Source: Burkholderiaceae bacterium (lineage in GTDB: Bacteria; Pseudomonadota; Gammaproteobacteria; Burkholderiales; Burkholderiaceae_C). Taken from it: DNA of 64,000 nucleotides. The DNA is taken from NCBI GenBank assembly GCA_040079635.1, contig JBEBJY010000003.1, positions 34,566-98,565 on the forward strand, in the 5' to 3' direction. The translations under genes were made by a program, and so were the position numbers. Of the stretch, positions 1 to 64,000 are shown one piece after another. Below the pieces are notes generated by a model that was not told the origin of the DNA, searched no databases, and saw nothing but the letters and a program-made list of their open reading frames with translations. Positions within the stretch are counted from its first letter, which is position 1. Each line of letters begins with the position of its first letter.

Positions 1-340
1 GCCCTGCCACCTGCACACAGGCCATCGCGGGGAAGTTTTTGCCCATCACCTCGCGGTAGACTTGACCCAGTTCGCGTAGACGGCTGTTGTACTCGACGCG
101 GTCGGTCACGTACCAGGTCATGCGGACCATGTGCTCGGGGCCGGCTTGGGCTTCTTTCAAGATGGCGACGATGTTGCGCAAGGTTTGAGCGGTTTGCAGG
201 ATGAAGTCGTCGGTTTCAAACTGCTGCTGGGCATTCCAGCCGATCTGGCCGCCGACAAAAACCAGCGTGCCACGGGTGGCGATGCCGTTGGCGTAGCCTT
301 TGGGGGCGAGCCAGCCTTCGGGTTGGAGGAGCTTTCTCAT
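1..340 (-). CDS. RidA/YjgF (L-PSP) family protein. The N-terminus is at 340 and the C-terminal end runs off the window.
   Basis: Reverse-strand translation from the ATG at 340 gives MRKLLQPEGWLAPKGYANGIATRGTLVFVGGQIGWN..., which is typical of the RidA fold. It is the last gene of the minus-strand aryl-CoA operon. It is absent from the ORF track because the window edge truncates it. Confidence 0.7.
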   Translation of the reverse strand, partial: MRKLLQPEGWLAPKGYANGIATRGTLVFVGGQIGWNAQQQFETDDFILQTAQTLRNIVAILKEAQAGPEHMVRMTWYVTDRVEYNSRLRELGQVYREVMGKNFPAMACVQVAG

Positions 341-439
341 TGTTTATTCCTCATGATTTATTTTCTCAAGTCTTTGAATTTAATAATTATTTTTATCAAT
401 TTTATATTTAACCAAAACATTAATTAATGATTTGGTTTT

Positions 440-2065
440 TTATGATTGTCGCAACTTGAAACGCTGCAACTTGCCCGTTTCAGTACGCGGCAGTTTGTCG
501 ACAAAACTGACGATACGCGGGTATTTGTAGGGCGCAATGGCGGCTTTGACGTGGTCTTGCAGGGTTTTGACCATGGCGTCGTTGGCGCTCTGGTCTGGTT
601 TCAGCACCACAAAGGCCCGCACCACCATGCCGCGTTCGTCGTCTTTTTGACCGATCACTGCACATTCGGCCACTGCTGGGTGCTTCAACAATGCGTCTTC
701 GACCTCGGGGGCGCCCACGTTGTAGCCGGCGGTGATGATCATGTCGTCGTCCCGCGCCTGGTAGCAAAAATAGCCATCGGCATCTTGAATGAAGGCGTCG
801 CCGGGATAGTTCCAGCCGTTTTTGACGTAGTTGAACTGACGGGCATCGTCAAAATACTTGCAGCCCGTAGGGCCGATGACGGCCAGTTTGCCGACTGTAC
901 CGCGTGGCACTTCCGTGCCCGCTTCGTCCACCACCTTGGCGGTGTAGCCGGGGACAACCTTGCCAATCGCACCGGGTTTGACGTCTTTGCCGGCGGCGGA
1001 GATGAAGATATGGAACATCTCGGTCGCACCTATGCCGTCCAACATTTCCAGACCCGTGGCTTGCTTCCAGAGCTGTCGGGTCGCGTCGGGCAAGGCCTCG
1101 CCGGCGCTGACCGTGATACGTAGCTTGGGCAAGCCGATGGCTTTGGCAAACGGCGCCATCTGGCGGTAAAACGTGGGGGCGGTGTAGCAGATGGTGGCAC
1201 CGACCTCGTTCATGAAGTTGACCATGACCTCGGGCGTGTAGGCCGCGTCGGGGAAGTACACCGAAGCACCTGCCCACATCGGGAAGATCAGCAAACCGCC
1301 CAGGCCAAAGGTGAAGGCCAGCGGCGGCGAGCCGACAACGATATCGTCCGGCGTGGCTTGCAGCACATGGCGCGGCCAGGCTTCGCAGGCGGCAAGAATA
1401 TCGCGGTGGGTGTGGACGGCGGCTTTGGGTTTGCCGGTCGTCCCAGAGGTAAAAGCCATCAGCGCAATATCGGTGGCCAGCGTCGGGCAAGCAGTGAAAT
1501 GGCCGTCTTTTTGCGACGACAGCGTGGCCAGCCCCAGCGGATGCACCATGACGTTGAAGGGCAGGATGGTTGTGAGCACTGAATGCTGCGTTTGGGCGAT
1601 TTCCAGCTCTTCCAAAAGCTTGATGTCGCACAACGCCAGCGTGGGTTGGGCTTTTTCGATGATGTCGCCCAGCTCGCTGGCGCGCAGCAGCGGCATGGTG
1701 GCGACCGCTATCAAACCCGCTTTGACAACCGCCAGCCAGGCCAGCGCCATGCCGACCGAGTTGCCGCCACGCAGCAGCACGCGGTTGCCGGGGACCAGAC
1801 CGTAATCTTCCGTCAGCACCTGGGCGATGCGGTTCACCCGATCGCTCACGTCGTGGTACGTCAGGGTGATGCGCGGGCTGCGTAAGAGCGGGCGGTCAGA
1901 AAAGCCTTTGATGCTGGCTTTGTCGAGCAGCTCGGTCACCAGATTGAGCTGCGGTTGCAGGATTTCATCCAGAACCGCTGGCGGGAAGTCGTACATCTGC
2001 TGCGGCCACTGCTCCACGGGGGGCAGGTGATCGCGGATGAAACTGTCTAACTGGGCGGAGTTCAT
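440..2065 (-). CDS. Aryl-CoA ligase (AMP-binding; 2-aminobenzoate/benzoate-CoA ligase family)
   Basis: 541 aa with the AMP-binding motifs TSGTTGKPK and GYNVG..EVE. It lies in a cluster with the fused monooxygenase/reductase, an ACAD and a crotonase. Confidence 0.75.
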   Translation of the reverse strand: MNSAQLDSFIRDHLPPVEQWPQQMYDFPPAVLDEILQPQLNLVTELLDKASIKGFSDRPLLRSPRITLTYHDVSDRVNRIAQVLTEDYGLVPGNRVLLRGGNSVGMALAWLAVVKAGLIAVATMPLLRASELGDIIEKAQPTLALCDIKLLEELEIAQTQHSVLTTILPFNVMVHPLGLATLSSQKDGHFTACPTLATDIALMAFTSGTTGKPKAAVHTHRDILAACEAWPRHVLQATPDDIVVGSPPLAFTFGLGGLLIFPMWAGASVYFPDAAYTPEVMVNFMNEVGATICYTAPTFYRQMAPFAKAIGLPKLRITVSAGEALPDATRQLWKQATGLEMLDGIGATEMFHIFISAAGKDVKPGAIGKVVPGYTAKVVDEAGTEVPRGTVGKLAVIGPTGCKYFDDARQFNYVKNGWNYPGDAFIQDADGYFCYQARDDDMIITAGYNVGAPEVEDALLKHPAVAECAVIGQKDDERGMVVRAFVVLKPDQSANDAMVKTLQDHVKAAIAPYKYPRIVSFVDKLPRTETGKLQRFKLRQS

Positions 2066-2103
2066 AGCTGAGTTTCTCCTAAATCATTGAATAAACCAAA
2101 CCA

Positions 2104-2169
2104 CGTCATTCCCGCGAAGGCGGGAATCCACACACGCCACCGTGGATTCCCGCCTTCGCGGGAATGACG
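2104..2169. repeat. Perfect 28-bp inverted repeat with a 10-nt spacer. Each arm also contains its own palindrome, ATTCCCGC-GAAG-GCGGGAAT.
   Basis: Left arm cgtcattcccgcgaaggcgggaatccac (2104-2131) and right arm gtggattcccgccttcgcgggaatgacg (2142-2169). It lies between the ACAD stop and the CoA-ligase start. Confidence 0.9.
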
Positions 2170-2177
2170 ATCTATTT

Positions 2178-3434
2178 TTAAATGACGACATCTTTAAGCA
2201 CCGATTTACCAATGATGAGCTGCTGGACCTCGGTCGCGCCTTCGTAGATGCGCAGGGAGCGGATGTCGCGGTACAGATGCTCGACCATGCTGCCGACCTG
2301 AACCCCCTGCCCGCCGTGCATTTGCAGGGCCATGTCGATGACTTTTTGTGCGTTTTCGGTGGCGACCAGCTTGGCCATGGCGGAGGCGCGGCTGTAGTTT
2401 GCGGCGGTTTGTGGGGTAGCCGTACCCAGTTTGTCGCGCATCCAAGCGGCGCGGTAGGTCAACAGCGCGGCGCTGTCGATCAAGGCGGCCATGTCACCAA
2501 ACTTGGCCTGCGTCAGCTGCATGTCCGCCAAGGTGCCGCCAAACATGCGGCGGGTTTTGGCGAAGCGAAGCGCTTCGGCCATCGCGCGGCGGGCCATGCC
2601 CAAAGCGGCGGCGGCGACGGAGGCGCGAAAAATGTCCAAAGTCCGCATCGCCAGCTTGAAGCCTTTGCCCTCTTCGCCCAGCAATGCGCTGGCAGGAACG
2701 TTGCAATCGTTAAACCGCAGCGTCGCCAGCGGGTGTGGGGCCATGACGTTGATGTGTTCGGATGTGTCCAAACCGGGCGAGAGCGCATCGACAATGAAGG
2801 CGCTGATGCCACGAACGCCGCCCTCGGGGTCGGTTTTGGCAAACGTTACGTAAAAATCGGCCAAACCGCCATTGCTGATCCAGGTTTTGACACCGCTGAG
2901 GAAATACATGTCAAATGGACCGCCATTTTGAGACATAGCCGGCGTTTTATATACATTAGATGCTATTGTTTTCATAGCTGCCACGTCTGATCCGGCATCC
3001 GGCTCGCTCAAGGCAAACGCGGCGATTTTCTCGCCCCGCGCCACCGCAGGCAGGTAAGCCGCTTGCTGCGCAGGTGTACCCGCCAGGGTGATGGCGCCAC
3101 TGCCCAAACCCTGCATGGCAAAGGCAAAGTCGGCCAGAGGAGAATGAAAAGCCAGCGTTTCACGCAAAATCACCAGCGCGCGAGAATCGAGTTGCGGCAG
3201 CGCGCCACCGTGCGCTGCGGGAACGCAGTAGCGCAGCCAACCGCCCTGCCCCAGGCGTTTCACCCAGTCTTTGCAGGCGCGGCGGTCGTCGGATTCGTCA
3301 ACCTGCTGCTGCGGTGCCCAGTCGGCCAAACCCCGCGCCAGATCGGCATGAGCAGCGTCGAAGAATGGCAGGTCGTACTGCGATGTCGTGCAAAAGACAT
3401 CAGGTTTAACGCTGGATTTGTTCAGTGCAGTCAT
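2178..3434 (-). CDS. Acyl-CoA dehydrogenase family protein
   Basis: 418 aa with SEPDAGSD...TWISNG and C-terminal ...YEGATEVQ motifs typical of ACADs. Its ATG directly abuts the upstream crotonase stop (TGA-ATG). Confidence 0.85.
2934..2982 (-). repeat. Dispersed 50-bp element, diverged copy, in frame inside the ACAD gene
   Basis: catagccggcgttttatatacattagatgctattgttttcatagctgcc, translated as [17 protein letters not shown]. This appears to be an extra loop after the conserved SDVAAMKT segment. Confidence 0.65.
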
Positions 3435-4304
3435 TCAATCACCTCCAAACACAGGCGTTTGCTTGGTCGAAAAGGCCTCAAACGCGCGTTTGAAGTCCTG
3501 CGTCTGCATGCAGATGGCCTGCGCCTGGGCTTCGGCTTCGACGGCTTGCTCGATGGTCATCGCCCACTCTTGCTGCAGCATGGTTTTGGTCATGCTGTGG
3601 GCAAAAGTCGGACCCATCGCCAGGTCTTTGGCCATGACTTGCGCCTTGGCAAGCAAATCTGCCGATTCACACAATCCGTTGAAAAAGCCCCAAGCCAACC
3701 CCTCTTGCGCCGTCATAGCGCGGCCGGTGAACAGCAATTCAGAGGCTCGGCCCTGCCCGATGACGCGGGGTAAGAGCGCACAAGCGCCCATGTCTGCCCC
3801 AGCCAGTCCGACGCGTGTGAACAAAAACGCGGTTTTGGTTTTTTCGGTACCATAGCGCATGTCACAGGCCAGCGCCATCATCGCGCCCGCGCCGGCACAG
3901 ATGCCGTCTATCGCGCCGATGATGGGTTGCGGGCAGTTGCGCATGGTTTTGATCAGATCGCCGGTCATGCGGGTAAATTCCAGCATCTCGGGCATGATCA
4001 TTTTGGTCAGTGGGCCGATGATCTCAAACACGTCGCCGCCACTACAAAAGTTGCCGCCTGCGCCGGTGACGACGATGGTTTTGACGTCTGTGGCGTACTG
4101 CAAGTTGCGAAACAGGTCGCGCAGCTCGGCGTAGGAGTCAAAGGTTAGCGGGTTTTTGCGCTCTGGGCGGTTCAGGGTGATGGTGCCTACGCCGCCCTTT
4201 TCATCGACTTGTTCGTAGCTCCACGCGAAATGGGTGGCGGTATAGCCGGCTTTGGCGTTGAATTGCTGGCGCATCGGGTTGGTTTGGCTGACAAAATGCT
4301 TCAT
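3435..4304 (-). CDS. Enoyl-CoA hydratase/isomerase (crotonase) family protein
   Basis: 289 aa with crotonase-fold motifs ([33 protein letters not shown]). It overlaps marR by ATGA. Confidence 0.85.
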
Positions 4305-4792
4305 GAGGCGTCTTTCAAAGAATGTTGTTTCACGTTGCCCAGCAGCTTGTACAGCGTGGCGATTTCAGTGTCTTTCAGGGTGGCGAAGGCCTCCACAATC
4401 CACAACTCATGCTGATGCGCCATCTCGGCAAACAACGCGCGGCCTTTGGCGGTGAGCCGCACACGGAAGGCACGGCGGTCGCCGTCCACGGTGATGCGCT
4501 CGACCAGACCCTCGGTCACGAGCTGGTCGGTGATGCCGGTGATGTTGCCGCTGGTGACCATCATGCGGCGGCTCAGTTCGTTCATTTTCAGGCCGTCGGG
4601 CGAGCGCTCCAGTTGCGACAAAAGGTCAAACCGTGGCAAGGTGGTGTCAAACTGGACACGCAATTCCGTGCGGATACGCTTTTCAATCAACTGCGTGCAG
4701 GTCAGCATGCGCAGCCACAGACGCAGCTCTTGCGGATGCTCACTGTGAGCGGTGCCGTGCAGTCTGGCTTCTAAATCTAAGTTATTGCTCAT
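4301..4792 (-). CDS. MarR-family transcriptional regulator embedded in the catabolic operon
   Basis: 163 aa with a winged-helix MarR pattern ([48 protein letters not shown]). Confidence 0.85.
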
Positions 4793-4794
4793 TT

Positions 4795-7170
4795 TTACTC
4801 CTCATTTACTATCTTTTTCATAGCTGATGAGGCAACAAATACGGCGGCTACACCCGTATTTGGCACTGTATTTTGCTTCGCCAGCTCGCGGTAGAGCTGA
4901 TCGCGACCGCTCAGATATTGTTTCGGCCAATCGACCTGTTTTTGCAGCTTGGCAGCTTCATGCAGCGTCCAGGCCGGGTCGGCCAGGTGTGGTCGGGCAA
5001 TGGCGCAGAGGTCGGCCCGACCGGCGGCTATGATGCTGTTGACCTGGTCCGCCTCGGTGATCGCGCCCACGGCGATGGTGCGGATGCCCACTTCGTTGCG
5101 GATGCGGTCGGCAAATGGGGTTTGGTACATGCGGCCGTAGATGGGTTTGGCGGTGCGGGTGGTTTGGCCGGAGGACACGTCGATCATGTCGCAGCCAGCG
5201 GCTTTGAAGAGCTTGGCAATCGCCACGGCATCGTCCGCCGTATTGCCACCCTCGGCCCAGTCGTGCGCGGACAGGCGCACACTCATCGGCAAATGTGCGG
5301 GCCAGACGGCGCGGACGGCGGCGAAGACTTCCAGCGGGTAGCGGCAGCGGTTTTCCAGCGAGCCGCCGTAGTCGTCCGTTCGTACATTGGTCAACGGCGA
5401 CAAGAAGCTGGCGAGCAAATAACCGTGGGCGCAGTGCAGTTCCAGCCAGTCAAAGCCGGCGTCTATGGCACGCTGGGTGGATGCGACAAACTGCTGTTTC
5501 AGCACGTCCATATCGGCACGGCTTATGGCGGCGGGTGTTTGGTTTTGCTCACCGTAAGCCACCGCGCTGGCCGACAGCAGTGGCCAATTGCCAGCCGCCA
5601 AGGGCTCATCCGTCACCTCCCAACCCAGCTGGGTGGAGCCTTTGGCACCGCTGTGGCCGAGCTGCAGGCCGATTTTGGCGCTGCTTTGGCTGTGCACAAA
5701 ATCGGTGATGCGCTTCAAAGCCAGCGTTTGCACATCGTTCCACAAACCGGTGCAGCCGGGGGTGATGCGGCCTTCAGGCGTCGGGCTGGTCATTTCCACC
5801 ATTACCAAAGCCGCGCCGCCTAAGGCTCTAGCGCCCAAATGCACCAAGTGAAAATCTTGCGGTACGCCGTCTACCGCGCTGTAGGTCGCCATGGGGGAGA
5901 CGATGACGCGATTTTTGAGGATGATGTCGCGTACTTTGAAGGGCAGCAGCATCGGCGGCAAACCGCAAGCATCTTGGTTTCCACCTGCCAGCCAGTTTTC
6001 ATAGTCGCCTAGCCAGCTTGCATCGCGCAGGCGCAGGTTTTCGTGGCTGATGCGCTGGGAACGGGTCATGAGCGAGTAGGCAAACTGCTCAATCTCCATG
6101 CCGCTGTAGCGCTGCACGTTTTCAAACCACTCGGTTGAGTTGCGGGCGGCGTTCTGGATTTTCAGCACTTCCACGCTGCGCCGGGCTTCATAGGCTTCTA
6201 GCACCTGGGTCATGTCGTGGCCCATCGCGGTTGCTATGGCAAATTCGTTCGCCAAGTCAATCGCGTCTTCCAAAGCCAATTTGGTGCCGCTGCCAATGGA
6301 GAAGTGCGCGGTATGCGCGGCATCACCCATCAAAACGATGGGGACATTTTTGCCGTTTATCTCCACTTCATGCACCCATTTCTTGCAAATAACGCGCGGA
6401 AAACGAATCCAGATCGCCGAGCCGCGCAGGTGTGAGGCATTGCTAATAAGAGGATTGCTATCGAGCTGCTTGGCAAACAGGCGTTCGCAAAAGGCAATCG
6501 CCTCGCTTTGTTCCATTTTGTCCAAACCATGCGCCTGCCAGACTCCTTCAGGCGTTTCGACAATGAAAGTCGCCATCTCTTTGTCAAACTGGTAGGCATG
6601 GGCGGCAAACCAGCCGTGTTCGGTCTGCTCAAAAGCAAAGGTGAATGCGTCGAACTTTTTGCGCGTCCCCAGCCAGACAAAGCGGCATTGCCGCGTGTCT
6701 ATATCGGGCTGGTACACGTCGGCATAGCGGGTGCGGATGCGGCTGTTCAGGCCATCGCAGGCAATCACCAAGTCTGCGTTGTATTGGGCGGCGATGGCTT
6801 GGTCGTCTTGCACGTCCGTCTCAAACACCAGGTTCACGCTCAGCTCCAGGCAACGATCCTGCAGGATATTAAGCAATTTTTTCCGCCCGATACCGCAAAA
6901 CCCATGCCCGGTGGAGCGGACGCTACGGTCTTTGAAGAAGACTTCCACGTCGTCCCAATGGTTGAAAGCGTCGCCAATCAGCTGTGCGCTGGGCGCGTCT
7001 GCTGCTTGCAGGTTTGCCAGCGTTTGGTCAGACAACACCACGCCCCAGCCAAAGGTGTCAAACGGGCGATTGCGTTCCACCACAGTGATGACGTTGGCAG
7101 GGTTTTGCTGCTTCATGAGCAGTGCAAAGTAAAGACCGGCGGGGCCACCGCCTAAGCAGAGTATATTCAT
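4795..7170 (-). CDS. Fused FAD-monooxygenase / Old-Yellow-Enzyme reductase (2-aminobenzoyl-CoA monooxygenase/reductase or salicylyl-CoA 5-hydroxylase-like)
   Basis: The N-terminal half has GGGPAGLYFA and MGDAAH FAD-monooxygenase motifs. The C-terminal half is OYE-like (VSPMATY, HCAHGYLLASFLSP). I chose the start at MNILCLGGGPAG (7170); the ORF track extends to 7206. Confidence 0.8.
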   Translation of the reverse strand: MNILCLGGGPAGLYFALLMKQQNPANVITVVERNRPFDTFGWGVVLSDQTLANLQAADAPSAQLIGDAFNHWDDVEVFFKDRSVRSTGHGFCGIGRKKLLNILQDRCLELSVNLVFETDVQDDQAIAAQYNADLVIACDGLNSRIRTRYADVYQPDIDTRQCRFVWLGTRKKFDAFTFAFEQTEHGWFAAHAYQFDKEMATFIVETPEGVWQAHGLDKMEQSEAIAFCERLFAKQLDSNPLISNASHLRGSAIWIRFPRVICKKWVHEVEINGKNVPIVLMGDAAHTAHFSIGSGTKLALEDAIDLANEFAIATAMGHDMTQVLEAYEARRSVEVLKIQNAARNSTEWFENVQRYSGMEIEQFAYSLMTRSQRISHENLRLRDASWLGDYENWLAGGNQDACGLPPMLLPFKVRDIILKNRVIVSPMATYSAVDGVPQDFHLVHLGARALGGAALVMVEMTSPTPEGRITPGCTGLWNDVQTLALKRITDFVHSQSSAKIGLQLGHSGAKGSTQLGWEVTDEPLAAGNWPLLSASAVAYGEQNQTPAAISRADMDVLKQQFVASTQRAIDAGFDWLELHCAHGYLLASFLSPLTNVRTDDYGGSLENRCRYPLEVFAAVRAVWPAHLPMSVRLSAHDWAEGGNTADDAVAIAKLFKAAGCDMIDVSSGQTTRTAKPIYGRMYQTPFADRIRNEVGIRTIAVGAITEADQVNSIIAAGRADLCAIARPHLADPAWTLHEAAKLQKQVDWPKQYLSGRDQLYRELAKQNTVPNTGVAAVFVASSAMKKIVNEE
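4805..4855 (+). repeat. Dispersed 50-bp element forming the 3' end of the monooxygenase/reductase ORF
   Basis: tttactatctttttcatagctgatgaggcaacaaatacggcggctacaccc. It is read on the minus strand as GVAAVFVASSAMKKIV, followed by the stop 2 nt before the marR ATG. Confidence 0.85.
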
Positions 7171-7390
7171 GCCTAAATAGTTTAGACTTAAAATATATTT
7201 TGTCAATCGGGTATTTCTGTATTTATTTTTTGTTAAAAGTACTTAGGATTCTTAATGCGTGAACAAAATTGCATTCATGAAAAACCATCAGCCTAGGGTT
7301 TATCCTAGGAAAAAAAATGCCTGATACGTTTAACATACATGCACAATAATTCACATTTCAGCCATTTACATTCATTCATCAGGAGACTCC

Positions 7391-8590
7391 ATGACATCTA
7401 GCTCAACTTCTCGTCGCCAAGTTTTATCTCGCAGCGCTGCATTGATTGGCGCCGCTTCCACGGGTTTACTTGTTACTGAGCAAGCCCAAGCGCAAACAGG
7501 CAAATTGCGCATCGGTTTAATGCTGCCTTACACCGGCACGTTTGCACAGCTGGGCGTGGCGATTGAAAATGGTTTCCGCCTGGCTATCAACGAGCAAGGC
7601 GGCAAATTGGGTGGCCGTGAGATTGAGTTTTTCAAAGTGGACGATGAGTCCGAGCCATCCAAAGGCATTGAAAACGCCAATAAACTGGTGCAGCGCGACA
7701 AAGTGGACGTGCTGGTTGGTACCGTGCACTCTGGCGTGCAAATGGGTATCCACAAAGTGGCGCGTGACAGCGGTGTGTTGAGCTTGATTCCTAATGCAGG
7801 CGTACATGCGGCAACGCGTTCGCAATGCGCACCCAACGTGTTTCGCACCTCGTTCAGCAATTCACAACCAACGCGAGCCCTAGGTCAGGCGATGATCGCC
7901 AAAGGGCATAAAAAAGCGGTATGGATCACCTGGAAATACGCTGCGGGTGACGAGGCTTTTGAGGGCTTTAAAGAAAGCTATACAGCAGCTGGCGGCACGA
8001 TTGTGAAAGAACTTGGTTTACCTTTCCCTAACGTTGAATTTCAAGCGCTGTTGACTGAAATTGCTGCATTGAAACCTGACGCTGTGGCATGCTTCTTCGC
8101 GGGCGGAGGTGCGGCTAAATTCATGAAAGATTACGCGGCAGCTGGCTTGCAGGGCAAGATCCCGCTCTACGGCTCAGGCTTTTTAACGGAAGGCGTGTTG
8201 GACGCTGCAGGGCCAGCAGCCAATGGCGTGATGACGACATTGCATTACAGCGATTCACTCGACACGCCACGCAACAAAGAGTTCCGCCTAAATTACGCTA
8301 AAACATTCAAGTTGCAGCCAGATGTTTACGCTGTTCAAGGGTATGACACAGGCTTGCTTCTGATTCAAGGCATGAACGCCGTCAAAGGCGATGTGACAAA
8401 AAAAGTGGAGCTGTACAAAGCGATGGAATCTGCCACCATCAACAGCCCACGCGGCAAGTGGACCATGAGCAAAGCGCACAACCCAGTGCAAGATATCTAC
8501 TTGCGCGTTGTAGAGAATAAGGAAAACAAAGTCTTGGGCGTTGCGGCTAAAGCGCTGTCAGACTCTGGCGCAGGCTGCAAGATTTCTTAA
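7391..8590 (+). CDS. ABC transporter substrate-binding protein (LivK / Peripla_BP_6 type) with a Tat-like signal
   Basis: 399 aa. The N-terminus has SRRQVLSRSAALIGAAS...AQAQ (twin-arginine signal). The overall pattern is that of a branched-chain amino acid / aromatic acid binding protein. Confidence 0.85.
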   Translation: MTSSSTSRRQVLSRSAALIGAASTGLLVTEQAQAQTGKLRIGLMLPYTGTFAQLGVAIENGFRLAINEQGGKLGGREIEFFKVDDESEPSKGIENANKLVQRDKVDVLVGTVHSGVQMGIHKVARDSGVLSLIPNAGVHAATRSQCAPNVFRTSFSNSQPTRALGQAMIAKGHKKAVWITWKYAAGDEAFEGFKESYTAAGGTIVKELGLPFPNVEFQALLTEIAALKPDAVACFFAGGGAAKFMKDYAAAGLQGKIPLYGSGFLTEGVLDAAGPAANGVMTTLHYSDSLDTPRNKEFRLNYAKTFKLQPDVYAVQGYDTGLLLIQGMNAVKGDVTKKVELYKAMESATINSPRGKWTMSKAHNPVQDIYLRVVENKENKVLGVAAKALSDSGAGCKIS

Positions 8591-8613
8591 ACTAGCTTTT
8601 ATAGTTCTGCTCA

Positions 8614-8641
8614 AAATAGGGAGTTTTTCTCCCTATTTTTC
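8614..8641 (+). terminator. Intra-operon hairpin plus T-tract (attenuator/terminator after the binding-protein gene)
   Basis: aaatagggag-ttttt-ctccctattt followed by T residues, about 25 nt after the stop codon. Confidence 0.5.
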
Positions 8642-8665
8642 TAATTTCATGCAAATAACGGATTC

Positions 8666-9529
8666 ATGGACTTTCCAACTTTCCTCATACAACTGCTGAA
8701 CAGCGTGCAATACGGTTTGCTGCTGTTCATGCTGGCAGCTGGACTAACGCTGATTTTCGGCATCATGGGCGTGGTCAACCTGGCACATGGCAGCTTTTAT
8801 ATGCTGGGCGCGTATTTGGCTTATTGGCTAAGTACGTTGCTTGGAAGTTTGACGCTAGCCATCATCGTCGGTATAGCGCTTGCAGTACTGTTTGGTTTGG
8901 CGCTGGAATGGCTGCTGTTCAGGCATTTTTATGAGCGTGACCATTTGGACCAAGTGCTGCTCACCTATGGACTGATCTATATTTTTGAAGAACTGCGTTC
9001 CATACTGTGGGGCGACGATGTGCATGGCGTCACCATACCTGAAGCGTTAAGTGCGTCTATCCCGTTGACGGATAACCTTTCATACCCTGTTTATCGACTT
9101 TTCATGTCTGCAGTTTGCATCGCTTTGGCATTGGGTTTGTATTGGCTCATTGCTAAAACACGTTTGGGTATGAAAATTCGTGCGGGTGCTTTTAATCGCG
9201 ACATGACCGAGGCGCTGGGCATCAATATCAAACTGATCCATGCCGTGGTATTTGCCTTGGGTGTGGGTTTGGCCGCGGTGGCGGGGATGATTGCATCACC
9301 TATCTCTAGCGTGTATCCCAACATGGGCTCGCAAGTTCTCATCATGTGCTTTGTGGTTGTGGTTATTGGTGGTATTGGTTCGGTCCGGGGCGCGCTGATT
9401 TCAGCTTTGTTGGTCGGCTTGGTCGATACCTTCGGCAAGGTTTTACTGCCTTCTGTGTCTGGCATGTTGGTCTACATGCTGATGGCTGCCGTGTTGCTGT
9501 GGAAACCTGAAGGATTATTCAAAGCATGA
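8666..9529 (+). CDS. Branched-chain amino acid ABC transporter permease (LivH-like)
   Basis: 287 aa, polytopic and hydrophobic, LivH-type. It overlaps the next gene by ATGA. Confidence 0.85.
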   Translation: MDFPTFLIQLLNSVQYGLLLFMLAAGLTLIFGIMGVVNLAHGSFYMLGAYLAYWLSTLLGSLTLAIIVGIALAVLFGLALEWLLFRHFYERDHLDQVLLTYGLIYIFEELRSILWGDDVHGVTIPEALSASIPLTDNLSYPVYRLFMSAVCIALALGLYWLIAKTRLGMKIRAGAFNRDMTEALGINIKLIHAVVFALGVGLAAVAGMIASPISSVYPNMGSQVLIMCFVVVVIGGIGSVRGALISALLVGLVDTFGKVLLPSVSGMLVYMLMAAVLLWKPEGLFKA

Positions 9530-10548
9530 GCACGCCAAAAGCAAACTTAGAGATACTGCCGCGCGGCGTGCAAATCGCACTGGGCTTGGGCTTGGTCGCC
9601 CTGCTCGCCTTCCCGTGGGTAGGAACAGACTTTTACACGCAAATGGTGACGCGCATGCTCATCATGGCAATATTTGCCATGAGCTTGGACTTGCTGCAAG
9701 GCGTTACCGGCCTAGTGTCATTAGGGCATGCCGCGTATTTTGGCTTAGCTGGTTATGCCTTGGCTTTTTTAATGCCGCAAGATGCTGCAGTCAGCCTGTG
9801 GTGGACATTGCCTGTGGCCGTGTTGGCATCTGCCTTTGCCGCTTTGATCATCGGGTTTTTTGTGGTGCGTACCCATGGTATTTACTTCATCATGGTGACG
9901 ATGGCATTTGCTCAGATGGTGTTTTTCTTGTTTTTTGACAATAAGGTGCTGGGTGGCTCGGATGGACTTTACATCAACTTCAAACCCAGTGCACAGGTCC
10001 TAGGATTTACCCTATTCGACTTAGACAACAAAATCACTTTTTACTACGTCACACTTGCTTTTGCCTTGCTTGTCTATGCATTCTTAAGACGATTGCTGTG
10101 GAGTCCTTTAGGCCGCGCATTATCAGGCATCCGCATCAATGAGCATCGCATGCGTGCTATGGGATTTGGCACCTTTGGCTACAAACTGACTGCATTTACC
10201 ATCGCCGGTGGTCTGGCTGGCTTAGCGGGCTACTTGTGGGGGGCGCAAAGTGGCTATATCAACCCAGAATTGATGGGTTTTCACATGAGCGCACACGCCA
10301 TCATGATGGTGATTTTAGGGGGCATGGGTAACTTTGCCGGTGCATTTGTAGGCGCATTCACTTTTGACTACGTATTACATGTATTGAAGGACTTGCCAAG
10401 CGTTCAGCTCTTCGGCAAGGACATCAACCTGGGCAAACACTGGCAACTGTGGATGGGAAGCTTCATCGTTCTCGTTATCATCTTTGCACCGCGTGGTTTG
10501 ATGGGCTTGGCAGAACGCTTTTTGCAAAAGAAAGCAAACTCAAAATGA
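9526..10548 (+). CDS. Branched-chain amino acid ABC transporter permease (LivM-like)
   Basis: 340 aa hydrophobic permease. It is translationally coupled to both neighbours. Confidence 0.85.
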   Translation: MSTPKANLEILPRGVQIALGLGLVALLAFPWVGTDFYTQMVTRMLIMAIFAMSLDLLQGVTGLVSLGHAAYFGLAGYALAFLMPQDAAVSLWWTLPVAVLASAFAALIIGFFVVRTHGIYFIMVTMAFAQMVFFLFFDNKVLGGSDGLYINFKPSAQVLGFTLFDLDNKITFYYVTLAFALLVYAFLRRLLWSPLGRALSGIRINEHRMRAMGFGTFGYKLTAFTIAGGLAGLAGYLWGAQSGYINPELMGFHMSAHAIMMVILGGMGNFAGAFVGAFTFDYVLHVLKDLPSVQLFGKDINLGKHWQLWMGSFIVLVIIFAPRGLMGLAERFLQKKANSK

Positions 10549-11318
10549 CTGATTTACTCTTATCTGCCAAGAATCTGACTAAGCACTTTGGTGGTTTAGC
10601 TGCTGTGAACGATGTGTCGATTGATTTGTTCAAAGGCCAAATTCACGCCGTGATTGGCCCCAACGGTGCGGGAAAATCAACACTCACAAACTTGGTTTCA
10701 GGGGATTTGGCGTTGACGTCAGGCAGCATTCAACTGAATGGACACGACGTTACAGGCTGGCATGCCGAGAAAATATCACGACAAGGCTTGGGGCGAAGTT
10801 TTCAAAAAACCAATGTGTTTTTACCCCTCACTGTTTGGGAAAACGTGCGCTTAGCAGCACAGTCTCGCGACATACAGCAGCCTTGGAATCCGCTGATTTG
10901 GTTTCAAAGCACACAAAACGCTACGCAATCAATAGCAGCTCAGGCAATAACCGCAAAGGCTATAGAGCTTTGCAAGCTTGAAAATCGCATGCATGCTGTT
11001 GCTGGAACCATCAGCCATGGCGAGCAACGTCAGTTAGAGATTGCGATGACTTTAGCGACCCAACCACAAGTTTTGCTGCTGGATGAGCCCTTGGCGGGTA
11101 TGGGCGTGGCAGAAGCGGAACGCATGATTGAACTACTGCATACTTTGAAAAGAGACCATGCCATGCTGTTAGTTGAGCATGATATGGACGCCGTGTTTGC
11201 ACTAGCAGACAAGCTCACAGTGATGGTCAACGGGCAAGTGATTGCTAGCGACATTCCAAGCCGAGTGCGAGCAGACGTCAAAGTGCAAGCAGCTTATTTA
11301 GGTGAAGAACATGTCTGA
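10545..11318 (+). CDS. ABC transporter ATP-binding protein (LivG-like)
   Basis: Walker A GPNGAGKST, signature HGEQRQLEIA, Walker B LLLDEP. The start at MTDLLL (10545) overlaps the LivM-like stop (ATGA). Confidence 0.85.
   Translation: MTDLLLSAKNLTKHFGGLAAVNDVSIDLFKGQIHAVIGPNGAGKSTLTNLVSGDLALTSGSIQLNGHDVTGWHAEKISRQGLGRSFQKTNVFLPLTVWENVRLAAQSRDIQQPWNPLIWFQSTQNATQSIAAQAITAKAIELCKLENRMHAVAGTISHGEQRQLEIAMTLATQPQVLLLDEPLAGMGVAEAERMIELLHTLKRDHAMLLVEHDMDAVFALADKLTVMVNGQVIASDIPSRVRADVKVQAAYLGEEHV
10918..10968 (+). repeat. Dispersed 50-bp element-like segment in frame inside the LivG-like ATPase
   Basis: gctacgcaatcaatagcagctcaggcaataaccgcaaaggctatagagc. It shares a 17-mer, aatagcagctcaggcaa, with the gcvT copy. 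Translated as ATQSIAAQAITAKAIE. Confidence 0.65.
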
Positions 11319-12048
11319 TCTGCTCATAGACGCAAAAGGTCTGAACACCCATTATGGTGCTAGCCATATCCTGCAAGGCATTGATTTTTCAGTGGCACGT
11401 GGCGAAACGATCGGGCTGATGGGGCGCAACGGTATGGGCAAAAGCACACTGCTTAAAAGCATTATGGGTTTGGTCAAACCAAGTTCTGGGGTTGTCGCCG
11501 TTATGGGTCAAGATATGACAGGCGCGCCGCCTTACAAAATTGCACAACTTGGTGTGGCTTATGTCCCTGAAGGACGTGGTATTTTCGGCAATTTAAGTGT
11601 CACTGAGAACCTGAAAATGACAGCTCGTGCAGGGAAATCTGCAGCAGCCAAAATGCGCGCCCAAAAACAACAAGACTGGAACTATGAACGCGTATTGGAA
11701 ACTTTTCCGCGCTTAAAAGAGCGATTAAATCACGGCGGACAACAACTTTCTGGCGGTGAGCAACAAATGCTGACCATCGGCCGCGCTTTGATGACCAATC
11801 CAGACATACTAATTTTGGATGAAGCCACCGAAGGTTTAGCGCCTTTGATTGCGAAAGAGATATGGCGCATTTGCGGCGTGATTCGCGAATCTGGCATCAG
11901 TAGCATCATTGTGGATAAAAACTGGAAGCACGTGACGCAAATCACAGACCGCAATGTTATTTTGGTGAAAGGGCAAGTCGTTTTTGAAGGTAGCTCTGCA
12001 CAGCTACTCGCTCAGCCTGAGATTTTGCAACAACACCTTGGTGTTTAA
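11311..12048 (+). CDS. ABC transporter ATP-binding protein (LivF-like)
   Basis: Walker A GRNGMGKST, signature LSGGEQQML, Walker B LILDEATEGL. I chose the ATG at 11311; a GTG at 11302 is the alternative. Confidence 0.85.
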   Translation: MSDLLIDAKGLNTHYGASHILQGIDFSVARGETIGLMGRNGMGKSTLLKSIMGLVKPSSGVVAVMGQDMTGAPPYKIAQLGVAYVPEGRGIFGNLSVTENLKMTARAGKSAAAKMRAQKQQDWNYERVLETFPRLKERLNHGGQQLSGGEQQMLTIGRALMTNPDILILDEATEGLAPLIAKEIWRICGVIRESGISSIIVDKNWKHVTQITDRNVILVKGQVVFEGSSAQLLAQPEILQQHLGV

Positions 12049-12075
12049 ACTTTTGTAGCTCTATCAGGCCAAGAA

Positions 12076-12504
12076 TCAGGTATAGATTTTTTGCAATAGA
12101 CGCATCAGTGTTTTACGCTCGGTAGCCGTCAACTTCGAAGCCGCATCGTCTTCCAGATCTTTTGCTGTTTGTTCCGCTTCTTTCATCAACTTTATACCAA
12201 TTTCAGACAAATGCAGACCAATAACACGGCCATCGCTTGGGTGGGGTTTGCGCAATATCAGTTCACGCTTTTCCAAAGTATTGATCATGCCAACCAAGTT
12301 TGGCGGCAAAATATTTAACTCAGAACATAGCTGACGTGAACTGATACCAGGATTGTGCGTTATCAAGGATAAAACCGAAAAATCAACAGGCCGCAAGTCG
12401 TAAACAGCCATTCGCTTCAGAAAAAGACCAATAATTTCTACGGCGGCACGGCGTGCGTTGTAACCTAATAATGATTCTAGATAACTGGTGTCAATTTTTT
12501 CCAC
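12076..12504 (-). CDS. MarR-family transcriptional regulator
   Basis: 142 aa with a MarR wHTH pattern (FSVLSLITHNPGISSRQLCSELNILPPNLVGMINTLEKRELILR). Confidence 0.8.
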   Translation of the reverse strand: MEKIDTSYLESLLGYNARRAAVEIIGLFLKRMAVYDLRPVDFSVLSLITHNPGISSRQLCSELNILPPNLVGMINTLEKRELILRKPHPSDGRVIGLHLSEIGIKLMKEAEQTAKDLEDDAASKLTATERKTLMRLLQKIYT

Positions 12505-12530
12505 GCTGGTTTTATTCTTTCGGTTGACGT

Positions 12531-14294
12531 TTATTGACAGCTAAAATTTGCTGCTTCCTCAATACTACCATTGCCTTTATATTTTGCGACCGAGGGATAG
12601 GCACACAAAGGACGCGTACGTGTAGGCGACCACTCTTTTGGAAGTTCCGCATTCACGCCACCAGCATTGTCCACACCGCGAACTGACGCGACAATTGAGT
12701 CTGGTGCAACTCCCTGCTCTACCCATTTAACCAATGGCGTTAGTGCATCAAATTGATCTGCTGCTGGCCCAGCGCTGCAATGACTCATACCTGGAACAGA
12801 AAAGTGGCGCACGATGTTGCCACTGTTTGGCACGTTGCTAGCTACCCGGTCAACCCAAGCGCGGGTGTCTAATTCTGAAAACACGGCATCGCTCACACCA
12901 TGGTAAGTCAGCATCTTAGCGCCGCGTTTTTGCAGCGTACCCATGTAGCTTGGCTTGTCATAACCAACAGGACTCATGGTTTCATCTGAACTCGACGCAA
13001 AGCCGTTAGGTTTGCTGTAAATGGCTGCATGCAATTCATCATAATTCTTATCAAATGCTTTGACAGTTCGCACATCGCCCGCAAAGATAAAACTGAGAGC
13101 GCCAGGGTCCAAAGCTTGTGCATTTTGATATTTCCAAGCCGCCCAGTTGGCCGCGCTGATACCCGCATCAAAGGGAAAATTTGCATAAAAGGGTTTGCCA
13201 TCTGATGCTTTTCCACCGGCAAATACTTTAGCAACGGTGGTCTTCTGCAAATTGCTTAAACATTTGCCATCGCGTCCTGCGGTGCAAGTCGGAACGTCAC
13301 GAACAACATCAAATGCTTTTTGGCATGCAGCAACGTTTTGCACCAATCCGTCTTTTGCTCCATCCAGTGCATCGCACTTGTCCAAAATAGCATTCGCGAC
13401 AATTTGGCGGTCTTGGGCGTTAAAGCCAAGGCTGATATCTGGAAGTTTGACAGTAGGCGCAAAAGGATGAGTCAAACTAGATGATGCTAATGGTGTCTCA
13501 GGAGAGAGGTCTTTCCACTGTGCAGATCCCCACACCTGTGCCAGAGCTGCTTGAGGCAAACGATAGCCAGGCGCACCGACTAAATAGCCATCGTATTGAT
13601 CTGCATAACGAGATGCCGCGACCATGCTATGTCGCCCACCGTTCGAGCAACCACCAATATATGATCGATCCGGGGCTTTGCCGTAAGCCGCAACAATCAA
13701 ACCTTTCGCCATAGGTGTTAACTTACCAACCGCGCCATACCCGTAGTTTTGTCTTGCCTCAGGGTCCGCACCGAATGACGGATTTTGACTACCGTTATGG
13801 CCAGCATCGGAGCTGATAACTGCAAACCCTTGATGCAACGCACCCGTCAACGGTCCGCCACCTAATGCACCAAGTGCTGGTTGTACAACGCCATCTAAAC
13901 CGCCATTGACTTGGTGATAAAAGCGCCCGTTCCATTGCGTTGGCAAGCGCATTTCAAAACCAATGGCGTAATCTTTACCGTCAACACCTTTGCGCTCATC
14001 CATGACACCCTTGACCAAGCAATGTTCTGGGGCATCGTAGGCTGTTTTGGGTGCAGTAGGTGCGCCGCCCATGGCAACAGCACCAGCGGCGACTGGTACG
14101 CTGCTAGTGATGCGAAGTTTGTCGTATTTGAACTTTGCGATGATGTCAACGCAATTACCCGACATAGCTGCAGGCTTAGCAGCACTTAGAGGTAGTGATT
14201 GTGCGGCATCTTGCTGCCCACCTAAATGTGAGCACGCTGAAAAGAGCGCCACACTGGCAACTCCTACTGAAAAAGTTGCTAGCGTGGCTTTCAT
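12531..14294 (-). CDS. Tannase/feruloyl-esterase family serine hydrolase, predicted lipoprotein
   Basis: 587 aa. It has a lipobox (LFSAC), the nucleophile motif GGCSNGG, and a C-terminal PGMSHCS. Together these form the CS...HC arrangement characteristic of the tannase/FaeB/MHETase family. Confidence 0.75.
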   Translation of the reverse strand: MKATLATFSVGVASVALFSACSHLGGQQDAAQSLPLSAAKPAAMSGNCVDIIAKFKYDKLRITSSVPVAAGAVAMGGAPTAPKTAYDAPEHCLVKGVMDERKGVDGKDYAIGFEMRLPTQWNGRFYHQVNGGLDGVVQPALGALGGGPLTGALHQGFAVISSDAGHNGSQNPSFGADPEARQNYGYGAVGKLTPMAKGLIVAAYGKAPDRSYIGGCSNGGRHSMVAASRYADQYDGYLVGAPGYRLPQAALAQVWGSAQWKDLSPETPLASSSLTHPFAPTVKLPDISLGFNAQDRQIVANAILDKCDALDGAKDGLVQNVAACQKAFDVVRDVPTCTAGRDGKCLSNLQKTTVAKVFAGGKASDGKPFYANFPFDAGISAANWAAWKYQNAQALDPGALSFIFAGDVRTVKAFDKNYDELHAAIYSKPNGFASSSDETMSPVGYDKPSYMGTLQKRGAKMLTYHGVSDAVFSELDTRAWVDRVASNVPNSGNIVRHFSVPGMSHCSAGPAADQFDALTPLVKWVEQGVAPDSIVASVRGVDNAGGVNAELPKEWSPTRTRPLCAYPSVAKYKGNGSIEEAANFSCQ

Positions 14295-14368
14295 TTACTT
14301 GTCTCCAAACTTAAAATTTTATTTATTCAATTTCTTTTACTAAATAGCCACTAGGTGCCTATTTGTGA

Positions 14369-15364
14369 TTACGCGTCAACTGTAAAACCAATACGCTTGA
14401 TCAGCGGACCCCAGCGCTCTAACTCCACTTGCGAGCTCTTTAACTGCTCAGCTGGTGTGCCACCATAAGGAATCAAACCCACTACTTGGAATGAGTCCTG
14501 TACCGATTTGTCTTTCAACGCTGCGTTGATAGCTGCATTTGCAGCTGCCACGACGTTAGCTGGTGTTTTAGCTGGTGCGTAGAAACCGAACCATTCTTCC
14601 ACTGTCAACTCTGGGAAACCTTGCTCAGCAAATGTTGCCACCTCTGGTACAAATGGTGAACGTGTCTTGCCTGAAGTTGCCAAAATACGCATCTTGCCAG
14701 CTTTGTGATTTGCCAAGAAGTCACCATGCGGTGTAACCATGGCCGCAATTTGACCACCCACAACGTCTGTCACACCTGGCACAGAGCCACGGTATGGCAC
14801 ATGCTTCAAATCGACATTGTTATTCAAGCCCAACAACGCGCCAATGAAGTGCGGAGTTGAACCGGCCGCAGGTGAGCCATAGCTGGCTTGTGCTGGATTA
14901 GCCTTCGCCCATGCCAAAAACTCTTTCACTGTTTTGACAGTTGCAGGAACCATTGGTCCCACAGCCAAACCATGGTGAATCATGGAGCTGGTTCCCACAG
15001 GAGTGAAATCTTCAAACGGCTTGTATTGCAAGTTTTTAAAGATGTGTGGGTACAGCGAAATGGCAGAAAACGGTGTCATTGCCAAGACTGAACCATCCGC
15101 AGGTGCACTCTTCAACAAATTCAAAGCGATTTGCCCACCAGCTCCTGGTTTACTGTCAATCACACCAGCATTTTTTGTGTAGCCAGAGCCTGCAAATTTT
15201 TCTGCCACGCGACGTGCGCAAATGTCACCTGCGCTACCTGGTGGAAAGCCATAGAGCACTTTGACTTGCTCTATCGGCATAGCAGATTGCGCAAAGGCTG
15301 ATGGGTTTAAAGCAGCCGTGATGGCCGCGACCATACTGGCTTGGGTAAAAATTCTACGATCCAT
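14369..15364 (-). CDS. Bug/TctC-family (tripartite tricarboxylate transporter) periplasmic binding protein
   Basis: 331 aa with a signal peptide and typical Bug motifs (PGGSAGD-like PPGSAGD, VPYRGS). Confidence 0.85.
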   Translation of the reverse strand: MDRRIFTQASMVAAITAALNPSAFAQSAMPIEQVKVLYGFPPGSAGDICARRVAEKFAGSGYTKNAGVIDSKPGAGGQIALNLLKSAPADGSVLAMTPFSAISLYPHIFKNLQYKPFEDFTPVGTSSMIHHGLAVGPMVPATVKTVKEFLAWAKANPAQASYGSPAAGSTPHFIGALLGLNNNVDLKHVPYRGSVPGVTDVVGGQIAAMVTPHGDFLANHKAGKMRILATSGKTRSPFVPEVATFAEQGFPELTVEEWFGFYAPAKTPANVVAAANAAINAALKDKSVQDSFQVVGLIPYGGTPAEQLKSSQVELERWGPLIKRIGFTVDA

Positions 15365-15417
15365 GCTGAGTCTCCTTTAGTTAACAAAAAAATAAAACTG
15401 AAAACAATAATTTGAAA

Positions 15418-17313
15418 TCAGGGTTTGAGAATATTTAACGCTGTATCTGCATAAAGCGATGACACCAATTCTGCTCGCTCCTTCAAAACCGCTCGCTGGT
15501 TGATACTGCCTTTGTCGGTAATCTCACCCTTGTCAATATTTGGCGGCTCAGTCAAGACAACTGCTCGCGCTACTCGACTAGCAGAACCAGTAGCTGACTT
15601 TGCCAATTCTGTGATCATGGCAGCCATGGCAGATTGCATTTTTTCGTGTTGAGCAATATCGCGCATCGTTGCACTATCAGGCAAACCAAATGCTTTTCTA
15701 CACGGTATGAGTGCAGGAATAATCAATGCGCCCACCTCTTTTTCATTCAAACCGGTGATCACGACATCTTGAATATAGGGCGCACCTGCGGCTGTGATTT
15801 TGGCGCGCATGGGGCCTACGCTGACAAAAGTTCCAGTGGAAAGCTTGAAGTCTTCCGCAATACGCCCATCAAACTTCAAACCTTTGTGATGGTCTGCTTC
15901 GTCAATCCATTTCACGGCATCACCTGTGCAGAAAAAACCTTCTTCATCAAAGCACTCGTTTGTGGCTTCTGAGTTTCGCCAATAGCCAGGCGTGATGTTC
16001 GGCCCCTTGTAGCGTACCTCCACCTTATCGCCGCAAGGTACAAGTTTCAATGTCAAACCCGAACATGGCAAACCTAAATCACCAGACTTCACGTTTGGAT
16101 TGGTGACAAAAAGTCCAAATGGAGAGCTTTCCGTCATACCCAAACCAGTCGTCATGACGATACGATGACCGATTTCTTTTTCAGCACTTTCAAACAGACT
16201 ATCCCAGATGGGCTGCGCCAGCGATGCCCCCGCGTAAAAAAACATTCTGCAACGTGACAGCAATGATTTACGCAACTGCCTACCATCTTCGTCATCCACT
16301 TTCATGGCTGCAGCGACGTATTCAAAACCTGTTGGTACGTTCAAATACATGGTAGGTGAAATTTCACGCAGATTCTTCAAAGTCTCGCCAATCAACGCGG
16401 GCACAGGCTTGCCATCGTCAATGTACATCGTGCCGCCGTGGTGCAAAATCAAATTAAAGTCATGGTTACCACCAAAAGTATGATTCCACGGCGTCCAATC
16501 AACCAACACCAAAGGGTCTTCAGCCATGGCAGGAATGGATTGGCTGATTTGCTGCACATTGGCGCAAATCATTTTTTGTGTATTGATAACGCCTTTTGGC
16601 AATTTGGTTGAGCCACTGGTGAACAAAAACTTAACCACAGTATCATGCCCAGTAGCAGCAACAGCCTGCGCCACTTGTGGTGTAATTTCAGTTGACAAGA
16701 GGTCGTTAAAATTAATGCACTTTTTGACTGTAGCCTGCGTATTTATTGCCTGATTAGCTATATTATTTGCAGCAAAAACCATGTCTGATTTTCCTACAAA
16801 AGCTATGGCTTTGGCGTATTTTTCTGCATCACTGGCATACACAAAACCAGGTGTGATGGTGTCAAAAATATGTTTGAGCTTTTCAAAATCTTGGCTGAGC
16901 AAACTATACGCAGTAGATACGCTGCAATAAGGCACGCCCACAGTTATAGCCGCGATTGCAATAAGTGCATGCTCCAAGCTGTTTTCGCTCAAAATTGCAA
17001 CGGGTCGATCAACACTTAAACCCATATCGAGCAAAGATTGACCGATACGCTGAGCTTTGTCCCAAGCTTGTGCGTAACTGATATGCACCCATTCACGCGT
17101 CACAGGGTCACGTCTAGCCATCCACGTGCGGTCTGGTCGGTGCTTTGCCCAGTGAATGAGTCGATCTGTCAATCGCGTTTCATACGGTTCTAAATCATTT
17201 TCAGCGCGAAGGTAGGTGTTATCACCAACTTTAGAAACAACAGCACGCGTCACGCCATACTTAAAGTCGCGGTAGATGGGTTGTTTAGGTTGTGATGAAG
17301 ATGTTGTCGTCAT
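15418..17313 (-). CDS. AMP-dependent acyl-CoA synthetase, feruloyl-CoA synthetase (Fcs)-like
   Basis: 631 aa with the AMP-binding motif TSGSTKLPKG. The long N-terminus (YRDF..LRAENDLEPYETRLTDRLIHWA) resembles Fcs-type hydroxycinnamate-CoA ligases. Confidence 0.6.
   Translation of the reverse strand: MTTTSSSQPKQPIYRDFKYGVTRAVVSKVGDNTYLRAENDLEPYETRLTDRLIHWAKHRPDRTWMARRDPVTREWVHISYAQAWDKAQRIGQSLLDMGLSVDRPVAILSENSLEHALIAIAAITVGVPYCSVSTAYSLLSQDFEKLKHIFDTITPGFVYASDAEKYAKAIAFVGKSDMVFAANNIANQAINTQATVKKCINFNDLLSTEITPQVAQAVAATGHDTVVKFLFTSGSTKLPKGVINTQKMICANVQQISQSIPAMAEDPLVLVDWTPWNHTFGGNHDFNLILHHGGTMYIDDGKPVPALIGETLKNLREISPTMYLNVPTGFEYVAAAMKVDDEDGRQLRKSLLSRCRMFFYAGASLAQPIWDSLFESAEKEIGHRIVMTTGLGMTESSPFGLFVTNPNVKSGDLGLPCSGLTLKLVPCGDKVEVRYKGPNITPGYWRNSEATNECFDEEGFFCTGDAVKWIDEADHHKGLKFDGRIAEDFKLSTGTFVSVGPMRAKITAAGAPYIQDVVITGLNEKEVGALIIPALIPCRKAFGLPDSATMRDIAQHEKMQSAMAAMITELAKSATGSASRVARAVVLTEPPNIDKGEITDKGSINQRAVLKERAELVSSLYADTALNILKP
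16726..16773 (-). repeat. Dispersed 50-bp element in frame inside the CoA-ligase gene
   Basis: gactgtagcctgcgtatttattgcctgattagctatattatttgcagc, translated as AANNIANQAINTQATV. Confidence 0.85.
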
Positions 17314-17385
17314 TGCCGTAGTTCAATCATGAATGAGTCACGTCGCTATTAAATGTCACTATTCCAGAAATTATTCTTCGAGTAG

Positions 17386-18183
17386 TTATTCCACTTTGAC
17401 TTTGCCAGCTTTGCCATCCAAAAATGCTTTCACGCGCGCTTTTGCTTCAGGAGCGCTTTGGGCAATCGCCGCCATCATAGATTCAGTGAAAAAGCCGTGG
17501 TCTGCGTTTTGTTCTGCGATACGAGGCAGTGCATGCATCAACGCGTAATTGGTCAAAGGTGCGTTTTGCGCAATACGCTTGGCAATTTCCATGGCTTTTT
17601 CAAAAGCTTGCCCTTTAGGAACCAAATATTGCGCCAAGCCAACTTTTTCGCCCTCAACCGCGTTATATACACGGCCTGTAAACATCATGTCAGCCATGCG
17701 TGCCGCACCAATCAATTTTGGAATACGCACCGAGCCGCCGCCGCCTACAAAAATGCCACGGCTGCCCTCTGGCAGTGCATAAAAAGTGGTTTCATCTGCC
17801 ACGCGAATATGGCATGTCGTCGCTAGCTCCAAGCCGCCGCCCACCACCGCACCGTGTAATGCGGCTACTACGGGCACGGGGCCGAATTGCACTTTATCAA
17901 GTGCCACAGTCCAACTGCGTGAATGCATCAAGCCTTGACCCGCATCGCGTTCTTGCAGTTCGCTCAAATCAAGCCCAGCGCAAAAGTGATCGCCCTCGCC
18001 TGCAAGGACTGCAGCACGGACTGTACTGGGGAGATTTTCGAATACGTTTTTGATCGCAGCCATCAAACCATCGTTGATGGCATTACGCTTGCTTGGGCGC
18101 GTCAAACGAATCACAGCAATTTCTTGCGAGTCGCCAGTGATTTCTAAAGATATCAAATCGGTGGTTGCTTTATGGTTGGTCAT
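17386..18183 (-). CDS. Enoyl-CoA hydratase/isomerase (crotonase) family protein
   Basis: 265 aa with crotonase motifs (RLTRPSKRNAI, GEGDHFCAGLDL, ALHGAVVGGGLELA). It is the first gene of the minus-strand operon. Confidence 0.8.
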   Translation of the reverse strand: MTNHKATTDLISLEITGDSQEIAVIRLTRPSKRNAINDGLMAAIKNVFENLPSTVRAAVLAGEGDHFCAGLDLSELQERDAGQGLMHSRSWTVALDKVQFGPVPVVAALHGAVVGGGLELATTCHIRVADETTFYALPEGSRGIFVGGGGSVRIPKLIGAARMADMMFTGRVYNAVEGEKVGLAQYLVPKGQAFEKAMEIAKRIAQNAPLTNYALMHALPRIAEQNADHGFFTESMMAAIAQSAPEAKARVKAFLDGKAGKVKVE

Positions 18184-18388
18184 GGTTTAAGTTGCAGACT
18201 TAGTTGTATTGTTAGTTGTATTCTGTAGGTATCACTGAAAAATCTTGTGCTACTTTTAAATTTCTTGCATAATCGAATTATGGTTATGTTTCATAATCAA
18301 TTCAAGCCAATTTTGCACAGATTTATAAGTGTTTACCCTAGATCTTGTTTAACTTTTCGTCTGCTTACTCATCTTTTAAGGAGCTTTC

Positions 18389-19252
18389 ATGGATCATAAA
18401 AACCTAGTCGCCATCGACATTCATACTCATGCTGAAGTAAGTTGCTGGAATCCGTTTGACAATTACGGCGAAGAGTACGACAAGGCTGCCGACAAGTACT
18501 TTAAAAATGGAAAGCGCCCAACTATTGCAGAAACCATCGCCTACTACCGCGAACGCAAAATCGGTTTGATCATGTTCACCGTGGACGCAGAATCAAAAAT
18601 GGGACGCCGCCGCATCCCCAACGAAGAAATCGCTGAAGCTGCGAAGAACAATTCAGACATGATGATGGCCTTTGCCAGCATAGACCCGCACAAAGGGAAA
18701 ATGGGCGCGCGAGAGGCACGACGTTTGATTGAAGAATTTGGCGTCAAAGGCTTCAAATTTCACCCTACCGTACAAGGCTATCACCCTTACGACCGCATGG
18801 CTTGGCCGATTTATGAAGTGATTGCTGAGCACAAATTGCCCGCCATTTTCCACACCGGCCACAGCGGCATTGGTAGCGGCATGCGCTGCGGTGGCGGCTT
18901 GAAGTTGGAATACAGCAACCCTATGCACTTGGATGATGTGGCGATCGACTTCCCCGACATGCAAATCGTCATGGCGCACCCCAGCTTTCCGTGGCAAGAC
19001 GAGGCATTGAGTGTAGCGACGCACAAGCCGAACGTTTGGATTGACCTCTCAGGCTGGAGCCCAAAATACTTCCCCAAGCAATTAGTGCAATACGCCAATA
19101 CGCTCTTGAAAGACCGCATTTTGTTCGGTTCCGACTATCCACTCATCACGCCAGACCGCTGGATGAAAGACTTTGAAGAAGCGGGTTTCAAGCCTGAAGT
19201 GATGCCCGGTATTCTGAAAGATAATGCGGTTAGATTGCTAGGGCTGAAGTAA
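18389..19252 (+). CDS. Amidohydrolase-2 (PF04909-like) family metal-dependent hydrolase/decarboxylase
   Basis: 287 aa with AIDIHTHAE, FHP, HTGHSG, MAHPSFPW and GSDYP motifs. Confidence 0.75.
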   Translation: MDHKNLVAIDIHTHAEVSCWNPFDNYGEEYDKAADKYFKNGKRPTIAETIAYYRERKIGLIMFTVDAESKMGRRRIPNEEIAEAAKNNSDMMMAFASIDPHKGKMGAREARRLIEEFGVKGFKFHPTVQGYHPYDRMAWPIYEVIAEHKLPAIFHTGHSGIGSGMRCGGGLKLEYSNPMHLDDVAIDFPDMQIVMAHPSFPWQDEALSVATHKPNVWIDLSGWSPKYFPKQLVQYANTLLKDRILFGSDYPLITPDRWMKDFEEAGFKPEVMPGILKDNAVRLLGLK

Positions 19253-19326
19253 ACCCTGCGACAAGTATTTACCTAAATACAGGGGTATTTTGATCATCTG
19301 CCAAAGTTCAAAGGTATGATGATCAC

Positions 19327-20241
19327 ATGAATACACCAAAATCTCAATCTTCAGTTGGCGTCATTGGTTTAGGCGCTATGGGCAACGGCATGGCGCAATC
19401 CGTGCGTCGCGCGGGCTATTCGCCCTTTGTATTCGACGTTCGCGCAGAAGCTGCGCAAGCCTTCGCAAAAGACGGCGGCACTGCTTGCGCATCGCTGGCT
19501 GATATGGGCAAAAACTGCGACGTGGTGGTTTCTGTGGTGGTCAACGCTGCTCAAACAGAATCGGTGTTATTTGGTAACTCTGGGCAAGGCGGTTGCGCTG
19601 CATCTATGAAACCAGGCAGCGTGTTTGTGATGTGCTCAACAGTTGACCCCAATTGGTCAGTGGCGCTTGAGGCGCGTCTAGCTGCACTAGGCATTTTGTA
19701 TATTGACGCCCCAATCTCTGGCGGCGCAGCCAAAGCCGCCAGCGGTCAAATGACCATGATGACCGCAGGCAAACCCGAAGCTTATGCAATTGCAGAACCC
19801 TTCTTAAACGCCATGGCTGCCAAAGTTTACAAACTTGGCGACAGCGCGGGTGCGGGTAGTAAAGTCAAAATCATCAACCAATTACTCGCAGGCGTGCACA
19901 TCGCCGCCGCTGCCGAAGCCATGGCGCTAGGCTTGCGTGAGGGTGTTGATCCAGACGCTTTGTACGAAGTCATCACCAACAGCGCTGGTAACAGCTGGAT
20001 GTTCGAAAACCGCATGGCGCATGTGCTTGCGGCGGATTACACGCCCTTGTCTGCCGTCGATATTTTTGTCAAGGACTTAGGAATAGTTTTAGACATGGCG
20101 CGTGCGACCAAGTTTCCACTACCACTGTCCAGCACGGCACACCAGATGTTTATGCAAGCCTCAACTGCTGGCTTTGCTAAAGAAGACGATAGCGCCGTGA
20201 TCAAAATTTTTCCAGGCATCGAATTGCCCAAGAAAAAATAG
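19327..20241 (+). CDS. ltnD: Beta-hydroxyacid dehydrogenase family; L-threonate dehydrogenase (LtnD)-like
   Basis: 304 aa with an N-terminal Rossmann fold (VGVIGLGAMGNGMA) and the 3-hydroxyisobutyrate-DH fold. It sits with denD/otnK/otnI-like genes. Confidence 0.55.
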   Translation: MNTPKSQSSVGVIGLGAMGNGMAQSVRRAGYSPFVFDVRAEAAQAFAKDGGTACASLADMGKNCDVVVSVVVNAAQTESVLFGNSGQGGCAASMKPGSVFVMCSTVDPNWSVALEARLAALGILYIDAPISGGAAKAASGQMTMMTAGKPEAYAIAEPFLNAMAAKVYKLGDSAGAGSKVKIINQLLAGVHIAAAAEAMALGLREGVDPDALYEVITNSAGNSWMFENRMAHVLAADYTPLSAVDIFVKDLGIVLDMARATKFPLPLSSTAHQMFMQASTAGFAKEDDSAVIKIFPGIELPKKK

Positions 20242-20287
20242 TCACAAGATTTTCAGCAAGCAATCACTATAAAGCGAAAGACAAATC

Positions 20288-21301
20288 ATGCATATTTTGA
20301 TCACTGGCGGTGCAGGTTTTGTTGGCGTACGACTCGCCCGCACTTTGTTAGCGCAGGGTTCACTCGCCTTGAACGGCGCTGCACCACAAAAAATTCAAAC
20401 CATCACTTTGGCTGACCGAGTCGCAGCGCCAGCTGATTTGCTGGCTGATGCTCGCATCGTGTCACTTGTAGGTGATTTGAACGATTTGCTCAGTCAACAA
20501 AAACTACCGACGGCACAAACCCATGTCGTTTTTCACCTCGCAGCAGCCGTCAGTGGCGAATGCGAAGCTGATTTTGACCTAGGCATGCGCAGCAATTACG
20601 AAGCGACACGCTCTTTGCTCGAAGCGTGCCGAGCACTCAAAACCAAACCGACATTAGTCTTCGCTAGTTCATTGGCCGTGTTTGGCAAAGTTCCTGGCTT
20701 CCCCATGCCTGCACTTATTGAAGACGACACTTTGCCCACACCGCAAAGCAGCTACGGCACGCAAAAGTTAATCGGTGAAAATTTGGTAGCCGATTTTGGC
20801 CGCAAAGGCTTCATCATCGCCCGAAGTGTGCGGTTGATGACCGTCAGCGTACGCGCTGGCAAGCCCAACGGCGCAGCTTCAGGCTTTTTGAGCGGCATGA
20901 TTCGTGAGCCGCTGTCTGGCCTCAAAGCCGCTTGCCCAGTGTCGGCGGACACCTTGATCGCTTTGTCTTCCCCAGCCCGCACCGTAGAAGGCATCATCCG
21001 CGCTGCTGAAGTCACCAGCGAAGCGTGGGGGCCTTTAAAAGCTGTGAACTTACCTGCGTTGTGCACCAGCGTGGGCGACATGGCAGCAGCACTTGAGCGC
21101 GTTGCTGGTAAAGCCGCAACAGATTTGCTGGATTGGACACCCGACCCCGCCATCTTGAAACTGGTAGAAACTTGGCCAGGCGTTGTCTCGTCCAGCCGCG
21201 CCAACAAGCTCGGCCTGCAGGCTGATACTGATTACGAAAAAATTATTCGCAACTACATCCGCGAAAATCCTGAAGCGATCAAGCTCAAAATCAATCCATA
21301 A
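20288..21301 (+). CDS. denD: NAD-dependent epimerase/dehydratase family; D-erythronate dehydrogenase (DenD)-like
   Basis: 337 aa with ILITGGAGFVG and YGTQK (YxxxK). The call rests on gene context. Confidence 0.5.
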   Translation: MHILITGGAGFVGVRLARTLLAQGSLALNGAAPQKIQTITLADRVAAPADLLADARIVSLVGDLNDLLSQQKLPTAQTHVVFHLAAAVSGECEADFDLGMRSNYEATRSLLEACRALKTKPTLVFASSLAVFGKVPGFPMPALIEDDTLPTPQSSYGTQKLIGENLVADFGRKGFIIARSVRLMTVSVRAGKPNGAASGFLSGMIREPLSGLKAACPVSADTLIALSSPARTVEGIIRAAEVTSEAWGPLKAVNLPALCTSVGDMAAALERVAGKAATDLLDWTPDPAILKLVETWPGVVSSSRANKLGLQADTDYEKIIRNYIRENPEAIKLKINP

Positions 21302-21327
21302 GCAATTAAACTGGTTTTAGGAACAAC

Positions 21328-22644
21328 ATGAGCAAGATTCTGCTGGGCTGCATTGCCGATGATTTCACGGGTGCAACCGACTTGGCCAACAACCTCGTGC
21401 GAGCAGGTATGCGCGTGGTGCAGACCAACGGCGTACCGACACAGCCGTTGTCGGCAGAGGTCGATGCCATTGATGCCATAGTTATTGCCCTGAAGACCCG
21501 CACCATCTCACCCGCTGACGCAATTGCTCAATCTTTAGCAGCCCTGCAGTGGCTAAAAAGTGCTGGCAGCCGGCAAATTTATTTCAAGTATTGCTCTACT
21601 TTTGATAGCTGGTATGGCGCAGATAATGACGGCAAACGCGGCAACATTGGCCCCGTGACAGAAGCCTTGATGGATGCGATGGGTGCAGATTTCACCATCG
21701 CCACGCCCGCCTTTCCAGACAACGGGCGAACCGTTTTCAAAGGGCATTTGTTTGTGGGCGATGTGCTGCTATCCGAATCCAGCATGAAAACGCATCCGCT
21801 CACCCCCATGCGTGATGCGAACTTGGTCACTGTGATGCAAGCGCAGTGCAAACGTAAAGTTGGGCTGATTGATTACCGCACTGTTGCAGCCGGCTTTATT
21901 GCCATTCAAAGCCGCATCGCGGAACTGAAAAGCCAAGGCGTTGGCATTGCGATTGTGGACGCCATCTCGAACGAAGACCTAATACGTTTAGGTACAGCGC
22001 TCGCAGATTTGCCATTAGTTACGGCGGGGTCTGGCGTGGCGATTGGTTTGCCGCAGAATTTTGGGATTGATGCCAAAAATACATCACAGGCAGCCGCTTT
22101 ACCTGTTGCCAAAGGCTACCAAGCCGTGGTTTCGGGCAGTTGTTCACAGGCGACCAATGCACAAGTCGCAGTTTGGCAAGCCAGCAGACGCCCACACAAA
22201 GCTTTGAACTTAGCCGAAATTTTAGGCAGTGACGCCCAGCTCCATGCAGAAGTGCAAAACGTGCTGTCATGGGCAAAACCATTGTTGCCTAACGGCCCAG
22301 TGCTGATTTATTCAACCGCAGATGCAGCATCCGTCAAAACCACACAATCAGCCCTAGGCAGCGATGCAACGGGCGCGCGGGTGGAGCAAGCGCTTAGCGC
22401 AATTGCCAAAGGCTTGGTCGAGCTAGGCGTGCAACAGCTGGTGGTCGCAGGTGGCGAAACTTCAGGCGCTTGTGTTCAGGCCTTGGGCGTGGAGCAAATG
22501 CAAATCGGCCCTCAAATCGATACTGGCGTGCCGTGGTGCTATGGTTTTAGCAATGCAACAGATGCCAACATTCACCTTACCCTCAAATCCGGCAATTTTG
22601 GCACCACTGACTTCTTCGCCAAAGCTTTTGATATGCTCAAGTAA
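21328..22644 (+). CDS. otnK: Four-carbon acid-sugar kinase; 3-oxo-tetronate kinase (OtnK)-like
   Basis: 438 aa. The N-terminal LGCIADDFTGATDLA motif is typical of the DUF1537/YgbK kinase family. Confidence 0.65.
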   Translation: MSKILLGCIADDFTGATDLANNLVRAGMRVVQTNGVPTQPLSAEVDAIDAIVIALKTRTISPADAIAQSLAALQWLKSAGSRQIYFKYCSTFDSWYGADNDGKRGNIGPVTEALMDAMGADFTIATPAFPDNGRTVFKGHLFVGDVLLSESSMKTHPLTPMRDANLVTVMQAQCKRKVGLIDYRTVAAGFIAIQSRIAELKSQGVGIAIVDAISNEDLIRLGTALADLPLVTAGSGVAIGLPQNFGIDAKNTSQAAALPVAKGYQAVVSGSCSQATNAQVAVWQASRRPHKALNLAEILGSDAQLHAEVQNVLSWAKPLLPNGPVLIYSTADAASVKTTQSALGSDATGARVEQALSAIAKGLVELGVQQLVVAGGETSGACVQALGVEQMQIGPQIDTGVPWCYGFSNATDANIHLTLKSGNFGTTDFFAKAFDMLK

Positions 22645-22691
22645 ATGTTTAAACAGATGTTAAATTTAGCTGCAAATTAAAGAACGCCAAT

Positions 22692-23534
22692 ATGCCAAAA
22701 TTCGCCGCCAATTTGACGATGATGTACCCCGAACTGCCGTTTTTAGACCGCTTCGAAGCAGCGGCCAAAGACGGTTTTAAGGCGGTGGAGTACCTCTTCC
22801 CCTACGCTTTTGAGGCCAAAGAGCTGGCTGCTAGGTTAAAAAACAATGGTTTGCAGCAAGTTTTGTTCAACTTACCGCCGGGCGGCGTGGATGCTAAATC
22901 CATAGACGACACGTGGAACAACGGCACACGCGGCATTGCTTGCATCGCGGGGCGTGAAGCTGAATTGGCGGCAGGCGCAGACCTAGCCTTGCGTTACGCC
23001 GAAGTCTTGGACTGCCCCAGATTGCACATGATGGCGGGTTTATTACCTACAAATGCCTTATCCACCGCAGAAAACAAGGCAAATACTCGCCAAACCTACG
23101 TCAACAATGCCAAAACTGCCAGCCAGTTGGTAGCAAAACAAGGCATCAACCTGCTCCTAGAACCCATCAACACCCGCGATATTCCAGGTTTTTTTCTGAA
23201 CCGCCAAGACGAAGCGCATGCTTTGATTACTGAAATCGGTCAGTCAAATGTCAAAGTGCAAATGGATTTGTACCACTGCCAAATCGTCGAAGGCGATGTA
23301 GCGATGAAAATCCGCCAATACCTGCCCACTGGCAATGTCGGCCATTTCCAAATCGCAGGCGTGCCAGAGCGGCATGAGCCTGATATTGGCGAGATGAATT
23401 ACCCGTATTTGTTCGATGTGATCGACAGTTTGGGATACGACGGCTGGATTGGCTGTGAATACAAGCCAAAACTGGGTGGACAGCCGAATGGCACATCCAG
23501 CGGGCTGGGTTGGTTAAAACCATATCTAGGCTAA
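22692..23534 (+). CDS. otnI: Hydroxypyruvate-isomerase family; 2-oxo-tetronate isomerase (OtnI)-like
   Basis: 280 aa TIM-barrel Hyi pattern (FAANLTMMY..., LLLEPIN, GHFQIAG, GCEYKP). Confidence 0.65.
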
Positions 23535-23535
23535 T

Positions 23536-23586
23536 ATTACTATTCTTTTTATAGCTATTCAGGCAATAAATACGCCGGCTAGAGCC
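23536..23586 (+). repeat. Dispersed 50-bp element, intergenic between convergent otnI-like and gcvP
   Basis: attactattctttttatagctattcaggcaataaatacgccggctagagcc. Confidence 0.9.
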
Positions 23587-23597
23587 ATTTTTACACC

Positions 23598-26504
23598 CTA
23601 TTCAGCGTATTCACTCACCGGAACGCAGCTGCAAAACAGATTTCGGTCGCCATAGACGTTGTCCACCCGTCCAACGGGTGCCCAGTATTTGTTTTGCTTC
23701 AGTTTGGCCAACGGATAAGCACCTGTTTCACGGCTGTAAGGACGGCTCCAATCCTCACCCAACAAGCTATCCGCCGTGTGCGGTGCATGCTTCAGCGGGT
23801 TGTTGTCTTGCGGCCAAACGCCCTGCTCTACTTTAGCGATTTCAGCGCGGATGGCAATCATGGCGTTGATGAAGCGGTCTAACTCGTAAAGCGTTTCACT
23901 TTCGGTCGGTTCGACCATCAGCGTGCCTGCGACCGGAAAGCTCAGCGTTGGTGCGTGGAAACCGTAGTCGATCAGCCGCTTGGCGACGTCTTCGGCGGAA
24001 ATGCCGTTCGCACCACCTGTGCTGTCTTTCAGCGGACGCAAGTCCAAAATGCACTCATGCGCGACATAGCCCTGCTCGCTAGCATAGAGCGTGGGGAAAT
24101 GGTCTTTCAGGCGGGTGCTGATGTAGTTGGCGCTCAAAATGGCGATTTCTGTCGCGTCTTTCAAACCCTCAGCGCCCATCATGCGGCAGTACATCCAGCT
24201 GATAGGAAGTACCGCAGCATTTCCTAGGGGCGCTGCTGATATTGCCCCTACGCCGTTGACTTTTAACCCACCGGTCACATGCCCCGGCAAATACGGCACC
24301 AAATCCGCCACGACGCAAACGGGGCCGACACCCGGGCCGCCACCGCCGTGCGGGATACAGAATGTCTTATGTAAGTTCAAGTGGCTCACATCGCCGCCAA
24401 ATTCGCCCGGTGCGGCCGTGCCCACCAGCGCATTCATATTCGCACCGTCCACATAAACGCGGCCACCGAAGCTGTGAACCATGGCGCAGAGCTCTTTGAC
24501 GCTGGTCTCAAACACGCCGTGGGTACTCGGGTAGGTGATCATCACGCATGCCAGATTGGCGGCGTTCTGCTCGCATTTGGCCTTCAAATCCGCCATGTCG
24601 ACATTACCTTTGGCGTCGCAAGCCGTGACGACCACCGTCATGCCCGCCATCTGCGCGCTGGCAGGATTCGTGCCGTGGGCGCTGGATGGAATCAGGCAGA
24701 TGTTGCGATGACCTTGGCCATTCGCTTCAAAAAACGCCTTGATAACCAGCAAACCGGCGTATTCACCTTGTGAGCCGGCATTGGGTTGCAGGCTGATACC
24801 CGCATAGCCCGTGGCTTGGCACAACCAAGCGCGCAACTGCTCGTCCAGCTCGGCGTAGCCTTGCAACTGGTCGTGCGGCGCAAACGGGTGGATATTGGCA
24901 AACTCGGGCCAGGTGATGGGGATCATCTCGCTGGTGGCGTTGAGCTTCATGGTGCAACTGCCCAGCGGAATCATGCTGCGATCCAGCGCCAAGTCCTTGT
25001 CCGAGAGCATGCGAATGTAGCGCAGCATCGCGGTCTCAGAATGGTGAGTATTAAAAACAGGATGCGTTAAAAACGAGCTGCTGCGGCGCAATTCAACGGG
25101 GATCAACGACGTCACGCTCGATTCAAAATCAGCAACTTGCGGCAGCGTTTGCCCAGGTTTAGCAAAGAACGACCAAACCAATGCAACATCGTCGCGCGTC
25201 GTGGTTTCGTCAAGTGAAATACTGACGTAGTTTTCCCATGAAATTTTGACGTTAGCCAACGCATTAATTGCCTTAGCAGCTATCGATTGTGTAGCATCAT
25301 CAGTCTTGATGGTGATGGTATCAAACGCCGACGCACTCGTCGGCTTGAAACCCAAAGTCTGCAAACCGCGCGCCAAAATGGCCGTGTAAGCTGCAACGCG
25401 CTGCGCAATCCGCGTTAAACCCTGCGGGCCGTGGTAGACCGCGTACATGCTGGCGATCACCGCTGGCAGCACCTGCGCGGTGCAGATATTGGAGGTGGCT
25501 TTTTCGCGGCGGATATGCTGCTCGCGGGTTTGCAGAGCGAGACGGTAAGCTGGATTGCTATGCACATCAACACTGACGCCGACCAAACGACCCGGCATGG
25601 AGCGCTTGAACTCGTCGCGGCAAGCCAAGTACGCCGCGTGTGGGCCACCGTTTCCCATAGGCATGCCAAAACGCTGGGTCGTACCCAGCACGATGTCTGC
25701 GCCCCACTCGCCCGGTGATTTTAACAAAGTCAGTGCTAGTAAATCTGCAGCAACAATGAAAGCTGCCTGCTTGGCATGCACGGCAACGACATCAGCACGC
25801 AAGTCATCAATACGCCCGCTGGTAGATGGATATTGCGCCAATACGGCGAAATAATCGCCCTTCAACGCCGCTTCCCACTCAGGGGCTGAATTCGCCAGCT
25901 GCACGGTAATGCCCAGCGGTTTGGCACGGGTCTGGATCACTTCAATCGTCTGCGGATGGCAATCCCCAGCGACGACAAAGACATGGCTTTTGGATTTGAC
26001 GCTGCGCTTGGCCAGCGTCATCGCCTCGGCCGCTGCGGTGGCTTCGTCGAGCATGGAGGCATTCGCCATCGGCAAACCCGTCAAATCGCAGACCATGGTT
26101 TGAAAGTTCACCAGCGCTTCCATGCGCCCCTGGCTGATTTCGGCTTGGTACGGCGTGTAAGCGGTGTACCAAGCTGGGTTTTCCAAAATATTACGCAAAA
26201 TCACGCCCGGCGTGTGCGTGCCGTAATAGCCTTGACCAATAAAGCTTTTGAACACCTTGTTTTTGCCCGCCATGGCTTTGAGCTCTGCCAAAGCCTGCGC
26301 TTCCGTCGCCGGATGCGGTAAATCCATCAACTGCTTGCGTGCAATGCTGCGTGGCACGATGGCCTCAATCAAGGCCGCACGCGTAGCCGCGCCCACGACT
26401 TTAAGCATATGAACCTCATCCGCAGCACCAATACCGATGTGGCGAGCGAGGAACTCGGAGGTGTTTTCTAACTCAACTAACGTGGGGGCAGACTTCTGAG
26501 GCAT
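23598..26504 (-). CDS. gcvP: Glycine dehydrogenase (decarboxylating), P-protein
   Basis: 968 aa single-chain GcvP with conserved blocks throughout (e.g. [37 protein letters not shown]). Confidence 0.95.
25248..25295 (-). repeat. Dispersed 50-bp element-like segment in frame inside gcvP
   Basis: gacgttagccaacgcattaattgccttagcagctatcgattgtgtagc. It shares a 17-mer, attgccttagcagctat, with the chrA copy. Translated as [16 protein letters not shown]. Confidence 0.65.
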
Positions 26505-26537
26505 GGCAAACTTAGGTGTTTTAGAAATTAAAAGAAT

Positions 26538-26903
26538 TTAGGCGGAGAAGCTGGTGTAAGCCGTTTCATCCATCAACGCAGCAATTTGCGACGTGTCTGA
26601 CAACTTGACCTTGAAGAACCAGCCAGCGCCCAATGGGTCAGAATTTGCCAACGCTGGGTCAGCGCGCAATTCCTCGTTCACCTCGGTAATCTCGCCGCTC
26701 ACTGGCATGTAAACATCAGCCGCCGCTTTGACAGACTCGACCACGCCAGCCACTTCTTTTTGGGCAAACAAAGCACCCACTTCGGGCAAATCCACAAACA
26801 CCACATCGCCCAAGGCATCCTGCGCGTGATGTGTAATTCCTACGACAGCGATATCGCCGTCAATTTTTAGCCATTCGTGGTCTTCGGTGTATTTCAATGT
26901 CAT
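26538..26903 (-). CDS. gcvH: Glycine cleavage system H protein
   Basis: 121 aa with the lipoyl-lysine motif ESVKAA and an HEWLK N-terminus. Confidence 0.95.
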
Positions 26904-26969
26904 GTTGTTTCTCCTAAAAAGTTGTTTAAATTAATTGGGGTCAGATTCTAATTATTCTGCTTTGAAAAA

Positions 26970-28133
26970 TTAGCCACGGAAATAGCGGTTTGGCACAAAA
27001 GGCATAGCCGCAACTTCCATAGCCACGACTTTACCGCGAACCAGTGCATTGATTCGGTTGCCGACCGCAGCAAATTCTGCGTTGACGTAGCCCATGGCAA
27101 TCGGTTTATCTATGGTCGGTGCCAGCAAGCCGCTGGTGACTTCGCCAATGCGCTTGCCGCTAGTGTCCTGCAATTCAGTGTGCTCCCGCACGGGGACACG
27201 GTCTAAAGCGATCATACCGACCCGTTTTTTAGTGCCATTTATGGCTGTAGCCGGCGTATTATTTGCCTGAGCTGCTATTATATTTATAGCTCCAATGTAA
27301 CCACCAGCCCGCTCACCGTCCGCACGACGCACCTTTTGCATGGCCCAACCCAGCCCGGCTTCTACAGGATTTGTCGTCGCATCAATATCTTGGCCGTACA
27401 AACACAGCCCGGCCTCCAAACGCAGAGAATTGCGAGCCCCCAGGCCAATCGGTTTGACTTCCGGCTCAGTCAGCAGCGCTTTGGCCAGCATTTCAGTTTG
27501 TTCGGCAGAGACCGAGATTTCAAAACCATCTTCGCCGGTGTAGCCACTGCGGGTGACAAAACAGTCAGCCCCAGCGATGGTGAAACGTCCACCGGTCATA
27601 AACACCAGCTTTTCAATACCTGAGTTAGCGGGCGCCAATCTGGCCATCACCGCCACCGCCTGCGGCCCCTGCAAAGCCAGCAAACCGTGCGTCGGCAAAG
27701 GTGTGATCTCGCAGCGGTTGCCGATGTGTTGCTGAATATGGGCGATATCACCCGCTTTGCAAGCGCCGTTGACGATGACAAAAATCTCGTCATCTGCCAC
27801 CTTGAAAAACATCAAATCGTCAACGATGCCGCCCGCCTCGTTGGTCAGCAGGCCGTAGCGCTGTTTGCCTACGGACAGATCAATCACATCGACTGGCATC
27901 AGGGTTTCAAACGCGGCAGCAGCGTCTTTGCCCTTTAGACGCAATTGCCCCATGTGAGAGACATCAAACAAACCGGCGCGGTTACGAGTATGGTGGTGCT
28001 CCGCGACCAAACCGCTTGGGAATTGAACCGGCATCGAATAACCCGCAAACGGCACCATGCGCGCGCCAAGTGCGACGTGCAAGTCGTACAACGGAGTTTT
28101 AAGAAGCTCGGTAGCGGTGGTTTCAGTAGACAA
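26970..28133 (-). CDS. gcvT: Glycine cleavage system aminomethyltransferase T
   Basis: 387 aa with TPLYDLH...GARMVPFAGYSMPVQF and DVSHMGQ motifs. Confidence 0.95.
   Translation of the reverse strand: MSTETTATELLKTPLYDLHVALGARMVPFAGYSMPVQFPSGLVAEHHHTRNRAGLFDVSHMGQLRLKGKDAAAAFETLMPVDVIDLSVGKQRYGLLTNEAGGIVDDLMFFKVADDEIFVIVNGACKAGDIAHIQQHIGNRCEITPLPTHGLLALQGPQAVAVMARLAPANSGIEKLVFMTGGRFTIAGADCFVTRSGYTGEDGFEISVSAEQTEMLAKALLTEPEVKPIGLGARNSLRLEAGLCLYGQDIDATTNPVEAGLGWAMQKVRRADGERAGGYIGAINIIAAQANNTPATAINGTKKRVGMIALDRVPVREHTELQDTSGKRIGEVTSGLLAPTIDKPIAMGYVNAEFAAVGNRINALVRGKVVAMEVAAMPFVPNRYFRG
27243..27290 (-). repeat. Dispersed 50-bp element in frame inside gcvT
   Basis: ggctgtagccggcgtattatttgcctgagctgctattatatttatagc, translated as INIIAAQANNTPATA. 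Confidence 0.85.
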
Positions 28134-28174
28134 AAGAGACTCCTAGGGCATGAAAATCGGTCGATCAATGCCCC

Positions 28175-28408
28175 GGCTGTCCTCTTTACCTGAGAGATTC
28201 GCAAGCTAAATGGGTAGCTTGGTTGCTCCTTCGGTGGATGGTTTCAAGGAACCATCTCTCTCCAGCAAGGAACGCTCAAAATCAAGTTTTGAACGTCGTG
28301 TCAGTCCTTTTTGCCTGAGCGTTCAGAGATTGCAATGTATGAATCTCTTGCGCCTTCGGCGGTTTTTGTGACAAATTTCTGTGATTTATCAAAAAACGCT
28401 CTCCTGAC
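28175..28408 (-). promoter_or_regulatory. Tandem glycine riboswitch in the gcvT leader
   Basis: On the minus strand there are two aptamers. Aptamer 1 reads GGAGAGCG...CCGCCGAAGGCGCAAG...CTCAGGCAAAAAGGACTGAC. Aptamer 2 reads CTGGAGAGAGATGG...CCACCGAAGGAGCAACC...CTCTCAGGTAAAGAGGACAGCC. They sit immediately upstream of gcvT. Confidence 0.8.
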
Positions 28409-28476
28409 AACGCGAATTGTACCTAATTCAAAACTTCAAGCCTATTTACATCTGCCCAAAGCCCGATAATCAACGC

Positions 28477-29262
28477 ATGTCATCTGCAAATTCCCCCTCA
28501 AAAGTCCTGTTTGGCTTCCACGCCATCAACGTGCGCCTCAAAACCGCCCCAAAATCCATCATCGAGATATACCACGACGCCACCCGTCGCGATGCGCGCA
28601 TGCGGCAATTCATCGCCAAAGCGTCCGATATGGGGATGAAGTTGATCGAATCTGACGGCGAACGTCTCGTCAAACTCGCCGGCGGCCACGGTCACCAAGG
28701 CGTCGTCGCCAAGGTCGAAGCCGTCACCCAAGTGCATTCGCTCGACGAATTGCTTGAAAATTTGGAAGCAGCGAACGCAGATGTACCTGTTGGAGAGCGC
28801 GTTAACCCCTTGATTTTGGTACTAGACGGCGTGACCGACCCACACAACCTGGGCGCTTGCCTGCGCGTGGCAGACGGCGCGGGTGTGCACGCCGTAATCG
28901 CCCCCAAAGACAACGCCGCCGGCATCAACGCCACGGTGGCTAAAGTCGCCAGCGGCGCGGCCGAAACCGTGCCCTACTTCATGGTCACCAACCTAGCGCG
29001 TACGCTGAACGAGCTGAAAGAACGCAACATCTGGATCATCGGCACCAGCGACCAAGCCACCAAAAACCTGTACCAAGCCGACCTTAAAGGCCCAGTCGCC
29101 CTCGTTTTAGGCGCAGAAGGCGACGGCATTCGCCAGCTGACTGCTAAAACATGCGACGAGCTGATCAGCATCCCCATGATGGGCGCGGTCGAGAGTTTGA
29201 ATGTGTCGGTTGCTAGCGGTGTTTGCCTGTATGAAGCGATGCGGCAGCGAATATCGGCATAA
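28477..29262 (+). CDS. rlmB: 23S rRNA (guanosine-2'-O)-methyltransferase RlmB (SpoU/TrmH family)
   Basis: SpoU motifs are present (LVLDGVTDPHNLGACLR, LVLGAEGDGIR, IPMMGAVESLNVSVA). I chose the start at MSSANSPSKVLFGFHA (28477). Confidence 0.8.
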   Translation: MSSANSPSKVLFGFHAINVRLKTAPKSIIEIYHDATRRDARMRQFIAKASDMGMKLIESDGERLVKLAGGHGHQGVVAKVEAVTQVHSLDELLENLEAANADVPVGERVNPLILVLDGVTDPHNLGACLRVADGAGVHAVIAPKDNAAGINATVAKVASGAAETVPYFMVTNLARTLNELKERNIWIIGTSDQATKNLYQADLKGPVALVLGAEGDGIRQLTAKTCDELISIPMMGAVESLNVSVASGVCLYEAMRQRISA

Positions 29263-29308
29263 TTTACTCAAATTCAACCATTTACCTCTTACTCATTTAA
29301 GGCAAACA

Positions 29309-29653
29309 ATGAAGAAAATCACTACACTTTTAATAGCAGTATCGGCAATATTTACGCTGGCTAGCTGCACACAAGAGCAACAAAACAAGATCAGCCGCGA
29401 CATCCAAAACTGGACAGGTACCAACGGCGTTCTCGAAGTTTATGCGGGAGACAAAGTCGTTCGTCGTTTCCTGAAAATCGACAAAATCAGCACCGCCATG
29501 GGCACAGACGACGGCAAAGCCCGCGCCTACCGCTTTGGCTACGGTGTGTTGGATGAAAACCTGAACATGATTGCCGATGCGGGCGAGAAAAAAGTGTATT
29601 TTGAAATCAGCGACTACGCGACGAATTACATCTTTTTTGAGAATCCACGGTAA
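29309..29653 (+). CDS. Small lipoprotein of unknown function
   Basis: MKKITTLLIAVSAIFTLASC is a signal peptide plus lipobox. The longer ORF-track start (29201) would overlap rlmB. Confidence 0.6.
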   Translation: MKKITTLLIAVSAIFTLASCTQEQQNKISRDIQNWTGTNGVLEVYAGDKVVRRFLKIDKISTAMGTDDGKARAYRFGYGVLDENLNMIADAGEKKVYFEISDYATNYIFFENPR

Positions 29654-29997
29654 TTCGACACGCTAATCGTCATCCTCGGTAAGTACTTCTATCAATACAT
29701 TACGGTCCGCTCCGCCAATAGCGGTGATTCTGATGGCGGCTGATTATGTAGGATACAAGCTCGCGCCATACGTTTTTTCCTAGATAGTGGTCATGTACAG
29801 TTTTGCCATTTGAGTTGAGTTTCGCGTCAGATTGTTATTCTCTGTTGCCTTGATCAATCACAGGTCAGACGGCCATTCCCCACATATTAAGTACACAGAA
29901 TAAGGCGAGCTTTTCAGTTCGTCCTTAACTGGCTGCTGAAATCAACGCTTTATTGTGTAAATACCCATCTTATTTTTCTGTATGTATCCCACCGCAC

Positions 29998-30029
29998 ATA
30001 ACATTTCCTAACAAGGAAATAACATTTCC
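29998..30029 (+). promoter_or_regulatory. Two 11-bp direct repeats (ATAACATTTCC) 21 bp apart, enclosing the inverted repeat ATTTCC/GGAAAT, just upstream of tpsB
   Basis: cATAACATTTCCtaacaaggaaATAACATTTCCataag, 20-70 nt upstream of the candidate tpsB starts. Confidence 0.35.
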
Positions 30030-30069
30030 ATAAGACCCCATAGTTTTTATGTTTCTTTGGAAAGTAGTT

Positions 30070-31728
30070 ATGTTAAAAAATAAAATAATTCCGTTTGCAC
30101 TGCTGGCCTTAAGTCAAAGTATTCTGGCCCAGCAGATTCCGGGCGCCGGTAGTCAGATGCAGCAGATTCCGCCAGCGCCCTTACCGCAAAAAATAGCGCC
30201 AAACGTGGATTTCAAGCCAATTGCGGTGCCTGCACCATCAGAGACTGACAATGTGAAAATCGTGGTCAGGAGCCTGAAAATTACAGGGTCTCAGGCGTAT
30301 TCTGAGGACGCTTTGCTCGCGGTCAGTATGTTCAAGCCTGGCAGTGAACTATCGCTCTCTGACTTGCGTGCAGTAGCAGCCAAAATTGCCGCTTTTTATC
30401 ACCAGAATGGTTATTTTTTGGCCCAAGCCTACCTGCCGGCACAAGATATCAAAAACGGCGAGGTCACCATCGCAATCATCGAGGGAAGATACGGCAAGAT
30501 CACCCTGAACAACCAGACAAATCTTTCCAATGATTTGGCAGGCAATCTACTTGACGGTTTGAACAAAGGAGACCTAGTCGCCAACGCGCCTCTGGAAAAT
30601 CGTCTACTTCTGCTTTCAGACATACCAGGTGTGACCGTCAAATCGACCTTAGTGCCCGGAACAGAACTGGGTACATCTGACCTGATCGTTGACGTCACGC
30701 CAGGGCGAAAAGTGACAGGGAGCATCGATGCCGACAACGCTGGCAACCGCTACACCGGTGAAAATCGCATCGGGGCGACCATCAACCTCAACAATCCAAC
30801 CGGCCATGGCGACGTCGCCACGCTGCGTGCATTGACTTCTGGCCCCGGGTTGAGCTACGCGCGCGCCTCCTACCAGATGCAATTCGGCAAAGCCACCGCA
30901 GGTGTTGCCTACAGCTACCTCGATTACACATTGGGCCGGGAGTTCGAGAGCCTGCAAGCCCATGGCACGGCCAAGACAGCGAGCATCTTCGGCAGCTACC
31001 CCCTCATCCGGTCGCGCAACAACAATCTTTACGCCGGACTTAACTACGATGCCAAGACGTTTCAAGACAAAGTCGATTCGACGGGAGCAGTCACTGACAA
31101 GCAAGCGGACGTATTGGCCGCCAGTTTATATGGTGACCACCGTGACAATTTCGGTGTGACTGCTTATTCCCTTACTGGAACGACTGGCAATATCGATCTG
31201 CAAACACCTTCTCAAAAGAACTTTGATGCAGCTACAGCACAAAGCAATGGCCGCTTCAACAAGTTGGGGTTCACTGCCACGCGGCTGCAAAACGTGACCG
31301 AAACCATCTCGTTTTATACCTCCATCAACGGCCAGGCAGCCTCTAAAAACTTGGATATGTCTGAAAAAATGCGTCTGGGTGGGATGTATGGCGTTCGGGC
31401 CTACCCTGAAGGCGAAGCTTATGGCGACGAAGGGTATGTTTTAAATCTGGAAGTACGCATGCAGTTGCCAAAGTTCTCCGAGCAAATGCCTGGACAGTTG
31501 CAATTGATCGCCTTCGTCGATAGCGGCACTGTGACCATCAACAAGAATCCATGGGCTGCTGGACCGAACCGCAGAACCCTGAGTGGTGCGGGGGTGGGTA
31601 TTAACTGGTCGGCAACCAACAACTTCATCTTGAAAGCGTATTACGCACGCAAGCTTGGTAGTGAGGCAGCCACATCCGCTCCGGATGCTTCAGGCCGCTT
31701 CTGGATCCAGGGTGTCAAATATTTTTAA
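30070..31728 (+). CDS. Two-partner secretion outer-membrane transporter TpsB (ShlB/FhaC/HecB family)
   Basis: About 552 aa with a signal peptide (...SILAQQ), a POTRA-like N-terminus and a beta-barrel ending in ...GVKYF. It lies directly upstream of a TPS-domain exoprotein. The ORF-track start is 30049. Confidence 0.85.
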   Translation: MLKNKIIPFALLALSQSILAQQIPGAGSQMQQIPPAPLPQKIAPNVDFKPIAVPAPSETDNVKIVVRSLKITGSQAYSEDALLAVSMFKPGSELSLSDLRAVAAKIAAFYHQNGYFLAQAYLPAQDIKNGEVTIAIIEGRYGKITLNNQTNLSNDLAGNLLDGLNKGDLVANAPLENRLLLLSDIPGVTVKSTLVPGTELGTSDLIVDVTPGRKVTGSIDADNAGNRYTGENRIGATINLNNPTGHGDVATLRALTSGPGLSYARASYQMQFGKATAGVAYSYLDYTLGREFESLQAHGTAKTASIFGSYPLIRSRNNNLYAGLNYDAKTFQDKVDSTGAVTDKQADVLAASLYGDHRDNFGVTAYSLTGTTGNIDLQTPSQKNFDAATAQSNGRFNKLGFTATRLQNVTETISFYTSINGQAASKNLDMSEKMRLGGMYGVRAYPEGEAYGDEGYVLNLEVRMQLPKFSEQMPGQLQLIAFVDSGTVTINKNPWAAGPNRRTLSGAGVGINWSATNNFILKAYYARKLGSEAATSAPDASGRFWIQGVKYF

Positions 31729-31804
31729 CCCTGTTGAGTTGACATAAATATCAGCACAAAAAATCAATACAAAAAAAATCTAAAGAAATGAATGGAGTGA
31801 CCCA

Positions 31805-34528
31805 ATGAACTGTATCTATCGATCAATCTGGAACGACACAACTGGCACTTTTGCAGCTGTTTCCGAAAACACCAAAAGCGCTGGTAAAAAAGTCTCTTCC
31901 TGCACAGGTGCTTTGTCTGCTGCTGCACATTTTCCAATGAAAGTCCTAGTTACTTCTTTGATGATGGCATGCGGTGCGACTGTCTACGCATTGCCTGCGG
32001 GCGGAGTTGTTACAGCCGGCAGCGCAAGCATTAACAACGGGGCAGGCAATACAACCATCACCCAGACAACGCAGAACACGGTTATAAACTGGCAAAGTTT
32101 CAATATCGGTCAAACTGAAGCGGTTCGGTTTGTACAACCAAACAGCAACTCGGTTGCGCTCAACCGGGTGGTGGGTTCAGATCCTTCAAGTATTTTGGGT
32201 AGTATGTCAGCCAACGGAAAAGTTTTTTTGGTGAACCCAAACGGCATCCTGTTCGGCAAAGGCGCACAGGTGAACGTTGGTGGGCTGGTAGCCTCCACCC
32301 TGAATATCGCCGACAGTGACTTCATGGCCGGCAACTACAAACTCTCTGGTGCAGGTGGCGGATCAATCCTCAACCAGGGATACATCAACGCCGACGGCGG
32401 CTATGTCGCCCTATTGGGTGCAAGCGTCAGCAACGAGGGCGTGATCTCGGCCAGACTCGGCAAGGTGGCACTCGCCGCTGGCAACGCCATCACCCTCGAC
32501 TTGGCCGGGGACGGCTTGCTCAATGTCAAGGTAAACGAGGGCGCGATGAACGCACTGGTTCAAAACGGTGGTTTGATCCAAGCCGACGGTGGCCAGGTGC
32601 TGTTGACAACTCAGGCCGCAGGAAGTCTGCTGCAAAGCGTGGTCAACAACACCGGCGTGATCCGGGCACAGACCATCGAGAACCACAACGGCACGATCAA
32701 GCTTCTGTCCGACATGCAAAGCGGCACTGTGAATATTGGTGGCACTTTGGATGCGTCCGGCACGGGCGCAGGGCAAACCGGCGGCAACGTCACGGCTACC
32801 GGCCAGCATGTGGGTCTGTTCGGCGGGCACATCAATGCCTCTGGGGACGCCGGCGGCGGGACGGTACTCGTCGGCGGTGGCTTCCAGGGCAACAACCCTG
32901 CCGTGCAAAACGCCTCCGCAACTTACATGAGCGCGGACTCCACGATTACGGCTGACGCCATCACCCATGGCAGCGGCGGCACCGTCGTGCTGTGGTCGAA
33001 CGACTCGACGCGCGCTTACGGCGGCATCACGGCGCGCGGCGGCGCGCAGGCTGGCGACGGTGGACTGATCGAAACCTCCGGCCACTGGCTGGACGTGGCT
33101 GGCATCAACGTCAATGCCGGCGCGTCGAACGGCAAGCGCGGCATGTGGCTGCTCGACCCGGCGGATGTGACGATTGCTCTCCTAGGGGATGGTGGCTCGA
33201 CGAACACCGGCGGCGTCTTCTCACCGAACCCTGGTGCGAACTCGTCCAATATAAGCGTCTCCGAACTCGTTACCGCTCTGATCGCCACCGACGTCACCAT
33301 TACCACGACAAACACTGGCACAAGCGGAAGCGGACTTGGCGATATCAACGTAAACGCGGCGATCACGTGGAACGGAGTCACGGGCACCAATGCGGCGACG
33401 ACGCTGACGTTGGTCGCGTCTCGGAACGTCAATATCAACCAGACAATCACCGCCACCCATGGAAACCTGGTGGTGTGTTGTGGACAAGATGTCAACGTGA
33501 ACGCAGCGATCTCGACGACCGATGGAAGCGTTTTATTGGCCGCTGGACGCAATGTAAATATGAATGGGGCCATGACAACGATCCGTGGAAACATTGCAAT
33601 GTGCGCCGGAAACGGTGTAAACGTGAGTGCGGCCATCTCACTGACCAATGGCAGCAGCATTCCCGCTGAGAGTCTCGCCAGCCTCGGCGTGCGACGCGGC
33701 CTGACATTGATGGCGGGTACTGCTGGTACTGGACCGGGGGTTGCCGGCGGTACCGTGGTCTTGACTTCAGCCCCTGGCGCCATTGCGGTCACTGGGGCCG
33801 ATGCGACCGACGCACCGGTCAACATTTTCTACAACCCGACCTCATACTCGGCGCCGACGGACTATTTGGCTACAGGCAAATTCACATTAGTCGCCACACC
33901 GCTGTTTCAACACATGTTGGTGTACCCCGAAGTGCAGAACCAGACCCAAGGCGGCTCCCCGACGGCAACCTTCACAGGATTGTTGAAGGCTGACCCTTCC
34001 GGCGTGACCCCTGCCGGCGTCACGCTGGGTGGTGCCGGTACTGGAAATTTCGATTCCTCGACCACCTTAGGGACGACGCCAGTCACATTTACCGGCTTTA
34101 CCCTTGCTGGGGCAAATGCTGCTAACTTTGCCCTCCCGGTTTCTTGCTGCGCGCCTAGGGTCTCGAAGACAACCGGGAATATCATCGCGACTCCAACTCC
34201 AACTCCAACTCCAACTCCAACACCAACACCAACTCCAGTCATTTCCCAGCCAAGTGCAACGCCGCCGAGCGAGACCTTGGTCGTCGTCCCAGTCTGGATT
34301 CCTGAAATCGTGCCACCAAAAATGCCACCCGAACTGACCATCGTGCCGTCCAGGACACCGCCCGAACTGCTGACCCTTGCACCTCCCACCCCCACTTCAG
34401 TACCAGTACCAGTACCCGTACCAACACCGATTGCTGTGCCGGCTCCTCCGCCTGCCGATATACCTGTGCAGCCGGCACCTAAAAATTACAAGACTCCTTC
34501 TCGGCCGCCTAAACAGGATCGCAACTGA
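31805..34528 (+). CDS. TpsA exoprotein with an extended signal peptide (ESPR), a TPS secretion domain, a beta-helix repeat body and a proline-rich C-terminal tail
   Basis: ESPR MNCIYRSIWNDTTGTFAAVSE. TPS domain NWQSFNIGQTEAVRFVQPN...NRVVG...GKVFLVNPNGILFG. Also ETSGHWLDVAG...WLLDPADVTI, and a (TP)8 / (VP)4 / PPxP tail. Confidence 0.85.
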   Translation: MNCIYRSIWNDTTGTFAAVSENTKSAGKKVSSCTGALSAAAHFPMKVLVTSLMMACGATVYALPAGGVVTAGSASINNGAGNTTITQTTQNTVINWQSFNIGQTEAVRFVQPNSNSVALNRVVGSDPSSILGSMSANGKVFLVNPNGILFGKGAQVNVGGLVASTLNIADSDFMAGNYKLSGAGGGSILNQGYINADGGYVALLGASVSNEGVISARLGKVALAAGNAITLDLAGDGLLNVKVNEGAMNALVQNGGLIQADGGQVLLTTQAAGSLLQSVVNNTGVIRAQTIENHNGTIKLLSDMQSGTVNIGGTLDASGTGAGQTGGNVTATGQHVGLFGGHINASGDAGGGTVLVGGGFQGNNPAVQNASATYMSADSTITADAITHGSGGTVVLWSNDSTRAYGGITARGGAQAGDGGLIETSGHWLDVAGINVNAGASNGKRGMWLLDPADVTIALLGDGGSTNTGGVFSPNPGANSSNISVSELVTALIATDVTITTTNTGTSGSGLGDINVNAAITWNGVTGTNAATTLTLVASRNVNINQTITATHGNLVVCCGQDVNVNAAISTTDGSVLLAAGRNVNMNGAMTTIRGNIAMCAGNGVNVSAAISLTNGSSIPAESLASLGVRRGLTLMAGTAGTGPGVAGGTVVLTSAPGAIAVTGADATDAPVNIFYNPTSYSAPTDYLATGKFTLVATPLFQHMLVYPEVQNQTQGGSPTATFTGLLKADPSGVTPAGVTLGGAGTGNFDSSTTLGTTPVTFTGFTLAGANAANFALPVSCCAPRVSKTTGNIIATPTPTPTPTPTPTPTPVISQPSATPPSETLVVVPVWIPEIVPPKMPPELTIVPSRTPPELLTLAPPTPTSVPVPVPVPTPIAVPAPPPADIPVQPAPKNYKTPSRPPKQDRN
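34190..34237 (+). repeat. Hexanucleotide tandem repeat (ACTCCA x5, ACACCA x2, ACTCCA x1) encoding (Thr-Pro)8 in tpsA
   Basis: Read directly from the sequence: eight in-frame 6-nt units. Confidence 0.9.
34400..34423 (+). repeat. Hexanucleotide tandem repeat (GTACCA/GTACCC x4) encoding (Val-Pro)4 in tpsA
   Basis: gtaccagtaccagtacccgtacca. Confidence 0.85.
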
Positions 34529-34596
34529 TATCCCGAAATTCAAAGATACCTACTTTGTTAAACGTAATAGGAGACATGCAATTAAACATTGAAGTC

Positions 34597-34609
34597 TATA
34601 TATATATAT
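34597..34609. repeat. (TA)n dinucleotide tract between tpsA and the downstream gene
   Basis: tatatatatatat. Confidence 0.85.
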
Positions 34610-34694
34610 CAATTTTGAGATCAGCGATTAAGCGACAGATTACGTGTTTTTTGTGAATCAACGCAGATTCAGTGTTTGGTATTAAAATCTGCCC

Positions 34695-35552
34695 ATGACC
34701 ACGATTAACTGCACCTCTTTGCTACGCTTTTGTTTAGGTTTGCTGATTGCCAGCTTAGCTGCCACGTCTTTTGCAACTAAAAAACCAGCTGCCGCTAAAA
34801 GCAAAGCGGCTACGGCAAAAGTGGTCAAGCAATCGATAGCAAAAGCAGCGAAGCCAGCAAAACCTTCGGTTGAAGATTGGGGGCCGGGTGCGATTCAAGG
34901 GTCGCATGTCAAGCGGGCGAATTTGAAGTTGGAAGCAGCGTCGCCTGAAGCGCGCCAAATGGCGGATTGGGTGGTCGATTCGGGTGACAACAGAAATATG
35001 CCTTTTGTCATTCTTGATAAAAAAGATGCTAGGGTCTATGTTTTCCACCCACATGGCGGTCTGCGTGGTGCTGCTCCTGTACTTTTAGGTATCACGGTGG
35101 GCGACGACTCCTTTCCTGGCGTGGGCAACAAGCCTTTGTCACAGGTGTTGCCAGAGGAAAAAACCACGCCAGCGGGACGTTATTTGGCGGCATCTGATAA
35201 AAATATCAAAGGTGCAGACATCGTTTGGATTGACTACGACAGTGCGGTTTCGTTTCACGCAGTTGTCAAAGGCAAACCTGAAGAGCGACGTGCTGAACGC
35301 TTGACCTCACCTTTGCCAAGCGAACGGCGTATTTCTTTCGGTTGCGTCAATGTGCCTGTGAATTTCTTCAAGACGGCGCTGCATGCCTCGTTCAAAAAAT
35401 CCGATGGCATGGTTTACGTCTTACCTGAAACGCGTTCAGTCAACCAAGTTTTTGCGTCTTTTTATGACGTCAATCAGAAAGAGAAGTTAGCAGCAGCTGC
35501 TCAAGATGACCCGATTGCACAGTTTGCCGCGCCGACAAAAATCTCGGAATAA
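34695..35552 (+). CDS. Secreted L,D-transpeptidase (YkuD)-like protein with a Lys/Ala-rich linker
   Basis: It has a signal peptide and a KKPAAAKSKAATAK linker. The FVILDKKDARVYVF...TPAGRY...SFHAV...ISFGCVNV pattern matches the YkuD His/Cys catalytic arrangement. Confidence 0.5.
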   Translation: MTTINCTSLLRFCLGLLIASLAATSFATKKPAAAKSKAATAKVVKQSIAKAAKPAKPSVEDWGPGAIQGSHVKRANLKLEAASPEARQMADWVVDSGDNRNMPFVILDKKDARVYVFHPHGGLRGAAPVLLGITVGDDSFPGVGNKPLSQVLPEEKTTPAGRYLAASDKNIKGADIVWIDYDSAVSFHAVVKGKPEERRAERLTSPLPSERRISFGCVNVPVNFFKTALHASFKKSDGMVYVLPETRSVNQVFASFYDVNQKEKLAAAAQDDPIAQFAAPTKISE

Positions 35553-35569
35553 CTCTGTAAAAATAGGCT

Positions 35570-36166
35570 TTAAACCAAGCCAAACGCGCCAAGTAACGCC
35601 CCTGCACCCAGCAGCCACAACAGGTGAATTTTAGTTTTCCACACCAAAAGCATACAAGTGACTGCTAGCAACCACAGCGGCCAGTCTTTGGCTGGCTGGC
35701 TGTGACCAGCAATCAACAACCAGCCTGTAGCTATCAACAAGGCAATCACGATAGGCGCCATGCCTTGCTTGAAAGCACGGACGATGCGCAACTCGCGGTT
35801 TTGGTGACCCCAGCGAGCCGCCATAAAAGTCAGCGTGGTGCTGGGCAACATGATGCCGAACATGGTGACGAACACGCCAAATAACGCATAAACCAAACCC
35901 ATCCAACCCGCCTGCAAACCGCCGCCCGCATTCAAACCTACATTCCAACCCATCAGCGCGACAAACAACACATTGGGCCCAGGTGCAGCTTGCGCCAGTG
36001 CAACGCTAGAGGTGAACTGCGCGTCCGTCAGCCAATGCTGCTCCGTCACCAGATAGCGGTGCATGTCTGGCGCAGTCGTGATCGCACCACCTACGGCCAG
36101 CAGTGACAATGCAGCGAAGTGAGTGAACAGGTTCAACCAGTCGGCAGCGGTTAAATTCAAAATCAT
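35570..36166 (-). CDS. chrA: Chromate transporter (CHR family) half-size subunit
   Basis: 198 aa hydrophobic protein with the AQAAPGPN motif. It is paired with the upstream half-size gene by an ATGA overlap. Confidence 0.8.
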   Translation of the reverse strand: MILNLTAADWLNLFTHFAALSLLAVGGAITTAPDMHRYLVTEQHWLTDAQFTSSVALAQAAPGPNVLFVALMGWNVGLNAGGGLQAGWMGLVYALFGVFVTMFGIMLPSTTLTFMAARWGHQNRELRIVRAFKQGMAPIVIALLIATGWLLIAGHSQPAKDWPLWLLAVTCMLLVWKTKIHLLWLLGAGALLGAFGLV

Positions 36167-36795
36167 GCTGCATCTCCCTTATTGGCTTGCTCAATCGCAC
36201 CAATTTGTCGATAAGCCCACAGCGTCGCCACCGCTCCCAAACCAAGCAACACCCAAACCAGCGGTATTCTGAATATCGCAATTGCTACAAATGTTATAGC
36301 TGCTAAGGCAATACATACGCTGGCTGACATCACATTTGCCTTCAGTGCAGAGACCAGTCGCAGCCCTACCGCCGCAATCAAGCCCGCAGACACAGCACCC
36401 ATACCTTTGAGCGCGCCCTGCGCCATCGGCAAATCAGCCACGCTGGCAAACAGGGCGGCAATGACCAAAACCACCAGCAGCGGAAAAGCCAAAATCCCCG
36501 CCAATGCCGCCAAGCCGCCGCGCAGCCCAAAATAACGATCACCAATCATCAGCGCCAGATTCACCACGTTGGGACCGGGCAAAATCTGCGCAACCGCCCA
36601 GTCTTCGATGAATTCTTCGTTGGTCAACCAGCGTTTTTCATCGACCAACACCCGCTGTACCACCGCCAAAACCCCACCAAAACCCTGCAAAGCGAGCCAA
36701 GTCATGGACCAGAACAGGTCAGCGCAGGAAGCTGGTTGGGGACGAATGACGGGTTGAGGGGTGATTGGGGAAGAAGTTTCAGAGACGTCAGGCAT
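36163..36795 (-). CDS. chrA: Chromate transporter (CHR family) half-size subunit
   Basis: 210 aa with FGGVLAV...E.RW.. and AQILPGPN motifs. Confidence 0.8.
   Translation of the reverse strand: MPDVSETSSPITPQPVIRPQPASCADLFWSMTWLALQGFGGVLAVVQRVLVDEKRWLTNEEFIEDWAVAQILPGPNVVNLALMIGDRYFGLRGGLAALAGILAFPLLVVLVIAALFASVADLPMAQGALKGMGAVSAGLIAAVGLRLVSALKANVMSASVCIALAAITFVAIAIFRIPLVWVLLGLGAVATLWAYRQIGAIEQANKGDAA
36282..36331 (+). repeat. Dispersed 50-bp element in frame inside chrA, in a transmembrane-like segment
   Basis: ttgctacaaatgttatagctgctaaggcaatacatacgctggctgacatc. About 27 of 31 core positions are identical to the consensus. Read on the minus strand as MSASVCIALAAITFVAIA. Confidence 0.7.
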
Positions 36796-36889
36796 GTCGC
36801 AATCTTAACCTTACAGAGTACGAAATTAGGACAAAACCGCGTAAAACCTTACACTAGGGAGTTACCCTCAGTCAGTTTACATATCCCCA

Positions 36890-39220
36890 ATGAACGCCTC
36901 AGTCGACGTATCTTTATTCGCACGCGCCGCCAAGCCGCTTTCCAGCTACAAAAAGTACTGGGCGGCCCGCTTTGGCATGGCCAAGTTTTTGCCGATGAGC
37001 CGTGCGGAAATGACCGCGTTAGGATGGGACAGCTGCGACATCATTTTGGTGACGGGCGACGCCTACGTCGACCACCCCAGCTTTGGCATGGCCGTGATCG
37101 GCAGGATGCTGGAAAACCAGGGTTTCCGTGTCGGAATCATCGCCCAACCCGACTGGCAAAGCGCCGAGCCTTTCAAGGCGCTGGGCAAACCCAATTTGTT
37201 CTTTGGCGTGACGGCAGGCAACATGGACTCCATGATCAACCGCTACACGGCGGACCGAAAAATCCGCAGCGACGACGCCTACACCCCCGGCGACATCGGC
37301 GGCAAGCGCCCCGACCGGGCAGCGATTGTCTACAGCCAGCGCTGCCGTGAAGCGTGGAACGACGTGCCGATTATTTTGGGCGGCATCGAAGGCTCGCTGC
37401 GTCGCATCGCGCATTACGATTACTGGAGCGACAAAGTGCGCCGCTCCGTGGTGGTGGACGCCAAATCTGACCTGCTGCTGTACGGCAATGCCGAACGGGC
37501 GATTGTCGAAATTGCTCACCGCCTGGCCGCCAAAGAGCCGATTACGTCGATCACCGACGTGCGCGGCACCGCGTTTGTGCAGCGCAGCAGTGTGGAAGGC
37601 TGGTTTGAGATCGACTCCACCAGCGTAGACGAAGTGGGTCGTGTGGATCAGTTGGTGAACCCCTACATGATGAGCGCCGACGTGGCACGTGAACAGGGCG
37701 GCACCTGCGTGCAAGACCCGGCTGCACCTGACGCGAAAATCGGCCTACTGGACGGAGCGATCAAACCACTCAAGTTCGTGGTCAATCCTAATTTGACCCA
37801 CAAAAACAACATGGTCAAAACGGCACGTGACAAAACCGTCATCCGCCTGCCCTCTTTTGAGAAAGTTAAATCTGACGCCGTGCTTTACGCCCACGCCAAC
37901 CGCGTGCTGCATCTGGAGACCAACCCCGGCAACGCCCGCGCGCTGGTGCAAGCCCACGGCGAAGGGACGACAGCGAAAGACGTGTGGATCAACCCGCCGC
38001 CAATCCCGCTGACCACGGCCGAGATGGATTTGGTGTTCGATCTGGGCTACGCACGCAGCCCGCACCCGAGCTACGCAGACGCCAATGGCAGCCATGACCA
38101 CAGCACCAAAATCCCCGCGTGGGAAATGATTCGTTTCAGTGTCAACATCATGCGCGGCTGCTTTGGCGGCTGCACGTTTTGCTCCATCACCGAGCATGAA
38201 GGCCGCATCATCCAAAGCCGCAGTGAAGACTCGGTCATCAAGGAAGTTGAGGCGATTCGCGACTCGGTCAAAGGCTTCACAGGCACGATCTCTGACCTAG
38301 GCGGCCCAACAGCCAATATGTACCGCATCGGCTGCAAAACCCCCGAGATTGAAGCCGCCTGCCGCAAACCGAGCTGCGTCTACCCCGGCATTTGCCCGAA
38401 CCTGAACACCAGCCACGCCCCGCTGATCAACATGTACCGCCGCGCCCGGGCGCTCAAAGGCGTGAAAAAGATCCTGATCAGCTCCGGCCTGCGCTACGAC
38501 CTGGCCGTGCAAAGCCCCGAATACGTCAAAGAACTGGTGACCCACCACGTCGGCGGCTACCTGAAAATCGCCCCCGAGCACACCGAGCAGGGCCCGCTCA
38601 CCAAGATGATGAAGCCAGGCATCGGCAGCTACGACAAGTTCAAAACCTTGTTTGAAAAGTACAGCGCCGAGGCGGGCAAAAAGCAGTACCTCATCCCCTA
38701 CTTCATCGCCGCCCACCCCGGCACGAGTGACGAGGACATGATGCATTTAGCCATTTGGTTAAAAAAGAACGGTTTCCGCGCCGACCAGGTGCAAACCTTC
38801 TATCCATCGCCCATGGCCACCGCCACAACGATGTACCACACCAACAAAAACCCCCTGCGCAAAATCACCCGCGACAGTGAAACGGTCGATATCGTGCGCG
38901 GCGACAAACGCCGCCGCCTGCACAAAGCCTTCCTCCGTTACCACGACGCCAACAATTGGCCGCTGTTACGCGAAGCCCTCAAAACCATGGGCCGCTCTGA
39001 TTTGATAGGCAACGGCAAACACCACCTCATCCCCACCTTCCAGCCGCTCAACAGCACCGGCTACACCAGCGCGCGTAAAAAGAATTCGACGTCTGATTCG
39101 GGAACGTCTGCTGCGCTGAATGTGCAGGCTAAGCCGGGTCGCATTTTGACCCAGCATACCGGCTTGCCGCCTCGGGATAATGGGTCTAAGGTGTTTAAGG
39201 CTGGGAAACCGAGAAAATAG
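36890..39220 (+). CDS. ygiQ: YgiQ-family radical SAM protein (UPF0313)
   Basis: 776 aa with [34 protein letters not shown] and a CFGGCTFC radical-SAM cluster motif, plus a basic C-terminal tail. Confidence 0.9.
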
Positions 39221-39258
39221 TGAAAATCGTGGCTTACCAAGCCCAAAATGATTTACTT

Positions 39259-39564
39259 ATGAATACTGATTTAAAGTTAGTGGTAGCGTTTATTTGTGAT
39301 GGAATAAAGATTAACTACTATCAACAAAGATCCAAAGATACTATATATCTTGAAAAAGAGTATCTATGTGCGGTTGACAATGATGGCAAAGAACTATGGA
39401 GCTACATACCGCCAAATGATGAATTTGATCAGCCAATATGGATGGGTGGAGCTGAAGCAACCTTAGATAATAAGTTCGTACACGTTGGGCAAAGCAATAA
39501 TCGCCAACTAAAAATAGATCCTCATACTGGACGCATTTTTTCAAATATATACCAGCATACTTAG
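39259..39564 (+). CDS. Hypothetical protein; visibly AT-rich orphan ORF
   Basis: The ORF-track entry 39220..39564 starts at a GTG overlapping the ygiQ stop. I chose the ATG at 39259 (MNTDLKLVV...). I recognise no motif. Confidence 0.35.
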   Translation: MNTDLKLVVAFICDGIKINYYQQRSKDTIYLEKEYLCAVDNDGKELWSYIPPNDEFDQPIWMGGAEATLDNKFVHVGQSNNRQLKIDPHTGRIFSNIYQHT

Positions 39565-39580
39565 ATGCAAGTAGCATACA

Positions 39581-39632
39581 ACTACAATCATAAAGCATAG
39601 CACCTTAGGCAATAAATACGCCGGCTACAGCC
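39581..39632 (+). repeat. Dispersed 50-bp element, intergenic; left bracket of the DUF167-higBA module
   Basis: actacaatcataaagcatagcaccttaggcaataaatacgccggctacagcc. Confidence 0.9.
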
Positions 39633-39659
39633 AAATTTACCCTCTAAATAGAGCACCCT

Positions 39660-39887
39660 TTGCCCACCATCCTACAAATCAAAGTCAAACCCAACGCTAT
39701 TCAAAGCAGCTTGACGCAGGCGGAGGATGGGACTTGGGTGGCGCAGATAAAATCGCCGCCTGTAGATGGCAAGGCTAACCTTGAATTAATTGACTTGGTA
39801 GCCGCACAGATGGGTTGTGCGAAGGCTGCGGTGAGCATAAAAACTGGATCTTCCGGGCGGGTGAAACTGGTAAGGGTTGAGGATTAA
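39660..39887 (+). CDS. DUF167 (YggU-like) family protein
   Basis: 75 aa. L.IKVKPNA.....SPPVDGKANLELIDLVA...G...V.I..G.SGR.K matches the YggU pattern. The start codon is TTG. Confidence 0.55.
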   Translation: MPTILQIKVKPNAIQSSLTQAEDGTWVAQIKSPPVDGKANLELIDLVAAQMGCAKAAVSIKTGSSGRVKLVRVED

Positions 39888-39997
39888 TACCCATATATAC
39901 TGTACGAATTATCAGTACAATTATTAGCACTCGCAATAAAAACTGAAATCATTGTATGAACAACCACCGCATAAAACCAAAATCAAATCGACAAAAT

Positions 39998-40012
39998 ATA
40001 TCAATTTGATAT
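39998..40012. promoter_or_regulatory. Palindrome ATATCAA-T-TTGATAT overlapping a TATAAT-like box just upstream of higB (candidate HigA operator/promoter)
   Basis: tcgaca-N17-ataatt with the 7-bp-arm palindrome. It ends 9 nt before the higB GTG. Confidence 0.3.
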
Positions 40013-40020
40013 AATTATCC

Positions 40021-40323
40021 GTGCACATCATCTCCATCAGAATGCTTAGAGAATTTTGGCTGAAGCATCCGACTGCTGAAAGCGTGTTGCGAGAGTGGCA
40101 TACCGTGGTAGAAAACACGGATTTTAGAGATTTCAGCCATGTGCGCGAGTTCTTTAACAGTGCGGATTACGCTGCGCCGTACACGATTTTTAATGTTGCA
40201 GGTAACAACTTTCGACTGGTGGTCATCGTCAGATACAGTTTTAAGAGGGTCTATATTCATAAAGTGATGACGCACCGCGAATATGACGACTGGAATAAGC
40301 TCTACAGAAGAGGGAAAACATAA
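40021..40323 (+). CDS. higB: Type II toxin HigB-family mRNA interferase
   Basis: 100 aa. The N-terminus (M)HIISIRMLREFWLKHPTAESVLREWHTVV is typical of the HigB toxin family. It sits upstream of an HTH antitoxin with only 1 nt between them. The start codon is GTG. Confidence 0.75.
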   Translation: MHIISIRMLREFWLKHPTAESVLREWHTVVENTDFRDFSHVREFFNSADYAAPYTIFNVAGNNFRLVVIVRYSFKRVYIHKVMTHREYDDWNKLYRRGKT

Positions 40324-40324
40324 T

Positions 40325-40753
40325 ATGCAAGCAACTCAAACCCAATTCAACATTCAAAACTTGCAAGCTTCTTGGCAAGCTTTTGATGCCATGGCGCACC
40401 TTCGCCCTATTCACTCTGAGGCCGATTTTGAACGCATGTCTTCAATGATGAACGCGCTGTTGGACGATGTGGGTGACGACGAAGAGCACCCTTTGTCTGG
40501 CCTGCTCGAATTGGTCAGTGATTTGATCCATCGCTACGAGCAAACGCATCACGCCATTGAAGCCGCCGCGCCCAAAGACGTACTGCGCTTCTTGATGGAA
40601 TCGCGCGGGCTCAAGCAAGATGATTTGTCCACCCTTGTGCCACAAAGCAACCTATCAGCTATTTTGGCGGGTAAACGCAAAATCAGCGCTGCGCTGGCGG
40701 GTAAGCTGGGTAAATACTTCGGAATCAGCGCAGCGGTGTTTGTACCTGCTTAA
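40325..40753 (+). CDS. higA: HigA-family antitoxin (C-terminal XRE-type HTH)
   Basis: 142 aa from MQATQ. The C-terminal LMESRGLKQDDLSTLVPQSNLSAILAGKRKIS is an HTH. It follows the toxin directly. Confidence 0.75.
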   Translation: MQATQTQFNIQNLQASWQAFDAMAHLRPIHSEADFERMSSMMNALLDDVGDDEEHPLSGLLELVSDLIHRYEQTHHAIEAAAPKDVLRFLMESRGLKQDDLSTLVPQSNLSAILAGKRKISAALAGKLGKYFGISAAVFVPA

Positions 40754-40757
40754 ATAT

Positions 40758-40808
40758 GCATCTAGTCGGCGTATTTATTGCCTAAGGTGCTATTAAATTT
40801 ATAGTATA
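40758..40808 (-). repeat. Dispersed 50-bp element, intergenic; right bracket of the DUF167-higBA module
   Basis: gcatctagtcggcgtatttattgcctaaggtgctattaaatttatagtatatt. It shares a 27-mer, atagcaccttaggcaataaatacgccg, with the copy at 39581. Confidence 0.9.
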
Positions 40809-40819
40809 TTTCAATTCAA

Positions 40820-41443
40820 ATGAACCAACACGCCGATACCTACTTCACCGCCGGCTGCGGACGCTGCGCCAAGGGCGGCACGCCTGCCTGCAAGGTCAAC
40901 ACTTGGGCTGCAGAACTGGCGGCTTTGCGGGGTTTGGTGCTGGACGCTGGGTTGACTGAGGAATGCAAATGGGGCGTGCCTTGCTATACCTCCGATAAAA
41001 ATAACATCGTTTTAATTCACTCATTCAAAGAATATTGCGCACTGTTGTTTATCAAAGGCGCTTTGCTGAAGGATGCCAAGGGGATTTTGATTCAGCAAAC
41101 CGAGAATGTGCAAGGCGGGCGGCAGCTGCGGTTTACGGATGTTCATGAGATAACCAAGCTGAAACCTACCATCAAAGCCTACCTGCAAGAAGCCATTTCG
41201 GTGGAAAAGGCAGGTTTAAAAGTAGCCAAAAAAGAAACGGCAGAATTTGCCATGCCGGAAGAGTTTCAAGCAAAATTGGACACATCCCCAGCCCTGAAAA
41301 CCGCTTTTGAAGCGCTCACACCGGGGCGGCAACGTGGGTATTTGCTGCATTTTGCTGCTGCCAAACAATCCAAAACCCGAGAAGCTCGGATTGAGAAATG
41401 CACACCGCAGATTTTGAAAGGTAAGGGTTTGCTGGATTCATGA
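40820..41443 (+). CDS. YdeI/DUF1801-like family protein
   Basis: 207 aa with an N-terminal CGRC...C cluster and a C-terminal ...PGRQRGYLLHF..AKQ..TR..RIEK pattern. Confidence 0.55.
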   Translation: MNQHADTYFTAGCGRCAKGGTPACKVNTWAAELAALRGLVLDAGLTEECKWGVPCYTSDKNNIVLIHSFKEYCALLFIKGALLKDAKGILIQQTENVQGGRQLRFTDVHEITKLKPTIKAYLQEAISVEKAGLKVAKKETAEFAMPEEFQAKLDTSPALKTAFEALTPGRQRGYLLHFAAAKQSKTREARIEKCTPQILKGKGLLDS

Positions 41444-42072
41444 GTAAGCTTTTACCCATCGCCACCCTGCTTTATTGGCTTGATTTACTTGGCGTGGCTG
41501 TTTTTGCCACGAGCGGAACGCTGGCTGGGTTGGCTGCACGCTTAGATATATTGGGGGTTCTGGTGCTAGCTTCTAGCACGGCTGTGGGCGGCGGTACGAT
41601 TCGGGATGTTTTGCTGGGTCGTTACCCCATTTTTTGGATCAAAGACTCTGGGCCTATTTATGCCGTTTTAGCGGCTACTGCATGTACATTAATTTGGGTT
41701 CATTACCGCCCAATTCCTATGAATGCGCTGTTGATTGCCGATGCACTCGGGCTGGCGTTGTTTGCCATTTCAGGCGCTCAAGTTGCCGAAAAAGCGGGTT
41801 GCCGCTTGCCTGTGGTTGTGCTGATGGGCACGCTGACAGGTGCTGGTGGCGGTGTTTTGCGGGATTTAATGTCTGCAAAAATCCCGCTGATTTTGCGGCA
41901 GGACATTTATGCATCAGCCGCTATTGCTGGCATTTTGGTTTACGCACTGCTGCGCAAAGCAAATGTACCCACGGCCGGAGCGTTTGCAGCAGGCTTTTTA
42001 ACGGTTGCTTTCACCCGCTTAGCGGCCATCAACTACGGCTTAGAGTTGCCTGTATTTTCGTTGCCGCAATAA
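41440..42072 (+). CDS. Trimeric intracellular cation channel / UPF0126 (YadS/YicG-like) membrane protein
   Basis: 210 aa with two internal repeats, each carrying a GGG(T/V)(I/L)RD(V/L)L motif. Confidence 0.7.
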   Translation: MSKLLPIATLLYWLDLLGVAVFATSGTLAGLAARLDILGVLVLASSTAVGGGTIRDVLLGRYPIFWIKDSGPIYAVLAATACTLIWVHYRPIPMNALLIADALGLALFAISGAQVAEKAGCRLPVVVLMGTLTGAGGGVLRDLMSAKIPLILRQDIYASAAIAGILVYALLRKANVPTAGAFAAGFLTVAFTRLAAINYGLELPVFSLPQ

Positions 42073-42109
42073 AACGCTTTAAACCCAGTTTTTAATCTTG
42101 TCCACAACC

Positions 42110-43681
42110 ATGTCTAAAACAACTTTACCTACAACGACACCTGTTTTAATCGCCGGAGGGGGCCCTGTTGGGCTTACTTTAGCCGCGTTACTTGCCAGTT
42201 TTGGCATACGCAGCGTGGTGATTGAAAACGACCCGTCTTACTGCACCGGCAGCCGGGCGATTTGTATGTCGCGGCGCTCGCAGGAGATTTTGGGCTGGGT
42301 GGGTGCGGACAAGCCGCTAGTAGCGAAAGGCTTGTCATGGGTGGGTGGGCGCAGTTATTACCGCGACACCGAGGTGCTGCACTTCCAAATGCCCAACGAC
42401 CCCACGCAGCGTTTTGCGCCTATGGTGAACATTCAGCAGTATTTTGCGGAGCAATATGCACACGAGGCCGCTCAAAAATATGGTGATTTGGTGGCTGTGC
42501 GCTGGAATTGCACCGTAAAAGCGGTTCGAGAAATCAAAGACGGCAATGAAGTCGATGTCGTCGACGCTGACGGCCAAACGCAAACCATCCTTGCCGATTG
42601 GCTGGTCGCCTGTGACGGTGGCCGCAGCACCGTGCGCGAGCAGTTGGGCTTGCAGCTGCAGGGCATGCAGTACGACGGCAAATATGTGATTGTGGATATC
42701 CGCCAAAAAACCCAGCGCGATGTCGAGCGGCTGGCTTGGTTTGACCCGCCTAGCAACCCTGGCTCGACCATTTTGATGCATCGCCAGCCTGAGGATGTGT
42801 GGCGGATTGACTACCAAATCCGCGATGAAGAAGACCCCGTGGAAGCCATCAAACCTGAAAACGTGCTGCCCCGCGTGCAAAGCCACCTAACGATGATTGG
42901 AGAAAACGAGCCATGGGAGCCACTTTGGATTTCGATTTACAACGCCAAATGCCTGAGTTTGGAGAAATACAGGCACAACCGCGTGCTGTTTGCGGGGGAT
43001 GCAGCGCATTTGGTGCCGATTTTTGGCGTGCGCGGGTTGAACTCTGGGCTGGATGATGCGGGCAACTTGGCGTGGAAGCTGGCGTGTGTCATCAACGGCA
43101 CGTCGCCAGAGAGCTTGCTGGACACCTATTCCACCGAGCGCGTGCACGCCGCGCATGAAAACATGGCTTTCGGCGCGAAAAGCACAGAATTCATGGCGCC
43201 GCCGAACTTTGCCTTCAAGCTGATGCGGGAGGCGACGCTGAAGTTGGCGCTGGCGGATGAAAAAGTGCGCTCGCTGATTAATCCACGGCAATCGACGCCG
43301 ATTCATTACGTTGGCTCAGCTTTGAATGTGCCAGATGGTGATGCGTGGAGCAGCGAGTTAACCGCACCGGGCATGCCGATGCCAGAGGTGTTGCTTGAGG
43401 ACGGATCGCATTTGACGCAGCAGTTTGGTAAAAGCTTTGTCTGCATCTTCTTGGGAACGGCTTTAGAACAGTCAAAACAGATCAATTTAGAGCAAAACAG
43501 CATCAAACTTTGTAGCATCTTAGGCAATAAATACGCCGGATACAGCCAGTTTGGACTAATAAATCCGAGTGAATCAGCCCTGATATTGGTACGACCAGAC
43601 GGCTATGTGATGGGGCGCTGGAAAGGCTCAGACGTTGCGCCTGTGTTGGCTGCGATGAAGCAAACGGGAGTGACTTTATGA
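42110..43681 (+). CDS. FAD-dependent aromatic-ring monooxygenase (PheA/TfdB/MhpA family)
   Basis: Motifs IAGGGPVGLTLA, CDGGRSTVR and GDAAHLVPIFGVRGLNSGLDDAGNLAWKL. I chose the ATG at 42110; the ORF-track TTG start is 42098. Confidence 0.8.
   Translation: MSKTTLPTTTPVLIAGGGPVGLTLAALLASFGIRSVVIENDPSYCTGSRAICMSRRSQEILGWVGADKPLVAKGLSWVGGRSYYRDTEVLHFQMPNDPTQRFAPMVNIQQYFAEQYAHEAAQKYGDLVAVRWNCTVKAVREIKDGNEVDVVDADGQTQTILADWLVACDGGRSTVREQLGLQLQGMQYDGKYVIVDIRQKTQRDVERLAWFDPPSNPGSTILMHRQPEDVWRIDYQIRDEEDPVEAIKPENVLPRVQSHLTMIGENEPWEPLWISIYNAKCLSLEKYRHNRVLFAGDAAHLVPIFGVRGLNSGLDDAGNLAWKLACVINGTSPESLLDTYSTERVHAAHENMAFGAKSTEFMAPPNFAFKLMREATLKLALADEKVRSLINPRQSTPIHYVGSALNVPDGDAWSSELTAPGMPMPEVLLEDGSHLTQQFGKSFVCIFLGTALEQSKQINLEQNSIKLCSILGNKYAGYSQFGLINPSESALILVRPDGYVMGRWKGSDVAPVLAAMKQTGVTL
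43504..43547 (+). repeat. Dispersed 50-bp element in frame inside the FAD monooxygenase gene
   Basis: caaactttgtagcatcttaggcaataaatacgccggatacagcc, translated as KLCSILGNKYAGYSQ. Confidence 0.85.
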
Positions 43682-43896
43682 CTCTACAAAATTTGCAAAA
43701 TAATCCGCAAACCATGTCGCCCCAAGACTTAGACCAAACCTACACCGCCCTGTGCAACGCCCTCGCAGACGTGGGGGAAGCGCAAGCACAGTCGTTTTTA
43801 GCGATGCTCAGCTTGTCTTTGATAGCCCACAGCCCAAACGCTGAGCAGGTGCTGACCTTGATTGCGCAGGCAAAAGAGCAGTCTAAAAGCGACTAG
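43678..43896 (+). CDS. Small protein translationally coupled to the monooxygenase, possibly DUF2783-like
   Basis: 72 aa with an ATGA overlap onto the upstream stop. The DUF2783 assignment comes from memory of similar small genes next to such monooxygenases and is not verified. Confidence 0.4.
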   Translation: MTLQNLQNNPQTMSPQDLDQTYTALCNALADVGEAQAQSFLAMLSLSLIAHSPNAEQVLTLIAQAKEQSKSD

Positions 43897-43953
43897 GAAA
43901 TTTGATTTACATTAGTGGCATCGGTAGCATGCTAACTTTGTAAATTAAAACCT

Positions 43954-44775
43954 ATGACGCCAAACCCACTCATCATCACCGTTGCACCCAACGGCGCTTA
44001 TAAATTAACCGCTGACCACGCTGCCGTACCTTTAACAGCGTACAGCTTGGCCGCAACAGCCAAAGCCTGCTTGGACGCTGGCGCTGCCATGCTGCACATG
44101 CACATCCGTGATGCACAGGGCAAACACAGTTTGGATGTACAGGGTTATCGCGATGCGCTACAGGTAGTCAAAGCTGCCGTGGGCGACGAGATGGTGCTGC
44201 AAATCACCAGCGAAGCGGCAAAGGTGTACCAAGCGCCTGAGCAGATCGCCATGGTGCAGGCCTTGAGACCCGAAGCTGTGTCGGTAGGACTGCGTGAGCT
44301 GGATCAACCCGCTATAGGCGACGCTGGATTGGCGCAGTTTTTCGGCTGGCTGGCGCGTGAACGCATCATGACGCAAGTGATTTTGTACGACGTGGCCGAT
44401 TTGCAGCGCTGGCAACAGTTGCGCGATAGCGGTGTAATTCCCGATGCACCATGGTTTTTACTGTTCGTATTGGGTCGTTACACGGTGGGGCAAACGTCCA
44501 GCCCGCTGGATTTAGTACCTTTTGTGCATGCTCACACGGGTATAGAGCCGTGGGCGATGTGCGCTTTTGGCGCGACGGAGCATGCCTGCGCGGCGGCGGC
44601 GGCGGCGCTAGGTGGCCATGCACGTGTGGGGTTTGAAAACAACCTGTTGCTCAAAAATGGGCTAGTAGCGCCAGACAATGCTGCTTTGGTGCAGCAAGTT
44701 GTCCAAGTTGCAGCCAGTTTAGGGCGCCCAATTGCGACGGCGCATGACATTCGCCAGCGTTTTGCTGCAGCATAA
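43954..44775 (+). CDS. 3-keto-5-aminohexanoate cleavage enzyme family (BKACE/DUF849) protein
   Basis: 273 aa with PLIITVAPNGA, MLHMHIRD and GFENN motifs typical of BKACE TIM barrels. Confidence 0.7.
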   Translation: MTPNPLIITVAPNGAYKLTADHAAVPLTAYSLAATAKACLDAGAAMLHMHIRDAQGKHSLDVQGYRDALQVVKAAVGDEMVLQITSEAAKVYQAPEQIAMVQALRPEAVSVGLRELDQPAIGDAGLAQFFGWLARERIMTQVILYDVADLQRWQQLRDSGVIPDAPWFLLFVLGRYTVGQTSSPLDLVPFVHAHTGIEPWAMCAFGATEHACAAAAAALGGHARVGFENNLLLKNGLVAPDNAALVQQVVQVAASLGRPIATAHDIRQRFAAA

Positions 44776-44820
44776 TTTTTTTAAAAAAAACCTTTTTTTA
44801 TATATCAACCGGAGACAACC

Positions 44821-45822
44821 ATGAAACGCCAACTTTTTCTGAAAACTGCGATGCAAGTGAGCATTGTCACCGCACTGTCCGCTCTGGCATGGCTACCTGC
44901 CGCCAGCCAAGCGCAAGATGCGTACCCCAGCAAGGCCATCCGCTTCGTCGTGCCCTACCCACCTGGCGGCCCGACTGATTTGATGGCTAGGTTGCTGCAG
45001 GGCGAACTACAAACAAGGTTGGGCGTGACTGTGATGATTGACAACAAAGCTGGCGCAGGTGGTAACGTTGGCAGTGCTGATGTGGCGAAACAAGCACCCG
45101 CAGACGGCCATACCATTTTGCTGGCTGCCAGTGGCCCGATGGCTGTGAATTCGACGTTGTACAAAAGCATGCCGTTCAACCCTTTGACTGAGCTTGCGCC
45201 TGTCATTCAAATCTCATCTTTCCCGCTGGTGCTAGAGGTACACCCCAAAGTGCCAGCCAAAACGGTGACAGAGCTGGTTGCTTATGCCAAAACGAACAAA
45301 AAAGATTTGAGCTTTGCCTCCGCTGGCAACGGCACGCCGCAACATTTGGCGGGCGAGCTGTTCAATACCCAAGTGGGTACTGAAATTGCGCACATACCCT
45401 ACAAGGGTGCTGGCCCCGCATTGAATGATTTGCTAGGCGGCCAAGTGCAGGTGATGTTTGATATTTTGGGCAGCTCATTGCCGCACATTCAGTCCGGCAA
45501 GTTGGTTCCTTTGGCGGTCACGTCTGCCAAACGCAGCCCACAATTACCCAACGTACCTACTATGGCGGAGGCCGGATTGGCTGGTTACGAATTTACAGGT
45601 TGGCATGGTATTGCGGTTCGTAATGGAACGCCCGCGCCTGTCATCGAGAAGTTGAACAGCACCTTGAACGCCATTTTCAAAGAGCCGGAGTTCCGCAAGA
45701 AGTGGGAAGCCATAGGCACAACCGTCGTTGGTGGTACTGCTGTTCAATTTGGTGATTTAATCAAGCGGGACACCGTGCGCTTAGGCAAAGTGGTGAAAGA
45801 CGCTGGCGTGACATTAGACTAA
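44821..45822 (+). CDS. Bug/TctC-family periplasmic binding protein
   Basis: 333 aa with a signal peptide and PYPPGGPTD, IPYKGAGPA motifs. Confidence 0.85.
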   Translation: MKRQLFLKTAMQVSIVTALSALAWLPAASQAQDAYPSKAIRFVVPYPPGGPTDLMARLLQGELQTRLGVTVMIDNKAGAGGNVGSADVAKQAPADGHTILLAASGPMAVNSTLYKSMPFNPLTELAPVIQISSFPLVLEVHPKVPAKTVTELVAYAKTNKKDLSFASAGNGTPQHLAGELFNTQVGTEIAHIPYKGAGPALNDLLGGQVQVMFDILGSSLPHIQSGKLVPLAVTSAKRSPQLPNVPTMAEAGLAGYEFTGWHGIAVRNGTPAPVIEKLNSTLNAIFKEPEFRKKWEAIGTTVVGGTAVQFGDLIKRDTVRLGKVVKDAGVTLD

Positions 45823-45860
45823 ATTTAAAATTGGGGATTGGCGAAAATCTGTCAAACACC

Positions 45861-45893
45861 CATCAAATACGCCTGTAGCCGGCGTATTTGATG
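45861..45893. terminator. Perfect 13-bp-stem hairpin between convergent genes, built partly from the dispersed element
   Basis: catcaaatacgcc-tgtagcc-ggcgtatttgatg. Confidence 0.4.
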
Positions 45894-45918
45894 ACTTATT
45901 AGCTATTTTTAATATAGC
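45871..45918 (-). repeat. Dispersed 50-bp element, intergenic between convergent genes
   Basis: gcctgtagccggcgtatttgatgacttattagctatttttaatatagc. Confidence 0.85.
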
Positions 45919-45922
45919 AAGT

Positions 45923-46444
45923 TTATGCTGGTGGCAAAAGCACTTTGTCAACCACGTGAATCACACCGTTATCTGCATCTAAGTTGCCCTGAATGATGCG
46001 GGAGGTGCGACTACGACCATCGGTGATGGTCAATGAGCCGGCAATGTTGTCAACTTTCAGCGTCGCACCTTGTACGGTTTTAAGCGGGGTGTTCAGCGGA
46101 ATATCACCGAAGTTGATCTTACCCGGGAGCAGGTGATATGTCAGAACCGCTGTCAGCAAAGCTTTGTTGGCAAAGAGCTGGTCTTTGGTCATGCTTAATT
46201 CGGCAAGCGCCGCTACAAAAGCTGCATTGTTAGGTGCAAACAAGGTGTAAGAGGTGTTGGCTTGGAATGTTGCCTCCAAATTGGCGGCAACGATAGCGTC
46301 GCCCAGCACACTCAAATCAGTGTTGCTTCGCACCAATTCAAAAAGATCTTTGTTTATATCTGAGTTGCCACCACAAGCGGTCAGTAGCGTACTGGCTGAG
46401 ACGGCTGCGATGCCGCTCATGAGGAGAATATTTCTGCGTAACAT
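45923..46444 (-). CDS. Fasciclin (FAS1) domain lipoprotein
   Basis: 173 aa with a lipobox (LLTAC) and FAS1 motifs (TLFAPNNAAF, IHVVDKVLLP). Confidence 0.8.
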   Translation of the reverse strand: MLRRNILLMSGIAAVSASTLLTACGGNSDINKDLFELVRSNTDLSVLGDAIVAANLEATFQANTSYTLFAPNNAAFVAALAELSMTKDQLFANKALLTAVLTYHLLPGKINFGDIPLNTPLKTVQGATLKVDNIAGSLTITDGRSRTSRIIQGNLDADNGVIHVVDKVLLPPA

Positions 46445-46860
46445 GGTAGGTTCCTTGATGTTGAGTAGATTTAAAAGTCAGAGAGAACTTTCAATGTAGA
46501 CCTATCATGCATGGGGTACAAGGGCTTGGCGCAGTAGAGAAGTAACCAGGATTTAGAACGTGTATTCAATTGCACTGAAGCAAAGAAAAGCGCCTACAAA
46601 GTGTGTCGGCGTGGTCTCACAACAACTTCAAAAATGGGGTGGTTGTTTTTAAAAGTTGCGCCATGTGATGAAGAGTTTCTACACTTTTTTTGAATCCGTC
46701 TATGCATCGCGGCCATTGGCAAAATGGTCGAATTACAGCAAAGAAAAACCTACTCAAAGCCTTACTTCTAAAATTTGCGAAACGTTGCATTTGCTGCATC
46801 ACGAGGTGTCGCACACTTCTTACGCTTGGTAACAAGAAACGTCACTGCATGTGCTCGTAA

Positions 46861-47877
46861 CTACACGACCCAAGCGCCATCCCGGTAAATCACTTGGTCA
46901 TCTAGCGCGACCTGCTCTGCCACTGCAAAAACATCGATGTGATAAGTGCCATCGCCACGTTTGAAATTGGGTTTACCGTAGACGCCGTGTTTTGCGCCTA
47001 GCGACAAATGCACACCGCACATGCGCTCGTAGCTGCCTATGTCGCTGACGGTGCGGGTTTGGGTAAACGCGCGGTTGAGGCCAAAGCCGAGTTCGCGCAA
47101 CCAAACAACTTGCTCCTCTGCTCGGATATTGGCCAGCACGGTGTCAAATTCTGGTGTGCTGTCTTCAGTGCCAACGACTTGGCCTTTGTCAACAATCAAG
47201 GTGATGGGTTTGGCGGGGCGATTGACTTTGAATGATGTATCGCCAAAGGCATGAATGCGAACGCGGCCATGCACGGCCTCAAGGTCTTTTGCCTCGGTAA
47301 ACACTTCACCAATCGGGAACTGCCCGCCTACATTGGGCATGTCGCTGTAGTCGCCTACATTGAGTTTGGCGGATTCAAATGACGAGCCAAAAACCAGTCG
47401 CGCGTCTGGGAACTGCGTACCGCCACTGTCCAACCAGCCGCCTTTGGCGTTGTCGATAGCGGTTTTGAGTCCATGCCCAGTACCCCGAAAATACGCCGCA
47501 TTGTAAGCCAAAGCATCGATGTAATAGCCCACCTCAGCGCCTTGCATACGTGTCAAATGCACATGCTCGATTACTTTGAGACCGCGTTTGAACAGCTCCA
47601 CGCGGATTCGAAATGCCTCTAGCCTGAAATTGGTGGATTGCACCAATACGACTAAATCAGATGCTTTCAAAGCCGCAAAGATGCTCAGTACGGCCTCAGG
47701 CGTGTGGGTGGCAAAATCGATGAATTGTGCGTTCGGTAGGCAATGTCGGTAGGCATCAGTCAAGATGCAGGCAAGCTCACAGCGGGTGTCAAACACCACG
47801 ACAGCCTTGTGTTGAGGACTGTGAAGAAAGACTTGGGTCAATAAGTCGTTGATGTTTTTTTCAGCTGTGTCCTTCAT
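46861..47877 (-). CDS. Conserved hypothetical protein, possibly M29/AmpS-like fold (weak)
   Basis: 338 aa clean ORF, last gene of a minus-strand operon. The fold assignment is only an impression from ...GVHLSLG...GTYHIDV... Confidence 0.3.
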   Translation of the reverse strand: MKDTAEKNINDLLTQVFLHSPQHKAVVVFDTRCELACILTDAYRHCLPNAQFIDFATHTPEAVLSIFAALKASDLVVLVQSTNFRLEAFRIRVELFKRGLKVIEHVHLTRMQGAEVGYYIDALAYNAAYFRGTGHGLKTAIDNAKGGWLDSGGTQFPDARLVFGSSFESAKLNVGDYSDMPNVGGQFPIGEVFTEAKDLEAVHGRVRIHAFGDTSFKVNRPAKPITLIVDKGQVVGTEDSTPEFDTVLANIRAEEQVVWLRELGFGLNRAFTQTRTVSDIGSYERMCGVHLSLGAKHGVYGKPNFKRGDGTYHIDVFAVAEQVALDDQVIYRDGAWVV

Positions 47878-47894
47878 ATTTTTAATTCATATTT

Positions 47895-49103
47895 TTACTT
47901 AGCTGGCGCTTGAGCTGATAGTGCAGCCTGTGCCAATCGCACAGCTTCGTCAACAAAGCTATAAACCTCAAGCGGTATGCGTCCATTTGGGCCAAGCAAG
48001 GCCTTGTTGCGGTACTGCCCCACGCGCACCACCACGAGTTGCAGCGACGGCACCACAATCACGTACTGACCCTGATGCCCTTGCAAAGAGTAAAACGGGT
48101 GCTTGTAGTTCCAGTCCATCCACAGCGAATGGCCGTAATAAGGTTGCAAATCTGGCTTGCGCATGCGTTCTACAAAGGCTTTATCCAACAACTGTTTACC
48201 GCCCCATTGCCCATCTTGAAGCAGCAACTGACCTAATTTCGCGTAGTCTCTGGCAGTGGCGAAAATGCAGCAGTAGGTGCGCTCCATCCCGCCATCTTCA
48301 CCGGCTCTGTCTAGGGTGTAAATGGCGTCTTGCTCCATACCTAGCGGCTGCCAAAGCGATTGCGATAAATGCTCGCTGACATTAGATTGCGGATTCTTTT
48401 TCTGAATCGCACGCTTCAATATCACGCCTAAAACTTGGGTTGAACCACTGCTGTATTCATATTCGCTACCCGGCTCACGTTCAAAATCTTGACCAAGTAC
48501 GGCTTTTTCAGCGTCCGTGCCAAAGTAAAGGTTGGTGGTGACATTGAATGGCAGCTTGTAGTTTTCTGTCCAATCGTGACCTGCTTTCATGGCTGAAAGC
48601 TGCGATATTGTTGCCTTTGCGCCTCGCGCATTGTTAGCGTATTCTGGCAAAAATTGAGTGATGGGCGCATCAAAACTAGGAATCAAGCCTTGCTGCACTG
48701 CTAAGCCCACTTGCATAGTCGTCACAGTCTTTGCCATTGAAAACGAATTGGTTTTGGAGCTTTCGGTATACGGTGCAAAATAGGTTTCGTGCAGCAACTT
48801 GCCATTTTTGGTAACTACAAATGCTGCAGATTTGTATTGCTGCAGGTAGCTCAGTGTTGAACTGTTCAAGGGTTCTTTGTTAAACGCGGCGTCTTTGTCC
48901 CATGCAAGGGGTTGTGTTGTAGCGATTTTGCGCTGTGCGAAGTTGCCCGCATCGTCAATATGCGCTGTGGAATGCCCTTGCAGATAAGTGGCAGACAGCG
49001 CTTTCCAGAAATAGCCATGCCCTGTGAGCTGAATAGCCAATCCCGCTAAAACGAGAAATCCCAACAAACCCGTTGCAAAGCGTTTGATAAATTTTTTAGC
49101 CAT
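47895..49103 (-). CDS. Membrane-anchored serine hydrolase (beta-lactamase / class C transpeptidase-like family)
   Basis: 402 aa with an N-terminal TM helix, an SxxK motif (SMAK) and a downstream YSSGS / GHQG pattern. Confidence 0.75.
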   Translation of the reverse strand: MAKKFIKRFATGLLGFLVLAGLAIQLTGHGYFWKALSATYLQGHSTAHIDDAGNFAQRKIATTQPLAWDKDAAFNKEPLNSSTLSYLQQYKSAAFVVTKNGKLLHETYFAPYTESSKTNSFSMAKTVTTMQVGLAVQQGLIPSFDAPITQFLPEYANNARGAKATISQLSAMKAGHDWTENYKLPFNVTTNLYFGTDAEKAVLGQDFEREPGSEYEYSSGSTQVLGVILKRAIQKKNPQSNVSEHLSQSLWQPLGMEQDAIYTLDRAGEDGGMERTYCCIFATARDYAKLGQLLLQDGQWGGKQLLDKAFVERMRKPDLQPYYGHSLWMDWNYKHPFYSLQGHQGQYVIVVPSLQLVVVRVGQYRNKALLGPNGRIPLEVYSFVDEAVRLAQAALSAQAPAK

Positions 49104-49146
49104 GTTGGTTCCTTGTCCTATTTTTTGGTTTGATTCTTCGCATCAT

Positions 49147-50862
49147 TTATTTGCTTAGCTTAGCTTTACTCAAAGCATTTTGCGTGATTTGCGCCAAGCT
49201 GCCACGGGTGGAGATCACCTCGGGGTCTAAAGTCACCTCTATCACCGTGCCCTGTGGGCGAGCCAGCGCTGCTAACAGTTCAGCTTCAAACTCGTGCGTA
49301 TGGGTGATTCGCACACCCGCATAGCCGTATGCGCGCGCCAGACCCACAAAGTCGGGGTTACTAAGCTGGGTGCCGCTGACATTTTGCGGATATTCACGCT
49401 CTTGGTGCATGCGTATCGTGCCAAACATGCCGTTGTTGAGCAGCAAGACAATGCTTTTTGCACCTACTTGTGCGGCTGTGGCGAGTTCTTGCCCATTCAT
49501 CATGAAATCACCATCACCCGCGATGGTAAAGGCGATACGTTTGCCGACGATAGCCGCAGCAATACCTGCTGGTACACCGTAGCCCATCGCGCCATTGGTC
49601 GGTGCAAGCTGAGTTTTGAAGCCTTTGGCCAAGCCGTGGTATTTGAAGAAACGGTGCAACCAGCTGGCAAAATTGCCTGCGCCGTTGGTCAGCACAGCAT
49701 CTGCGGGTAAATGTTTTTGCAAGGTGGCGATGATGGCTGGCATGTCAATACTGCCTGGGAGTTGCAGCCCACCGTTGGCGGGGTCGACATTGGCCAGGTA
49801 ATCATCATTGACCTGTTTCGCCCAAGATTGCCACGGCAAAGTGGGTGGTGCAGACAGAACTTCTAGCGACCTAGCTGCCGCACTCATACTGGCATGGATG
49901 GACAGATCAGCCTGATAAACACGGCCCAACTCTTCTGCACTGGCGTGAATGTGCACCAATTTTTGTGTCGATTTAGGCGCTTGCAGCAGCGTGTAGCCAC
50001 CTGTGGTCATTTCCCCCAAACGCGGGCCGATGGCGATGACCAAGTCACTCTGTTTGATACGCGCCGCCAGTTTGGGGTTGATGCCAATGCCCACATCGCC
50101 AGCGTAGAGCGGGTGAAAATTATCAAACGTGTCCTGAAAGCGAAAGGCATTGCCCACCGGCAGCGACCAGTTCTCAGCAAAACGTTGCAAGGCTTGCGCG
50201 GCCTGTACCGTCCAACCGCCACCGCCTGCTATGACGAAGGGACGCTCGGCTTTCAGCAGCATTTCGCGCAAGGTACGCAAGCTTCCAGGGTCGCTCCAAG
50301 CCTCTGCGGGCGTGACTTTGGGCAAAGGCTGTGCATCCACCATCTGCGTTAGCATGTCCTCTGGCAGCACCACAACGACAGGGCCAGGGCGGCCATTCAT
50401 GGCCGTGGCGAAGGCGCGGGCGACGTATTCGGGGATCCGTTTTGGATCGTCAATACGCTCTACCCGCTTGGCCATGCCGCCTGTGGATGGGCCAAAAAAG
50501 CTGAGGTAATTGACCTCTTGGAACGCCTCACGGTCACGCGTGTCACTGGCGACGTCGCCGACAAACAGCACCATAGGCGTGGAATCCTGAAAAGCTGTAT
50601 GCACACCAATCGAAGCATTGGTCGCGCCTGGTCCGCGCGTCACGAAGCACACGGCAGGGCGACCGGTCAATTTGCCCGCAGCCTCAGCCATAAAAGCTGC
50701 ACCGCCTTCTTGCCGGTTAATCACAAATTTGATGTCATCTTTGTAGGCATGAAAACCGTCTAAGACGGCTAAAAAACTCTCTCCGGGAACGCCAAAAGCG
50801 TGCGTCACGCCTTGGGCAACGAGGCATTCGACCAACAAGTGGCCTGCTAATTGTGTTGTCAT
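49147..50862 (-). CDS. Thiamine-diphosphate-dependent enzyme (acetolactate-synthase-like large subunit family)
   Basis: 571 aa with an N-terminal VFGVPGESFL and a C-terminal GDGDFMMNGQEL ThDP-binding motif. Confidence 0.85.
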   Translation of the reverse strand: MTTQLAGHLLVECLVAQGVTHAFGVPGESFLAVLDGFHAYKDDIKFVINRQEGGAAFMAEAAGKLTGRPAVCFVTRGPGATNASIGVHTAFQDSTPMVLFVGDVASDTRDREAFQEVNYLSFFGPSTGGMAKRVERIDDPKRIPEYVARAFATAMNGRPGPVVVVLPEDMLTQMVDAQPLPKVTPAEAWSDPGSLRTLREMLLKAERPFVIAGGGGWTVQAAQALQRFAENWSLPVGNAFRFQDTFDNFHPLYAGDVGIGINPKLAARIKQSDLVIAIGPRLGEMTTGGYTLLQAPKSTQKLVHIHASAEELGRVYQADLSIHASMSAAARSLEVLSAPPTLPWQSWAKQVNDDYLANVDPANGGLQLPGSIDMPAIIATLQKHLPADAVLTNGAGNFASWLHRFFKYHGLAKGFKTQLAPTNGAMGYGVPAGIAAAIVGKRIAFTIAGDGDFMMNGQELATAAQVGAKSIVLLLNNGMFGTIRMHQEREYPQNVSGTQLSNPDFVGLARAYGYAGVRITHTHEFEAELLAALARPQGTVIEVTLDPEVISTRGSLAQITQNALSKAKLSK

Positions 50863-50892
50863 GCTGTCCTGTCACTTATCTATTTTTGATTT

Positions 50893-52173
50893 TTATGCTT
50901 GTTTTGTTGGCGGCATTTTTTGATGTTCTACGCTTCTGGCAAAACCAATGCTGACCAACAGCACAAAAGCCACGGCGTATAGGCAAGCACTGTAAAGCTG
51001 CCGGTCCATCAAGACGCCAAAAATCAAAGGTGCCACAGCAAAGCCCACGTCAAAACCCGAGTAAACCGTACCATACATGCGACCAGATGCGCCCTTGGGC
51101 GTTGCATTTTTAACCATCATGTCGCGGCTGGGGTTGCCAACACCTACTACAAAACCTGTAGCAGCCAATGCAACCATGGTGCCGGTTGCACCTAAAATTC
51201 CAGTTGCACAAAGCACCAGTAAGAGTGAACCAACCGCATAGCAAATCATGATGGCTTTGTCGCTGCTGATGCCTTTTTTAGTTTGGTTTGAGGCAATAAA
51301 ACCCCCGACCAAAATACCCAATGCGCCGCATAACAAATAGGCGGTCAAAGTAAGCGTCGCCATTTCAAAGCTAACGCCATGCAGGGCTTTGAGGATGGGG
51401 ACAGAGAAGCTTTGCACCATCGCCAATGTCACCGTAGAAAGTGCAAAAAAACCAAAACACCACCACACGACTGGGAGCTTTAGAAACGCAAAATCGCTTT
51501 CTTTTTTAATGCCATGTTTGTGGCTGTCATTTTTTGCATCTTGGCGAACCACCTCAGTCAAAAAACTCTCGCGGTTAAGCCACAGAACCAACAAAACTAC
51601 GGCATACAGCAATGCGGCTACCAAATAAGCGTTTCGCCAACCCACCCAGGATGTCAAACCAAGATAAAACAAGGGCGCAAGCGCCCAACCCAGACTGCCT
51701 GAAATGCCGTGGGTGCTGAAAGCATGCCCCAAGCGTGCTGTTGACACGCGCTGGTTCAATATAGTGAAATCGCAGGGGTGAAACGGTGAATTTCCCAAGC
51801 CGGCCAAAACTGCAGCAACAATCAACCAACTGTAGCCTTGGGCTGACGCAGCCACCAGCGCCGCCAATAGAAACACGCCAATGGCAGAAAACAGCACAGG
51901 TCGTGCGCCCACGCGATCTACCCAAAACCCCGACAGGGCTTGCCCGACGCCAGACACAACAAAAAAGACGGTGACCAAGAATCCCAATTGCGAGAAACTC
52001 AGGGCAAACTCTTTTTGAAAAACTGGAAACAAAGGTACCAGCAGCAAGTGCGAGAAATGCGAGATGGCATGCGCCATGCTCACCAAGCCGATGATTTTGG
52101 CATCTTGCCTAAGCGGAATAGGGTCGGGAGCAGGCTTGAAATCAACCGTAGCAGCTAAAGTGTCAGTACTCAT
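50893..52173 (-). CDS. MFS transporter
   Basis: 426 aa with 12 predicted hydrophobic segments and a GFWVDRVGARP loop motif. Confidence 0.85.
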   Translation of the reverse strand: MSTDTLAATVDFKPAPDPIPLRQDAKIIGLVSMAHAISHFSHLLLVPLFPVFQKEFALSFSQLGFLVTVFFVVSGVGQALSGFWVDRVGARPVLFSAIGVFLLAALVAASAQGYSWLIVAAVLAGLGNSPFHPCDFTILNQRVSTARLGHAFSTHGISGSLGWALAPLFYLGLTSWVGWRNAYLVAALLYAVVLLVLWLNRESFLTEVVRQDAKNDSHKHGIKKESDFAFLKLPVVWWCFGFFALSTVTLAMVQSFSVPILKALHGVSFEMATLTLTAYLLCGALGILVGGFIASNQTKKGISSDKAIMICYAVGSLLLVLCATGILGATGTMVALAATGFVVGVGNPSRDMMVKNATPKGASGRMYGTVYSGFDVGFAVAPLIFGVLMDRQLYSACLYAVAFVLLVSIGFARSVEHQKMPPTKQA

Positions 52174-52228
52174 GCCACGATGATAACAAGCCTGCCTAGG
52201 CTGTGCTGTCTCCTAAATATGCACTGAT

Positions 52229-54814
52229 TTATTTGAAAACGAACTGCCCTGGCGCATGAATCGGATCTACGCTCACGGCAATGCTGCTCTTGGGCAAGAA
52301 TTTCCCTTCCAAAATCAACTTGGAAAGTGGGTTTTCAATGCGTTGCTGGATCGCTCGTTTCAACGGACGCGCACCAAACACCGGATCGAACCCAACTTTC
52401 GCCAATTCAGCCAAGGCAGCCGCTGACACATCCAAGGTCAACTCCATCTTATTCAGGCGCGCTTGCAAGATTTTGAGCTGAATGGCGGCGATGGATTGAA
52501 TTTCTTTCACACCCAAGGCATGGAACACAACGGTTTCGTCAATGCGGTTCAAAAACTCGGGGCGGAAATGGTCTTTCAACTCGTCCCATACCGCATCTTT
52601 GATCTCATCGTAGGGCTTGCCAACCATGGCTTGGATTTTGTGCGAACCGATGTTGCTGGTCATCACGATCACGGCGTTTTTGAAGTCCACAGTGCGACCC
52701 TGGCCATCGGTCAAACGGCCATCATCCAACACCTGCAAAAGCACGTTGAACACATCGGGATGGGCTTTTTCAACCTCATCCAGCAAAATAACGCTGTAAG
52801 GTTTACGGCGCACAGCCTCGGTTAAATAACCGCCCTCCTCGTAACCCACATAGCCCGGTGGCGCACCAATCAAACGTGCAACGCTATGCTTTTCCATGAA
52901 CTCGCTCATATCGATACGAATCAAATGGTCTTCAGAGTCAAACAAAAAGCCGGCCAATGCCTTGCACAGCTCGGTTTTACCCACACCGGTAGGGCCAAGG
53001 AATAAGAACGAGCCGGTTGGGCGGTTCGGGTCAGACAAGCCAGCACGCGAACGGCGAATCGCATTCGCCACAGCGGTGATCGCTTCTTCTTGACCCACCA
53101 CACGGTCATGCAGTTTGACTTCCATTTGCAAGAGCTTGTCGCGCTCACCTTGCATGAGTTTGCTCACCGGGATGCCCGTCGCACGAGCCACAACTTCGGC
53201 GATTTCTTCTGCGCCGACCTGCGTACGTAACAACCTAGGTGCGGAGCCGCCACCTTTTTCTTCGACCGCTTGAGCTTCCTTCAATCGCTTTTCCAACTCA
53301 GGCAACTTGCCGTATTGCAGCTCGGCCACCTTGTTGAAATCGCCTTTGCGCTTCAGATCTTCGATCTGGAATTTGACCTTCTCCATGTCTTCCATGACCG
53401 TTTTAGAGCCCTGCGCCTGCGCTTTTTCAGCCTGCCAGATTTCGTCCAGGTCAGAAATCTCCTTTTGCAAGGTCAGAATTTCCTCTTCAATCAAACCCAA
53501 ACGTTTTTGCGAAGCTTCGTCTTTTTCGCGCTTCACGGCTTCGCGTTCGATTTGCAGCTGAATCAAACGGCGGTCCAGTTTATCCATCACCTCGGGTTTG
53601 GAATCGAGCTCGATCTTGATTTTGGACGCAGCTTCGTCAATCAAGTCAATAGCTTTATCAGGCAAAAAACGGTCTGTAATGTAACGGTGGCTCAGTTCAG
53701 CGGCAGCCACAATGGCGGGGTCGGTGATTTGCACGCCGTGATGCACTTCGTATTTCTCTTGCAAACCACGCAAAATGGCAATCGTCGCTTCTACGGTCGG
53801 CTCTCCTACCAAGATTTTCTGGAAACGACGTTCCAAAGCTGCGTCTTTTTCGATGTATTTGCGATATTCGTCTAAGGTTGTAGCGCCCACGCAATGCAAT
53901 TCACCTCGCGCCAAGGCAGGTTTGAGCATATTGCCTGCGTCCATCGCGCCCTCAGCTTTACCCGCACCGACCATCGTGTGCAATTCGTCAATAAAGACGA
54001 TCGTTTGACCTTCGTCTTTGGCTAAATCTTTCAGCACCGTTTTCAGGCGCTCCTCAAACTCGCCACGGAATTTAGCACCTGCCAACAGCGCGGCCATGTC
54101 CAAGCTCAATACCCGTTTGCCTTTGAGCGATTCTGGCACTTCGCCCGCAACAATACGCTGCGCTAAGCCCTCAACAATGGCGGTTTTGCCAACGCCAGGT
54201 TCACCAATCAGCACAGGGTTGTTTTTTGTACGACGTTGCAAGACTTGAATGGCACGGCGGATTTCATCATCACGACCAATCACCGGATCTAACTTGCCCA
54301 TACGGGCGCGCTCAGTAAGATCAACGCAGTATTTTTTGAGCGATTCACGCTGATCTTCTGCATCGGCGCTATCCATATTTTGACCACCGCGCACAGCGTC
54401 GATGGCGAACTCCAGCGATTTGCGGTTCATGCCGTTGGCTTTGGCCAACTTGCCCAAGTCGCCCTTGAAATCGCACAAAGCGAGCAGAAACAACTCGCTA
54501 GCGACAAACTGGTCACCCCGTTTCATAGCTTCTTTTTCGGTACTTTGCAGCAGACTGAGCAAATCGCGCCCCGGTTGCACCAGCTCCTGCCCTTGTACTT
54601 GCGGCAGCTTTTTAATCTGCTCATCCGTACCCGACAGCAAAGCCGTCACATTGACTCCCGCACGCTGCAACAGTGCTTTAGGCCCTTCGTCTTGGCGCAG
54701 CATTGCCGACAACAAGTGTGCTGGCTCAATGTAAGGATGATCCTGCCCCACGGCCAAGCTCTGCGCCTCGCTCAAGGCTTCTTGAAATTTAGTGGTTAGT
54801 TTGTCAGCACGCAT
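52229..54814 (-). CDS. clpB: ATP-dependent chaperone/disaggregase ClpB
   Basis: 861 aa with two AAA+ modules ([15 protein letters not shown]; [15 protein letters not shown]) and the coiled-coil middle domain. Confidence 0.97.
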
Positions 54815-54862
54815 GGTGTAAATCCTGAAAGAGTGTCCTGAAAATGTTCTGAATTACATCCT

Positions 54863-54890
54863 AATTAAGGATAAACCCGTAAATTTCAAG
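54863..54890 (-). promoter_or_regulatory. Candidate sigma-32 (RpoH) heat-shock promoter of clpB
   Basis: The minus strand reads CTTGAAA-N13-CCTTAATT, compared with the E. coli sigma-32 consensus CTTGAAA-N13-17-CCCCATNT. It lies about 50-75 nt upstream of the clpB ATG. Confidence 0.35.
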
Positions 54891-54944
54891 ATTAGCGCTT
54901 TTGACTTAGATCATGTGTAGGACAAAGACGTCCAAATATTCAAA

Positions 54945-56249
54945 TCACGGTGCTTTTTCAATTTCTGACGAAAATAGTGAGAATCCAGCGATTTTTTTGT
55001 AGTTCTCAGAAATTGCGCTCAATTCCTTTTGGCTGATAACATCATCAATATGACGAAACGGTTTGTCGCCAGCAAGTTCGTCAACCTTAATGTTGATGAA
55101 GTCAGGTGGCAAACTGCGGTTGGTTTGCACAATACGTGATGTTATTTCGCGGCGTTTGACTTCGTAACTTTGCAGTGAGGCAAGTGGGTCAGATTGGTGC
55201 GCCAGCTCGGTGGCCAGCGTACGCGCATCTATCAACGCCTGCGCCGAACCATTAGAGCCGCGCGGGTACATGGGGTGCGCAGCATCTCCCATCAAAGTAA
55301 CTCGACCAAATGTCCATTGTGCAATCGGGTCTTTGTCCACCATGGGGTATTCCAGCACTTGGTCAGCGTTGCGAATCAATGCTGGCACATCTAACCAATC
55401 AAACTGCCAATCTTTGAAGATGGATATGAAGTGTTCAATCTTGCCGCCGCTGTTCCAGTCGTTCATATCGCGGCTATCGCCTTCGATTTCGGCCATCCAG
55501 TTGATGAGTTGATTACCATCGCCGTCAATGTCGTCAACAATCGGGTAAATCACCATTTTGCCGGTTTTGATGGAACCGATCCGCATATAACTCTTGCCCG
55601 TCAAGATCGGCTTATGGCGTGTTACGCCGCGCCACGTGTTGATATCCGCAAAAGCGAGTTTGTCGTTAGGGTAAAACTGTTTACGGATGGCAGAATGAAT
55701 GCCATCACAAGCGATCACAATATCTGCTCGCACTGATGGTAACTGTGCGCCATCGGAGCCTTGTACAAAATTCACCATTGCACCCGCGCTGTCTTGCGTC
55801 ACGCCGACACAGCGGTGGTTGGTATGAACGCGATCAGCACCCAAGCGCTTAACAACGGCATCAAACAAAATACGGTGTAACTTACCACGGTGAATGCCAA
55901 GTTCAGGCACGGCATACCCAGCGTGTCTGCCACGCGGTTCTTTGTAGATAAATTGGCCAAAACGATTGAAGAAAACGCTTTCTAAATTTTCAATGCTAAC
56001 GGCTTCAAGCTCAGCCTGCAAACCTAACCCCGCTAACTCACGCATGGCATGTGGCAGCAATGTGATGCCAACGCCTAGCTCCTTTACGTCTGGCACCGAT
56101 TCATACACATCGCAAAGCAAACCTTGTTGATGTAATGCCAGTGCAAAACCTAAGCCAGCTATGCCGCCACCGACGACTGCAATTCGAAAACTTTGAGGCA
56201 TCTGATGTACGTTATAGGGGTTCAAAATTTCACTCTGCTGTGATGCCAT
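54945..56249 (-). CDS. FAD-dependent monooxygenase (salicylate / 3-hydroxybenzoate hydroxylase-like)
   Basis: Motifs VVGGGIAGLG, ACDGIHSAIR and GDAAHPMYPRGSNGSAQALIDA. An alternative start at 56201 (MPQSFRIAVVGGG) would remove the 20-nt overlap with the upstream gene. Confidence 0.8.
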   Translation of the reverse strand: MASQQSEILNPYNVHQMPQSFRIAVVGGGIAGLGFALALHQQGLLCDVYESVPDVKELGVGITLLPHAMRELAGLGLQAELEAVSIENLESVFFNRFGQFIYKEPRGRHAGYAVPELGIHRGKLHRILFDAVVKRLGADRVHTNHRCVGVTQDSAGAMVNFVQGSDGAQLPSVRADIVIACDGIHSAIRKQFYPNDKLAFADINTWRGVTRHKPILTGKSYMRIGSIKTGKMVIYPIVDDIDGDGNQLINWMAEIEGDSRDMNDWNSGGKIEHFISIFKDWQFDWLDVPALIRNADQVLEYPMVDKDPIAQWTFGRVTLMGDAAHPMYPRGSNGSAQALIDARTLATELAHQSDPLASLQSYEVKRREITSRIVQTNRSLPPDFINIKVDELAGDKPFRHIDDVISQKELSAISENYKKIAGFSLFSSEIEKAP

Positions 56250-57198
56250 TGCGTCGAATCACTTCGCCCCAGCGCGGATAGTCCTTGTTGACAAGTTGAG
56301 TCAATTCGTCTGTTGTTGAGGCACTTGCATCCATGCCTGCACGCTTGAGTAAATCAAAGATTTCAGGCTGTTTGATAATCGCTGAAATTTCGCTGTTTAA
56401 ACGATTGACGACGGGTGCAGCAGTTTTGCTAGGTGCAAAAAAAGCATACCAAAGATCGACCTCAATGTCTTTGATACCCATTTCACCAAATGTCGCCACA
56501 TTTGGCGCAACGGGGTGACGCTTTGGACTGCCCACTGCAAGCGCATTGAGCTTGCCTGCACTCACAAATCCTTGCGCAATATGCACAGGCAAAAAACCCA
56601 CCATGATTTCACCCGACAAAATATCTTGTGTGTAACCCGCAGTGCCGCGGTAAGGCACATGCAGCATAAAAAGATTTGTTTTTGCCTTGAACAGCTCCAT
56701 CGCCATATGGTGTGGTGTGCCAATGCCTGGCGAGCCAAAATTGATAAAACCTGGTTTTGCCTTAGCTTGACTCACCAAATCGTTCACTGTTTTGATGCCC
56801 GTTTTAGGGTTGCTCACCAGCATCAAAGTGCCCCAAGCTGCAAGCGACACCGATGAAAAATCTTTGGTTGGATTAAATGGCACGTTTTTATACAGCTGCG
56901 ACGCCATCAGCATGGTGTTCGCGCCCATCAGCACGGTATAGCCGTCAGGGCTGGCTTTGGCCACAACATCGGCACCGATATTGCCACTCGCACCGGCCAT
57001 GTTTTGTACGATGACGGGCTGTCCAAGCTTGTCACTCAGCTTAGGCGCAACGGCGCGTGCAATCGTGTCCATACCCGTCCCAGCGGTGAATGGCACAATG
57101 ATTTTGATGGATTGTGTCGGCCAAGTTTGAGCATGCGATACCCACGCGGTCAATCCCAACGCACCCAAGACTGCTAGTTTCAATACATTGTTTTTCAT
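56230..57198 (-). CDS. Bug/TctC-family periplasmic binding protein
   Basis: I chose the start at MKNNVLKLAVLGALG (57198). It has a signal peptide and a VPYRGTAG motif. Confidence 0.85.
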   Translation of the reverse strand: MKNNVLKLAVLGALGLTAWVSHAQTWPTQSIKIIVPFTAGTGMDTIARAVAPKLSDKLGQPVIVQNMAGASGNIGADVVAKASPDGYTVLMGANTMLMASQLYKNVPFNPTKDFSSVSLAAWGTLMLVSNPKTGIKTVNDLVSQAKAKPGFINFGSPGIGTPHHMAMELFKAKTNLFMLHVPYRGTAGYTQDILSGEIMVGFLPVHIAQGFVSAGKLNALAVGSPKRHPVAPNVATFGEMGIKDIEVDLWYAFFAPSKTAAPVVNRLNSEISAIIKQPEIFDLLKRAGMDASASTTDELTQLVNKDYPRWGEVIRRNGITAE

Positions 57199-57228
57199 GA
57201 AGTTACCTCTAAGCACTTTAAAAGCTCT

Positions 57229-58266
57229 TTAAATGTTGATTTTAAAAACACGTTGCGCATTGGTCTGAAAAAACTTCTTCTTGTCTTCATCACTCATTTG
57301 CATATTGTCCATGACAGCAACTTCATCTACGGCGTATTGGTACGGATAATCCATCGCGTACATCACACGGTCAACCCCTATGACAGATTGTGTGAATTTA
57401 ATCGCAGGCTCCCACGCCACACCGCTGTTGGTAATGATGAAGTTTTCTTTCAAATAATCGCTGGGTTTTTTACGCAGTGGCTTGATGCTGTCGTAACGCT
57501 GTGATTTCACCGTCGCTTGGTGCATGTAATCTAATCGATAGGCCCAAAACGGCAGCGCCTCACCCATGTGGCCAATGATCATTTGCAGCTTGGGGAAACG
57601 GTCAAAGACGCCCGAGGTGATGATGCGCAGTGCATGCAAACCCGTCTCCACCCCAAAACCATAAATCGCACCATCTAAACCGCACTCTTGAAACGGAGCG
57701 ATCATATTTCTGGGGAGTGAATTTGGGTGCAAATAAATTGGGACATCATGCGCTTCGGCCGCCGCAAAAATATCCCAAAATTTAGAGTCTGACAAATATT
57801 CGCCCTGCGTGTGTGAGTTGATGATGACCGAATGCATGCTCAGCTTACTCACGCCCCGCTCAATCTCTTTTGCAGCAGCGACAGGGTCTTGCGGTGCGAC
57901 GGCTATCATTCCCGTAAAACGCGTTGGATGTCTTCGCACCGCCTCTGCTAATTGGTCATTCGCTAATTGGCTGAACGACACAGCCGTTGCCTTGTCCATC
58001 ACCTGCACGCCAGGCGCAGTCAACGCGATGACTTGGTGGTCAATCCCCGCCTCGTCCATGTGTTGAAGCCGCTCTTGATCTAAATCGGTCAAGCAGCGCA
58101 TGATGTGTGTGGCACGAGCACTCGGACTGCTCATGTAAAAACCCATCAAGCCTTTGAAACCAGGGTCCACGTCGTCTTTCGCAAGAATCTTACGGTAGAT
58201 GTCCAACATCTCTGGTGGCGCAAATGCCTCCTCAGTGGCAATTCGTAAATAAGGAGTTTTGTGCAT
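57229..58266 (-). CDS. Amidohydrolase-2 family non-oxidative aromatic-acid decarboxylase (ACMSD/LigW/gamma-resorcylate decarboxylase-like)
   Basis: 345 aa with YLRIATEEAF, INSHTQG, GHMGEALPFW and YAMDYPYQ motifs. From memory it most resembles LigW (5-carboxyvanillate decarboxylase). Confidence 0.65.
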   Translation of the reverse strand: MHKTPYLRIATEEAFAPPEMLDIYRKILAKDDVDPGFKGLMGFYMSSPSARATHIMRCLTDLDQERLQHMDEAGIDHQVIALTAPGVQVMDKATAVSFSQLANDQLAEAVRRHPTRFTGMIAVAPQDPVAAAKEIERGVSKLSMHSVIINSHTQGEYLSDSKFWDIFAAAEAHDVPIYLHPNSLPRNMIAPFQECGLDGAIYGFGVETGLHALRIITSGVFDRFPKLQMIIGHMGEALPFWAYRLDYMHQATVKSQRYDSIKPLRKKPSDYLKENFIITNSGVAWEPAIKFTQSVIGVDRVMYAMDYPYQYAVDEVAVMDNMQMSDEDKKKFFQTNAQRVFKINI

Positions 58267-58378
58267 GGCTTTTCGTTTAAATTTTAGGTTGCATGCTAAC
58301 TATTATTAAGCGGTTATTTTTCTATCGCCATTCATGTTTTCCCTTAGACTATGCTTTTAGCTCCTTATAAAAACAACC

Positions 58379-58855
58379 GTGCCAGCTTTACACAATCTTT
58401 CTCAGCTTTACGCTCGTCCTGGTTTCCTTTTGCGCAGAGCACATCAAATCTCTACGGCTGTTTTTGAAGACGAATGTAAGAGCGTTGCGCTCACGCCTGC
58501 TCAATTTGGTGTGCTGTGCGTTCTGCAAGCCAGCCCGGGCTTAGACCAATCGTCTTTGGGCAGAGCGCTTGGGTTTGACAAAGTCACTGTCATGCGCGTG
58601 ATGCGCGGCCTAGAATCGCGCGGGTTAATTGCCCGTGTCTATGCTGTTTCAAACCTCCGCAACCTGTCCATCACACTAACCGAGGCTGGAAAAGATTTAC
58701 TCATACAGACCCAAGAACCTGCTGAACACGCTTATAAACGTCTAATGGCACCGCTCAACCCTGAACAGCGCGAGCAACTCGTCAGCTTGTTACAGCTTCT
58801 AACCACAGGTCTGGAAGGCGAAGCGCGGGCAGCATTTGTGCCGCCTGCTAAATAA
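58379..58855 (+). CDS. MarR-family transcriptional regulator, divergent from the decarboxylase operon
   Basis: 158 aa with a MarR wHTH (LTPAQFGVLCVLQASPGLDQSSLGRALGFDKVTVMRVMRGLESRGLI). The start codon is GTG. Confidence 0.8.
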   Translation: MPALHNLSQLYARPGFLLRRAHQISTAVFEDECKSVALTPAQFGVLCVLQASPGLDQSSLGRALGFDKVTVMRVMRGLESRGLIARVYAVSNLRNLSITLTEAGKDLLIQTQEPAEHAYKRLMAPLNPEQREQLVSLLQLLTTGLEGEARAAFVPPAK

Positions 58856-58865
58856 GTAGAACGCC

Positions 58866-59345
58866 TTAATGATTCCACTTGGCCAGCGCCGCATCATCAC
58901 TCGCCCTAGCATCAACCCAACGTGCGGCAGTAGCGGCATTTGGGGTCTGCTCTTTCTTCCAGAACGGGGCCTGGGTTTTGAGGTAATCCATGACAAATTC
59001 GCAGGCTTTGAAAGACTCACCACGATGTGCTGAAGTCACCGCAACCATGACGATTTGATCCAACGGCTGCAATTTACCGACGCGGTGGATGACGCGCACG
59101 GCGTAGATGTCAAACCGGTCAAAAGCCGCATCAATCGTCGCCTCGATCGACTTTTCGGTCATGCCAGGATAGTGTTCCAGCTCCAACTCGCTCACCGAAT
59201 CACCATCGTTGATGTCGCGCACCGTGCCGACGAAAGTGCAAACTGCGCCTACGCGTTTATCCGAAGCTCGTAGTTTCGCAACTTCAGCACTGATCTCGAA
59301 ATCTTCTGATTGAACCGCAACACGTGATTGAGCAGGACTTTGCAT
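58866..59345 (-). CDS. moaE: Molybdopterin synthase catalytic subunit MoaE
   Basis: Motifs VGAVCTFVGTVRD..., LELEHYPGM and WKKE. I chose the start at MQSPAQ (59345), 8 nt after the moaD stop; the ORF track extends to 59393. Confidence 0.85.
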   Translation of the reverse strand: MQSPAQSRVAVQSEDFEISAEVAKLRASDKRVGAVCTFVGTVRDINDGDSVSELELEHYPGMTEKSIEATIDAAFDRFDIYAVRVIHRVGKLQPLDQIVMVAVTSAHRGESFKACEFVMDYLKTQAPFWKKEQTPNAATAARWVDARASDDAALAKWNH

Positions 59346-59353
59346 GTTTCGCC

Positions 59354-59614
59354 CTAACCACCCGTCACCGGTGGGAAAAAAGCAACCTCGCATCCTTCAA
59401 GCAAAACCGCAGAATCATCGCTCATGTCTTGATTCAAAGCCATACGCAGAGTTCGTCCTTTGAAAGCGGCGTCCAAACTTTCTGCGTACGCCCCGCCACG
59501 TGCGACCAGTTCGCCACGTAACTGCCCCAGCGTCTCCGCTTTGGTTTGCAGCACCTCGGAACCTTGTCCGATTGACTCGCGGATGGAGGCGAAGTATTTG
59601 ACAGTAACTTTCAT
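59354..59614 (-). CDS. moaD: Molybdopterin synthase sulfur-carrier subunit MoaD
   Basis: 86 aa from MKVTVKYFASIRE..., ending in the diagnostic ...FFPPVTGG. Confidence 0.85.
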   Translation of the reverse strand: MKVTVKYFASIRESIGQGSEVLQTKAETLGQLRGELVARGGAYAESLDAAFKGRTLRMALNQDMSDDSAVLLEGCEVAFFPPVTGG

Positions 59615-59621
59615 GACGGTT

Positions 59622-60923
59622 TTAAGATAAGAGTTCAGCAAATGACACAAACTGAACCATATCACCAATGGCAATGGTCTGCCCGGGCGGGTTATTGACC
59701 AAGCCATCTCCCCACACGGCAGAAGTTAGTACGCCAGAGCTTTGATTTGGGAACAAGTCCAAACTACCGTTAGCATTGCGTTTAACACGCAAAAATTCAC
59801 GACGTTTATCGGCTCTAGCCCACGTAAAATTTGCCTGAACAGCTATTGATTTAGTAGTGATTTGATCAACTTCTTGAACGCCCTGCAATTTCAACAAAAA
59901 CGGACGAACCAAGAGTAAAAACGTCACAAAACTGGAGACTGGGTTGCCTGGCAAACCTATGAAATGACAGGAGGCGTCCATGTTTTTGACCTTGCCATAT
60001 GCAAACGGCTTGCCCGGTTTGATGGCGATTTGCCACAAATTCAGCTCGCCCAGCGCCTGCACAGCGGGTTTGATGTGGTCTTCTTCACCGACAGAGACGC
60101 CACCGCTGGTCAAAATCAGGTCATGCCCTTCGGCGGCGCTGCTCAATGCGGCTTTGGTTGCATCCAAATTGTCGGGCACGATGCCCATATCGGTCACCAC
60201 GCAACCCAAGCGCTGCAGCAAAGCGCGTAAAAAGAAACGGTTGGAGTTGTAAATGCTACCTGAGGGCATGTCTTGCGGAGCAATGTCGCCCGGCATGACT
60301 AGTTCGTCACCCGTAGAAAACAGCGCGACTTTAGGACGACGTACCACTGGCACGCTAGCCAAACCAATACTAGCCGCTAGCCCAAGCGATGCAGGCGTGA
60401 GACGCTCTCCCTTTTGCAGCACAACTGCACCCAAAGCTACGTCTTCACCAGCACGGCGAATCCATTGGCCCGAGGTGGGAACGACATTGACGCGAATTTG
60501 GCTCAGACCGCTGTTGCCGGTATTTGTATCGGGCAGGATTTCGCACTCCTCCTGCATCACCACCGCATCAGCTCCGGCTGGAATTGACGCACCCGTAAAG
60601 ATACGAGCAGCCGTACCAGCTTGCAAAGCCGTACCGACACTGCCAGCGGGGATGCGCTGGCTGACGCTGAGCACCGTTCCCGCTAAACCCGAGATATTTG
60701 CGACATCTTCACAACGCAAGGCGTAACCGTCCATAGCACTGTTGTCTTGGGGTGGCACATGCAAGCTGGAGTGCATGTCTTGCGCCAAAACGCGGCCATC
60801 GGCGTCGAAAGTGGAGACTTCATCAACGCCGTCTATCGTTGAAACCTGCGCAAGCAGCTCCACCAAGGCAACATCAAGAGCTTTCAGCGGGGCGCGTACA
60901 GGATTCATGGCAGGTTTCGTCAA
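59622..60923 (-). CDS. moeA: Molybdopterin molybdenumtransferase MoeA
   Basis: 433 aa with PPQDNSAMDGYALR, STGDEL and SGGVSVGEEDH motifs. Confidence 0.9.
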   Translation of the reverse strand: MTKPAMNPVRAPLKALDVALVELLAQVSTIDGVDEVSTFDADGRVLAQDMHSSLHVPPQDNSAMDGYALRCEDVANISGLAGTVLSVSQRIPAGSVGTALQAGTAARIFTGASIPAGADAVVMQEECEILPDTNTGNSGLSQIRVNVVPTSGQWIRRAGEDVALGAVVLQKGERLTPASLGLAASIGLASVPVVRRPKVALFSTGDELVMPGDIAPQDMPSGSIYNSNRFFLRALLQRLGCVVTDMGIVPDNLDATKAALSSAAEGHDLILTSGGVSVGEEDHIKPAVQALGELNLWQIAIKPGKPFAYGKVKNMDASCHFIGLPGNPVSSFVTFLLLVRPFLLKLQGVQEVDQITTKSIAVQANFTWARADKRREFLRVKRNANGSLDLFPNQSSGVLTSAVWGDGLVNNPPGQTIAIGDMVQFVSFAELLS

Positions 60924-60927
60924 TTCA

Positions 60928-60979
60928 ATTTACTATGATTTTTATAGCTACTTAGGCAATTAATACGCCGGCTAGAGGC
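60928..60979 (+). repeat. Dispersed 50-bp element, intergenic between thrC and moeA
   Basis: atttactatgatttttatagctacttaggcaattaatacgccggctagaggc. Confidence 0.9.
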
Positions 60980-61012
60980 ATAAATGACCACATTTTTGAA
61001 TCAATATGGCTT

Positions 61013-62455
61013 TTAAGCGCATTTTTCGACGATAAACGCCTTCAACAACGCCACATCCGCCGGCATGTTGACCACGCGCTTGGGCAAAGCTTCAATACCT
61101 TCAAACTTGGCTGGACGATCGGGCTCTACGCCTAAGGCTTCAACAATCGTTGCTGCAAACTTGATGGGCAGCGCTGTTTCCAAAACGATCATCGCCACAC
61201 CTGCTTTGACTTGACCCGCTTTGATAACATCATGCGCAACTTTAAGTCCGTCAGCCGTGTGGGTATCGATCATCAAAGCATGGTCTTTGAAAGTACTGCG
61301 GATGGTGTTCAAGCGGTCGCTGTGCGTGCTTTTGCCGCTTAAAAAGCCATATTTGGTGGCAGCTTCTATAAATGCAGGGTCTTGGCTCAAGTCAAATTGA
61401 CCTGATTTAGCCAGTTGCGTCGTGAACAAATCCTTGGTCTTCGCCCCATCGCGCCCGAGCAAATCAAACACAAAGCGCTCAAAGTTGGACGCTTTGGAGA
61501 TGTCCATGGACGGGCTGGAAGTTTCGTGCGTATCAGCCGTGCCGCGCACGCGGTAGATACCCGTGCGGAAAAACTCGTCCAACACGTCGTTTTCATTGGT
61601 AGCGACGACCAGTTTTTCAATCGGCAAACCCATCATCCGCGCGACATGGCCAGCGCAAACGTTGCCAAAATTACCGCTAGGCACGGTAAAGTTGACCTTT
61701 GATGAGTTCGACCCCGTCGCTTGAAAGTAACCCGCAAAGTAATACACCACTTGCGCCAGCAAACGCGCCCAGTTGATGCTGTTGACCGTGCCGATCTTGT
61801 ATTTTTTCTTGAACTCCAAGTCGTTCGACACCGCTTTGACCATATCCTGGCAGTCGTCAAATACACCTTCAATGGCGATGTTGTGGATGTTCTCGTCCAT
61901 CAGGCTGAACATCTGTGCCTGCTGAAAGGCGCTCATGCGGCCTTGCGGGCTGGTCATGAAGACGCGTACCCCGCGTTTGCCGCGCATGGCGTATTCGGCC
62001 GCGCTGCCGGTGTCGCCACTGGTCGCACCAAAAATATTCAAGATCTCGCCACGGCGTGCCAACTCGTATTCAAACAAATTGCCCAGTAACTGCATCGCCA
62101 TGTCCTTGAACGCCAGCGTCGGGCCGTTGGACAAGGCCTCTAAGTACAGCTTGTCGTCCAACTCTTTCAGCGGGACGATTTCCTTGGTGCCAAACACCTC
62201 TTTGGTGTAGGTTTTTCGGCAAAGTGCCTGTAAATCAGCGGCAGGAATGTCGTCAATGTAGAGCGACAAAATCGCAAATGCCAAGTCTGCGTAGCCGTGC
62301 TTGTCGTAGATATCGCGCAGTTTGCTCAAGGCAATGTCGTTGATTTGCGGATAGTTTTGCGGCAAATACAAACCGCCATCGGGCGCTAAACCTTCAAGCA
62401 GGATTTCGCAGAATTTTCTTGGCGTAGCGTCGCCACGAGTAGACAAGTAATTCAT
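61013..62455 (-). CDS. thrC: Threonine synthase
   Basis: 480 aa with MNYLSTRG..., GPTLAFKD (PLP lysine) and ATSGDTGSAA. Confidence 0.95.
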   Translation of the reverse strand: MNYLSTRGDATPRKFCEILLEGLAPDGGLYLPQNYPQINDIALSKLRDIYDKHGYADLAFAILSLYIDDIPAADLQALCRKTYTKEVFGTKEIVPLKELDDKLYLEALSNGPTLAFKDMAMQLLGNLFEYELARRGEILNIFGATSGDTGSAAEYAMRGKRGVRVFMTSPQGRMSAFQQAQMFSLMDENIHNIAIEGVFDDCQDMVKAVSNDLEFKKKYKIGTVNSINWARLLAQVVYYFAGYFQATGSNSSKVNFTVPSGNFGNVCAGHVARMMGLPIEKLVVATNENDVLDEFFRTGIYRVRGTADTHETSSPSMDISKASNFERFVFDLLGRDGAKTKDLFTTQLAKSGQFDLSQDPAFIEAATKYGFLSGKSTHSDRLNTIRSTFKDHALMIDTHTADGLKVAHDVIKAGQVKAGVAMIVLETALPIKFAATIVEALGVEPDRPAKFEGIEALPKRVVNMPADVALLKAFIVEKCA

Positions 62456-63790
62456 TTACGCCAATTCCTCTTTGCGGATGCGTGTGATTGGCGCTAACAC
62501 GCTGCTCAAAGCCTGCATTTGCACCAAAGCCGAATCCATCTTTGACTCGACACAGTCGTGGGTCAAAATAATCACGTCGGTCTGGGTGGAGCCTTCGCCA
62601 CCGACCTCGTCCGCTTCGCGCTGCAGCACAGCGTCGATACTGATGCCAGCAGTCGCCAAAATGCCTGTGACTTTCGCCAACACGCCAGCTTCATCCGCCA
62701 CGCGAAGGCGCAGGTAATAGCTGGTGACGATGTCGCTCATAGGCACAATTTGCAAGTCGCTCATCGCATCGGGCTGGAAGGCCAAATGCGGCACGCGGTG
62801 GGCAGGGTCGGCGGTGTGTAGGCGGGTGATGTCGACCAAATCGGCAATCACAGCGCTGGCGGTTGGCTCTGAGCCTGCACCTTTGCCGTAGTACAGTGTG
62901 GTGCCGACGGCGTCGCCATGCGCCATGACGGCGTTCATCGCACCTTCGACATTGGCAATCAGGCGCTTGTTTGGCACCAAACTTGGGTGAACGCGCAACT
63001 CTACGCCTTCTTTTCCGTTGACAGTGACACGCTTAGTGATGCCCAACAACTTGATGCGGTAGCCCAATTGCTCGGCGTATTTGATGTCTTGCGCGGCTAG
63101 TTTGGAGATGCCTTCAACGTAGGCTTTGTCAAATTGGACGGGGATACCGAATGCGATGGCGGACATCAACGTCACTTTATGGGCTGCATCGACACCTTCA
63201 ATGTCAAACGTCGGGTCGGCTTCGGCATAACCCAGCGCTTGCGCGTCTTTCAAGGCAGCGGCGAAGTCCAGACCTTTGTCGCGCATTTCGGACAAGATGA
63301 AGTTGGTCGTGCCGTTGATGATGCCGGCAATCCATTGGATGCGGTTGGCGGTTAAACCTTCGCGCAGGGATTTGATGATAGGGATGCCGCCCGCGACAGC
63401 CGCTTCAAACGCGACCATCACGCCCTTGGCTTGGGCGGCTGCGAAGATTTCAGTACCATGCACAGCCAGCAAAGCTTTGTTCGCCGTGACCACATGTTTA
63501 CCTGCGGCAATGGCTTCCATCACCAGCTGCTTGGCGATGCCGTAGCCGCCAATGAGTTCAATCACGATGTCGATATCTGGGTTGGCGATGATGGCGCGGG
63601 CGTCGTTGACGACTTTCACATTTGCGCCAACAACGGCTTGAGCGCGGGCCGTATCAAGGTCTGCCACCATGGTGATTTCAATACCACGACCAGCACGGCG
63701 TTGGATTTCGTTTTGGTTGCGATTGAGAACGTTAAACACGCCGCTGCCGACGGTGCCGATGCCTAAGAGGCCAACTTGGATAGGTTTCAT
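62456..63790 (-). CDS. hom: Homoserine dehydrogenase
   Basis: 444 aa with GLLGIGTVGSG, VVTANKAL and a C-terminal ACT domain. Its stop directly abuts the thrC start. Confidence 0.95.
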   Translation of the reverse strand: MKPIQVGLLGIGTVGSGVFNVLNRNQNEIQRRAGRGIEITMVADLDTARAQAVVGANVKVVNDARAIIANPDIDIVIELIGGYGIAKQLVMEAIAAGKHVVTANKALLAVHGTEIFAAAQAKGVMVAFEAAVAGGIPIIKSLREGLTANRIQWIAGIINGTTNFILSEMRDKGLDFAAALKDAQALGYAEADPTFDIEGVDAAHKVTLMSAIAFGIPVQFDKAYVEGISKLAAQDIKYAEQLGYRIKLLGITKRVTVNGKEGVELRVHPSLVPNKRLIANVEGAMNAVMAHGDAVGTTLYYGKGAGSEPTASAVIADLVDITRLHTADPAHRVPHLAFQPDAMSDLQIVPMSDIVTSYYLRLRVADEAGVLAKVTGILATAGISIDAVLQREADEVGGEGSTQTDVIILTHDCVESKMDSALVQMQALSSVLAPITRIRKEELA

Positions 63791-63828
63791 ATAAATGTCA
63801 AAAAATCACTAAAAATAACAGGTAAAAT

Positions 63829-63877
63829 GGCTGTAGCCGGCGTATTAATTGCCTGTACCGCTACGTTTTCTATAGCC
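63829..63877 (-). repeat. Dispersed 50-bp element overlapping the 3' end and stop codon of the upstream aminotransferase gene
   Basis: ggctgtagccggcgtattaattgcctgtaccgctacgttttctatagcc. The minus-strand reading is ...GYRKRSGTGN-TAA. Confidence 0.9.
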
Positions 63878-64000
63878 TTCCAAGAACTTGGCAATGCGGT
63901 CAATCGCTTCGCGCAAATCGTCTTCATGCGGCAAAAAGACGATGCGGAAGTGGTCTGGCGCAGGCCAGTTGAAGCCCGTGCCTTGCACCAGCATCACACG
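63845..64000 (-). CDS. Class I/II PLP-dependent aminotransferase (AlaC-like), C-terminal 51 codons only
   Basis: Reverse translation gives RVMLVQGTGFNWPAPDHFRIVFLPHEDDLREAIDRIAKFLEGYRKRSGTGN*. The GFNW..PDHFRIVFLP block is typical of the aminotransferase found upstream of hom in Burkholderiales. It is not in the ORF track because it is truncated. Confidence 0.6.
   Translation of the reverse strand, partial: RVMLVQGTGFNWPAPDHFRIVFLPHEDDLREAIDRIAKFLEGYRKRSGTGN

Follow-up and report, generated by a model that had tools for sequence, protein, structure and literature searches.

A putative REP-like repeat of Polaromonas-like Comamonadaceae with in-frame genic copies and apparent nucleotide-level constraint

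Introduction

The RPEs of Rickettsia (Ogata et al. 2000, as summarised in PMC10969869) are dispersed elements that are often translated in frame in unrelated housekeeping genes. The element described here is like them, by the same summary, in that a shared peptide is added without destroying the protein and the open frame is kept. Compared by description, RPEs are about 100–150 bp long and clearly palindromic, whereas the Polaromonas element is about 60–70 bp long and weakly palindromic. As far as that account goes, RPEs are confined to obligate intracellular Rickettsia and their genic copies are plain insertions, while our element occurs in free-living Comamonadaceae, lies mostly in intergenic DNA at gene 3′ ends, and in several copies replaces native sequence with the length unchanged. 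Unlike RPEs, it shows nucleotide-level constraint across genera.

Like REP/BIME/REPIN repeats, the element occurs as short copies by the hundred, in either orientation and just 3′ of genes, with short inverted repeats, a GTAG-like tetranucleotide and long vertical persistence at fixed sites. REPs are found essentially outside genes; their GC-rich stem is stable, and inverted pairs are frequent. In the Polaromonas element, by comparison, the stems comprise 5 AT-rich base pairs, the tetranucleotide varies between GTAG and CTAG, the window (the whole 64,000-nt stretch of DNA analysed here) contains no pairs, and about 20% of copies are intragenic or at gene ends. Intragenic ERIC and ORF-carrying MITEs (Delihas 2007, in the account of PMC10969869) are small non-autonomous repeats able to create in-frame fusions. 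The present element differs from ERIC/MITEs in that no TIRs, consistent TSD or related IS were found for it. ERIC is reportedly better conserved than neutral DNA would predict, an observation attributed to Wilson and Sharp in 2006.

USS copies in coding sequences favour certain frames and residues of low conservation (Findlay & Redfield, PMC2817400). Like USS of Pasteurellaceae and DUS of Neisseriaceae, the element is over-represented, occurs in both orientations, has coding copies, is stable at orthologous sites and forms "dialects" (PMC2817400); it also resembles them in having AT-rich tracts on either side of a GC-rich core. Known uptake sequences have cores of 9–12 bp and no indels, while our element spans about 55 nt and some of its copies are clear insertions. 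A first-pass annotation of this DNA considered in-frame colonisation of housekeeping genes unexpected in Burkholderiales. Repeats inside coding sequences do have a precedent there in the unrelated BRE of Bordetella and Comamonadaceae, of which Polaromonas sp. JS666 has 29 copies (Hot et al. 2011, PMC3110155). Like our element, BRE is small and mostly intergenic, with some copies wholly inside coding sequences (PMC3110155); it is, however, about 90 bp long, 69% GC and often tandem (VNTR), against about 60 bp, about 40% GC and never tandem in the window.

Results

Anatomy and copy number

A 26-nt core had eight matches with at most three mismatches in the window, compared with 0 in 100 shuffles. 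An nhmmer profile built from these eight matches identified 16 copies in the window (E<0.05), eight on each strand. All 14 copies listed by the first-pass annotation were recovered, and its division into five intergenic copies and nine in open ORFs was borne out, with the copies at 4805 and 63829 lying only at gene 3′ ends. The two additional copies were 59807–59864 (−) in the MoeA gene and 29316–29364 (+) over a lipoprotein-type signal peptide. The 16 copies are as follows.

2936..2981, minus strand: weak copy (9.5 bits, E 0.049; exact CTATGAAAACAATAGC followed by ACGCCGGCTA), in frame in an acyl-CoA dehydrogenase (ACAD) ORF, 2178..3434 (−); about +12 aa against PDB 5idu/5jsc
4798..4866, plus strand: full copy (55.7 bits) in the gene of a FAD-monooxygenase/OYE fusion; last 23 codons (frame −2, ..GVAAVFVASSAMKKIVNEE and stop) of the 803-aa ORF 4795..7206 (−), with TAA changed to TCA, directly upstream of a MarR gene, 4301..4792 (−)
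10919..10950, plus strand: partial copy (15.2 bits; box A and the start of the core) in a LivG-like ABC ATPase gene; encodes NATQSIAAQAIT, only +3 aa against LivG 1g9x; motif-specific in the decoy test
16716..16782, minus strand: full copy (54.6 bits), frame +0, in the feruloyl-CoA synthase gene 15418..17313 (−); encodes MVFAANNIANQAINTQATVKK
23529..23594, plus strand: full intergenic copy (59.2 bits) filling the 63-nt convergent gap between an AP-endonuclease-like gene and gcvP
25243..25304, minus strand: diverged copy (26.5 bits), frame +0, in gcvP; 20-residue peptide, +1 aa against the best PDB GcvP homologue, 9uz6
27232..27299, minus strand: copy in gcvT with the top score of the window (60.6 bits), frame +0; encodes GAINIIAAQANNTPATAING
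29316..29364, plus strand: weak copy (16.7 bits; exact CTACACTTTTAATAGC) in a small lipoprotein-like ORF, spanning the signal peptide MKKITTLLIAVSAIFTLASC; kept in comparison locus L111
36275..36325, plus strand: copy (32.9 bits), frame −2, in the chrA gene 36163..36795 (−); encodes a transmembrane-like stretch, SASVCIALAAITFVAIAI
39587..39642, plus strand: intergenic copy (53.1 bits) with a perfect 26-nt core, 23 nt past the stop of ORF 39220..39564
40752..40810, minus strand: intergenic copy (43.4 bits) between ORF 40283..40753 and a DUF1801/OmdA gene, 40820..41443; overlaps the upstream stop codon
43490..43556, plus strand: full copy (55.7 bits), frame +2, in the FAD-dependent monooxygenase gene 42098..43681 (+); encodes SIKLCSILGNKYAGYSQFGL; the copy is also present in L114 and L035
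45864..45923, minus strand: intergenic copy (37.3 bits) between convergent 44821..45822 (+) and a fasciclin gene, 45923..46444 (−); second inverted repeat (AAATACGCC/GGCGTATTT) best preserved
59807..59864, minus strand: diverged copy (25.0 bits), frame +0, in the moeA gene 59622..60923 (−); encodes QITTKSIAVQANFTWARADK
60924..60989, plus strand: full intergenic copy (59.0 bits) between the threonine synthase gene 61013..62455 (−) and moeA (−)
63821..63885, minus strand: full copy (55.6 bits) overlapping the end of an aminotransferase gene, of which it gives only the last ~7 codons, ..(Y)RKRSGTGN, and the TAA stop

The hosts GcvT, GcvP, ACAD, LivG-like ATPase, MoeA, feruloyl-CoA synthase, ChrA, FAD monooxygenase and the FAD/OYE fusion were verified, and the in-frame translation in genuine, unrelated housekeeping genes proposed earlier is supported. 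Since the Oxidored_FMN domain of the fusion protein ends at aa 752, the copy there forms its C-terminal tail.

The element is bipartite, comprising box A (GCTAY-N7-ATAGC), a conserved and lineage-specific spacer/core (AGGCAATAAATACGCC) and box B (GGCTASAGCC), over a length of about 60–70 bp with a GC content of about 40% and no tandem copies in the window. Box B is C/G polymorphic and reads GTAG or CTAG; GTAG is found in the C variant only, and stands beside GCCGGC in about half of the copies. The predicted hairpins are marginal (−6.7 and −7.4 kcal/mol; z −0.9 and −1.4), and with the polymorphic box B this leaves the earlier REP analogy weak. Variation in both inverted repeats yields G·T wobble on one strand only. 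A search of Rfam with the element returned no family even at E≤1, and no transposase, TIRs or general TSD were found for it.

Enrichment extends past the window. More than 109 stretches were matched in GTDB genomes, nearly all of them Polaromonas MAGs, and in Polaromonas-like freshwater bacteria the element recurs hundreds of times, in both orientations, at a density of about 1 copy per 5–7 kb. The same box layout with other spacers was seen at three loci of GC-richer Burkholderiales (L116, L123, L134).

Genic copies are distinct from chance matches

The weaker genic matches score 15–33 bits. Codon-shuffled windows gave no match of at least 15 bits (0/100), and triplet-permuted decoy motifs gave 0.007 such matches per window. 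Of the palindrome pattern CTAT-N7-ATAGC the window has 13 occurrences, each of them an element copy, where 0.33 would be expected. The ACAD copy reaches only 9.5 bits, yet has an exact CTAT-N7-ATAGC followed by ACGCCGGCTA.

These controls bear on whether the genic "copies" are native Ala/Ile-rich helices made alike by codon usage. Native peptides at the GcvP, AroA and HscA sites do resemble the frame +0 peptide of the element, and Acidovorax delafieldii GcvP has the same peptide, ATDSIAARA, its gene spelling it in ordinary GC-rich codons and lacking the DNA motif. An orthologue of this kind had been named in advance as a sign of native similarity, and that refutation applies to part of the copies, those in GcvP, MoeA, ChrA, the FAD monooxygenase and LivG, whose host proteins differ little or not at all in length from orthologues or characterised homologues. 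Other copies are true insertions. With essentially no shuffled or decoy match of at least 15 bits, with each CTAY-N7-ATAGC site in the window being an element copy, and with rare-codon clusters exactly at these sites in GC-rich relatives, coincidence is largely refuted and highly improbable.

Placement at gene ends and stop codon removal

By the crude longest-ORF gene calls of the comparison loci, about 70% of copies lie in short intergenic regions just 3′ of genes, about 17% lie within long ORFs, in four of six frames and with the stop codon always removed, and about 20% are intragenic or overlap gene ends. The median distance from a copy to the upstream stop was 24 nt. Intergenic contexts were convergent for 51 copies, tandem for 77 and divergent for 7, against a background of 18% convergent and 14% divergent. 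Internal copies were distributed over the frames as +0 (19), −2 (11), +2 (4), −0 (4), +1 (1) and −1 (0). Among 235 copies, the codon before GCA-ATA-AAT was TAG in 126/165 intergenic copies and in 0/19 internal copies in frame +0. The genic copies are therefore real and shaped by selection, and the stop avoidance reported by the first-pass annotation is confirmed.

A hairpin module acting in transcripts, in 3′-end protection, processing or intercistronic control and within coding regions too, would suit the position right after stop codons and the filling of short intercistronic gaps. Being a palindrome, box A forms an identical stem whichever way it lies, the variation within stems is compatible with wobble pairing, and orthologues have conserved stems and variable loops. 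However, there is no orientation bias relative to transcription (tandem 46 vs 31; genic copies on both strands), although the core and box B are asymmetric and conserved to the same degree. A stem of 5 AT-rich base pairs is very weak, the T-run typical of terminators is absent and Rfam gave no match. We consider an RNA element of this kind unlikely.

Insertions and overlays in proteins

The in-frame insertions of the RPE kind proposed by the first-pass annotation were found in some genes and not in others. With net lengths for several genes estimated from distant PDB homologues, true insertions comprise KdsB (+31 aa), DapF (+26 aa) and PurL (+21 aa) in related genomes, and ACAD (about +12 aa) and GcvT (+4–5 aa) in the window. 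The GcvT figure refers to Comamonadaceae outgroups; sister lineages have +11–15 aa, and L111 gcvT is an allele without the element. In GcvP, MoeA, ChrA, FAD monooxygenase and LivG the copy overlies a native segment with about no change in length. MoeA has no net insertion against E. coli MoeA 1fc5, and the FAD monooxygenase has none against 19 orthologues, the window protein being 3 aa shorter. Pfam Chromate_transp aligns ChrA aa 26–189 to profile positions 2–164, which means no insertion there.

The overlay sites may have been converted into the motif from native sequence, or may be what decay has left of older copies. In L110 gcvT, a 24-nt core (21/24 identical) replaces eight native codons with the length unchanged. 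Two Acidovorax gcvP genes differ by a serine switch (TCA/AGC) with a mismatch cluster (10/21 nt, in the top 4% of windows), which is only suggestive. L113 GcvP and two orthologues of Fcs (feruloyl-CoA synthase) are interrupted by a separate repeat, GC-rich and encoding ..VRVELVETLRQAQGER...

Several coding copies leave the length unchanged, favour certain frames and fall on residues of low conservation, which recalls USS/DUS, and an uptake-signal-like motif of the competence machinery might accumulate in place by molecular drive, genes included. The high density in both orientations without strand bias, the stability at orthologous sites, the dialect-like variants in related taxa, the enrichment at gene 3′ ends, and the absence of the element from plasmids and phages and its near absence from viral contigs would all agree. 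Nevertheless, a motif of about 55–60 bits over about 55 nt is far above any known uptake sequence, and point-mutation drive cannot make the 21–31 aa insertions in PurL, DapF and KdsB or the 60-nt filled/empty pair described below. The motif uses rare codons, whereas USS frames track preferred codons (PMC2817400), and our literature search found no paper pairing sequence-specific uptake with Comamonadaceae. An uptake signal is thus quite unlikely.

Age, inheritance and nucleotide-level constraint

Copies occupy orthologous sites in genomes whose flanks are 70–90% identical, and the DapF insertion is present in 120/120 of the closest DapF clusters; nothing here points to recent or ongoing mobility of the kind suggested earlier. 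In 14 orthologous pairs, identity was 90–99% in the stems, 90% in the core (core conservation figures are inflated because the 109 loci were fetched by an exact 20-mer of the core), 76% in the loop, 54% in the spacer and about 50% in adjacent flanks. The copy at 60924..60989 has orthologous copies in L092 and L033 with stems and core conserved and flanks diverged, and L087 and L033 have the same arrangement at the aminotransferase 3′ end. The feruloyl-CoA synthase peptide MVFAANNIANQAINTQATVKK is collinear in orthologues of 67–95% identity, with few exceptions (P0165, P0166, P0203), and element DNA occupies the same site in the 69%-identical orthologue L150.

Constraint is also seen within genes. 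Conserved residues had identical codons in 77/102 cases inside genic copies vs 2851/4937 outside, and amino-acid identity was lower inside the copies than outside. The chrA copy is kept in L111 and L113, with identical synonymous codons at 14/15 and 11/13 positions. Box-A DNA persists through very rare codons in gcvP of relatives with 65–68% GC, including Polaromonas C04 and Acidovorax carolinensis. In six genes of Polaromonas C04, only 2 of 138 Ile codons are ATA, both at the gcvT/gcvP element sites, and A. carolinensis gcvP reads GCT ACG AAA TCA ATA GCT GCT within a 68% GC context. The copies pass vertically from ancestor to descendant and are under nucleotide-level constraint.

The gap between the AP-endonuclease-like gene and gcvP measures 63 nt with a copy in the window vs 3 nt without one in L157; the copy is identical in L111 and degenerate in L113. 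This filled/empty pair shows gain or loss of a copy. In 51 comparisons between loci with matched flanks, none revealed an empty site.

The first-pass model saw the element as a selfish REP/MITE that is still mobile, relies on a RAYT or IS200/IS605-type Y1 transposase and colonises genes in frame just as RPEs do. Dispersed, hairpin-bearing and mostly extragenic copies at gene 3′ ends, GTAG beside GCCGGC in about half of them, the one-strand wobble expected of a single-strand substrate, the element-length insertions in PurL, DapF and KdsB and the one presence/absence site would fit such an element. It is nonetheless rather unlikely, given the 51 comparisons without an empty site and copies common across deep divergence; position-specific conservation and synonymous-site constraint speak against neutral junk, GTAG alternates with CTAG, the hairpins are marginal, the window lacks inverted REPIN-type pairs, and five genic copies involve no insertion.

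Discussion

From the sequence comparisons, our verdict is that this is an apparently undescribed repeat of REP-like type, whose genic copies resemble those of RPEs, and that it is constrained at the nucleotide level. On balance it is probably an old, lineage-wide repeat family of low-GC Polaromonas-like Comamonadaceae, which would have spread by insertion long ago. What keeps the present copies in place would be the cell's use of box A and core as a nucleic-acid signal, most likely a binding site at gene ends that is recognised either as DNA or as a small hairpin.

For genic copies of zero net length, the best available explanation would be short-patch templated replacement, in which the many copies serve as donors for gene conversion or template switching, at sites where native sequences may already have resembled box A. 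Because its DNA sequence is conserved even inside genes, the element has the look of a signal long kept by its hosts, not of newly arrived selfish DNA.

A bipartite repeat family in the window and its relatives

The window carries a real, abundant, bipartite repeat family, in which each unit joins a box A, a spacer and core, and a box B. The 26-nt core AGGCAATAAATACGCCGGCTACAGCC matched the window eight times with no more than three mismatches, while dinucleotide-preserving shuffles gave no matches. A profile built from these eight matches detected 16 copies at E<0.05, eight on each strand. All 14 positions in the first-pass annotation were recovered, and its division into five intergenic and nine genic copies was upheld by ORF mapping. 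Two additional copies bring the genic count to 11:

29316-29364, plus strand, copy over the signal peptide of a small lipoprotein-like ORF
59807-59864, minus strand, copy in the moeA gene

The host genes in the window are genuine: they encode GcvT, GcvP, acyl-CoA dehydrogenase (ACAD), MoeA, a LivG-like ATPase, feruloyl-CoA synthase (Fcs), ChrA and an FAD monooxygenase. Two of the genic copies lie at the 3' end of the host ORF:

4798-4866, copy encoding only the final 23 residues of an 803-aa FAD-monooxygenase/old-yellow-enzyme (OYE) fusion, whose last Pfam domain ends at residue 752, before the element-encoded tail
63821-63885, copy giving an aminotransferase about its last seven codons and its stop

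An artefact of composition or codon usage behind the weak genic hits was ruled out by two controls: codon shuffling within ORFs left no genic hits of at least 15 bits in 100 windows, and triplet-permuted decoys of the motif (n=150) gave 0.007 such hits per window. For the window, it was also ruled out that box A is an independent, commoner palindrome, since CTAY-N7-ATAGC occurs at 13 sites (0.33 expected) and 13/13 are element copies.

A search of 185,579 species genomes with the exact core 20-mer GGCAAWWAATACGCCGGCTA matched at least 109 stretches. Among the matches listed, nearly all were Polaromonas MAGs from glacier-fed streams and similar habitats, with a minority from Ca. Aalborgiella, one Rhodoferax MAG and beta-proteobacterial MAGs. 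One match (L019) was weak, at 22 bits, and one in an Opitutaceae MAG (L028) was discarded as a chance 20-mer. The window GcvT is 100% identical to a protein of a 'Burkholderiaceae bacterium' MAG. The 109 listed 8-kb loci (784 kb in all), which were picked via the exact core 20-mer and whose gene calls are longest-ORF approximations, hold 222 profile copies; enrichment thus extends beyond the loci first annotated. The density of about 0.14 copies/kb in these loci, beyond the ascertained copy, and of 0.2/kb in the window implies several hundred copies per genome. No element match was found in the plasmid and phage collections, and in the viral collection the exact core 20-mer occurred in three IMG/VR contigs only (L153, L154, L155). 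The literature searched held no description of the repeat.

Anatomy of the element

Box A is an interrupted palindrome, (G/A)CTA(T/C)-N7-ATAGC, with an AT-rich, variable 7-nt centre; 3-4 variable bases follow, and then T(T/C)AGGCAATAAATACGCC. Box B reads GGCTA(C/G)AG(C/G)C and leads into ATATTT; about 12 nt beyond ATATTT, the right end has a weak box of its own (CYCTAAAA / CCTATTTT). Box B is straddled by another inverted repeat, AAATACGCC / GG(C)ATATTT. By analogy, box A resembles a dimeric protein site or a small hairpin, and it would fit the T-N11-A of LysR-type boxes, a resemblance only.

An element acting at the RNA level is one rival explanation. Variants in both inverted repeats pair as A.C or C.A if the written strand is read, and as G.T wobble if its complement is. 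Single strands are predicted to fold weakly (-6.7 and -7.4 kcal/mol; z -0.9 and -1.4). In Rfam, two element copies returned nothing at E<=1, and no element family passed the gathering threshold, the only passing hits being two glycine riboswitch aptamers.

Box-like arrangements were also seen elsewhere. Three Burkholderiales contigs of higher GC content (about 59-60%) have GCTAT-N7-ATAGC-N19-21-GGCTAGAGGC, in which the spacers bear no relation to the Polaromonas core (L116, 3961; L123, 5826; L134, 4163). Since the same boxes stand around unrelated spacers in these three contigs, the two boxes may define a wider superfamily. At an intergenic site of Acidovorax delafieldii 2AN (L151, ~806), ACTATCAAATAAATAGCTGCTT is followed by the GC-rich hairpin GCGCTTGCAACACAAGCGC: here, in a genome of 65% GC, box A has another right-hand module attached.

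Intergenic placement and a gain/loss site

The placement of intergenic copies is REP-like. Of the gene pairs that flank them, 51 are convergent, 77 tandem and 7 divergent, against a background in which 18% are convergent and 14% divergent. For copies between tandem genes, the median distance from the upstream stop is 24 nt, and orientation relative to transcription has no significant bias (46 vs 31). A copy often takes up the whole of a short spacer, and it may overlap stop codons. A promoter reading of the reverse strand (TTGCCT-N16-TATAGC) was rejected because copies occur between convergent genes and inside genes while divergent regions are depleted. A sigma-54-like GG-N10-GC in the core, seen by eye, was set aside as the -12 T is missing.

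The gap between the convergent stops of gcvP and an AP-endonuclease-like gene is one gain/loss polymorphism. In the window and in the related locus L111 the gap is 63 nt and consists of the element; in L113 it holds a degenerate 33-nt remnant; and in L157, a contig found through its GcvT orthologue, it is 3 nt. The junctions of filled and empty sites offer a candidate CTATTC direct repeat, but this overlaps the conserved 5' stem. More generally, CTAT was present in the right flank of 19 out of 135 copies, compared with 10-14 in control windows, and flanking direct repeats were not consistent; a universal CTAT target-site duplication is therefore not supported.

Genic copies are translated and kept open

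Thirty-nine of the 235 copies are well within ORFs of 150 codons or more. These internal copies use the element frames unevenly: +0 in 19, -2 in 11, +2 in 4, -0 in 4, +1 in 1 and -1 in none. In frame +0, which reads GCA-ATA-AAT, the preceding triplet is TAG in 126/165 intergenic copies and in 0/19 genic copies, where it is CAG (14), GAG (3), AAG (1) or GGA (1). At the intergenic frequency, the chance of 0/19 is approximately 0.24^19. Genic copies are under selection to stay open. In-frame translation within unrelated genes with avoidance of stops, as first proposed, is borne out, and the earlier examples in which TAA is lost from the other strand hold true.

Hosts in related loci include PurL, DapF, KdsB, Pgi, HscA, AroA, DadA, PolA and DnaG. 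Predicted element-encoded peptides include IAAQANNTPATA in GcvT and GNKYAGYS. Amino-acid identity is lower inside copies than outside, which fits tolerant regions. For GcvT, AlphaFold2 gave a model too poor to place the segment (mean pLDDT 62.7, residues 231-311 below 50).

True insertions and collinear overlays

Both types occur among genic copies: some are real insertions, while others overlie native sequence collinearly, with no or nearly no net change in length.

Net length change of host proteins carrying a genic copy (several comparisons rest on distant PDB homologues)
KdsB (L034): +31 aa, vs PDB homologue
DapF (L083): +26 aa, vs PDB homologue
PurL (L029): +21 aa, vs PDB homologue
ACAD (window): about +12 aa, vs Burkholderia homologues
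GcvT (sister lineages): +11-15 aa, vs Comamonadaceae outgroups
GcvT (window): +4-5 aa, vs Comamonadaceae outgroups
LivG-like ATPase (window): +3 aa, vs 1g9x
GcvP (window): +1 aa, vs best PDB GcvP homologue (9uz6)
MoeA (window): none, vs E. coli MoeA
ChrA (window): none, vs Pfam profile
FAD monooxygenase (window): 3 aa shorter, vs 19 orthologues

The gains in KdsB, DapF and PurL approximate one element length. The insertion like that of Rickettsia palindromic elements (RPEs) envisaged in the first-pass annotation holds for PurL, DapF, KdsB, ACAD and GcvT, and fails for GcvP, MoeA, ChrA and LivG (0 to +3 aa) and for the FAD monooxygenase. A metagenome scan with the latter found one near-complete close relative (L114, 91%) and two short 93% fragments; the scan thus allowed lengths to be compared and gave no filled/empty pairs.

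In several proteins, the part from box A falls on native residues, and the added sequence is limited to the core and right part. Such coincidence is seen at G-A-x-x-I-L in GcvT and AAM.T.A in ACAD and, set against the E. coli sequence, probably at SASYF(L/I)A..AI in AroA. In gcvT of L110, the 24-nt core alone (21/24 identical, with mismatches at third positions) replaces eight native codons with zero length change. In Fcs, a collinear N-(S/N)-(I/V)-A-x-x-A-x-N-T-x-A-T is found in almost all 120 orthologues down to 67% identity and is lacking in the orthologues P0165, P0166 and P0203; in an orthologue at 69% identity, element DNA is still recognisable on-site (25.5 bits).

A second, GC-rich repeat was encountered in frame in gcvP of L113 (6759-9722, ~aa 755-775), where it adds 19 aa (YDAVNSSVRVELVETLRQAQGERDF). 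Similar ..VEALAKTSTSAVRTG.. peptides occur in the Fcs orthologues P0169 and P0201, in the loop where other orthologues have the AT-rich element; this loop thus tolerates two unrelated repeats. BRE (PMC3110155) is a possible relative of the GC-rich repeat of L113 GcvP and of P0169/P0201.

Age of the copies and constraint on their DNA

The copies are passed on vertically and are constrained as nucleotide sequence. No empty sites were found among 51 flank-matched comparisons between fetched loci, and the DapF insertion is present in 120/120 of the closest DapF clusters (identity at least 80%).

Ungapped identity by region in 14 orthologous copy pairs (350-nt flanks 82% identical by BLAST)
Stems: 90-99%
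Core: 90%, ascertainment-biased
Loop: 76%
4-nt spacer: 54%
Flanks directly beside the element: about 50%

Where the residue is conserved, 77/102 codons inside genic copies are identical vs 2851/4937 outside, in pairs that are not independent. The gcvP site is the most striking case: in Acidovorax carolinensis it reads GCT ACG AAA TCA ATA GCT GCT, in a 68% GC context where 3/149 Ile codons are ATA, 11/318 Ala codons GCT and 2/120 Ser codons TCA. In Polaromonas sp. C04, ATA accounts for 2/138 Ile codons in six genes, and both fall exactly at the gcvT and gcvP element sites.

These sites also bear on coincidence as a rival, under which the shared peptides would be native and alike by chance. The first-pass annotation had pointed to peptides encoded without the DNA motif as the mark of such a case. 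Acidovorax delafieldii GcvP has the same peptide, ATDSIAARA, in ordinary GC-rich codons, whereas A. carolinensis keeps the motif. Thus the peptide is native to GcvP, and the motif is superimposed as DNA in some lineages.

Comparison with known repeat systems

RPEs, of which Rickettsia has families RPE-1 to -10, are palindromes of 100-150 bp. The element is like them in its many copies per genome and, at part of its genic sites, in its in-frame insertion in unrelated genes, but differs in its length of about 60-70 bp, its host and its weak palindromy. Set apart by RPE descriptions rather than by sequence, it works partly like RPEs yet stands outside that family.

REP/REPIN sequences are imperfect GC-rich palindromes with an invariant 5' GTAG/GTGG; they are extragenic and commonly form inverted pairs. 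An actively mobile, RAYT-driven REP or MITE is the rival that corresponds to the mobility first suggested for the repeat. The element shares with REPs a bias towards intergenic sites at gene 3' ends. However, GTAG is present only in the C variant of box B, GGCTA(C/G)AGCC, the stems are AT-rich and the folds weak, so the element lacks the invariant GTAG and the stable stem of REPs. Inverted pairs are absent among the 16 window copies, and 39/235 copies are internal to long ORFs. As for MITEs, terminal inverted repeats amount to a weak resemblance between AAATTTGC and GCATATTT at low-information flank positions, and the element differs in having no consistent target-site duplication.

Uptake signals (USS/DUS) are short over-represented motifs with a 9-12 bp core, found in both orientations and arising in place without indels. 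A drive of this kind is a further rival: the element is over-represented in both orientations and behaves similarly in coding regions, and some copies do fit. Against this, its motif of about 55 nt is far beyond the known range, and element-length insertions in PurL, DapF and KdsB and the 60-nt intergenic presence/absence set it apart.

The element itself is AT-rich outside CGCCGGC, about 60 bp long and single, while BRE is a ~90-bp unit of ~69% GC, often in tandem (PMC3110155). Identity with BRE was ruled out on size and GC content, as given in the published description.

The gcv operon and other surroundings

Tandem glycine riboswitch aptamers (60 and 48.9 bits) lie directly upstream of gcvT (window 28167-28416, minus strand). 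The gcvT-gcvH-gcvP operon below them has one element copy in each of gcvT and gcvP and a third after gcvP. Compared with window 23480-28133, L111 is nearly identical in sequence downstream of gcvP and encodes a GcvP of ~96% identity, while its GcvT is only ~85% identical and has no element (..GADVVTMQLNSQGGLERHLEHTPLI..). This mosaic relatedness suggests homologous recombination among relatives within the operon. In L157, a 247-aa DUF2971-like gene (6189-6932) breaks the usual adjacency of gcvT and gcvH.

GC content falls from 56-59% at window 1-8000 to ~48% at 8001-20000, a stretch that holds an ABC transporter and feruloyl-CoA synthase cluster. Window 4301-7206 and 15418-18183 provide an aromatic-acid catabolism context, with a MarR regulator, the 803-aa FAD-monooxygenase/OYE fusion, whose architecture is aminobenzoyl- or salicylyl-CoA monooxygenase/reductase-like, and feruloyl-CoA synthase. 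An enoyl-CoA hydratase gene adjoins the feruloyl-CoA synthase region in L150.

Interpretation and significance

We infer that the family spread long ago by insertion and that the retained copies would serve as a nucleic-acid signal. Zero-length copies may have arisen via short-patch templated replacement at look-alike native sequences. In our proposal, box A would act across Comamonadaceae as a hairpin or as a site bound by protein, and the core would be lineage-specific; unrelated enzymes would gain the same peptide with little or no length change; and the signal would be kept against strong GC and codon bias for genus-scale times. Taken whole, as a host-maintained signal written over coding DNA by such replacement, with these roles for box A and core and a persistence that defies codon bias, the account strikes us as rather unlikely to be correct. 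If true, it would constitute a mode of repeat spread distinct from both transposition (RPE, MITE, REP) and point-mutational drive (USS).

To our knowledge, in-frame colonisation of housekeeping genes by a repeat has hitherto been a Rickettsia curiosity. The bacteria here are free-living, cold-freshwater Comamonadaceae; such colonisation is thus not tied to reductive intracellular genomes. The housekeeping hosts span GcvT, GcvP, PurL, DapF, KdsB, AroA, PolA, DnaG and others. For annotation and for inference of homology and horizontal transfer in Polaromonas MAGs, the family should be masked or modelled, and it offers a ready lineage marker. Whether repeats, and with them shared peptides, spread by insertion, conversion or drive becomes testable here. 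Since the repeat DNA is constrained more than its peptide, and rare codons persist in GC-rich relatives, selection acts on this coding sequence at two levels, and the genic sites form a natural system for overlapping protein and nucleic-acid constraints.

Follow-up and report, generated by a model that had tools for sequence, protein, structure and literature searches.

In-frame copies of a dispersed Comamonadaceae DNA repeat in the gcvT and gcvP genes

Rickettsia palindromic elements are reportedly insertions of 100–150 bp that add 30–50 residues to a protein relative to its orthologues. DNA uptake sequences, namely the DUS dialects of Neisseriaceae and the USS of Pasteurellaceae, are signals of 9–12 nt found about once per kb. 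REP sequences and REPINs, which are associated with RAYT transposases, are extragenic, fold into stable hairpins and are often arranged as inverted pairs. The Rickettsia elements were described by Ogata et al. 2000, the uptake sequences by Frye et al. 2013, Findlay and Redfield 2009 and Maughan et al. 2010, and REP/REPIN by Nunvar et al. 2010 and Bertels and Rainey 2011. The beta-proteobacterial repeat element (BRE) of Polaromonas, Rhodoferax, Acidovorax and Delftia is about 90 bp long, has 69% GC, is often tandem, and some of its copies lie wholly in coding sequence (PMC3110155). The spaced motif ATAGCT(N)22CAAAAG of P. naphthalenivorans CJ2 was flagged statistically; 18 of its 125 copies lie in genes (PMC5217627, BMC Genomics 2017). 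That study gives counts and positions only and leaves aside the in-frame behaviour of copies, their length neutrality, orthology and evidence from codons.

The 64-kb stretch of Burkholderiaceae DNA analysed here (the window) carries a dispersed AT-rich repeat of about 55 nt with the layout GCTAY-N7-ATAGCT, the core AGGCAATAAATACGCCGGCTA and then SAGCC. It gave 16 nhmmer matches, 10 strong and 3 more significant, with a density of about one copy per 4–6 kb; the window-repeat profile had no match in the loci of 80 relatives (1.4 Mb in total). The 21-mer AGGCAATAAATACGCCGGCTA occurs 11 times in the window at ≤3 mismatches (0 expected) and the motif ATAGCT-N22-CNANAG has 5 exact matches there versus 0.09 expected. 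About 12 of the 16 copies are sense to the local transcript (author's count); antisense copies lie in chrA and in a monooxygenase gene, and another copy is found between convergent genes. Across lineages the layout consists of the 5' palindrome GCTAY-N7-ATAGCT, a lineage-variable core of about 20 nt and GGCTA(C/G)AG. The dispersed copies are mostly near gene ends, and the family takes distinct forms in related genera.

This repeat shares with the P. naphthalenivorans motif its anchor and spacing (ATAGCT-N22-CTAGAG or CTACAG in the window) and a distribution of many copies mostly near gene ends or between convergent genes and a minority of intragenic ones; the differences, a lineage dialect, are in the 3' hexamer and internal core. 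Like uptake sequences, it has copies that arise in place in coding DNA with a compatible peptide and occupy orthologous sites in related species. Further points in common are dialects specific to lineages, the use of both orientations, an abundance of copies at gene ends and conservation of the nucleotide sequence. Unlike uptake sequences, it has a 21-nt core within about 55 nt, instead of a core of 9–12 nt, and a density below one copy per kb. Its resemblance to Rickettsia palindromic elements is that of a dispersed repeat found in frame in housekeeping genes whose ORFs stay open, but it is about 55 nt long with weak folds rather than a long palindrome, it replaces existing residues without length change, and it is older than the genus. 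Like REP/REPIN it is short, abundant, genome-specific, found mostly just after genes and has GTAG or CTAG beside what may be a comparable small palindrome (reverse strand); unlike these strictly extragenic sequences, 9 of its 16 window copies are inside ORFs, its fold is weak and its copies are single. It shares host genera and some entirely coding copies with BRE, from which it differs in length and AT-richness. Note that a different, GC-rich palindromic repeat is truly inserted, in frame, in gcvP of two loci of the window's genus (L163 and L169); matched by description, it is more probably BRE.

Table 1. Features of the gcv region and repeat copies in the window.
Feature	Position	Strand	Details
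Tandem glycine riboswitch aptamers, 5' of gcvT	28167..28416	-	Rfam RF00504 x2, 60 + 48.9 bits
gcvT, aminomethyltransferase, 387 aa	26970..28133	-	PF01571 + PF08669; PDB homologues E 5e-80
gcvH, 121 aa	26538..26903	-	ORF; orthologous 121-aa gene in L161, L165 carries PF01597
gcvP, glycine dehydrogenase, 968 aa	23598..26504	-	PF02347 + PF21478
Repeat copy inside gcvT	27234..27293	-	A282-N299 (AINIIAAQANNTPATAIN); 50.5 bits
Diverged repeat copy inside gcvP	25247..25299	-	A404-K420, native helix of N-terminal GDC-P domain; 24.2 bits
Third repeat copy, intergenic	23533..23593	+	56 bits; 21-mer core 0 mismatches
Repeat copy in AMP-binding CoA-ligase gene	16720..16777	-	In frame, residues ~179-198; 49.5 bits
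Repeat copy in moeA	59808..59862	-	In frame, weaker, 19.6 bits
Repeat copy antisense in chrA	36280..36325	+	30.7 bits
Intergenic repeat copy	4804-4864	+	50-56 bits
Intergenic repeat copy	39589-39640	+	50-56 bits
Intergenic repeat copy	40751-40810	-	50-56 bits
Intergenic repeat copy	43495-43556	+	50-56 bits
Intergenic repeat copy	45863-45924	-	50-56 bits
Intergenic repeat copy	60926..60988	+	50-56 bits
Intergenic repeat copy	63823-63878	-	50-56 bits

The operon order is tandem glycine riboswitch followed by gcvT-gcvH-gcvP (Table 1). A sequence-only reading of the window had proposed a riboswitch for the operon, an in-frame repeat copy in each of gcvT and gcvP, and a third copy just downstream of gcvP; all of these are borne out, the first by Rfam and the coding copies by a second nhmmer profile built from 9 copies all outside gcv genes, from which the gcvT and gcvP copies were left out (the gcv-free profile, used for their scores in Table 1). 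No repeat copy lies inside gcvH. The third copy, matched by this profile at 23538–23593, fills the 63-nt gap between the gcvP stop codon and the stop codon of a convergent AP-endonuclease-2-family gene. Near-identical copies occupy the same site in L161 and L165 (one base changed in L165), L163 has only a truncated remnant there, and metagenome depth at this copy is about 55–250 times the single-copy depth. The gcvT and gcvP copies are read in one element frame (GCT AYN NNN NNN ATA GCN ...), a coincidence of minor importance given that stop codons interrupt the other sense frames. The operon had also been regarded as an insertion hotspot, which its three copies in 4.9 kb do not support (about 1.2 expected at window density, Poisson P ~0.12).

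The gcvT copy (E 3e-13 with the gcv-free profile, which matches 27236–27290) agrees with the window consensus at 26 of 28 core positions and has GCTAT-N7-ATAGC and CTACAG at the exact spacing, corresponding to the 5' palindrome and, at the fixed distance of 22–23 nt, the 3' CTA(C/G)AG of the layout. It falls between the Pfam domains of GcvT (residues 15–264 and 302–380) and encodes the linker helix and the next loop, which connect the folate-binding domain to the C-terminal barrel; the AlphaFold2 model has a helix at 282–291 and a loop at 291–300 with pLDDT <50. The extra length of this segment suggested by the sequence-only reading holds relative to solved GcvT structures (about 6 residues) and to most Comamonadaceae (4–5 residues), but not relative to three Rhodoferax MAGs, whose linkers have the same length, or to its own genus, where it is among the shortest (GcvT 384–405 aa). 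The tail 3' of the copy is highly variable in length within the genus, whose long-form linkers have 6–14 extra residues after the core and represent genuine length changes at this site.

The 5' half of the gcvT copy aligns collinearly with the codons of outgroups, GCG GAC AAG GTG CTG GCG corresponding to GCT ACA AAA ATA CTA GCG. Relatives without the window-type element have a segment of identical length and similar sequence (GATKILAAIAGTTGAGSTNGTRKRVG in L002, likewise in L003 and L005), whose nucleotide identity to that of the window (0.67–0.74) is that of the whole gene (0.69–0.71); the gcvT segment is therefore orthologous by descent. The window-type core is also present in the Polaromonas-like L170 (GcvT identity 74%), whose linker has the normal length, GATKILDQLAINTPATARKRVG versus GADKVLAQLDNPASLTRKRVG. 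Synonymous sites are conserved over the copy: identical codons among same-residue pairs, taken over 8 genus-level operons, reach 0.83 versus 0.59 gene-wide, a sharply bounded peak in the top 1.3% of the windows scored. The gcvT copy is absent from L161, which has the repeat family, and linker alleles free of the element occur at scattered points of the gene tree.

The gcvP copy (E 4.9e-5 in a 2.2-Mb search with the gcv-free profile, which matches 25247–25296) is more diverged. Its 21-mer has 4 mismatches and its layout is GCTAC-N7-ATAGCT-N22-CTAACG, the 3' hexamer having one mismatch. The core match is 21 of 28 positions versus 10–14 for the orthologous segments of other genera, none of which scores against the gcv-free profile. 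This segment has zero length change in about 100 relatives including Pseudomonas, and reads ATNSIAARAIAAGANL in L013 and ATKSIAARAVSMGANV in L005, both without the window-type element; the window-type core (AAGGCAAT..AAT) is shared by L170 and the window's genus in gcvP and is absent from that gene in L005 and L013. The peptide ATxxIAxRA is native, and ATxAIAxRA is encoded with GC-normal codons (GCC ... ATC GCC) in L037, L047, L100 and L110. In Rhodoferax/Polaromonas-type loci (57–68% GC), gcvP has GCT ACN NNN NNN ATA in 10/10 and then GCT G in 9/10; ATA accounts for 2–14% of Ile codons and GCT for 5–21% of Ala codons in these ten loci. No significant excess of synonymous conservation is seen over the gcvP copy in the genus (0.69 vs 0.61; 16% of windows as high), and L166 has no gcvP copy.

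The sequence-only reading took both coding copies for element insertions, at tolerated sites that may mark surface loops. Same-length, similar segments stand at the two sites in relatives lacking the window-type element, the very finding that this reading had named as its refutation, and insertion is not supported. The GcvT copy does lie in a tolerant place, and both copies cover native helices. An in-frame insertion in gcvP was rejected, the length being unchanged in all relatives, Pseudomonas included. In gcvT, 55 nt would add 18 residues and the observed excess is 4–6, located 3' of the core; this excess is absent in L170 despite its core. The copies in gcvP, gcvT (L170), moeA and the CoA-ligase gene add no length of their own relative to homologues, for the last two as seen by alignment of the CoA ligase to its solved homologue 6oz1 (zero added residues) and of the moeA product to E. 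coli MoeA (1fc5, zero added length). The moeA copy sits between the MoCF_biosynth and MoeA_C domains (Pfam limits). Orthologous copies are found in L167 for the CoA-ligase gene and in L161, L163, L165, L167 and L169 for chrA.

Both gcv copies recur at corresponding positions in other genera. The repeat has copies in the genus-level loci L161–L169 and in L170, and Polaromonas L001 and Rhodoferax L002 and L005 have versions of their own, their gcv segments carrying the 5' motif. With a model built from the intergenic copies of L001 itself, the gcvP segment of this locus (at 12859) reaches 19.2 bits; its core matches its own consensus at 12/22 positions, no better than other genomes' match. In L002 the family comprises four similar segments, the gcvT segment being the reference copy. 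Core identity between gcvT and gcvP is 17–21/28 in the window's genus and 15–21 in the L005/L013 group (21 within L005), versus 10–16/28 between the two groups; this evidence for joint core change comes from two or three independent lineages only. The window copies match the window consensus at 21 (gcvP) and 26 (gcvT) of 28 positions and orthologues elsewhere at 10–18; the fit of a copy to the core of its lineage is evident for the window's group but not for L001.

Folding of the repeat is weak, with minimum free energies of -7 to -15 kcal/mol and z of -0.2 to -1.9 versus shuffled sequences, and no Rfam family matches it. Copies repeatedly show a stem of 5 bp with a 7-nt loop. On the reverse strand, GTAG or CTAG precedes a GGC...GCC mini-stem that folds no better than shuffles; in the Polaromonas version the GC hairpin is stronger, at -18 to -21 kcal/mol. 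None of the three gcv-region copies has the GC-rich stem and U run of intrinsic terminators and no terminator-like site is found at them (region total 8 vs 6.7 expected). The concern that the element causes premature termination inside the operon is thus not substantiated, and the copies are expected to have no effect on gcvTHP transcription.

Both coding segments genuinely belong to an AT-rich dispersed repeat family found across Comamonadaceae, are length-neutral and orthologous across genera, and have lineage-specific cores. The explanation that we favour, and consider rather probable, is that they represent an old DNA motif of this family of bacteria lying in compatible codons and kept by selection or molecular drive. 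No element would have landed in gcvT or gcvP; the copies would overlie native helices of GcvP and GcvT whose already compatible codons may have been recoded by synonymous and conservative changes towards rare GCT, ATA and CTA, leaving GcvP unchanged in length and GcvT changed by roughly one codon. The length neutrality of the in-frame moeA and CoA-ligase copies supports this explanation. The copies would have been inherited at fixed positions across genera, tracking each lineage's core version. Their maintenance would act on nucleotides, not protein, through selection for a sequence-specific DNA recognition site or through a molecular drive like that of uptake sequences or biased conversion. 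Several points count against this explanation: the copies are dispensable, as shown by L161, L166 and the scattered element-free alleles; the gcvP copy has no significant synonymous excess; the long-form linkers show that the gcvT site does change in length; and the near-invariant 21-nt core is, to our knowledge, far longer than any uptake signal.

Biased ectopic gene conversion from several hundred genomic copies could by itself keep functionless copies similar, repeat-like segments (Ala/Ile-rich helices) being progressively overwritten wherever the protein tolerates it. This unlikely alternative agrees with the length-neutral changes, the lineage-differing cores, the very high copy number reflected in the depth at the third copy, and linker alleles discordant with the gene tree, which imply recombination at the gcvT linker site. 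However, the shared sequence amounts to short stretches of 17 nt (5' end) and some 10 nt (3' end), and ancestral codons coincide with the motif at only around half of its positions, which is not enough for RecA-type exchange. Moreover, the private variant AAATAAT for AATAAAT persists uncorrected in the window, L165 and L168, and the gcvP 5' motif is held across genera with saturated silent sites. A mobile element resembling the Rickettsia palindromic elements, inserted in frame in GcvT and GcvP surface loops with the operon as its hotspot, is highly improbable, and largely refuted for gcvP: constant GcvP length, a GcvT excess far below 18 residues, orthology to Rhodoferax linkers at gene-wide identity and a copy density that is not significant weigh against it, in spite of the near-perfect consensus match of the gcvT copy, a linker 4–6 residues longer than most homologues, the variable tail after it and the GC-rich repeat inserted in gcvP of L163 and L169.

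An element acting on RNA or translation, whether as mRNA structure, processing site or rare-codon (ATA, CTA, GCT) pause at domain boundaries, would account for the predominance of sense copies, the inter-domain location of the gcvT and moeA copies, the conserved rare codons and the recurrent stem-loop. It is nevertheless very doubtful, given folds like those of shuffled sequence, the lack of an Rfam match, and the antisense and convergent-intergenic copies, where no translational pause can act. Finally, the gcvP match might reflect chance or peptide-driven resemblance, the gcvT copy alone being real, since the native peptide fixes about half of the 5' motif and the score is modest. That reading is barely credible: it is opposed by the E value of the 2.2-Mb search, in which no gcvP orthologue of another genus scores, by rare codons conserved in ten lineages and by the window-type core being present in gcvP of the genus and L170 but not of L005 or L013.

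The preferred reading of an old motif kept in compatible codons may be extended, tentatively, to a genome-wide recognition sequence of about 55 nt in Comamonadaceae that has lineage dialects, is actively maintained and is recoded into gcvT, gcvP and moeA. The repeat family would then be a recognised DNA signal with a putative recogniser, candidate roles being an unusually long uptake-type signal or a site for a chromosome-organising or repair protein. For annotation, such segments should not be called insertions or pseudogenising events, and repeat-based breaks in metagenome assemblies, seen at copies here, are to be expected. The gcvT linker offers a natural test site, with alleles carrying or lacking the element in otherwise similar backgrounds. 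If the proposal is true, the copies would be overlapping information rather than loop-tolerated junk, a DNA signal within essential coding sequence that outlasts genera and is paid for in rare codons. Protein sequence and non-coding signal would co-evolve on shared nucleotides across genera, and Comamonadaceae would provide a second system, after uptake sequences, for the mutual adaptation of motif and proteome.

Although the in-frame segments of gcvT and gcvP are members of a dispersed repeat family, no insertion event in this genome put them there. In the window, whose GC content is ~50%, the family has an AT-rich consensus of ~55 nt, TACTAT/GCTAY-N7-ATAGCT-nnTY-AGGCAATAAATACGCCGGCTA-SAGCCAT. 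If up to three mismatches are allowed, its 21-mer core is present 11 times (0 expected), and the nhmmer profile finds 10 strong copies (50–59 bits), three further significant ones and three marginal ones, with 9 of the 16 hits lying within ORFs; this profile has no match in 1.4 Mb from 80 relatives. Contig depth in four freshwater metagenomes amounts to 100–250x the single-copy depth at the intergenic copy and to ~10x at the gcvT copy, and the ratio at the intergenic copy is ~55 in the source sample. Values so far above single-copy depth indicate that the family is very abundant. Breaks in the Logan contigs from the source metagenome fall on repeat copies or close by (23557-23575, 25260-25289, 27522-27531), showing that the family fragments assemblies. 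A pair of closely similar, inversely oriented copies (39589-39640 and 40751-40810) brackets ~1.1 kb, and a marginal match (29316-29364, 15–16 bits) lies over the part of a small ORF that encodes its lipoprotein signal peptide, TTLLIAVSAIFTLASC; the same weak match is seen again in the relatives L161 and L165. A repeat of a different type, found at 2104-2169, consists of a perfect inverted repeat of 28 nt (CGTCATTCCCGCGAAGGCGGGAATCCAC and its complement), and each of its arms is a small hairpin.

Coordinates of the glycine-cleavage operon and of its repeat copies in the window
Feature	Position	Strand	Remarks
Two glycine-riboswitch aptamers, with the gcv operon behind them	28167-28416		Rfam RF00504, 60 and 48.9 bits
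gcvT	26970-28133	minus	
gcvT copy	27236-27290		in frame
gcvH	26538-26903	minus	
gcvP	23598-26504	minus	
gcvP copy	25247-25296		in frame
Third copy	23538-23593		intergenic

Scored with a test profile built from nine non-gcv copies only, the gcvT copy reaches 50.5 bits (E 3e-13) and the gcvP copy 24.2 bits (E 4.9e-5 in 2.2 Mb), which upholds the family membership proposed for both segments by the sequence-only reading. The copy that it placed just downstream of gcvP is real: it scores 56 bits, has no mismatch in the 21-mer core and fills the gap between convergent stop codons. The two genes do share the same element frame, but this says little, as TAG occurs in the other sense frames. Contrary to what had been suggested, no hotspot can be demonstrated in the operon, since its three copies in 4.9 kb compare with ~1.2 expected (P ~0.12 by our own arithmetic, not significant).

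The nearest GcvT in species-representative genomes (Rhodoferax, Polaromonas and other Comamonadaceae) is only 72% identical, and 72% is also the best relative in genome and metagenome contig scans; relatives at 80–93% were reached by protein search. The window probably derives from a MAG of a drinking-water metagenome, since 98% of its sampled words are present in one run. The gcv operon is found in metagenome DNA runs only, and the sole metatranscriptome run (share 0.06) contains nothing but fragments of relatives that are 5–10% different. In seven syntenic loci of the window's genus (L161, L163, L165–L169) the family occupies the same places, namely chrA, gcvT and gcvP, the exceptions being gcvT of L161 and gcvP of L166. 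The copy downstream of gcvP is shared by L161 and L165 and is virtually identical in the three sequences (one changed base in L165), even though GcvP of L165 is merely 91% identical to that of the window. At this position L163 was considered as an empty site and set aside, as it keeps a shortened remnant and shows neither a clean empty site nor a target duplication. The strong copy in an AMP-binding CoA ligase (residues ~179–198) adds no residues relative to a solved homologue and recurs at the same position in L167; the moeA copy, which sits between two Pfam domains, adds none relative to a solved homologue either. Note that in L167 a DUF2971 gene (L167:11189-11932, 247 aa) lies between gcvT and gcvH and splits the operon.

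In GcvT the element codes for A282-N299, between PF01571 (residues 15-264) and PF08669 (302-380). An AlphaFold2 model (65 sequences, mean pLDDT 75) predicts a helix spanning 282-291, then a loop of low confidence over 291-300, then a strand that starts at 302. The linker is indeed longer than usual, as had been noticed, by ~6 residues relative to solved structures and by 4–5 relative to most Comamonadaceae. In its 5' half the copy runs collinear with a helix of outgroups, GA(D/T)K(V/I)LAQL; the corresponding codons read GCG GAC AAG GTG CTG GCG in Polaromonas L001, GCT ACA AAA ATA CTA GCG in Rhodoferax-type relatives and GCT ATA AAT ATA ATA GCA in the window. The linker length of the window is matched exactly by three Rhodoferax MAGs (L002, L003, L005), and their nucleotide identity to the window is the same over the segment (0.67–0.74) as gene-wide (0.69–0.71), which makes the segment orthologous by descent. 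The Polaromonas-like contig L170 (60% GC, GcvT 74% identical, window-type intergenic copy of 35 bits) carries the window-type core (GGCAATCAACACGCCGGCTACCGCC) in a linker that exceeds the Acidovorax type by just one residue (GATKILDQLAINTPATARKRVG versus GADKVLAQLDNPASLTRKRVG); the extra residues of the window (…INGT), 3' of the core, are thus a separate addition. The protein search yielded ~95 GcvT sequences (80–93% identity, 384–405 aa), nearly all of which contain NIIAAQAINTPA, the literal translation of the repeat consensus, followed by a very variable tail of 0 to 14 extra residues. In L161 (L161:6384-7550) ~170 nt are replaced and the linker is the unrelated GADVVTMQLNSQGGLERHLEHTPLIRKRVG, in a locus where the family is present, gcvP copy included. 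This element-free allele is also found in proteins P0041, P0078, P0083, P0085 and P0088, and it appears at several separate places inside the element-bearing clade of a linker-masked GcvT tree, which may itself be blurred by recombination. Such scatter implies that linker alleles are exchanged by recombination. The GcvT linker behaves like a cassette subject to recombination, whose natural alleles carry or lack the element, and the absence of the gcvT copy from L161 and of the gcvP copy from L166 shows that neither is indispensable.

The claim that the copies were inserted in this genome is contradicted by the orthology of the gcvT segment and by the constant length of GcvP in ~100 relatives, Pseudomonas included, where segments of equal length are exemplified by ATNSIAARAIAAGANLR in L013 and NTAALHDKAHAAQINLR in Pseudomonas. 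At the genus level the gcvP segment is stable, free of insertions or deletions; in L166 (L166:11616-14528), a relative of 47% GC, it encodes ADQLMALAREHGVNLR, a peptide without relation to the usual one, and is one codon shorter and devoid of the motif, despite a strong gcvT copy and intergenic copies in the same locus. An insertion of RPE type into the gcv genes is accordingly improbable. Real insertions are recognisable and look different from the ~55-nt copies, as illustrated by a GC-rich palindromic repeat (…GTTCGGGTTGAGCTTGTCGAAACCCTTCGACAAGCTCAGGGCGAACGG…), distinct from the family, that is inserted in frame in relatives' GcvP at PGH(A/V)T^GG. It adds 19 residues (YDAVNSSVRVELVETLRQAQGERDFK) at PGHAT^ in L163 (L163:13991-14071) and is also present in gcvP of L169 (11389-14391, 1000 aa), with more copies between gcvH and gcvP and in L001, L089, L090 and L122. 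The repeat in L163 and L169 may be the published BRE, which occurs in Bordetella and Comamonadaceae (PMC3110155); BRE was considered for the ~55-nt family too, but, being longer and rich in GC, it probably represents a different element. The peptide ATxAIAxRA of GcvP is written with ordinary codons in L037 (GCC ACC GAG GCC ATC GCC GCC CGC GCC) and similarly in L047, L100 and L110. Ten Rhodoferax/Polaromonas-type loci (57–68% GC) code these residues as GCT ACN NNN NNN ATA, followed in nine by GCT G, which is the 5' motif of the family, GCTAC-N7-ATAGCTG; in the same loci ATA represents 2–14% of Ile codons and GCT 5–21% of Ala codons. Rare codons at this site, together with the ordinary-codon peptide elsewhere, show that the motif was written into a native helix by synonymous and conservative changes. 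It has been held across genera in which silent sites are saturated elsewhere, and a chance resemblance as the source of the gcvP match is highly improbable.

In eight genus-level operons, the share of same-residue pairs that use an identical codon is 0.594 for gcvT overall and 0.833 over the element, a value reached by only 1.3% of equal-sized windows. A 9-codon profile computed without L161 stays at 0.43–0.65 in the flanks, rises to 0.82–0.85 exactly over the gcvT copy and then drops back; the excess at the gcvP copy in the eight operons is not significant (0.69 versus 0.61). At the copies it is the nucleotides, rather than the residues, that appear to be maintained. An RNA or translational-pause role has little probability. 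The folds of the copies are no better than those of shuffled sequences (z between -0.2 and -1.9), none of the terminator-like sites coincides with them, and at the Rfam gathering threshold the repeat matches no family, the two glycine aptamers being the only hits. A two-hairpin structure conserved across lineages was discarded because its second stem has a different register in the window than in Polaromonas, and no covariation is claimed; a sigma-70 promoter was discarded for its unconvincing -35/-10 spacing and because copies also lie between convergent genes. The family exists in relatives in versions of their own, or dialects, that keep the layout and spacing (Polaromonas L001; Rhodoferax L002 and L005). 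These are visible only by spaced-motif scan, as blastn-short with relatives' gcvT segments against their own loci returned homologous positions only and no dispersed copies. The L001 version, GCTATCGATTCAATAGCTGCTTGCGCCCG…GGGCTAGAGGCC, has at least five copies in 21 kb. In the long ORFs of this Polaromonas MAG (64% GC), ATA accounts for 14% of the Ile codons, a share unusually high for its GC content that may reflect many in-gene copies of the ATAGC motif. Over 28 core positions the window consensus is matched at 26 by the window's gcvT copy and at 21 by its gcvP copy, versus 10–18 in the orthologous segments of other genera. Although GcvT and GcvP are unrelated proteins, their cores share 17–21 of the 28 positions within the window's genus and 15–21 within the L005/L013 group (21 within L005), compared with 10–16 between the two groups. 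Both copies therefore seem to change together with the family of their genome, an argument drawn from only two or three independent lineages; the gcvP core of L001 is no especially good match to the consensus of L001. Neutral biased gene conversion, which would keep copies similar, is an unlikely but not negligible explanation.

The only published trace of the repeat found in the literature is a statistical survey reporting ATAGCT(N)22CAAAAG in P. naphthalenivorans CJ2, with 125 copies of which 18 are in genes and no function ascribed (PMC5217627); anchor and spacing are the same as in the window copies. The pattern of the family has five parts: the motif is written in place where the peptide is compatible, its sites are orthologous between genera, it has dialects, silent sites are conserved, and copies occur in either orientation and at the ends of genes. 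The same combination is characteristic of DNA uptake sequences. The window element shares it with them, but is far longer and sparser, and nothing connects it with competence. The gcv copies are rather probably a DNA motif of Comamonadaceae that would have been written into compatible codons and then held there by selection or molecular drive.

Follow-up and report, generated by a model that had tools for sequence, protein, structure and literature searches.

Facing copies of a genus-specific repeat around a DUF167-higBA segment of Polaromonas probably mark a variable cassette hot spot

Does a toxin-antitoxin module that lies between two facing copies of a short repeat owe its position to those copies? 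This question is raised by a locus in the window, by which we mean the whole stretch of 64,000 nucleotides that was analysed (GCA_040079635.1 JBEBJY010000003.1:34566-98565; Burkholderiaceae bacterium), and which is part of a Polaromonas genome of 3.08 Mb. The first-pass annotation of the window had proposed that a DUF167 gene and a higB-higA pair form a composite, MITE-bracketed cassette delimited by two inverted copies of an element, designated here EL(+) and EL(-), or else that the copies mark a recombination scar through which the toxin-antitoxin module entered. Based on the analyses described below, we favour the view that the stretch between ygiQ and an FAD monooxygenase gene is a hot spot at which cassettes are interspersed with copies of a genus-specific repeat, that the window is a mosaic built up in multiple steps, and that the inverted pair is incidental. 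We assign this view a probability of roughly 0.6. It builds on direct observations of which genes are present, of mosaic homology, of sites with a single copy and of the copy statistics. The features of the locus are compiled in Table 1.

Table 1. Features between ygiQ and the FAD monooxygenase gene, in window coordinates
Feature	Position	Strand	Evidence or remark
ygiQ, radical SAM, 776 aa, conserved left flank	36890..39220	+	Pfam Radical_SAM_N, E 2.8e-132
orf114, AT-rich orphan ORF	39220..39564	+	114 aa from GTG; 101 aa from ATG 39259; 36% GC
EL(+), left element copy	39579..39639	+	nhmmer match 39594-39638, HMM positions 16-60; 5' third degenerate
DUF167/YggU-family gene, 75 aa	39660..39887	+	PF02594, E 3.5e-19; TIGR00251
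LexA-box-like site TACTGTACGAATTATCAGTA	39898..39917		19/20 identical to the box 5' of a Y-family-polymerase-like gene, C8:56093
bro-N/dinD-like gene remnant	39899..40009	+	promoter region and first 7 codons (ATG 39956); frame closes 40009
perfect palindrome ATATCAATTTGATAT	39998..40012		9 nt 5' of higB; read directly from sequence
higB toxin, 100 aa, GTG start	40021..40323	+	PF09907, E 8.1e-23, residues 20-90
higA antitoxin, 142 aa	40325..40753	+	HTH_3, E 2.6e-5
EL(-), right element copy	40750..40811	-	nhmmer match 40809-40752, HMM positions 3-60
ydeI-like gene (DUF1801 + OmdA), variably present in the genus	40820..41443	+	Pfam
glycine-transporter-family membrane protein	41440..42072	+	PF03458, E 7.6e-46
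FAD monooxygenase, conserved right flank	42098..43681	+	PF01494, E 4.5e-60

The description of the pair itself is largely accurate. The two copies share an exact 27-mer, ATAGCACCTTAGGCAATAAATACGCCG, at 39597-39623 (+) and 40767-40793 (-), which is part of a pair of inverted arms of 43 nt (39597-39639 and 40751-40793) that are 88% complementary and 1111 nt apart. The copies do face each other across about 1.1 kb containing the DUF167 gene and the higB-higA pair, as Pfam confirms, and the 3' end of the right copy overlaps the higA stop codon. The CACC spacer variant that both copies carry is, as had been noted, absent from every other element copy within the window. However, the statement that these are the two most similar copies is valid for the longest exact run only, because their identity over the whole element (41/59) is average (family mean, 41.3). 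The arm pair scores 38/43, which places it in the top 4.4% of all copy pairs, and about 50 further copies match each arm equally well as, or better than, its partner. The 27-mer is present six times genome-wide, and the proportion of pairs sharing a run of at least 27 nt is 1.4% when copies are drawn at random and 1.5% when they are adjacent; by chance, the 78 pairs of the window should thus include about 1.1 of this kind. The inverted 27-mer pair is therefore statistically ordinary, i.e., no more than chance would provide. An inverted arrangement with a common 27-mer is what a composite cassette having the copies as its MITE-like termini would display; we consider the facing orientation and the shared 27-mer incidental, or at most a trace of gene conversion across a short stretch at the 4-nt spacer.

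The two copies would be independent members of a dispersed repeat of about 60 nt with the consensus AATTTGCTATAAATTTAATAGCTacTTAGGCAATAAATACGCCGGCTAGAGgCaTATTT. In the own genome, nhmmer detects 735 matches, corresponding to about one copy per 4 kb, and the core of the element is found 663 times with at most 4 mismatches, compared with 0 times in shuffled sequence. All 19 genomes of the genus contain the core in 79-616 copies per genome, and in 22 further genera of the same order the count is 0-1; the repeat is thus specific to this genus-level group of Polaromonas. In the own genome, the element is carried by 39% of the convergent gaps versus 9% of the divergent ones, and about 190 copies are found well within long ORFs, where two of the reading frames contain no stop. 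About a quarter of the copies are in frame within conserved genes. Adjacent copies resemble each other no more than random pairs do (31.96 versus 31.81 identical positions of 43), which speaks against local duplication of copies. Of 149 adjacent pairs 500-1500 bp apart, 26 are facing, 20 point away from each other and 103 have the same orientation, and among pairs less than 1 kb apart 77% are direct, which makes the inverted arrangement a minority class. The element has no replichore polarity (Fisher p = 0.50 versus GC skew and 0.77 versus gene strand), and a polarised signal of the KOPS or Chi kind was rejected on this ground.

The termini of the element form a weak 8-nt inverted repeat (AAATWTGC...GCWTATTT), a feature that would suit a MITE-like element; however, a scan of all copies for target-site duplications retrieved just the element's own AT-rich ends and no clear duplication. 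When folded as DNA, neither the consensus nor the two window copies form a significant hairpin or terminator (z -1.1 to +0.4), and Rfam has no family at the element copies, two glycine riboswitch aptamers being its sole matches in the window. A search of the own genome for PF01797, which was the one family searched for a recombinase linked to the element and identified none, returned a single Y1_Tnp gene (C16:30639-31349). This gene has one element copy downstream and is flanked by another inverted repeat, of the AATTAGGGTCAGATTCCAATTA type. Mobilisation as a REP/BIME by a RAYT was rejected because the element is not palindromic and because it is repeats of the AATTAGGGTCAGATTCCAATTA type that surround the Y1_Tnp gene.

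The two halves of the bracketed block differ in their distribution. The left copy is orthologous to a copy located about 20 nt 5' of DUF167 in the genomes G004 and G006, where the left copy and DUF167 occur without higBA (90% nucleotide identity over window positions 39596-39847 in G004, and 80.5% over 39597-39887 in G006); higBA is also absent from G008, in which DUF167 abuts ydeI. The right copy, for its part, directly adjoins ydeI in G013 and G016, with alignments that start at 40751/40763, and higA in the MAG contig L051 (86.9% over 40313-40816), where DUF167 lies elsewhere, abutting the monooxygenase gene and not beside higA. The higA gene, which is 90% identical at the nucleotide level in G018 and 87% in L051, has been kept in G018 with the loss of higB and with different flanks, and two other Polaromonas MAGs (L052 and L055) contain higBA without a nearby element. 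With respect to G006 and G008, the extra DNA of the window spans 39888-40817 and is itself composite. These separate distributions and the composite insert argue that the bracketed block was assembled piecemeal rather than as one unit, and the comparisons indicate that the left and right copies are not the ends of a single unit. Moreover, the block was never found whole in relatives, the own genome contains no second copy of it, and the outer flanks (...GCAAGTAGCATA / TTCAATTCAAATG...) have no common repeat and hence no target-site duplication. The left copy is, in addition, degenerate in precisely the outer third that would form the terminus of such a unit.

The individual pieces of the mosaic can be followed from left to right. 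Downstream of ygiQ, whose orthologues in congeners are 86-99% identical, orf114 has no match in Pfam or NCBIfam (NCBIfam likewise provides no name for HigB or YdeI). Homologues of it (70-71% identity) are located directly downstream of toxin C-termini on the metagenome contigs L059-L061, which also carry the element; these C-termini contain a TNT domain (E 8.6e-24), DUF6862 and VENN-like motifs. Because its homologues are positioned behind polymorphic-toxin C-termini, orf114 is probably the orphaned immunity gene of such a toxin system. It accounts for part of the AT-rich region that had been reported for 39220-40020: the low GC content is real (34-37% over 39200-39600, which covers orf114, and 37% over 39900-40100, the spacer before higB) but patchy, given that the DUF167 gene has 51% GC, against 50.8% for the genome.

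The spacer between DUF167 and higB combines remnants of different kinds. The LexA-box-like site, a type of box that is also present upstream of lexA, may still be functional. It overlaps the bro-N/dinD-like remnant, and the region 39899-39977 is 79% identical to a segment of G008 (L032 3009-3089) that is located 5' of a Bro-N gene of 298 aa and runs into it, and 75% identical to L051 564-636, where it likewise matches the promoter and the first codons of a Bro-N gene. The palindrome further downstream is predicted to be a probable HigA operator; homology with the higBA loci of other Polaromonas MAGs begins at about 39990.

The higBA genes are arranged with the toxin gene first, tightly coupled to an HTH antitoxin gene. 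HigB could be aligned over its full length with E. coli HigB (5IFG_A, E 4.3e-10), and HigA matches 5IFG_B and 5YCL_A (E 3e-7), the former over residues 29-140 (E 3.5e-7). The RelE-fold toxin domain and the toxin-first order assign the pair, as judged from its sequence, to the type II HigBA modules. In these respects it is similar to HigB-HigA of E. coli K-12 (YgjN-YgjM; PDB 5IFG), and it would be an accessory module of that type, even though the identity is low and the locus differs in position, in its flanking repeat and in its upstream LexA-box remnant. We infer that it may constitute a working addiction module. The divergence of higBA (87-90% nucleotide identity) is near that of ygiQ (91-93%), which suggests that the module has long been resident in the island within this lineage. 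To its right, the glycine-transporter-family gene was found at this locus in the window and G008 only, and the FAD monooxygenase gene contains an in-frame element copy (43505-43552) that is at the same position in all relatives having the gene.

To place this mosaic in context, the DNA 3' of ygiQ from 20 relatives was annotated with the window proteins and the element HMM. The annotation had suggested looking for an empty or single-copy site between ygiQ and ydeI, and single-copy sites do exist: G013 has the order ygiQ-EL(-)-ydeI, and G014 the order ygiQ-EL(-)-monooxygenase, within 94 bp and without ydeI. In 12 congeners, the interval between ygiQ and the monooxygenase gene ranges from 94 bp to 5.7 kb and differs in cargo. 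The site downstream of ygiQ is thus variable, and in comparison with G006 and G008 higBA is an indel, given that DUF167 directly abuts ydeI in both (EL(+) precedes DUF167 in G006). In other relatives, the cargo comprises, according to Pfam, YafQ-RelB, PIN-MazE, HicB, an HI1420-type antidote, Phd-PIN_3, CopG and Bro-N, and copies of the element lie between nearly all of them, in mixed orientations. A recombination hot spot punctuated by the repeat is supported, and a composite cassette in which the two copies bracket one unit is not. In favour of bracketing, a YafQ-RelB cassette is found between EL(+) and EL(-) in two genomes (L033 4102-4914 and L040 1285-2099), where it is 88% identical and has different flanks.

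The homology between alleles of the ygiQ interval stops exactly at element edges. Overall, 35 of 125 homology breakpoints in the interval are at elements, compared with 8.6 expected, although this enrichment is confounded by the fact that both breakpoints and elements favour intergenic DNA. Several junctions of the island are free of the element, namely DUF167/LexA fragment in the window, DUF167/ydeI in G006 and G008, and dinJ-higA-hicB in G018, which indicates that ordinary illegitimate deletions also shape the ygiQ island.

A second hot spot, located between livK and dnaX (own contig C38), was compared in 12 congeners and behaves similarly. The site is empty and free of the element in G002 and G017 (75 bp) and in G013 (178 bp). 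It is occupied by two cassettes and three copies in the own genome, by two and three, respectively, in G007, and by three and four in G018, and all copies in the occupied sites have the same orientation. Its cargo includes VapC-Phd, cupins and, recognised by eye, an Xre/RES-like pair. These observations support a physical link of the element with accessory cassettes in general, and they show that the usual arrangement of the copies is direct rather than inverted. Within the islands, a copy is present in almost all gaps that separate cassettes, versus 9-39% of gaps genome-wide.

The first-pass annotation had also suggested a genome-wide search for other inverted pairs with cargo between them. 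In the own genome, the 32 facing pairs with a gap of 300-1600 bp enclose mostly ordinary or housekeeping genes, and the pair in the window is the only one of the 32 with a toxin-antitoxin module inside. From inspection by eye, we take the cargo of facing pairs to include thiolase, SSB, an AlaS fragment, GlcF and PdxH-like genes. The co-oriented arrays of the own genome, on the other hand, often hold killer/antidote, BrnT-like, VapBC and HicAB genes and a second HigBA, and these toxin-antitoxin arrays are delimited by element copies.

Taken together, we propose that the repeat is positioned at the junctions of small accessory-gene cassettes in this Polaromonas group, and that the ygiQ-monooxygenase stretch is a hot spot in which toxin-antitoxin modules and other small genes would be gained, lost and reshuffled. 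The window would then be a mosaic formed step by step from the putative immunity gene orf114, a long-standing EL(+)-DUF167 block, the SOS-box/bro-N remnant, higBA, and an EL(-)-ydeI segment. The shuffling may be driven by recombination at or beside element copies.

An alternative view is that the association of repeat and cassettes is pure coincidence. The repeat would then be a host signal (protein-binding, uptake or terminator-like) that fills permissive intergenic gaps, and the island would vary by illegitimate recombination or by homologous exchange through ygiQ and the monooxygenase gene. The chance-level statistics of the pair, the enrichment of copies downstream of genes, the element-free junctions in the ygiQ island and the lack of special resemblance between adjacent copies are all in line with this view. 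The same applies to the age of many copies, which are in frame within core genes, like the fixed copy in the monooxygenase gene; such in-frame copies within conserved genes are easier to reconcile with a DNA signal under maintenance than with a site at which cassettes join. However, coincidence does not readily explain why copies are present in nearly all gaps between the cassettes of the islands, why the empty livK-dnaX sites are entirely free of the element, why the homology of alleles terminates exactly at element edges, or why nearby copies are predominantly co-oriented in the absence of replichore polarity. We therefore regard a purely coincidental association as unlikely, albeit with a real chance of being correct.

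A bolder alternative, which we consider doubtful, is that gene cassettes are exchanged by a system not described so far, with the repeat as its functional junction site. Insertion, excision and shuffling of cassettes would then take place at the copies, either through an unknown recombinase or with the copies serving as portable homology. Besides toxin-antitoxin modules, the cargo of the system would include immunity genes and several genes that have LexA boxes, and higBA-EL(-) of the window would be one such cassette. Such a system would explain why n cassettes are accompanied by n+1 co-oriented copies, why empty sites are free of copies, and why homology ends at element edges.

It is improbable that the inverted pair is locally active, either because the spacer was homogenised by a short gene-conversion tract or because the 1.1-kb segment inverts as a switch. 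The CACC spacer is present in the G004 orthologue of the left copy, four relatives have it in the copy nearest to ygiQ, and it is absent from the orthologues of the right copy in L051, G016 and G013. Genome-wide, the frequency of the variant is about 3% (ACCT spacer in 20/657 element copies). Local conversion of the right-copy spacer from the left copy is therefore possible, the likelihood of a chance match being about 3%. Against local activity, there are only 4-5 informative positions, the arms mismatch at 5/43 positions, and the segment is inverted in none of the relatives compared. The composite cassette, in which MITE-like copies moved DUF167-higBA in as one block, is very improbable, considering that its halves occur separately (G004, G006 and L051), that no target-site duplication is present and its left end is degenerate, that the sole Y1 transposase is flanked by a different repeat, and that facing pairs are a small minority with mainly housekeeping cargo.

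The specific claim of a transposon-like cassette thus turned out to be mostly wrong and the locus, in this respect, ordinary. What deserves attention is the existence of Polaromonas hot spots in which toxin-antitoxin modules and small accessory genes are organised in segments parted by one genus-specific 60-nt repeat, and for which empty sites are available for comparison with the filled ones. Should the repeat be involved in the exchange, this would be a cassette system for which no integrase is known. Should it play no part, the islands would still provide a clean natural series for the gain, decay and rewiring of toxin-antitoxin modules, with G018, where the toxin was lost first, as an example of decay, and higBA behind the SOS-box remnant as an example of rewiring.

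Among known systems, the closest analogues are the minimal mobile elements of Neisseria, as they are outlined in PMC3082526 citing Snyder et al. 2007, the dif modules of Acinetobacter and integron cassettes. The ygiQ-monooxygenase interval has the layout of the minimal mobile elements, with conserved flanks and differing whole-gene cassettes; as in the elements outlined there, the ygiQ island has no internal mobility gene and small repeats are abundant in the same genomes. Unlike that outline, the Polaromonas cassettes are parted by copies of one specific 60-nt repeat, and the hosts are environmental Polaromonas. Acinetobacter dif modules are small, often encode toxin-antitoxin pairs, and are bracketed by short conserved repeats in varied contexts, the pdif sites being 28 bp long (11-6-11), mostly on plasmids and alternating in orientation (PMC6449649). 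The Polaromonas modules are likewise small, often toxin-antitoxin pairs, and located between short repeats. Unlike pdif, however, the element is about 60 nt long, chromosomal, present in about 700 copies including copies inside genes, and mostly co-oriented at short range, and by eye it does not have the 11-6-11 layout of a Xer site.

Integrons offer another parallel. Their cassettes, including those of attC clusters without an integrase, are small, promoter-poor and rich in toxin-antitoxin genes, and are parted by species-specific, co-oriented repeats, as exemplified by the higBA cassettes of the Vibrio cholerae superintegron. The livK-dnaX island, with co-oriented repeats between its cassettes, is similar in this respect. 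In contrast to integrons, the Polaromonas element has no attC-like imperfect palindrome (R''-L''...L'-R') and no significant fold, it is dispersed genome-wide and occurs inside core genes, it is not known to be linked to an integrase, and its orientations are mixed in the ygiQ island and inverted in the window pair. The defining features of dif modules, judged by eye, and of integron cassettes appear to be absent here. The high copy number and the preference for gene ends are shared with REP/BIME sequences mobilised by RAYTs and with Rickettsia palindromic elements (RPEs), the latter also having in-frame copies inside genes; unlike REP/BIME, the Polaromonas element is not palindromic and is not the repeat that flanks the sole Y1 transposase gene.

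In the literature, the sole resemblance was to a spaced motif of P. naphthalenivorans, ATAGCT(N)22CAAAAG, which occurs in 125 copies, many of them between convergent genes, and for which no further characterisation was published (PMC5217627). This motif has the ATAGCT start and a similar location pattern in common with the Polaromonas element (PMC5217627).

In the genome to which the window belongs (GCA_040079635.1), 77% of the copies of the ~60-nt element that lie less than 1 kb apart share the same orientation, and these close, co-oriented copies form short arrays in which the cassettes are often toxin-antitoxin modules. No replichore polarity accounting for the co-orientation was found in this genome. 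The gap between livK and dnaX is a second cassette hot spot, as observed in stretches fetched from congeners (L066, L071 and L072-L074): unfilled sites lack the element, and occupied sites contain n cassettes together with n+1 copies, all co-oriented. The positions of several of the features discussed here are collected in the table.

Features in the window (coordinates without contig) and elsewhere in the same genome
Feature	Location	Remarks
Element arrays	C38:17913-19523; C95:4034-5693; C22:34497-37333; C37:17798-19076	
AT-rich orphan ORF	39220-39564	Homologues at 70-71% identity, metagenome contigs L059-L061
LexA-box-like site, together with the promoter of a bro-N/dinD-like gene and its first 7 codons	39898-40009	Upstream of higBA
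In-frame element copy within the FAD monooxygenase gene	43505-43552	Translated LGNKYAGYS
Single Y1 transposase gene (IS200-like/RAYT-like)	C16:30639-31349 (L062)	Upstream of gltB

The two termini of the element consensus form a weak inverted repeat of 8 nt (AAATWTGC...GCWTATTT), and the consensus also includes a palindrome of 5-7-5 layout (GCTAT-N7-ATAGC). Its A/T tracts recur every ~10-11 nt and weakly extend into the flanks. Together, these features suggest a bent or protein-wrapped site. Some copies, such as the dnaX-proximal ones (C38:19525-19560), carry a conserved 3' extension, about cTATTTTtCGAGGtTTT, and because its reverse complement is similar to the final ygiQ codons (GKPRK-stop; 39195-39222), the 3' end of ygiQ may overlap an extended element. 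On either side of the Y1 transposase gene lies an inverted repeat (AATTAGGGTCAGATTCCAATTA / TAATTGGAATCTGACCCCAATT) that belongs to this gene and has no relation to the element.

As for the cargo in the window, the homologues of the orphan ORF directly follow polymorphic-toxin C-terminal domains (TNT, DUF6862 and VENN-like motifs), and the ORF is therefore probably an orphan immunity gene. On these metagenome contigs, a copy of the element is located ~55 nt 3' of the homologue, in the orientation opposite to that of the window's copy. The remnant preceding higBA, with its LexA-box-like site and bro-N promoter, may have placed the toxin-antitoxin pair under SOS read-through control. LexA-like boxes were also found within further element-delimited cassette arrays of the window's genome (contigs C95, C84, C38, C22 and C58). 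The copy in the FAD monooxygenase gene occupies the identical position in all congeners having the gene; on this comparison, it is old, and either tolerated or maintained.

In the relative G018 (L041 2052-3470), higA is retained without higB, the adjoining yafQ has a relB partner lacking an intact reading frame, and hicB is present with no hicA called; these toxin-antitoxin modules are in decay. Several genomes contain a longer repeat consisting of the (+) copy plus ~150 nt from the 3' end of yafQ (e.g., L031 3262-3440 and L039 3627-3832).
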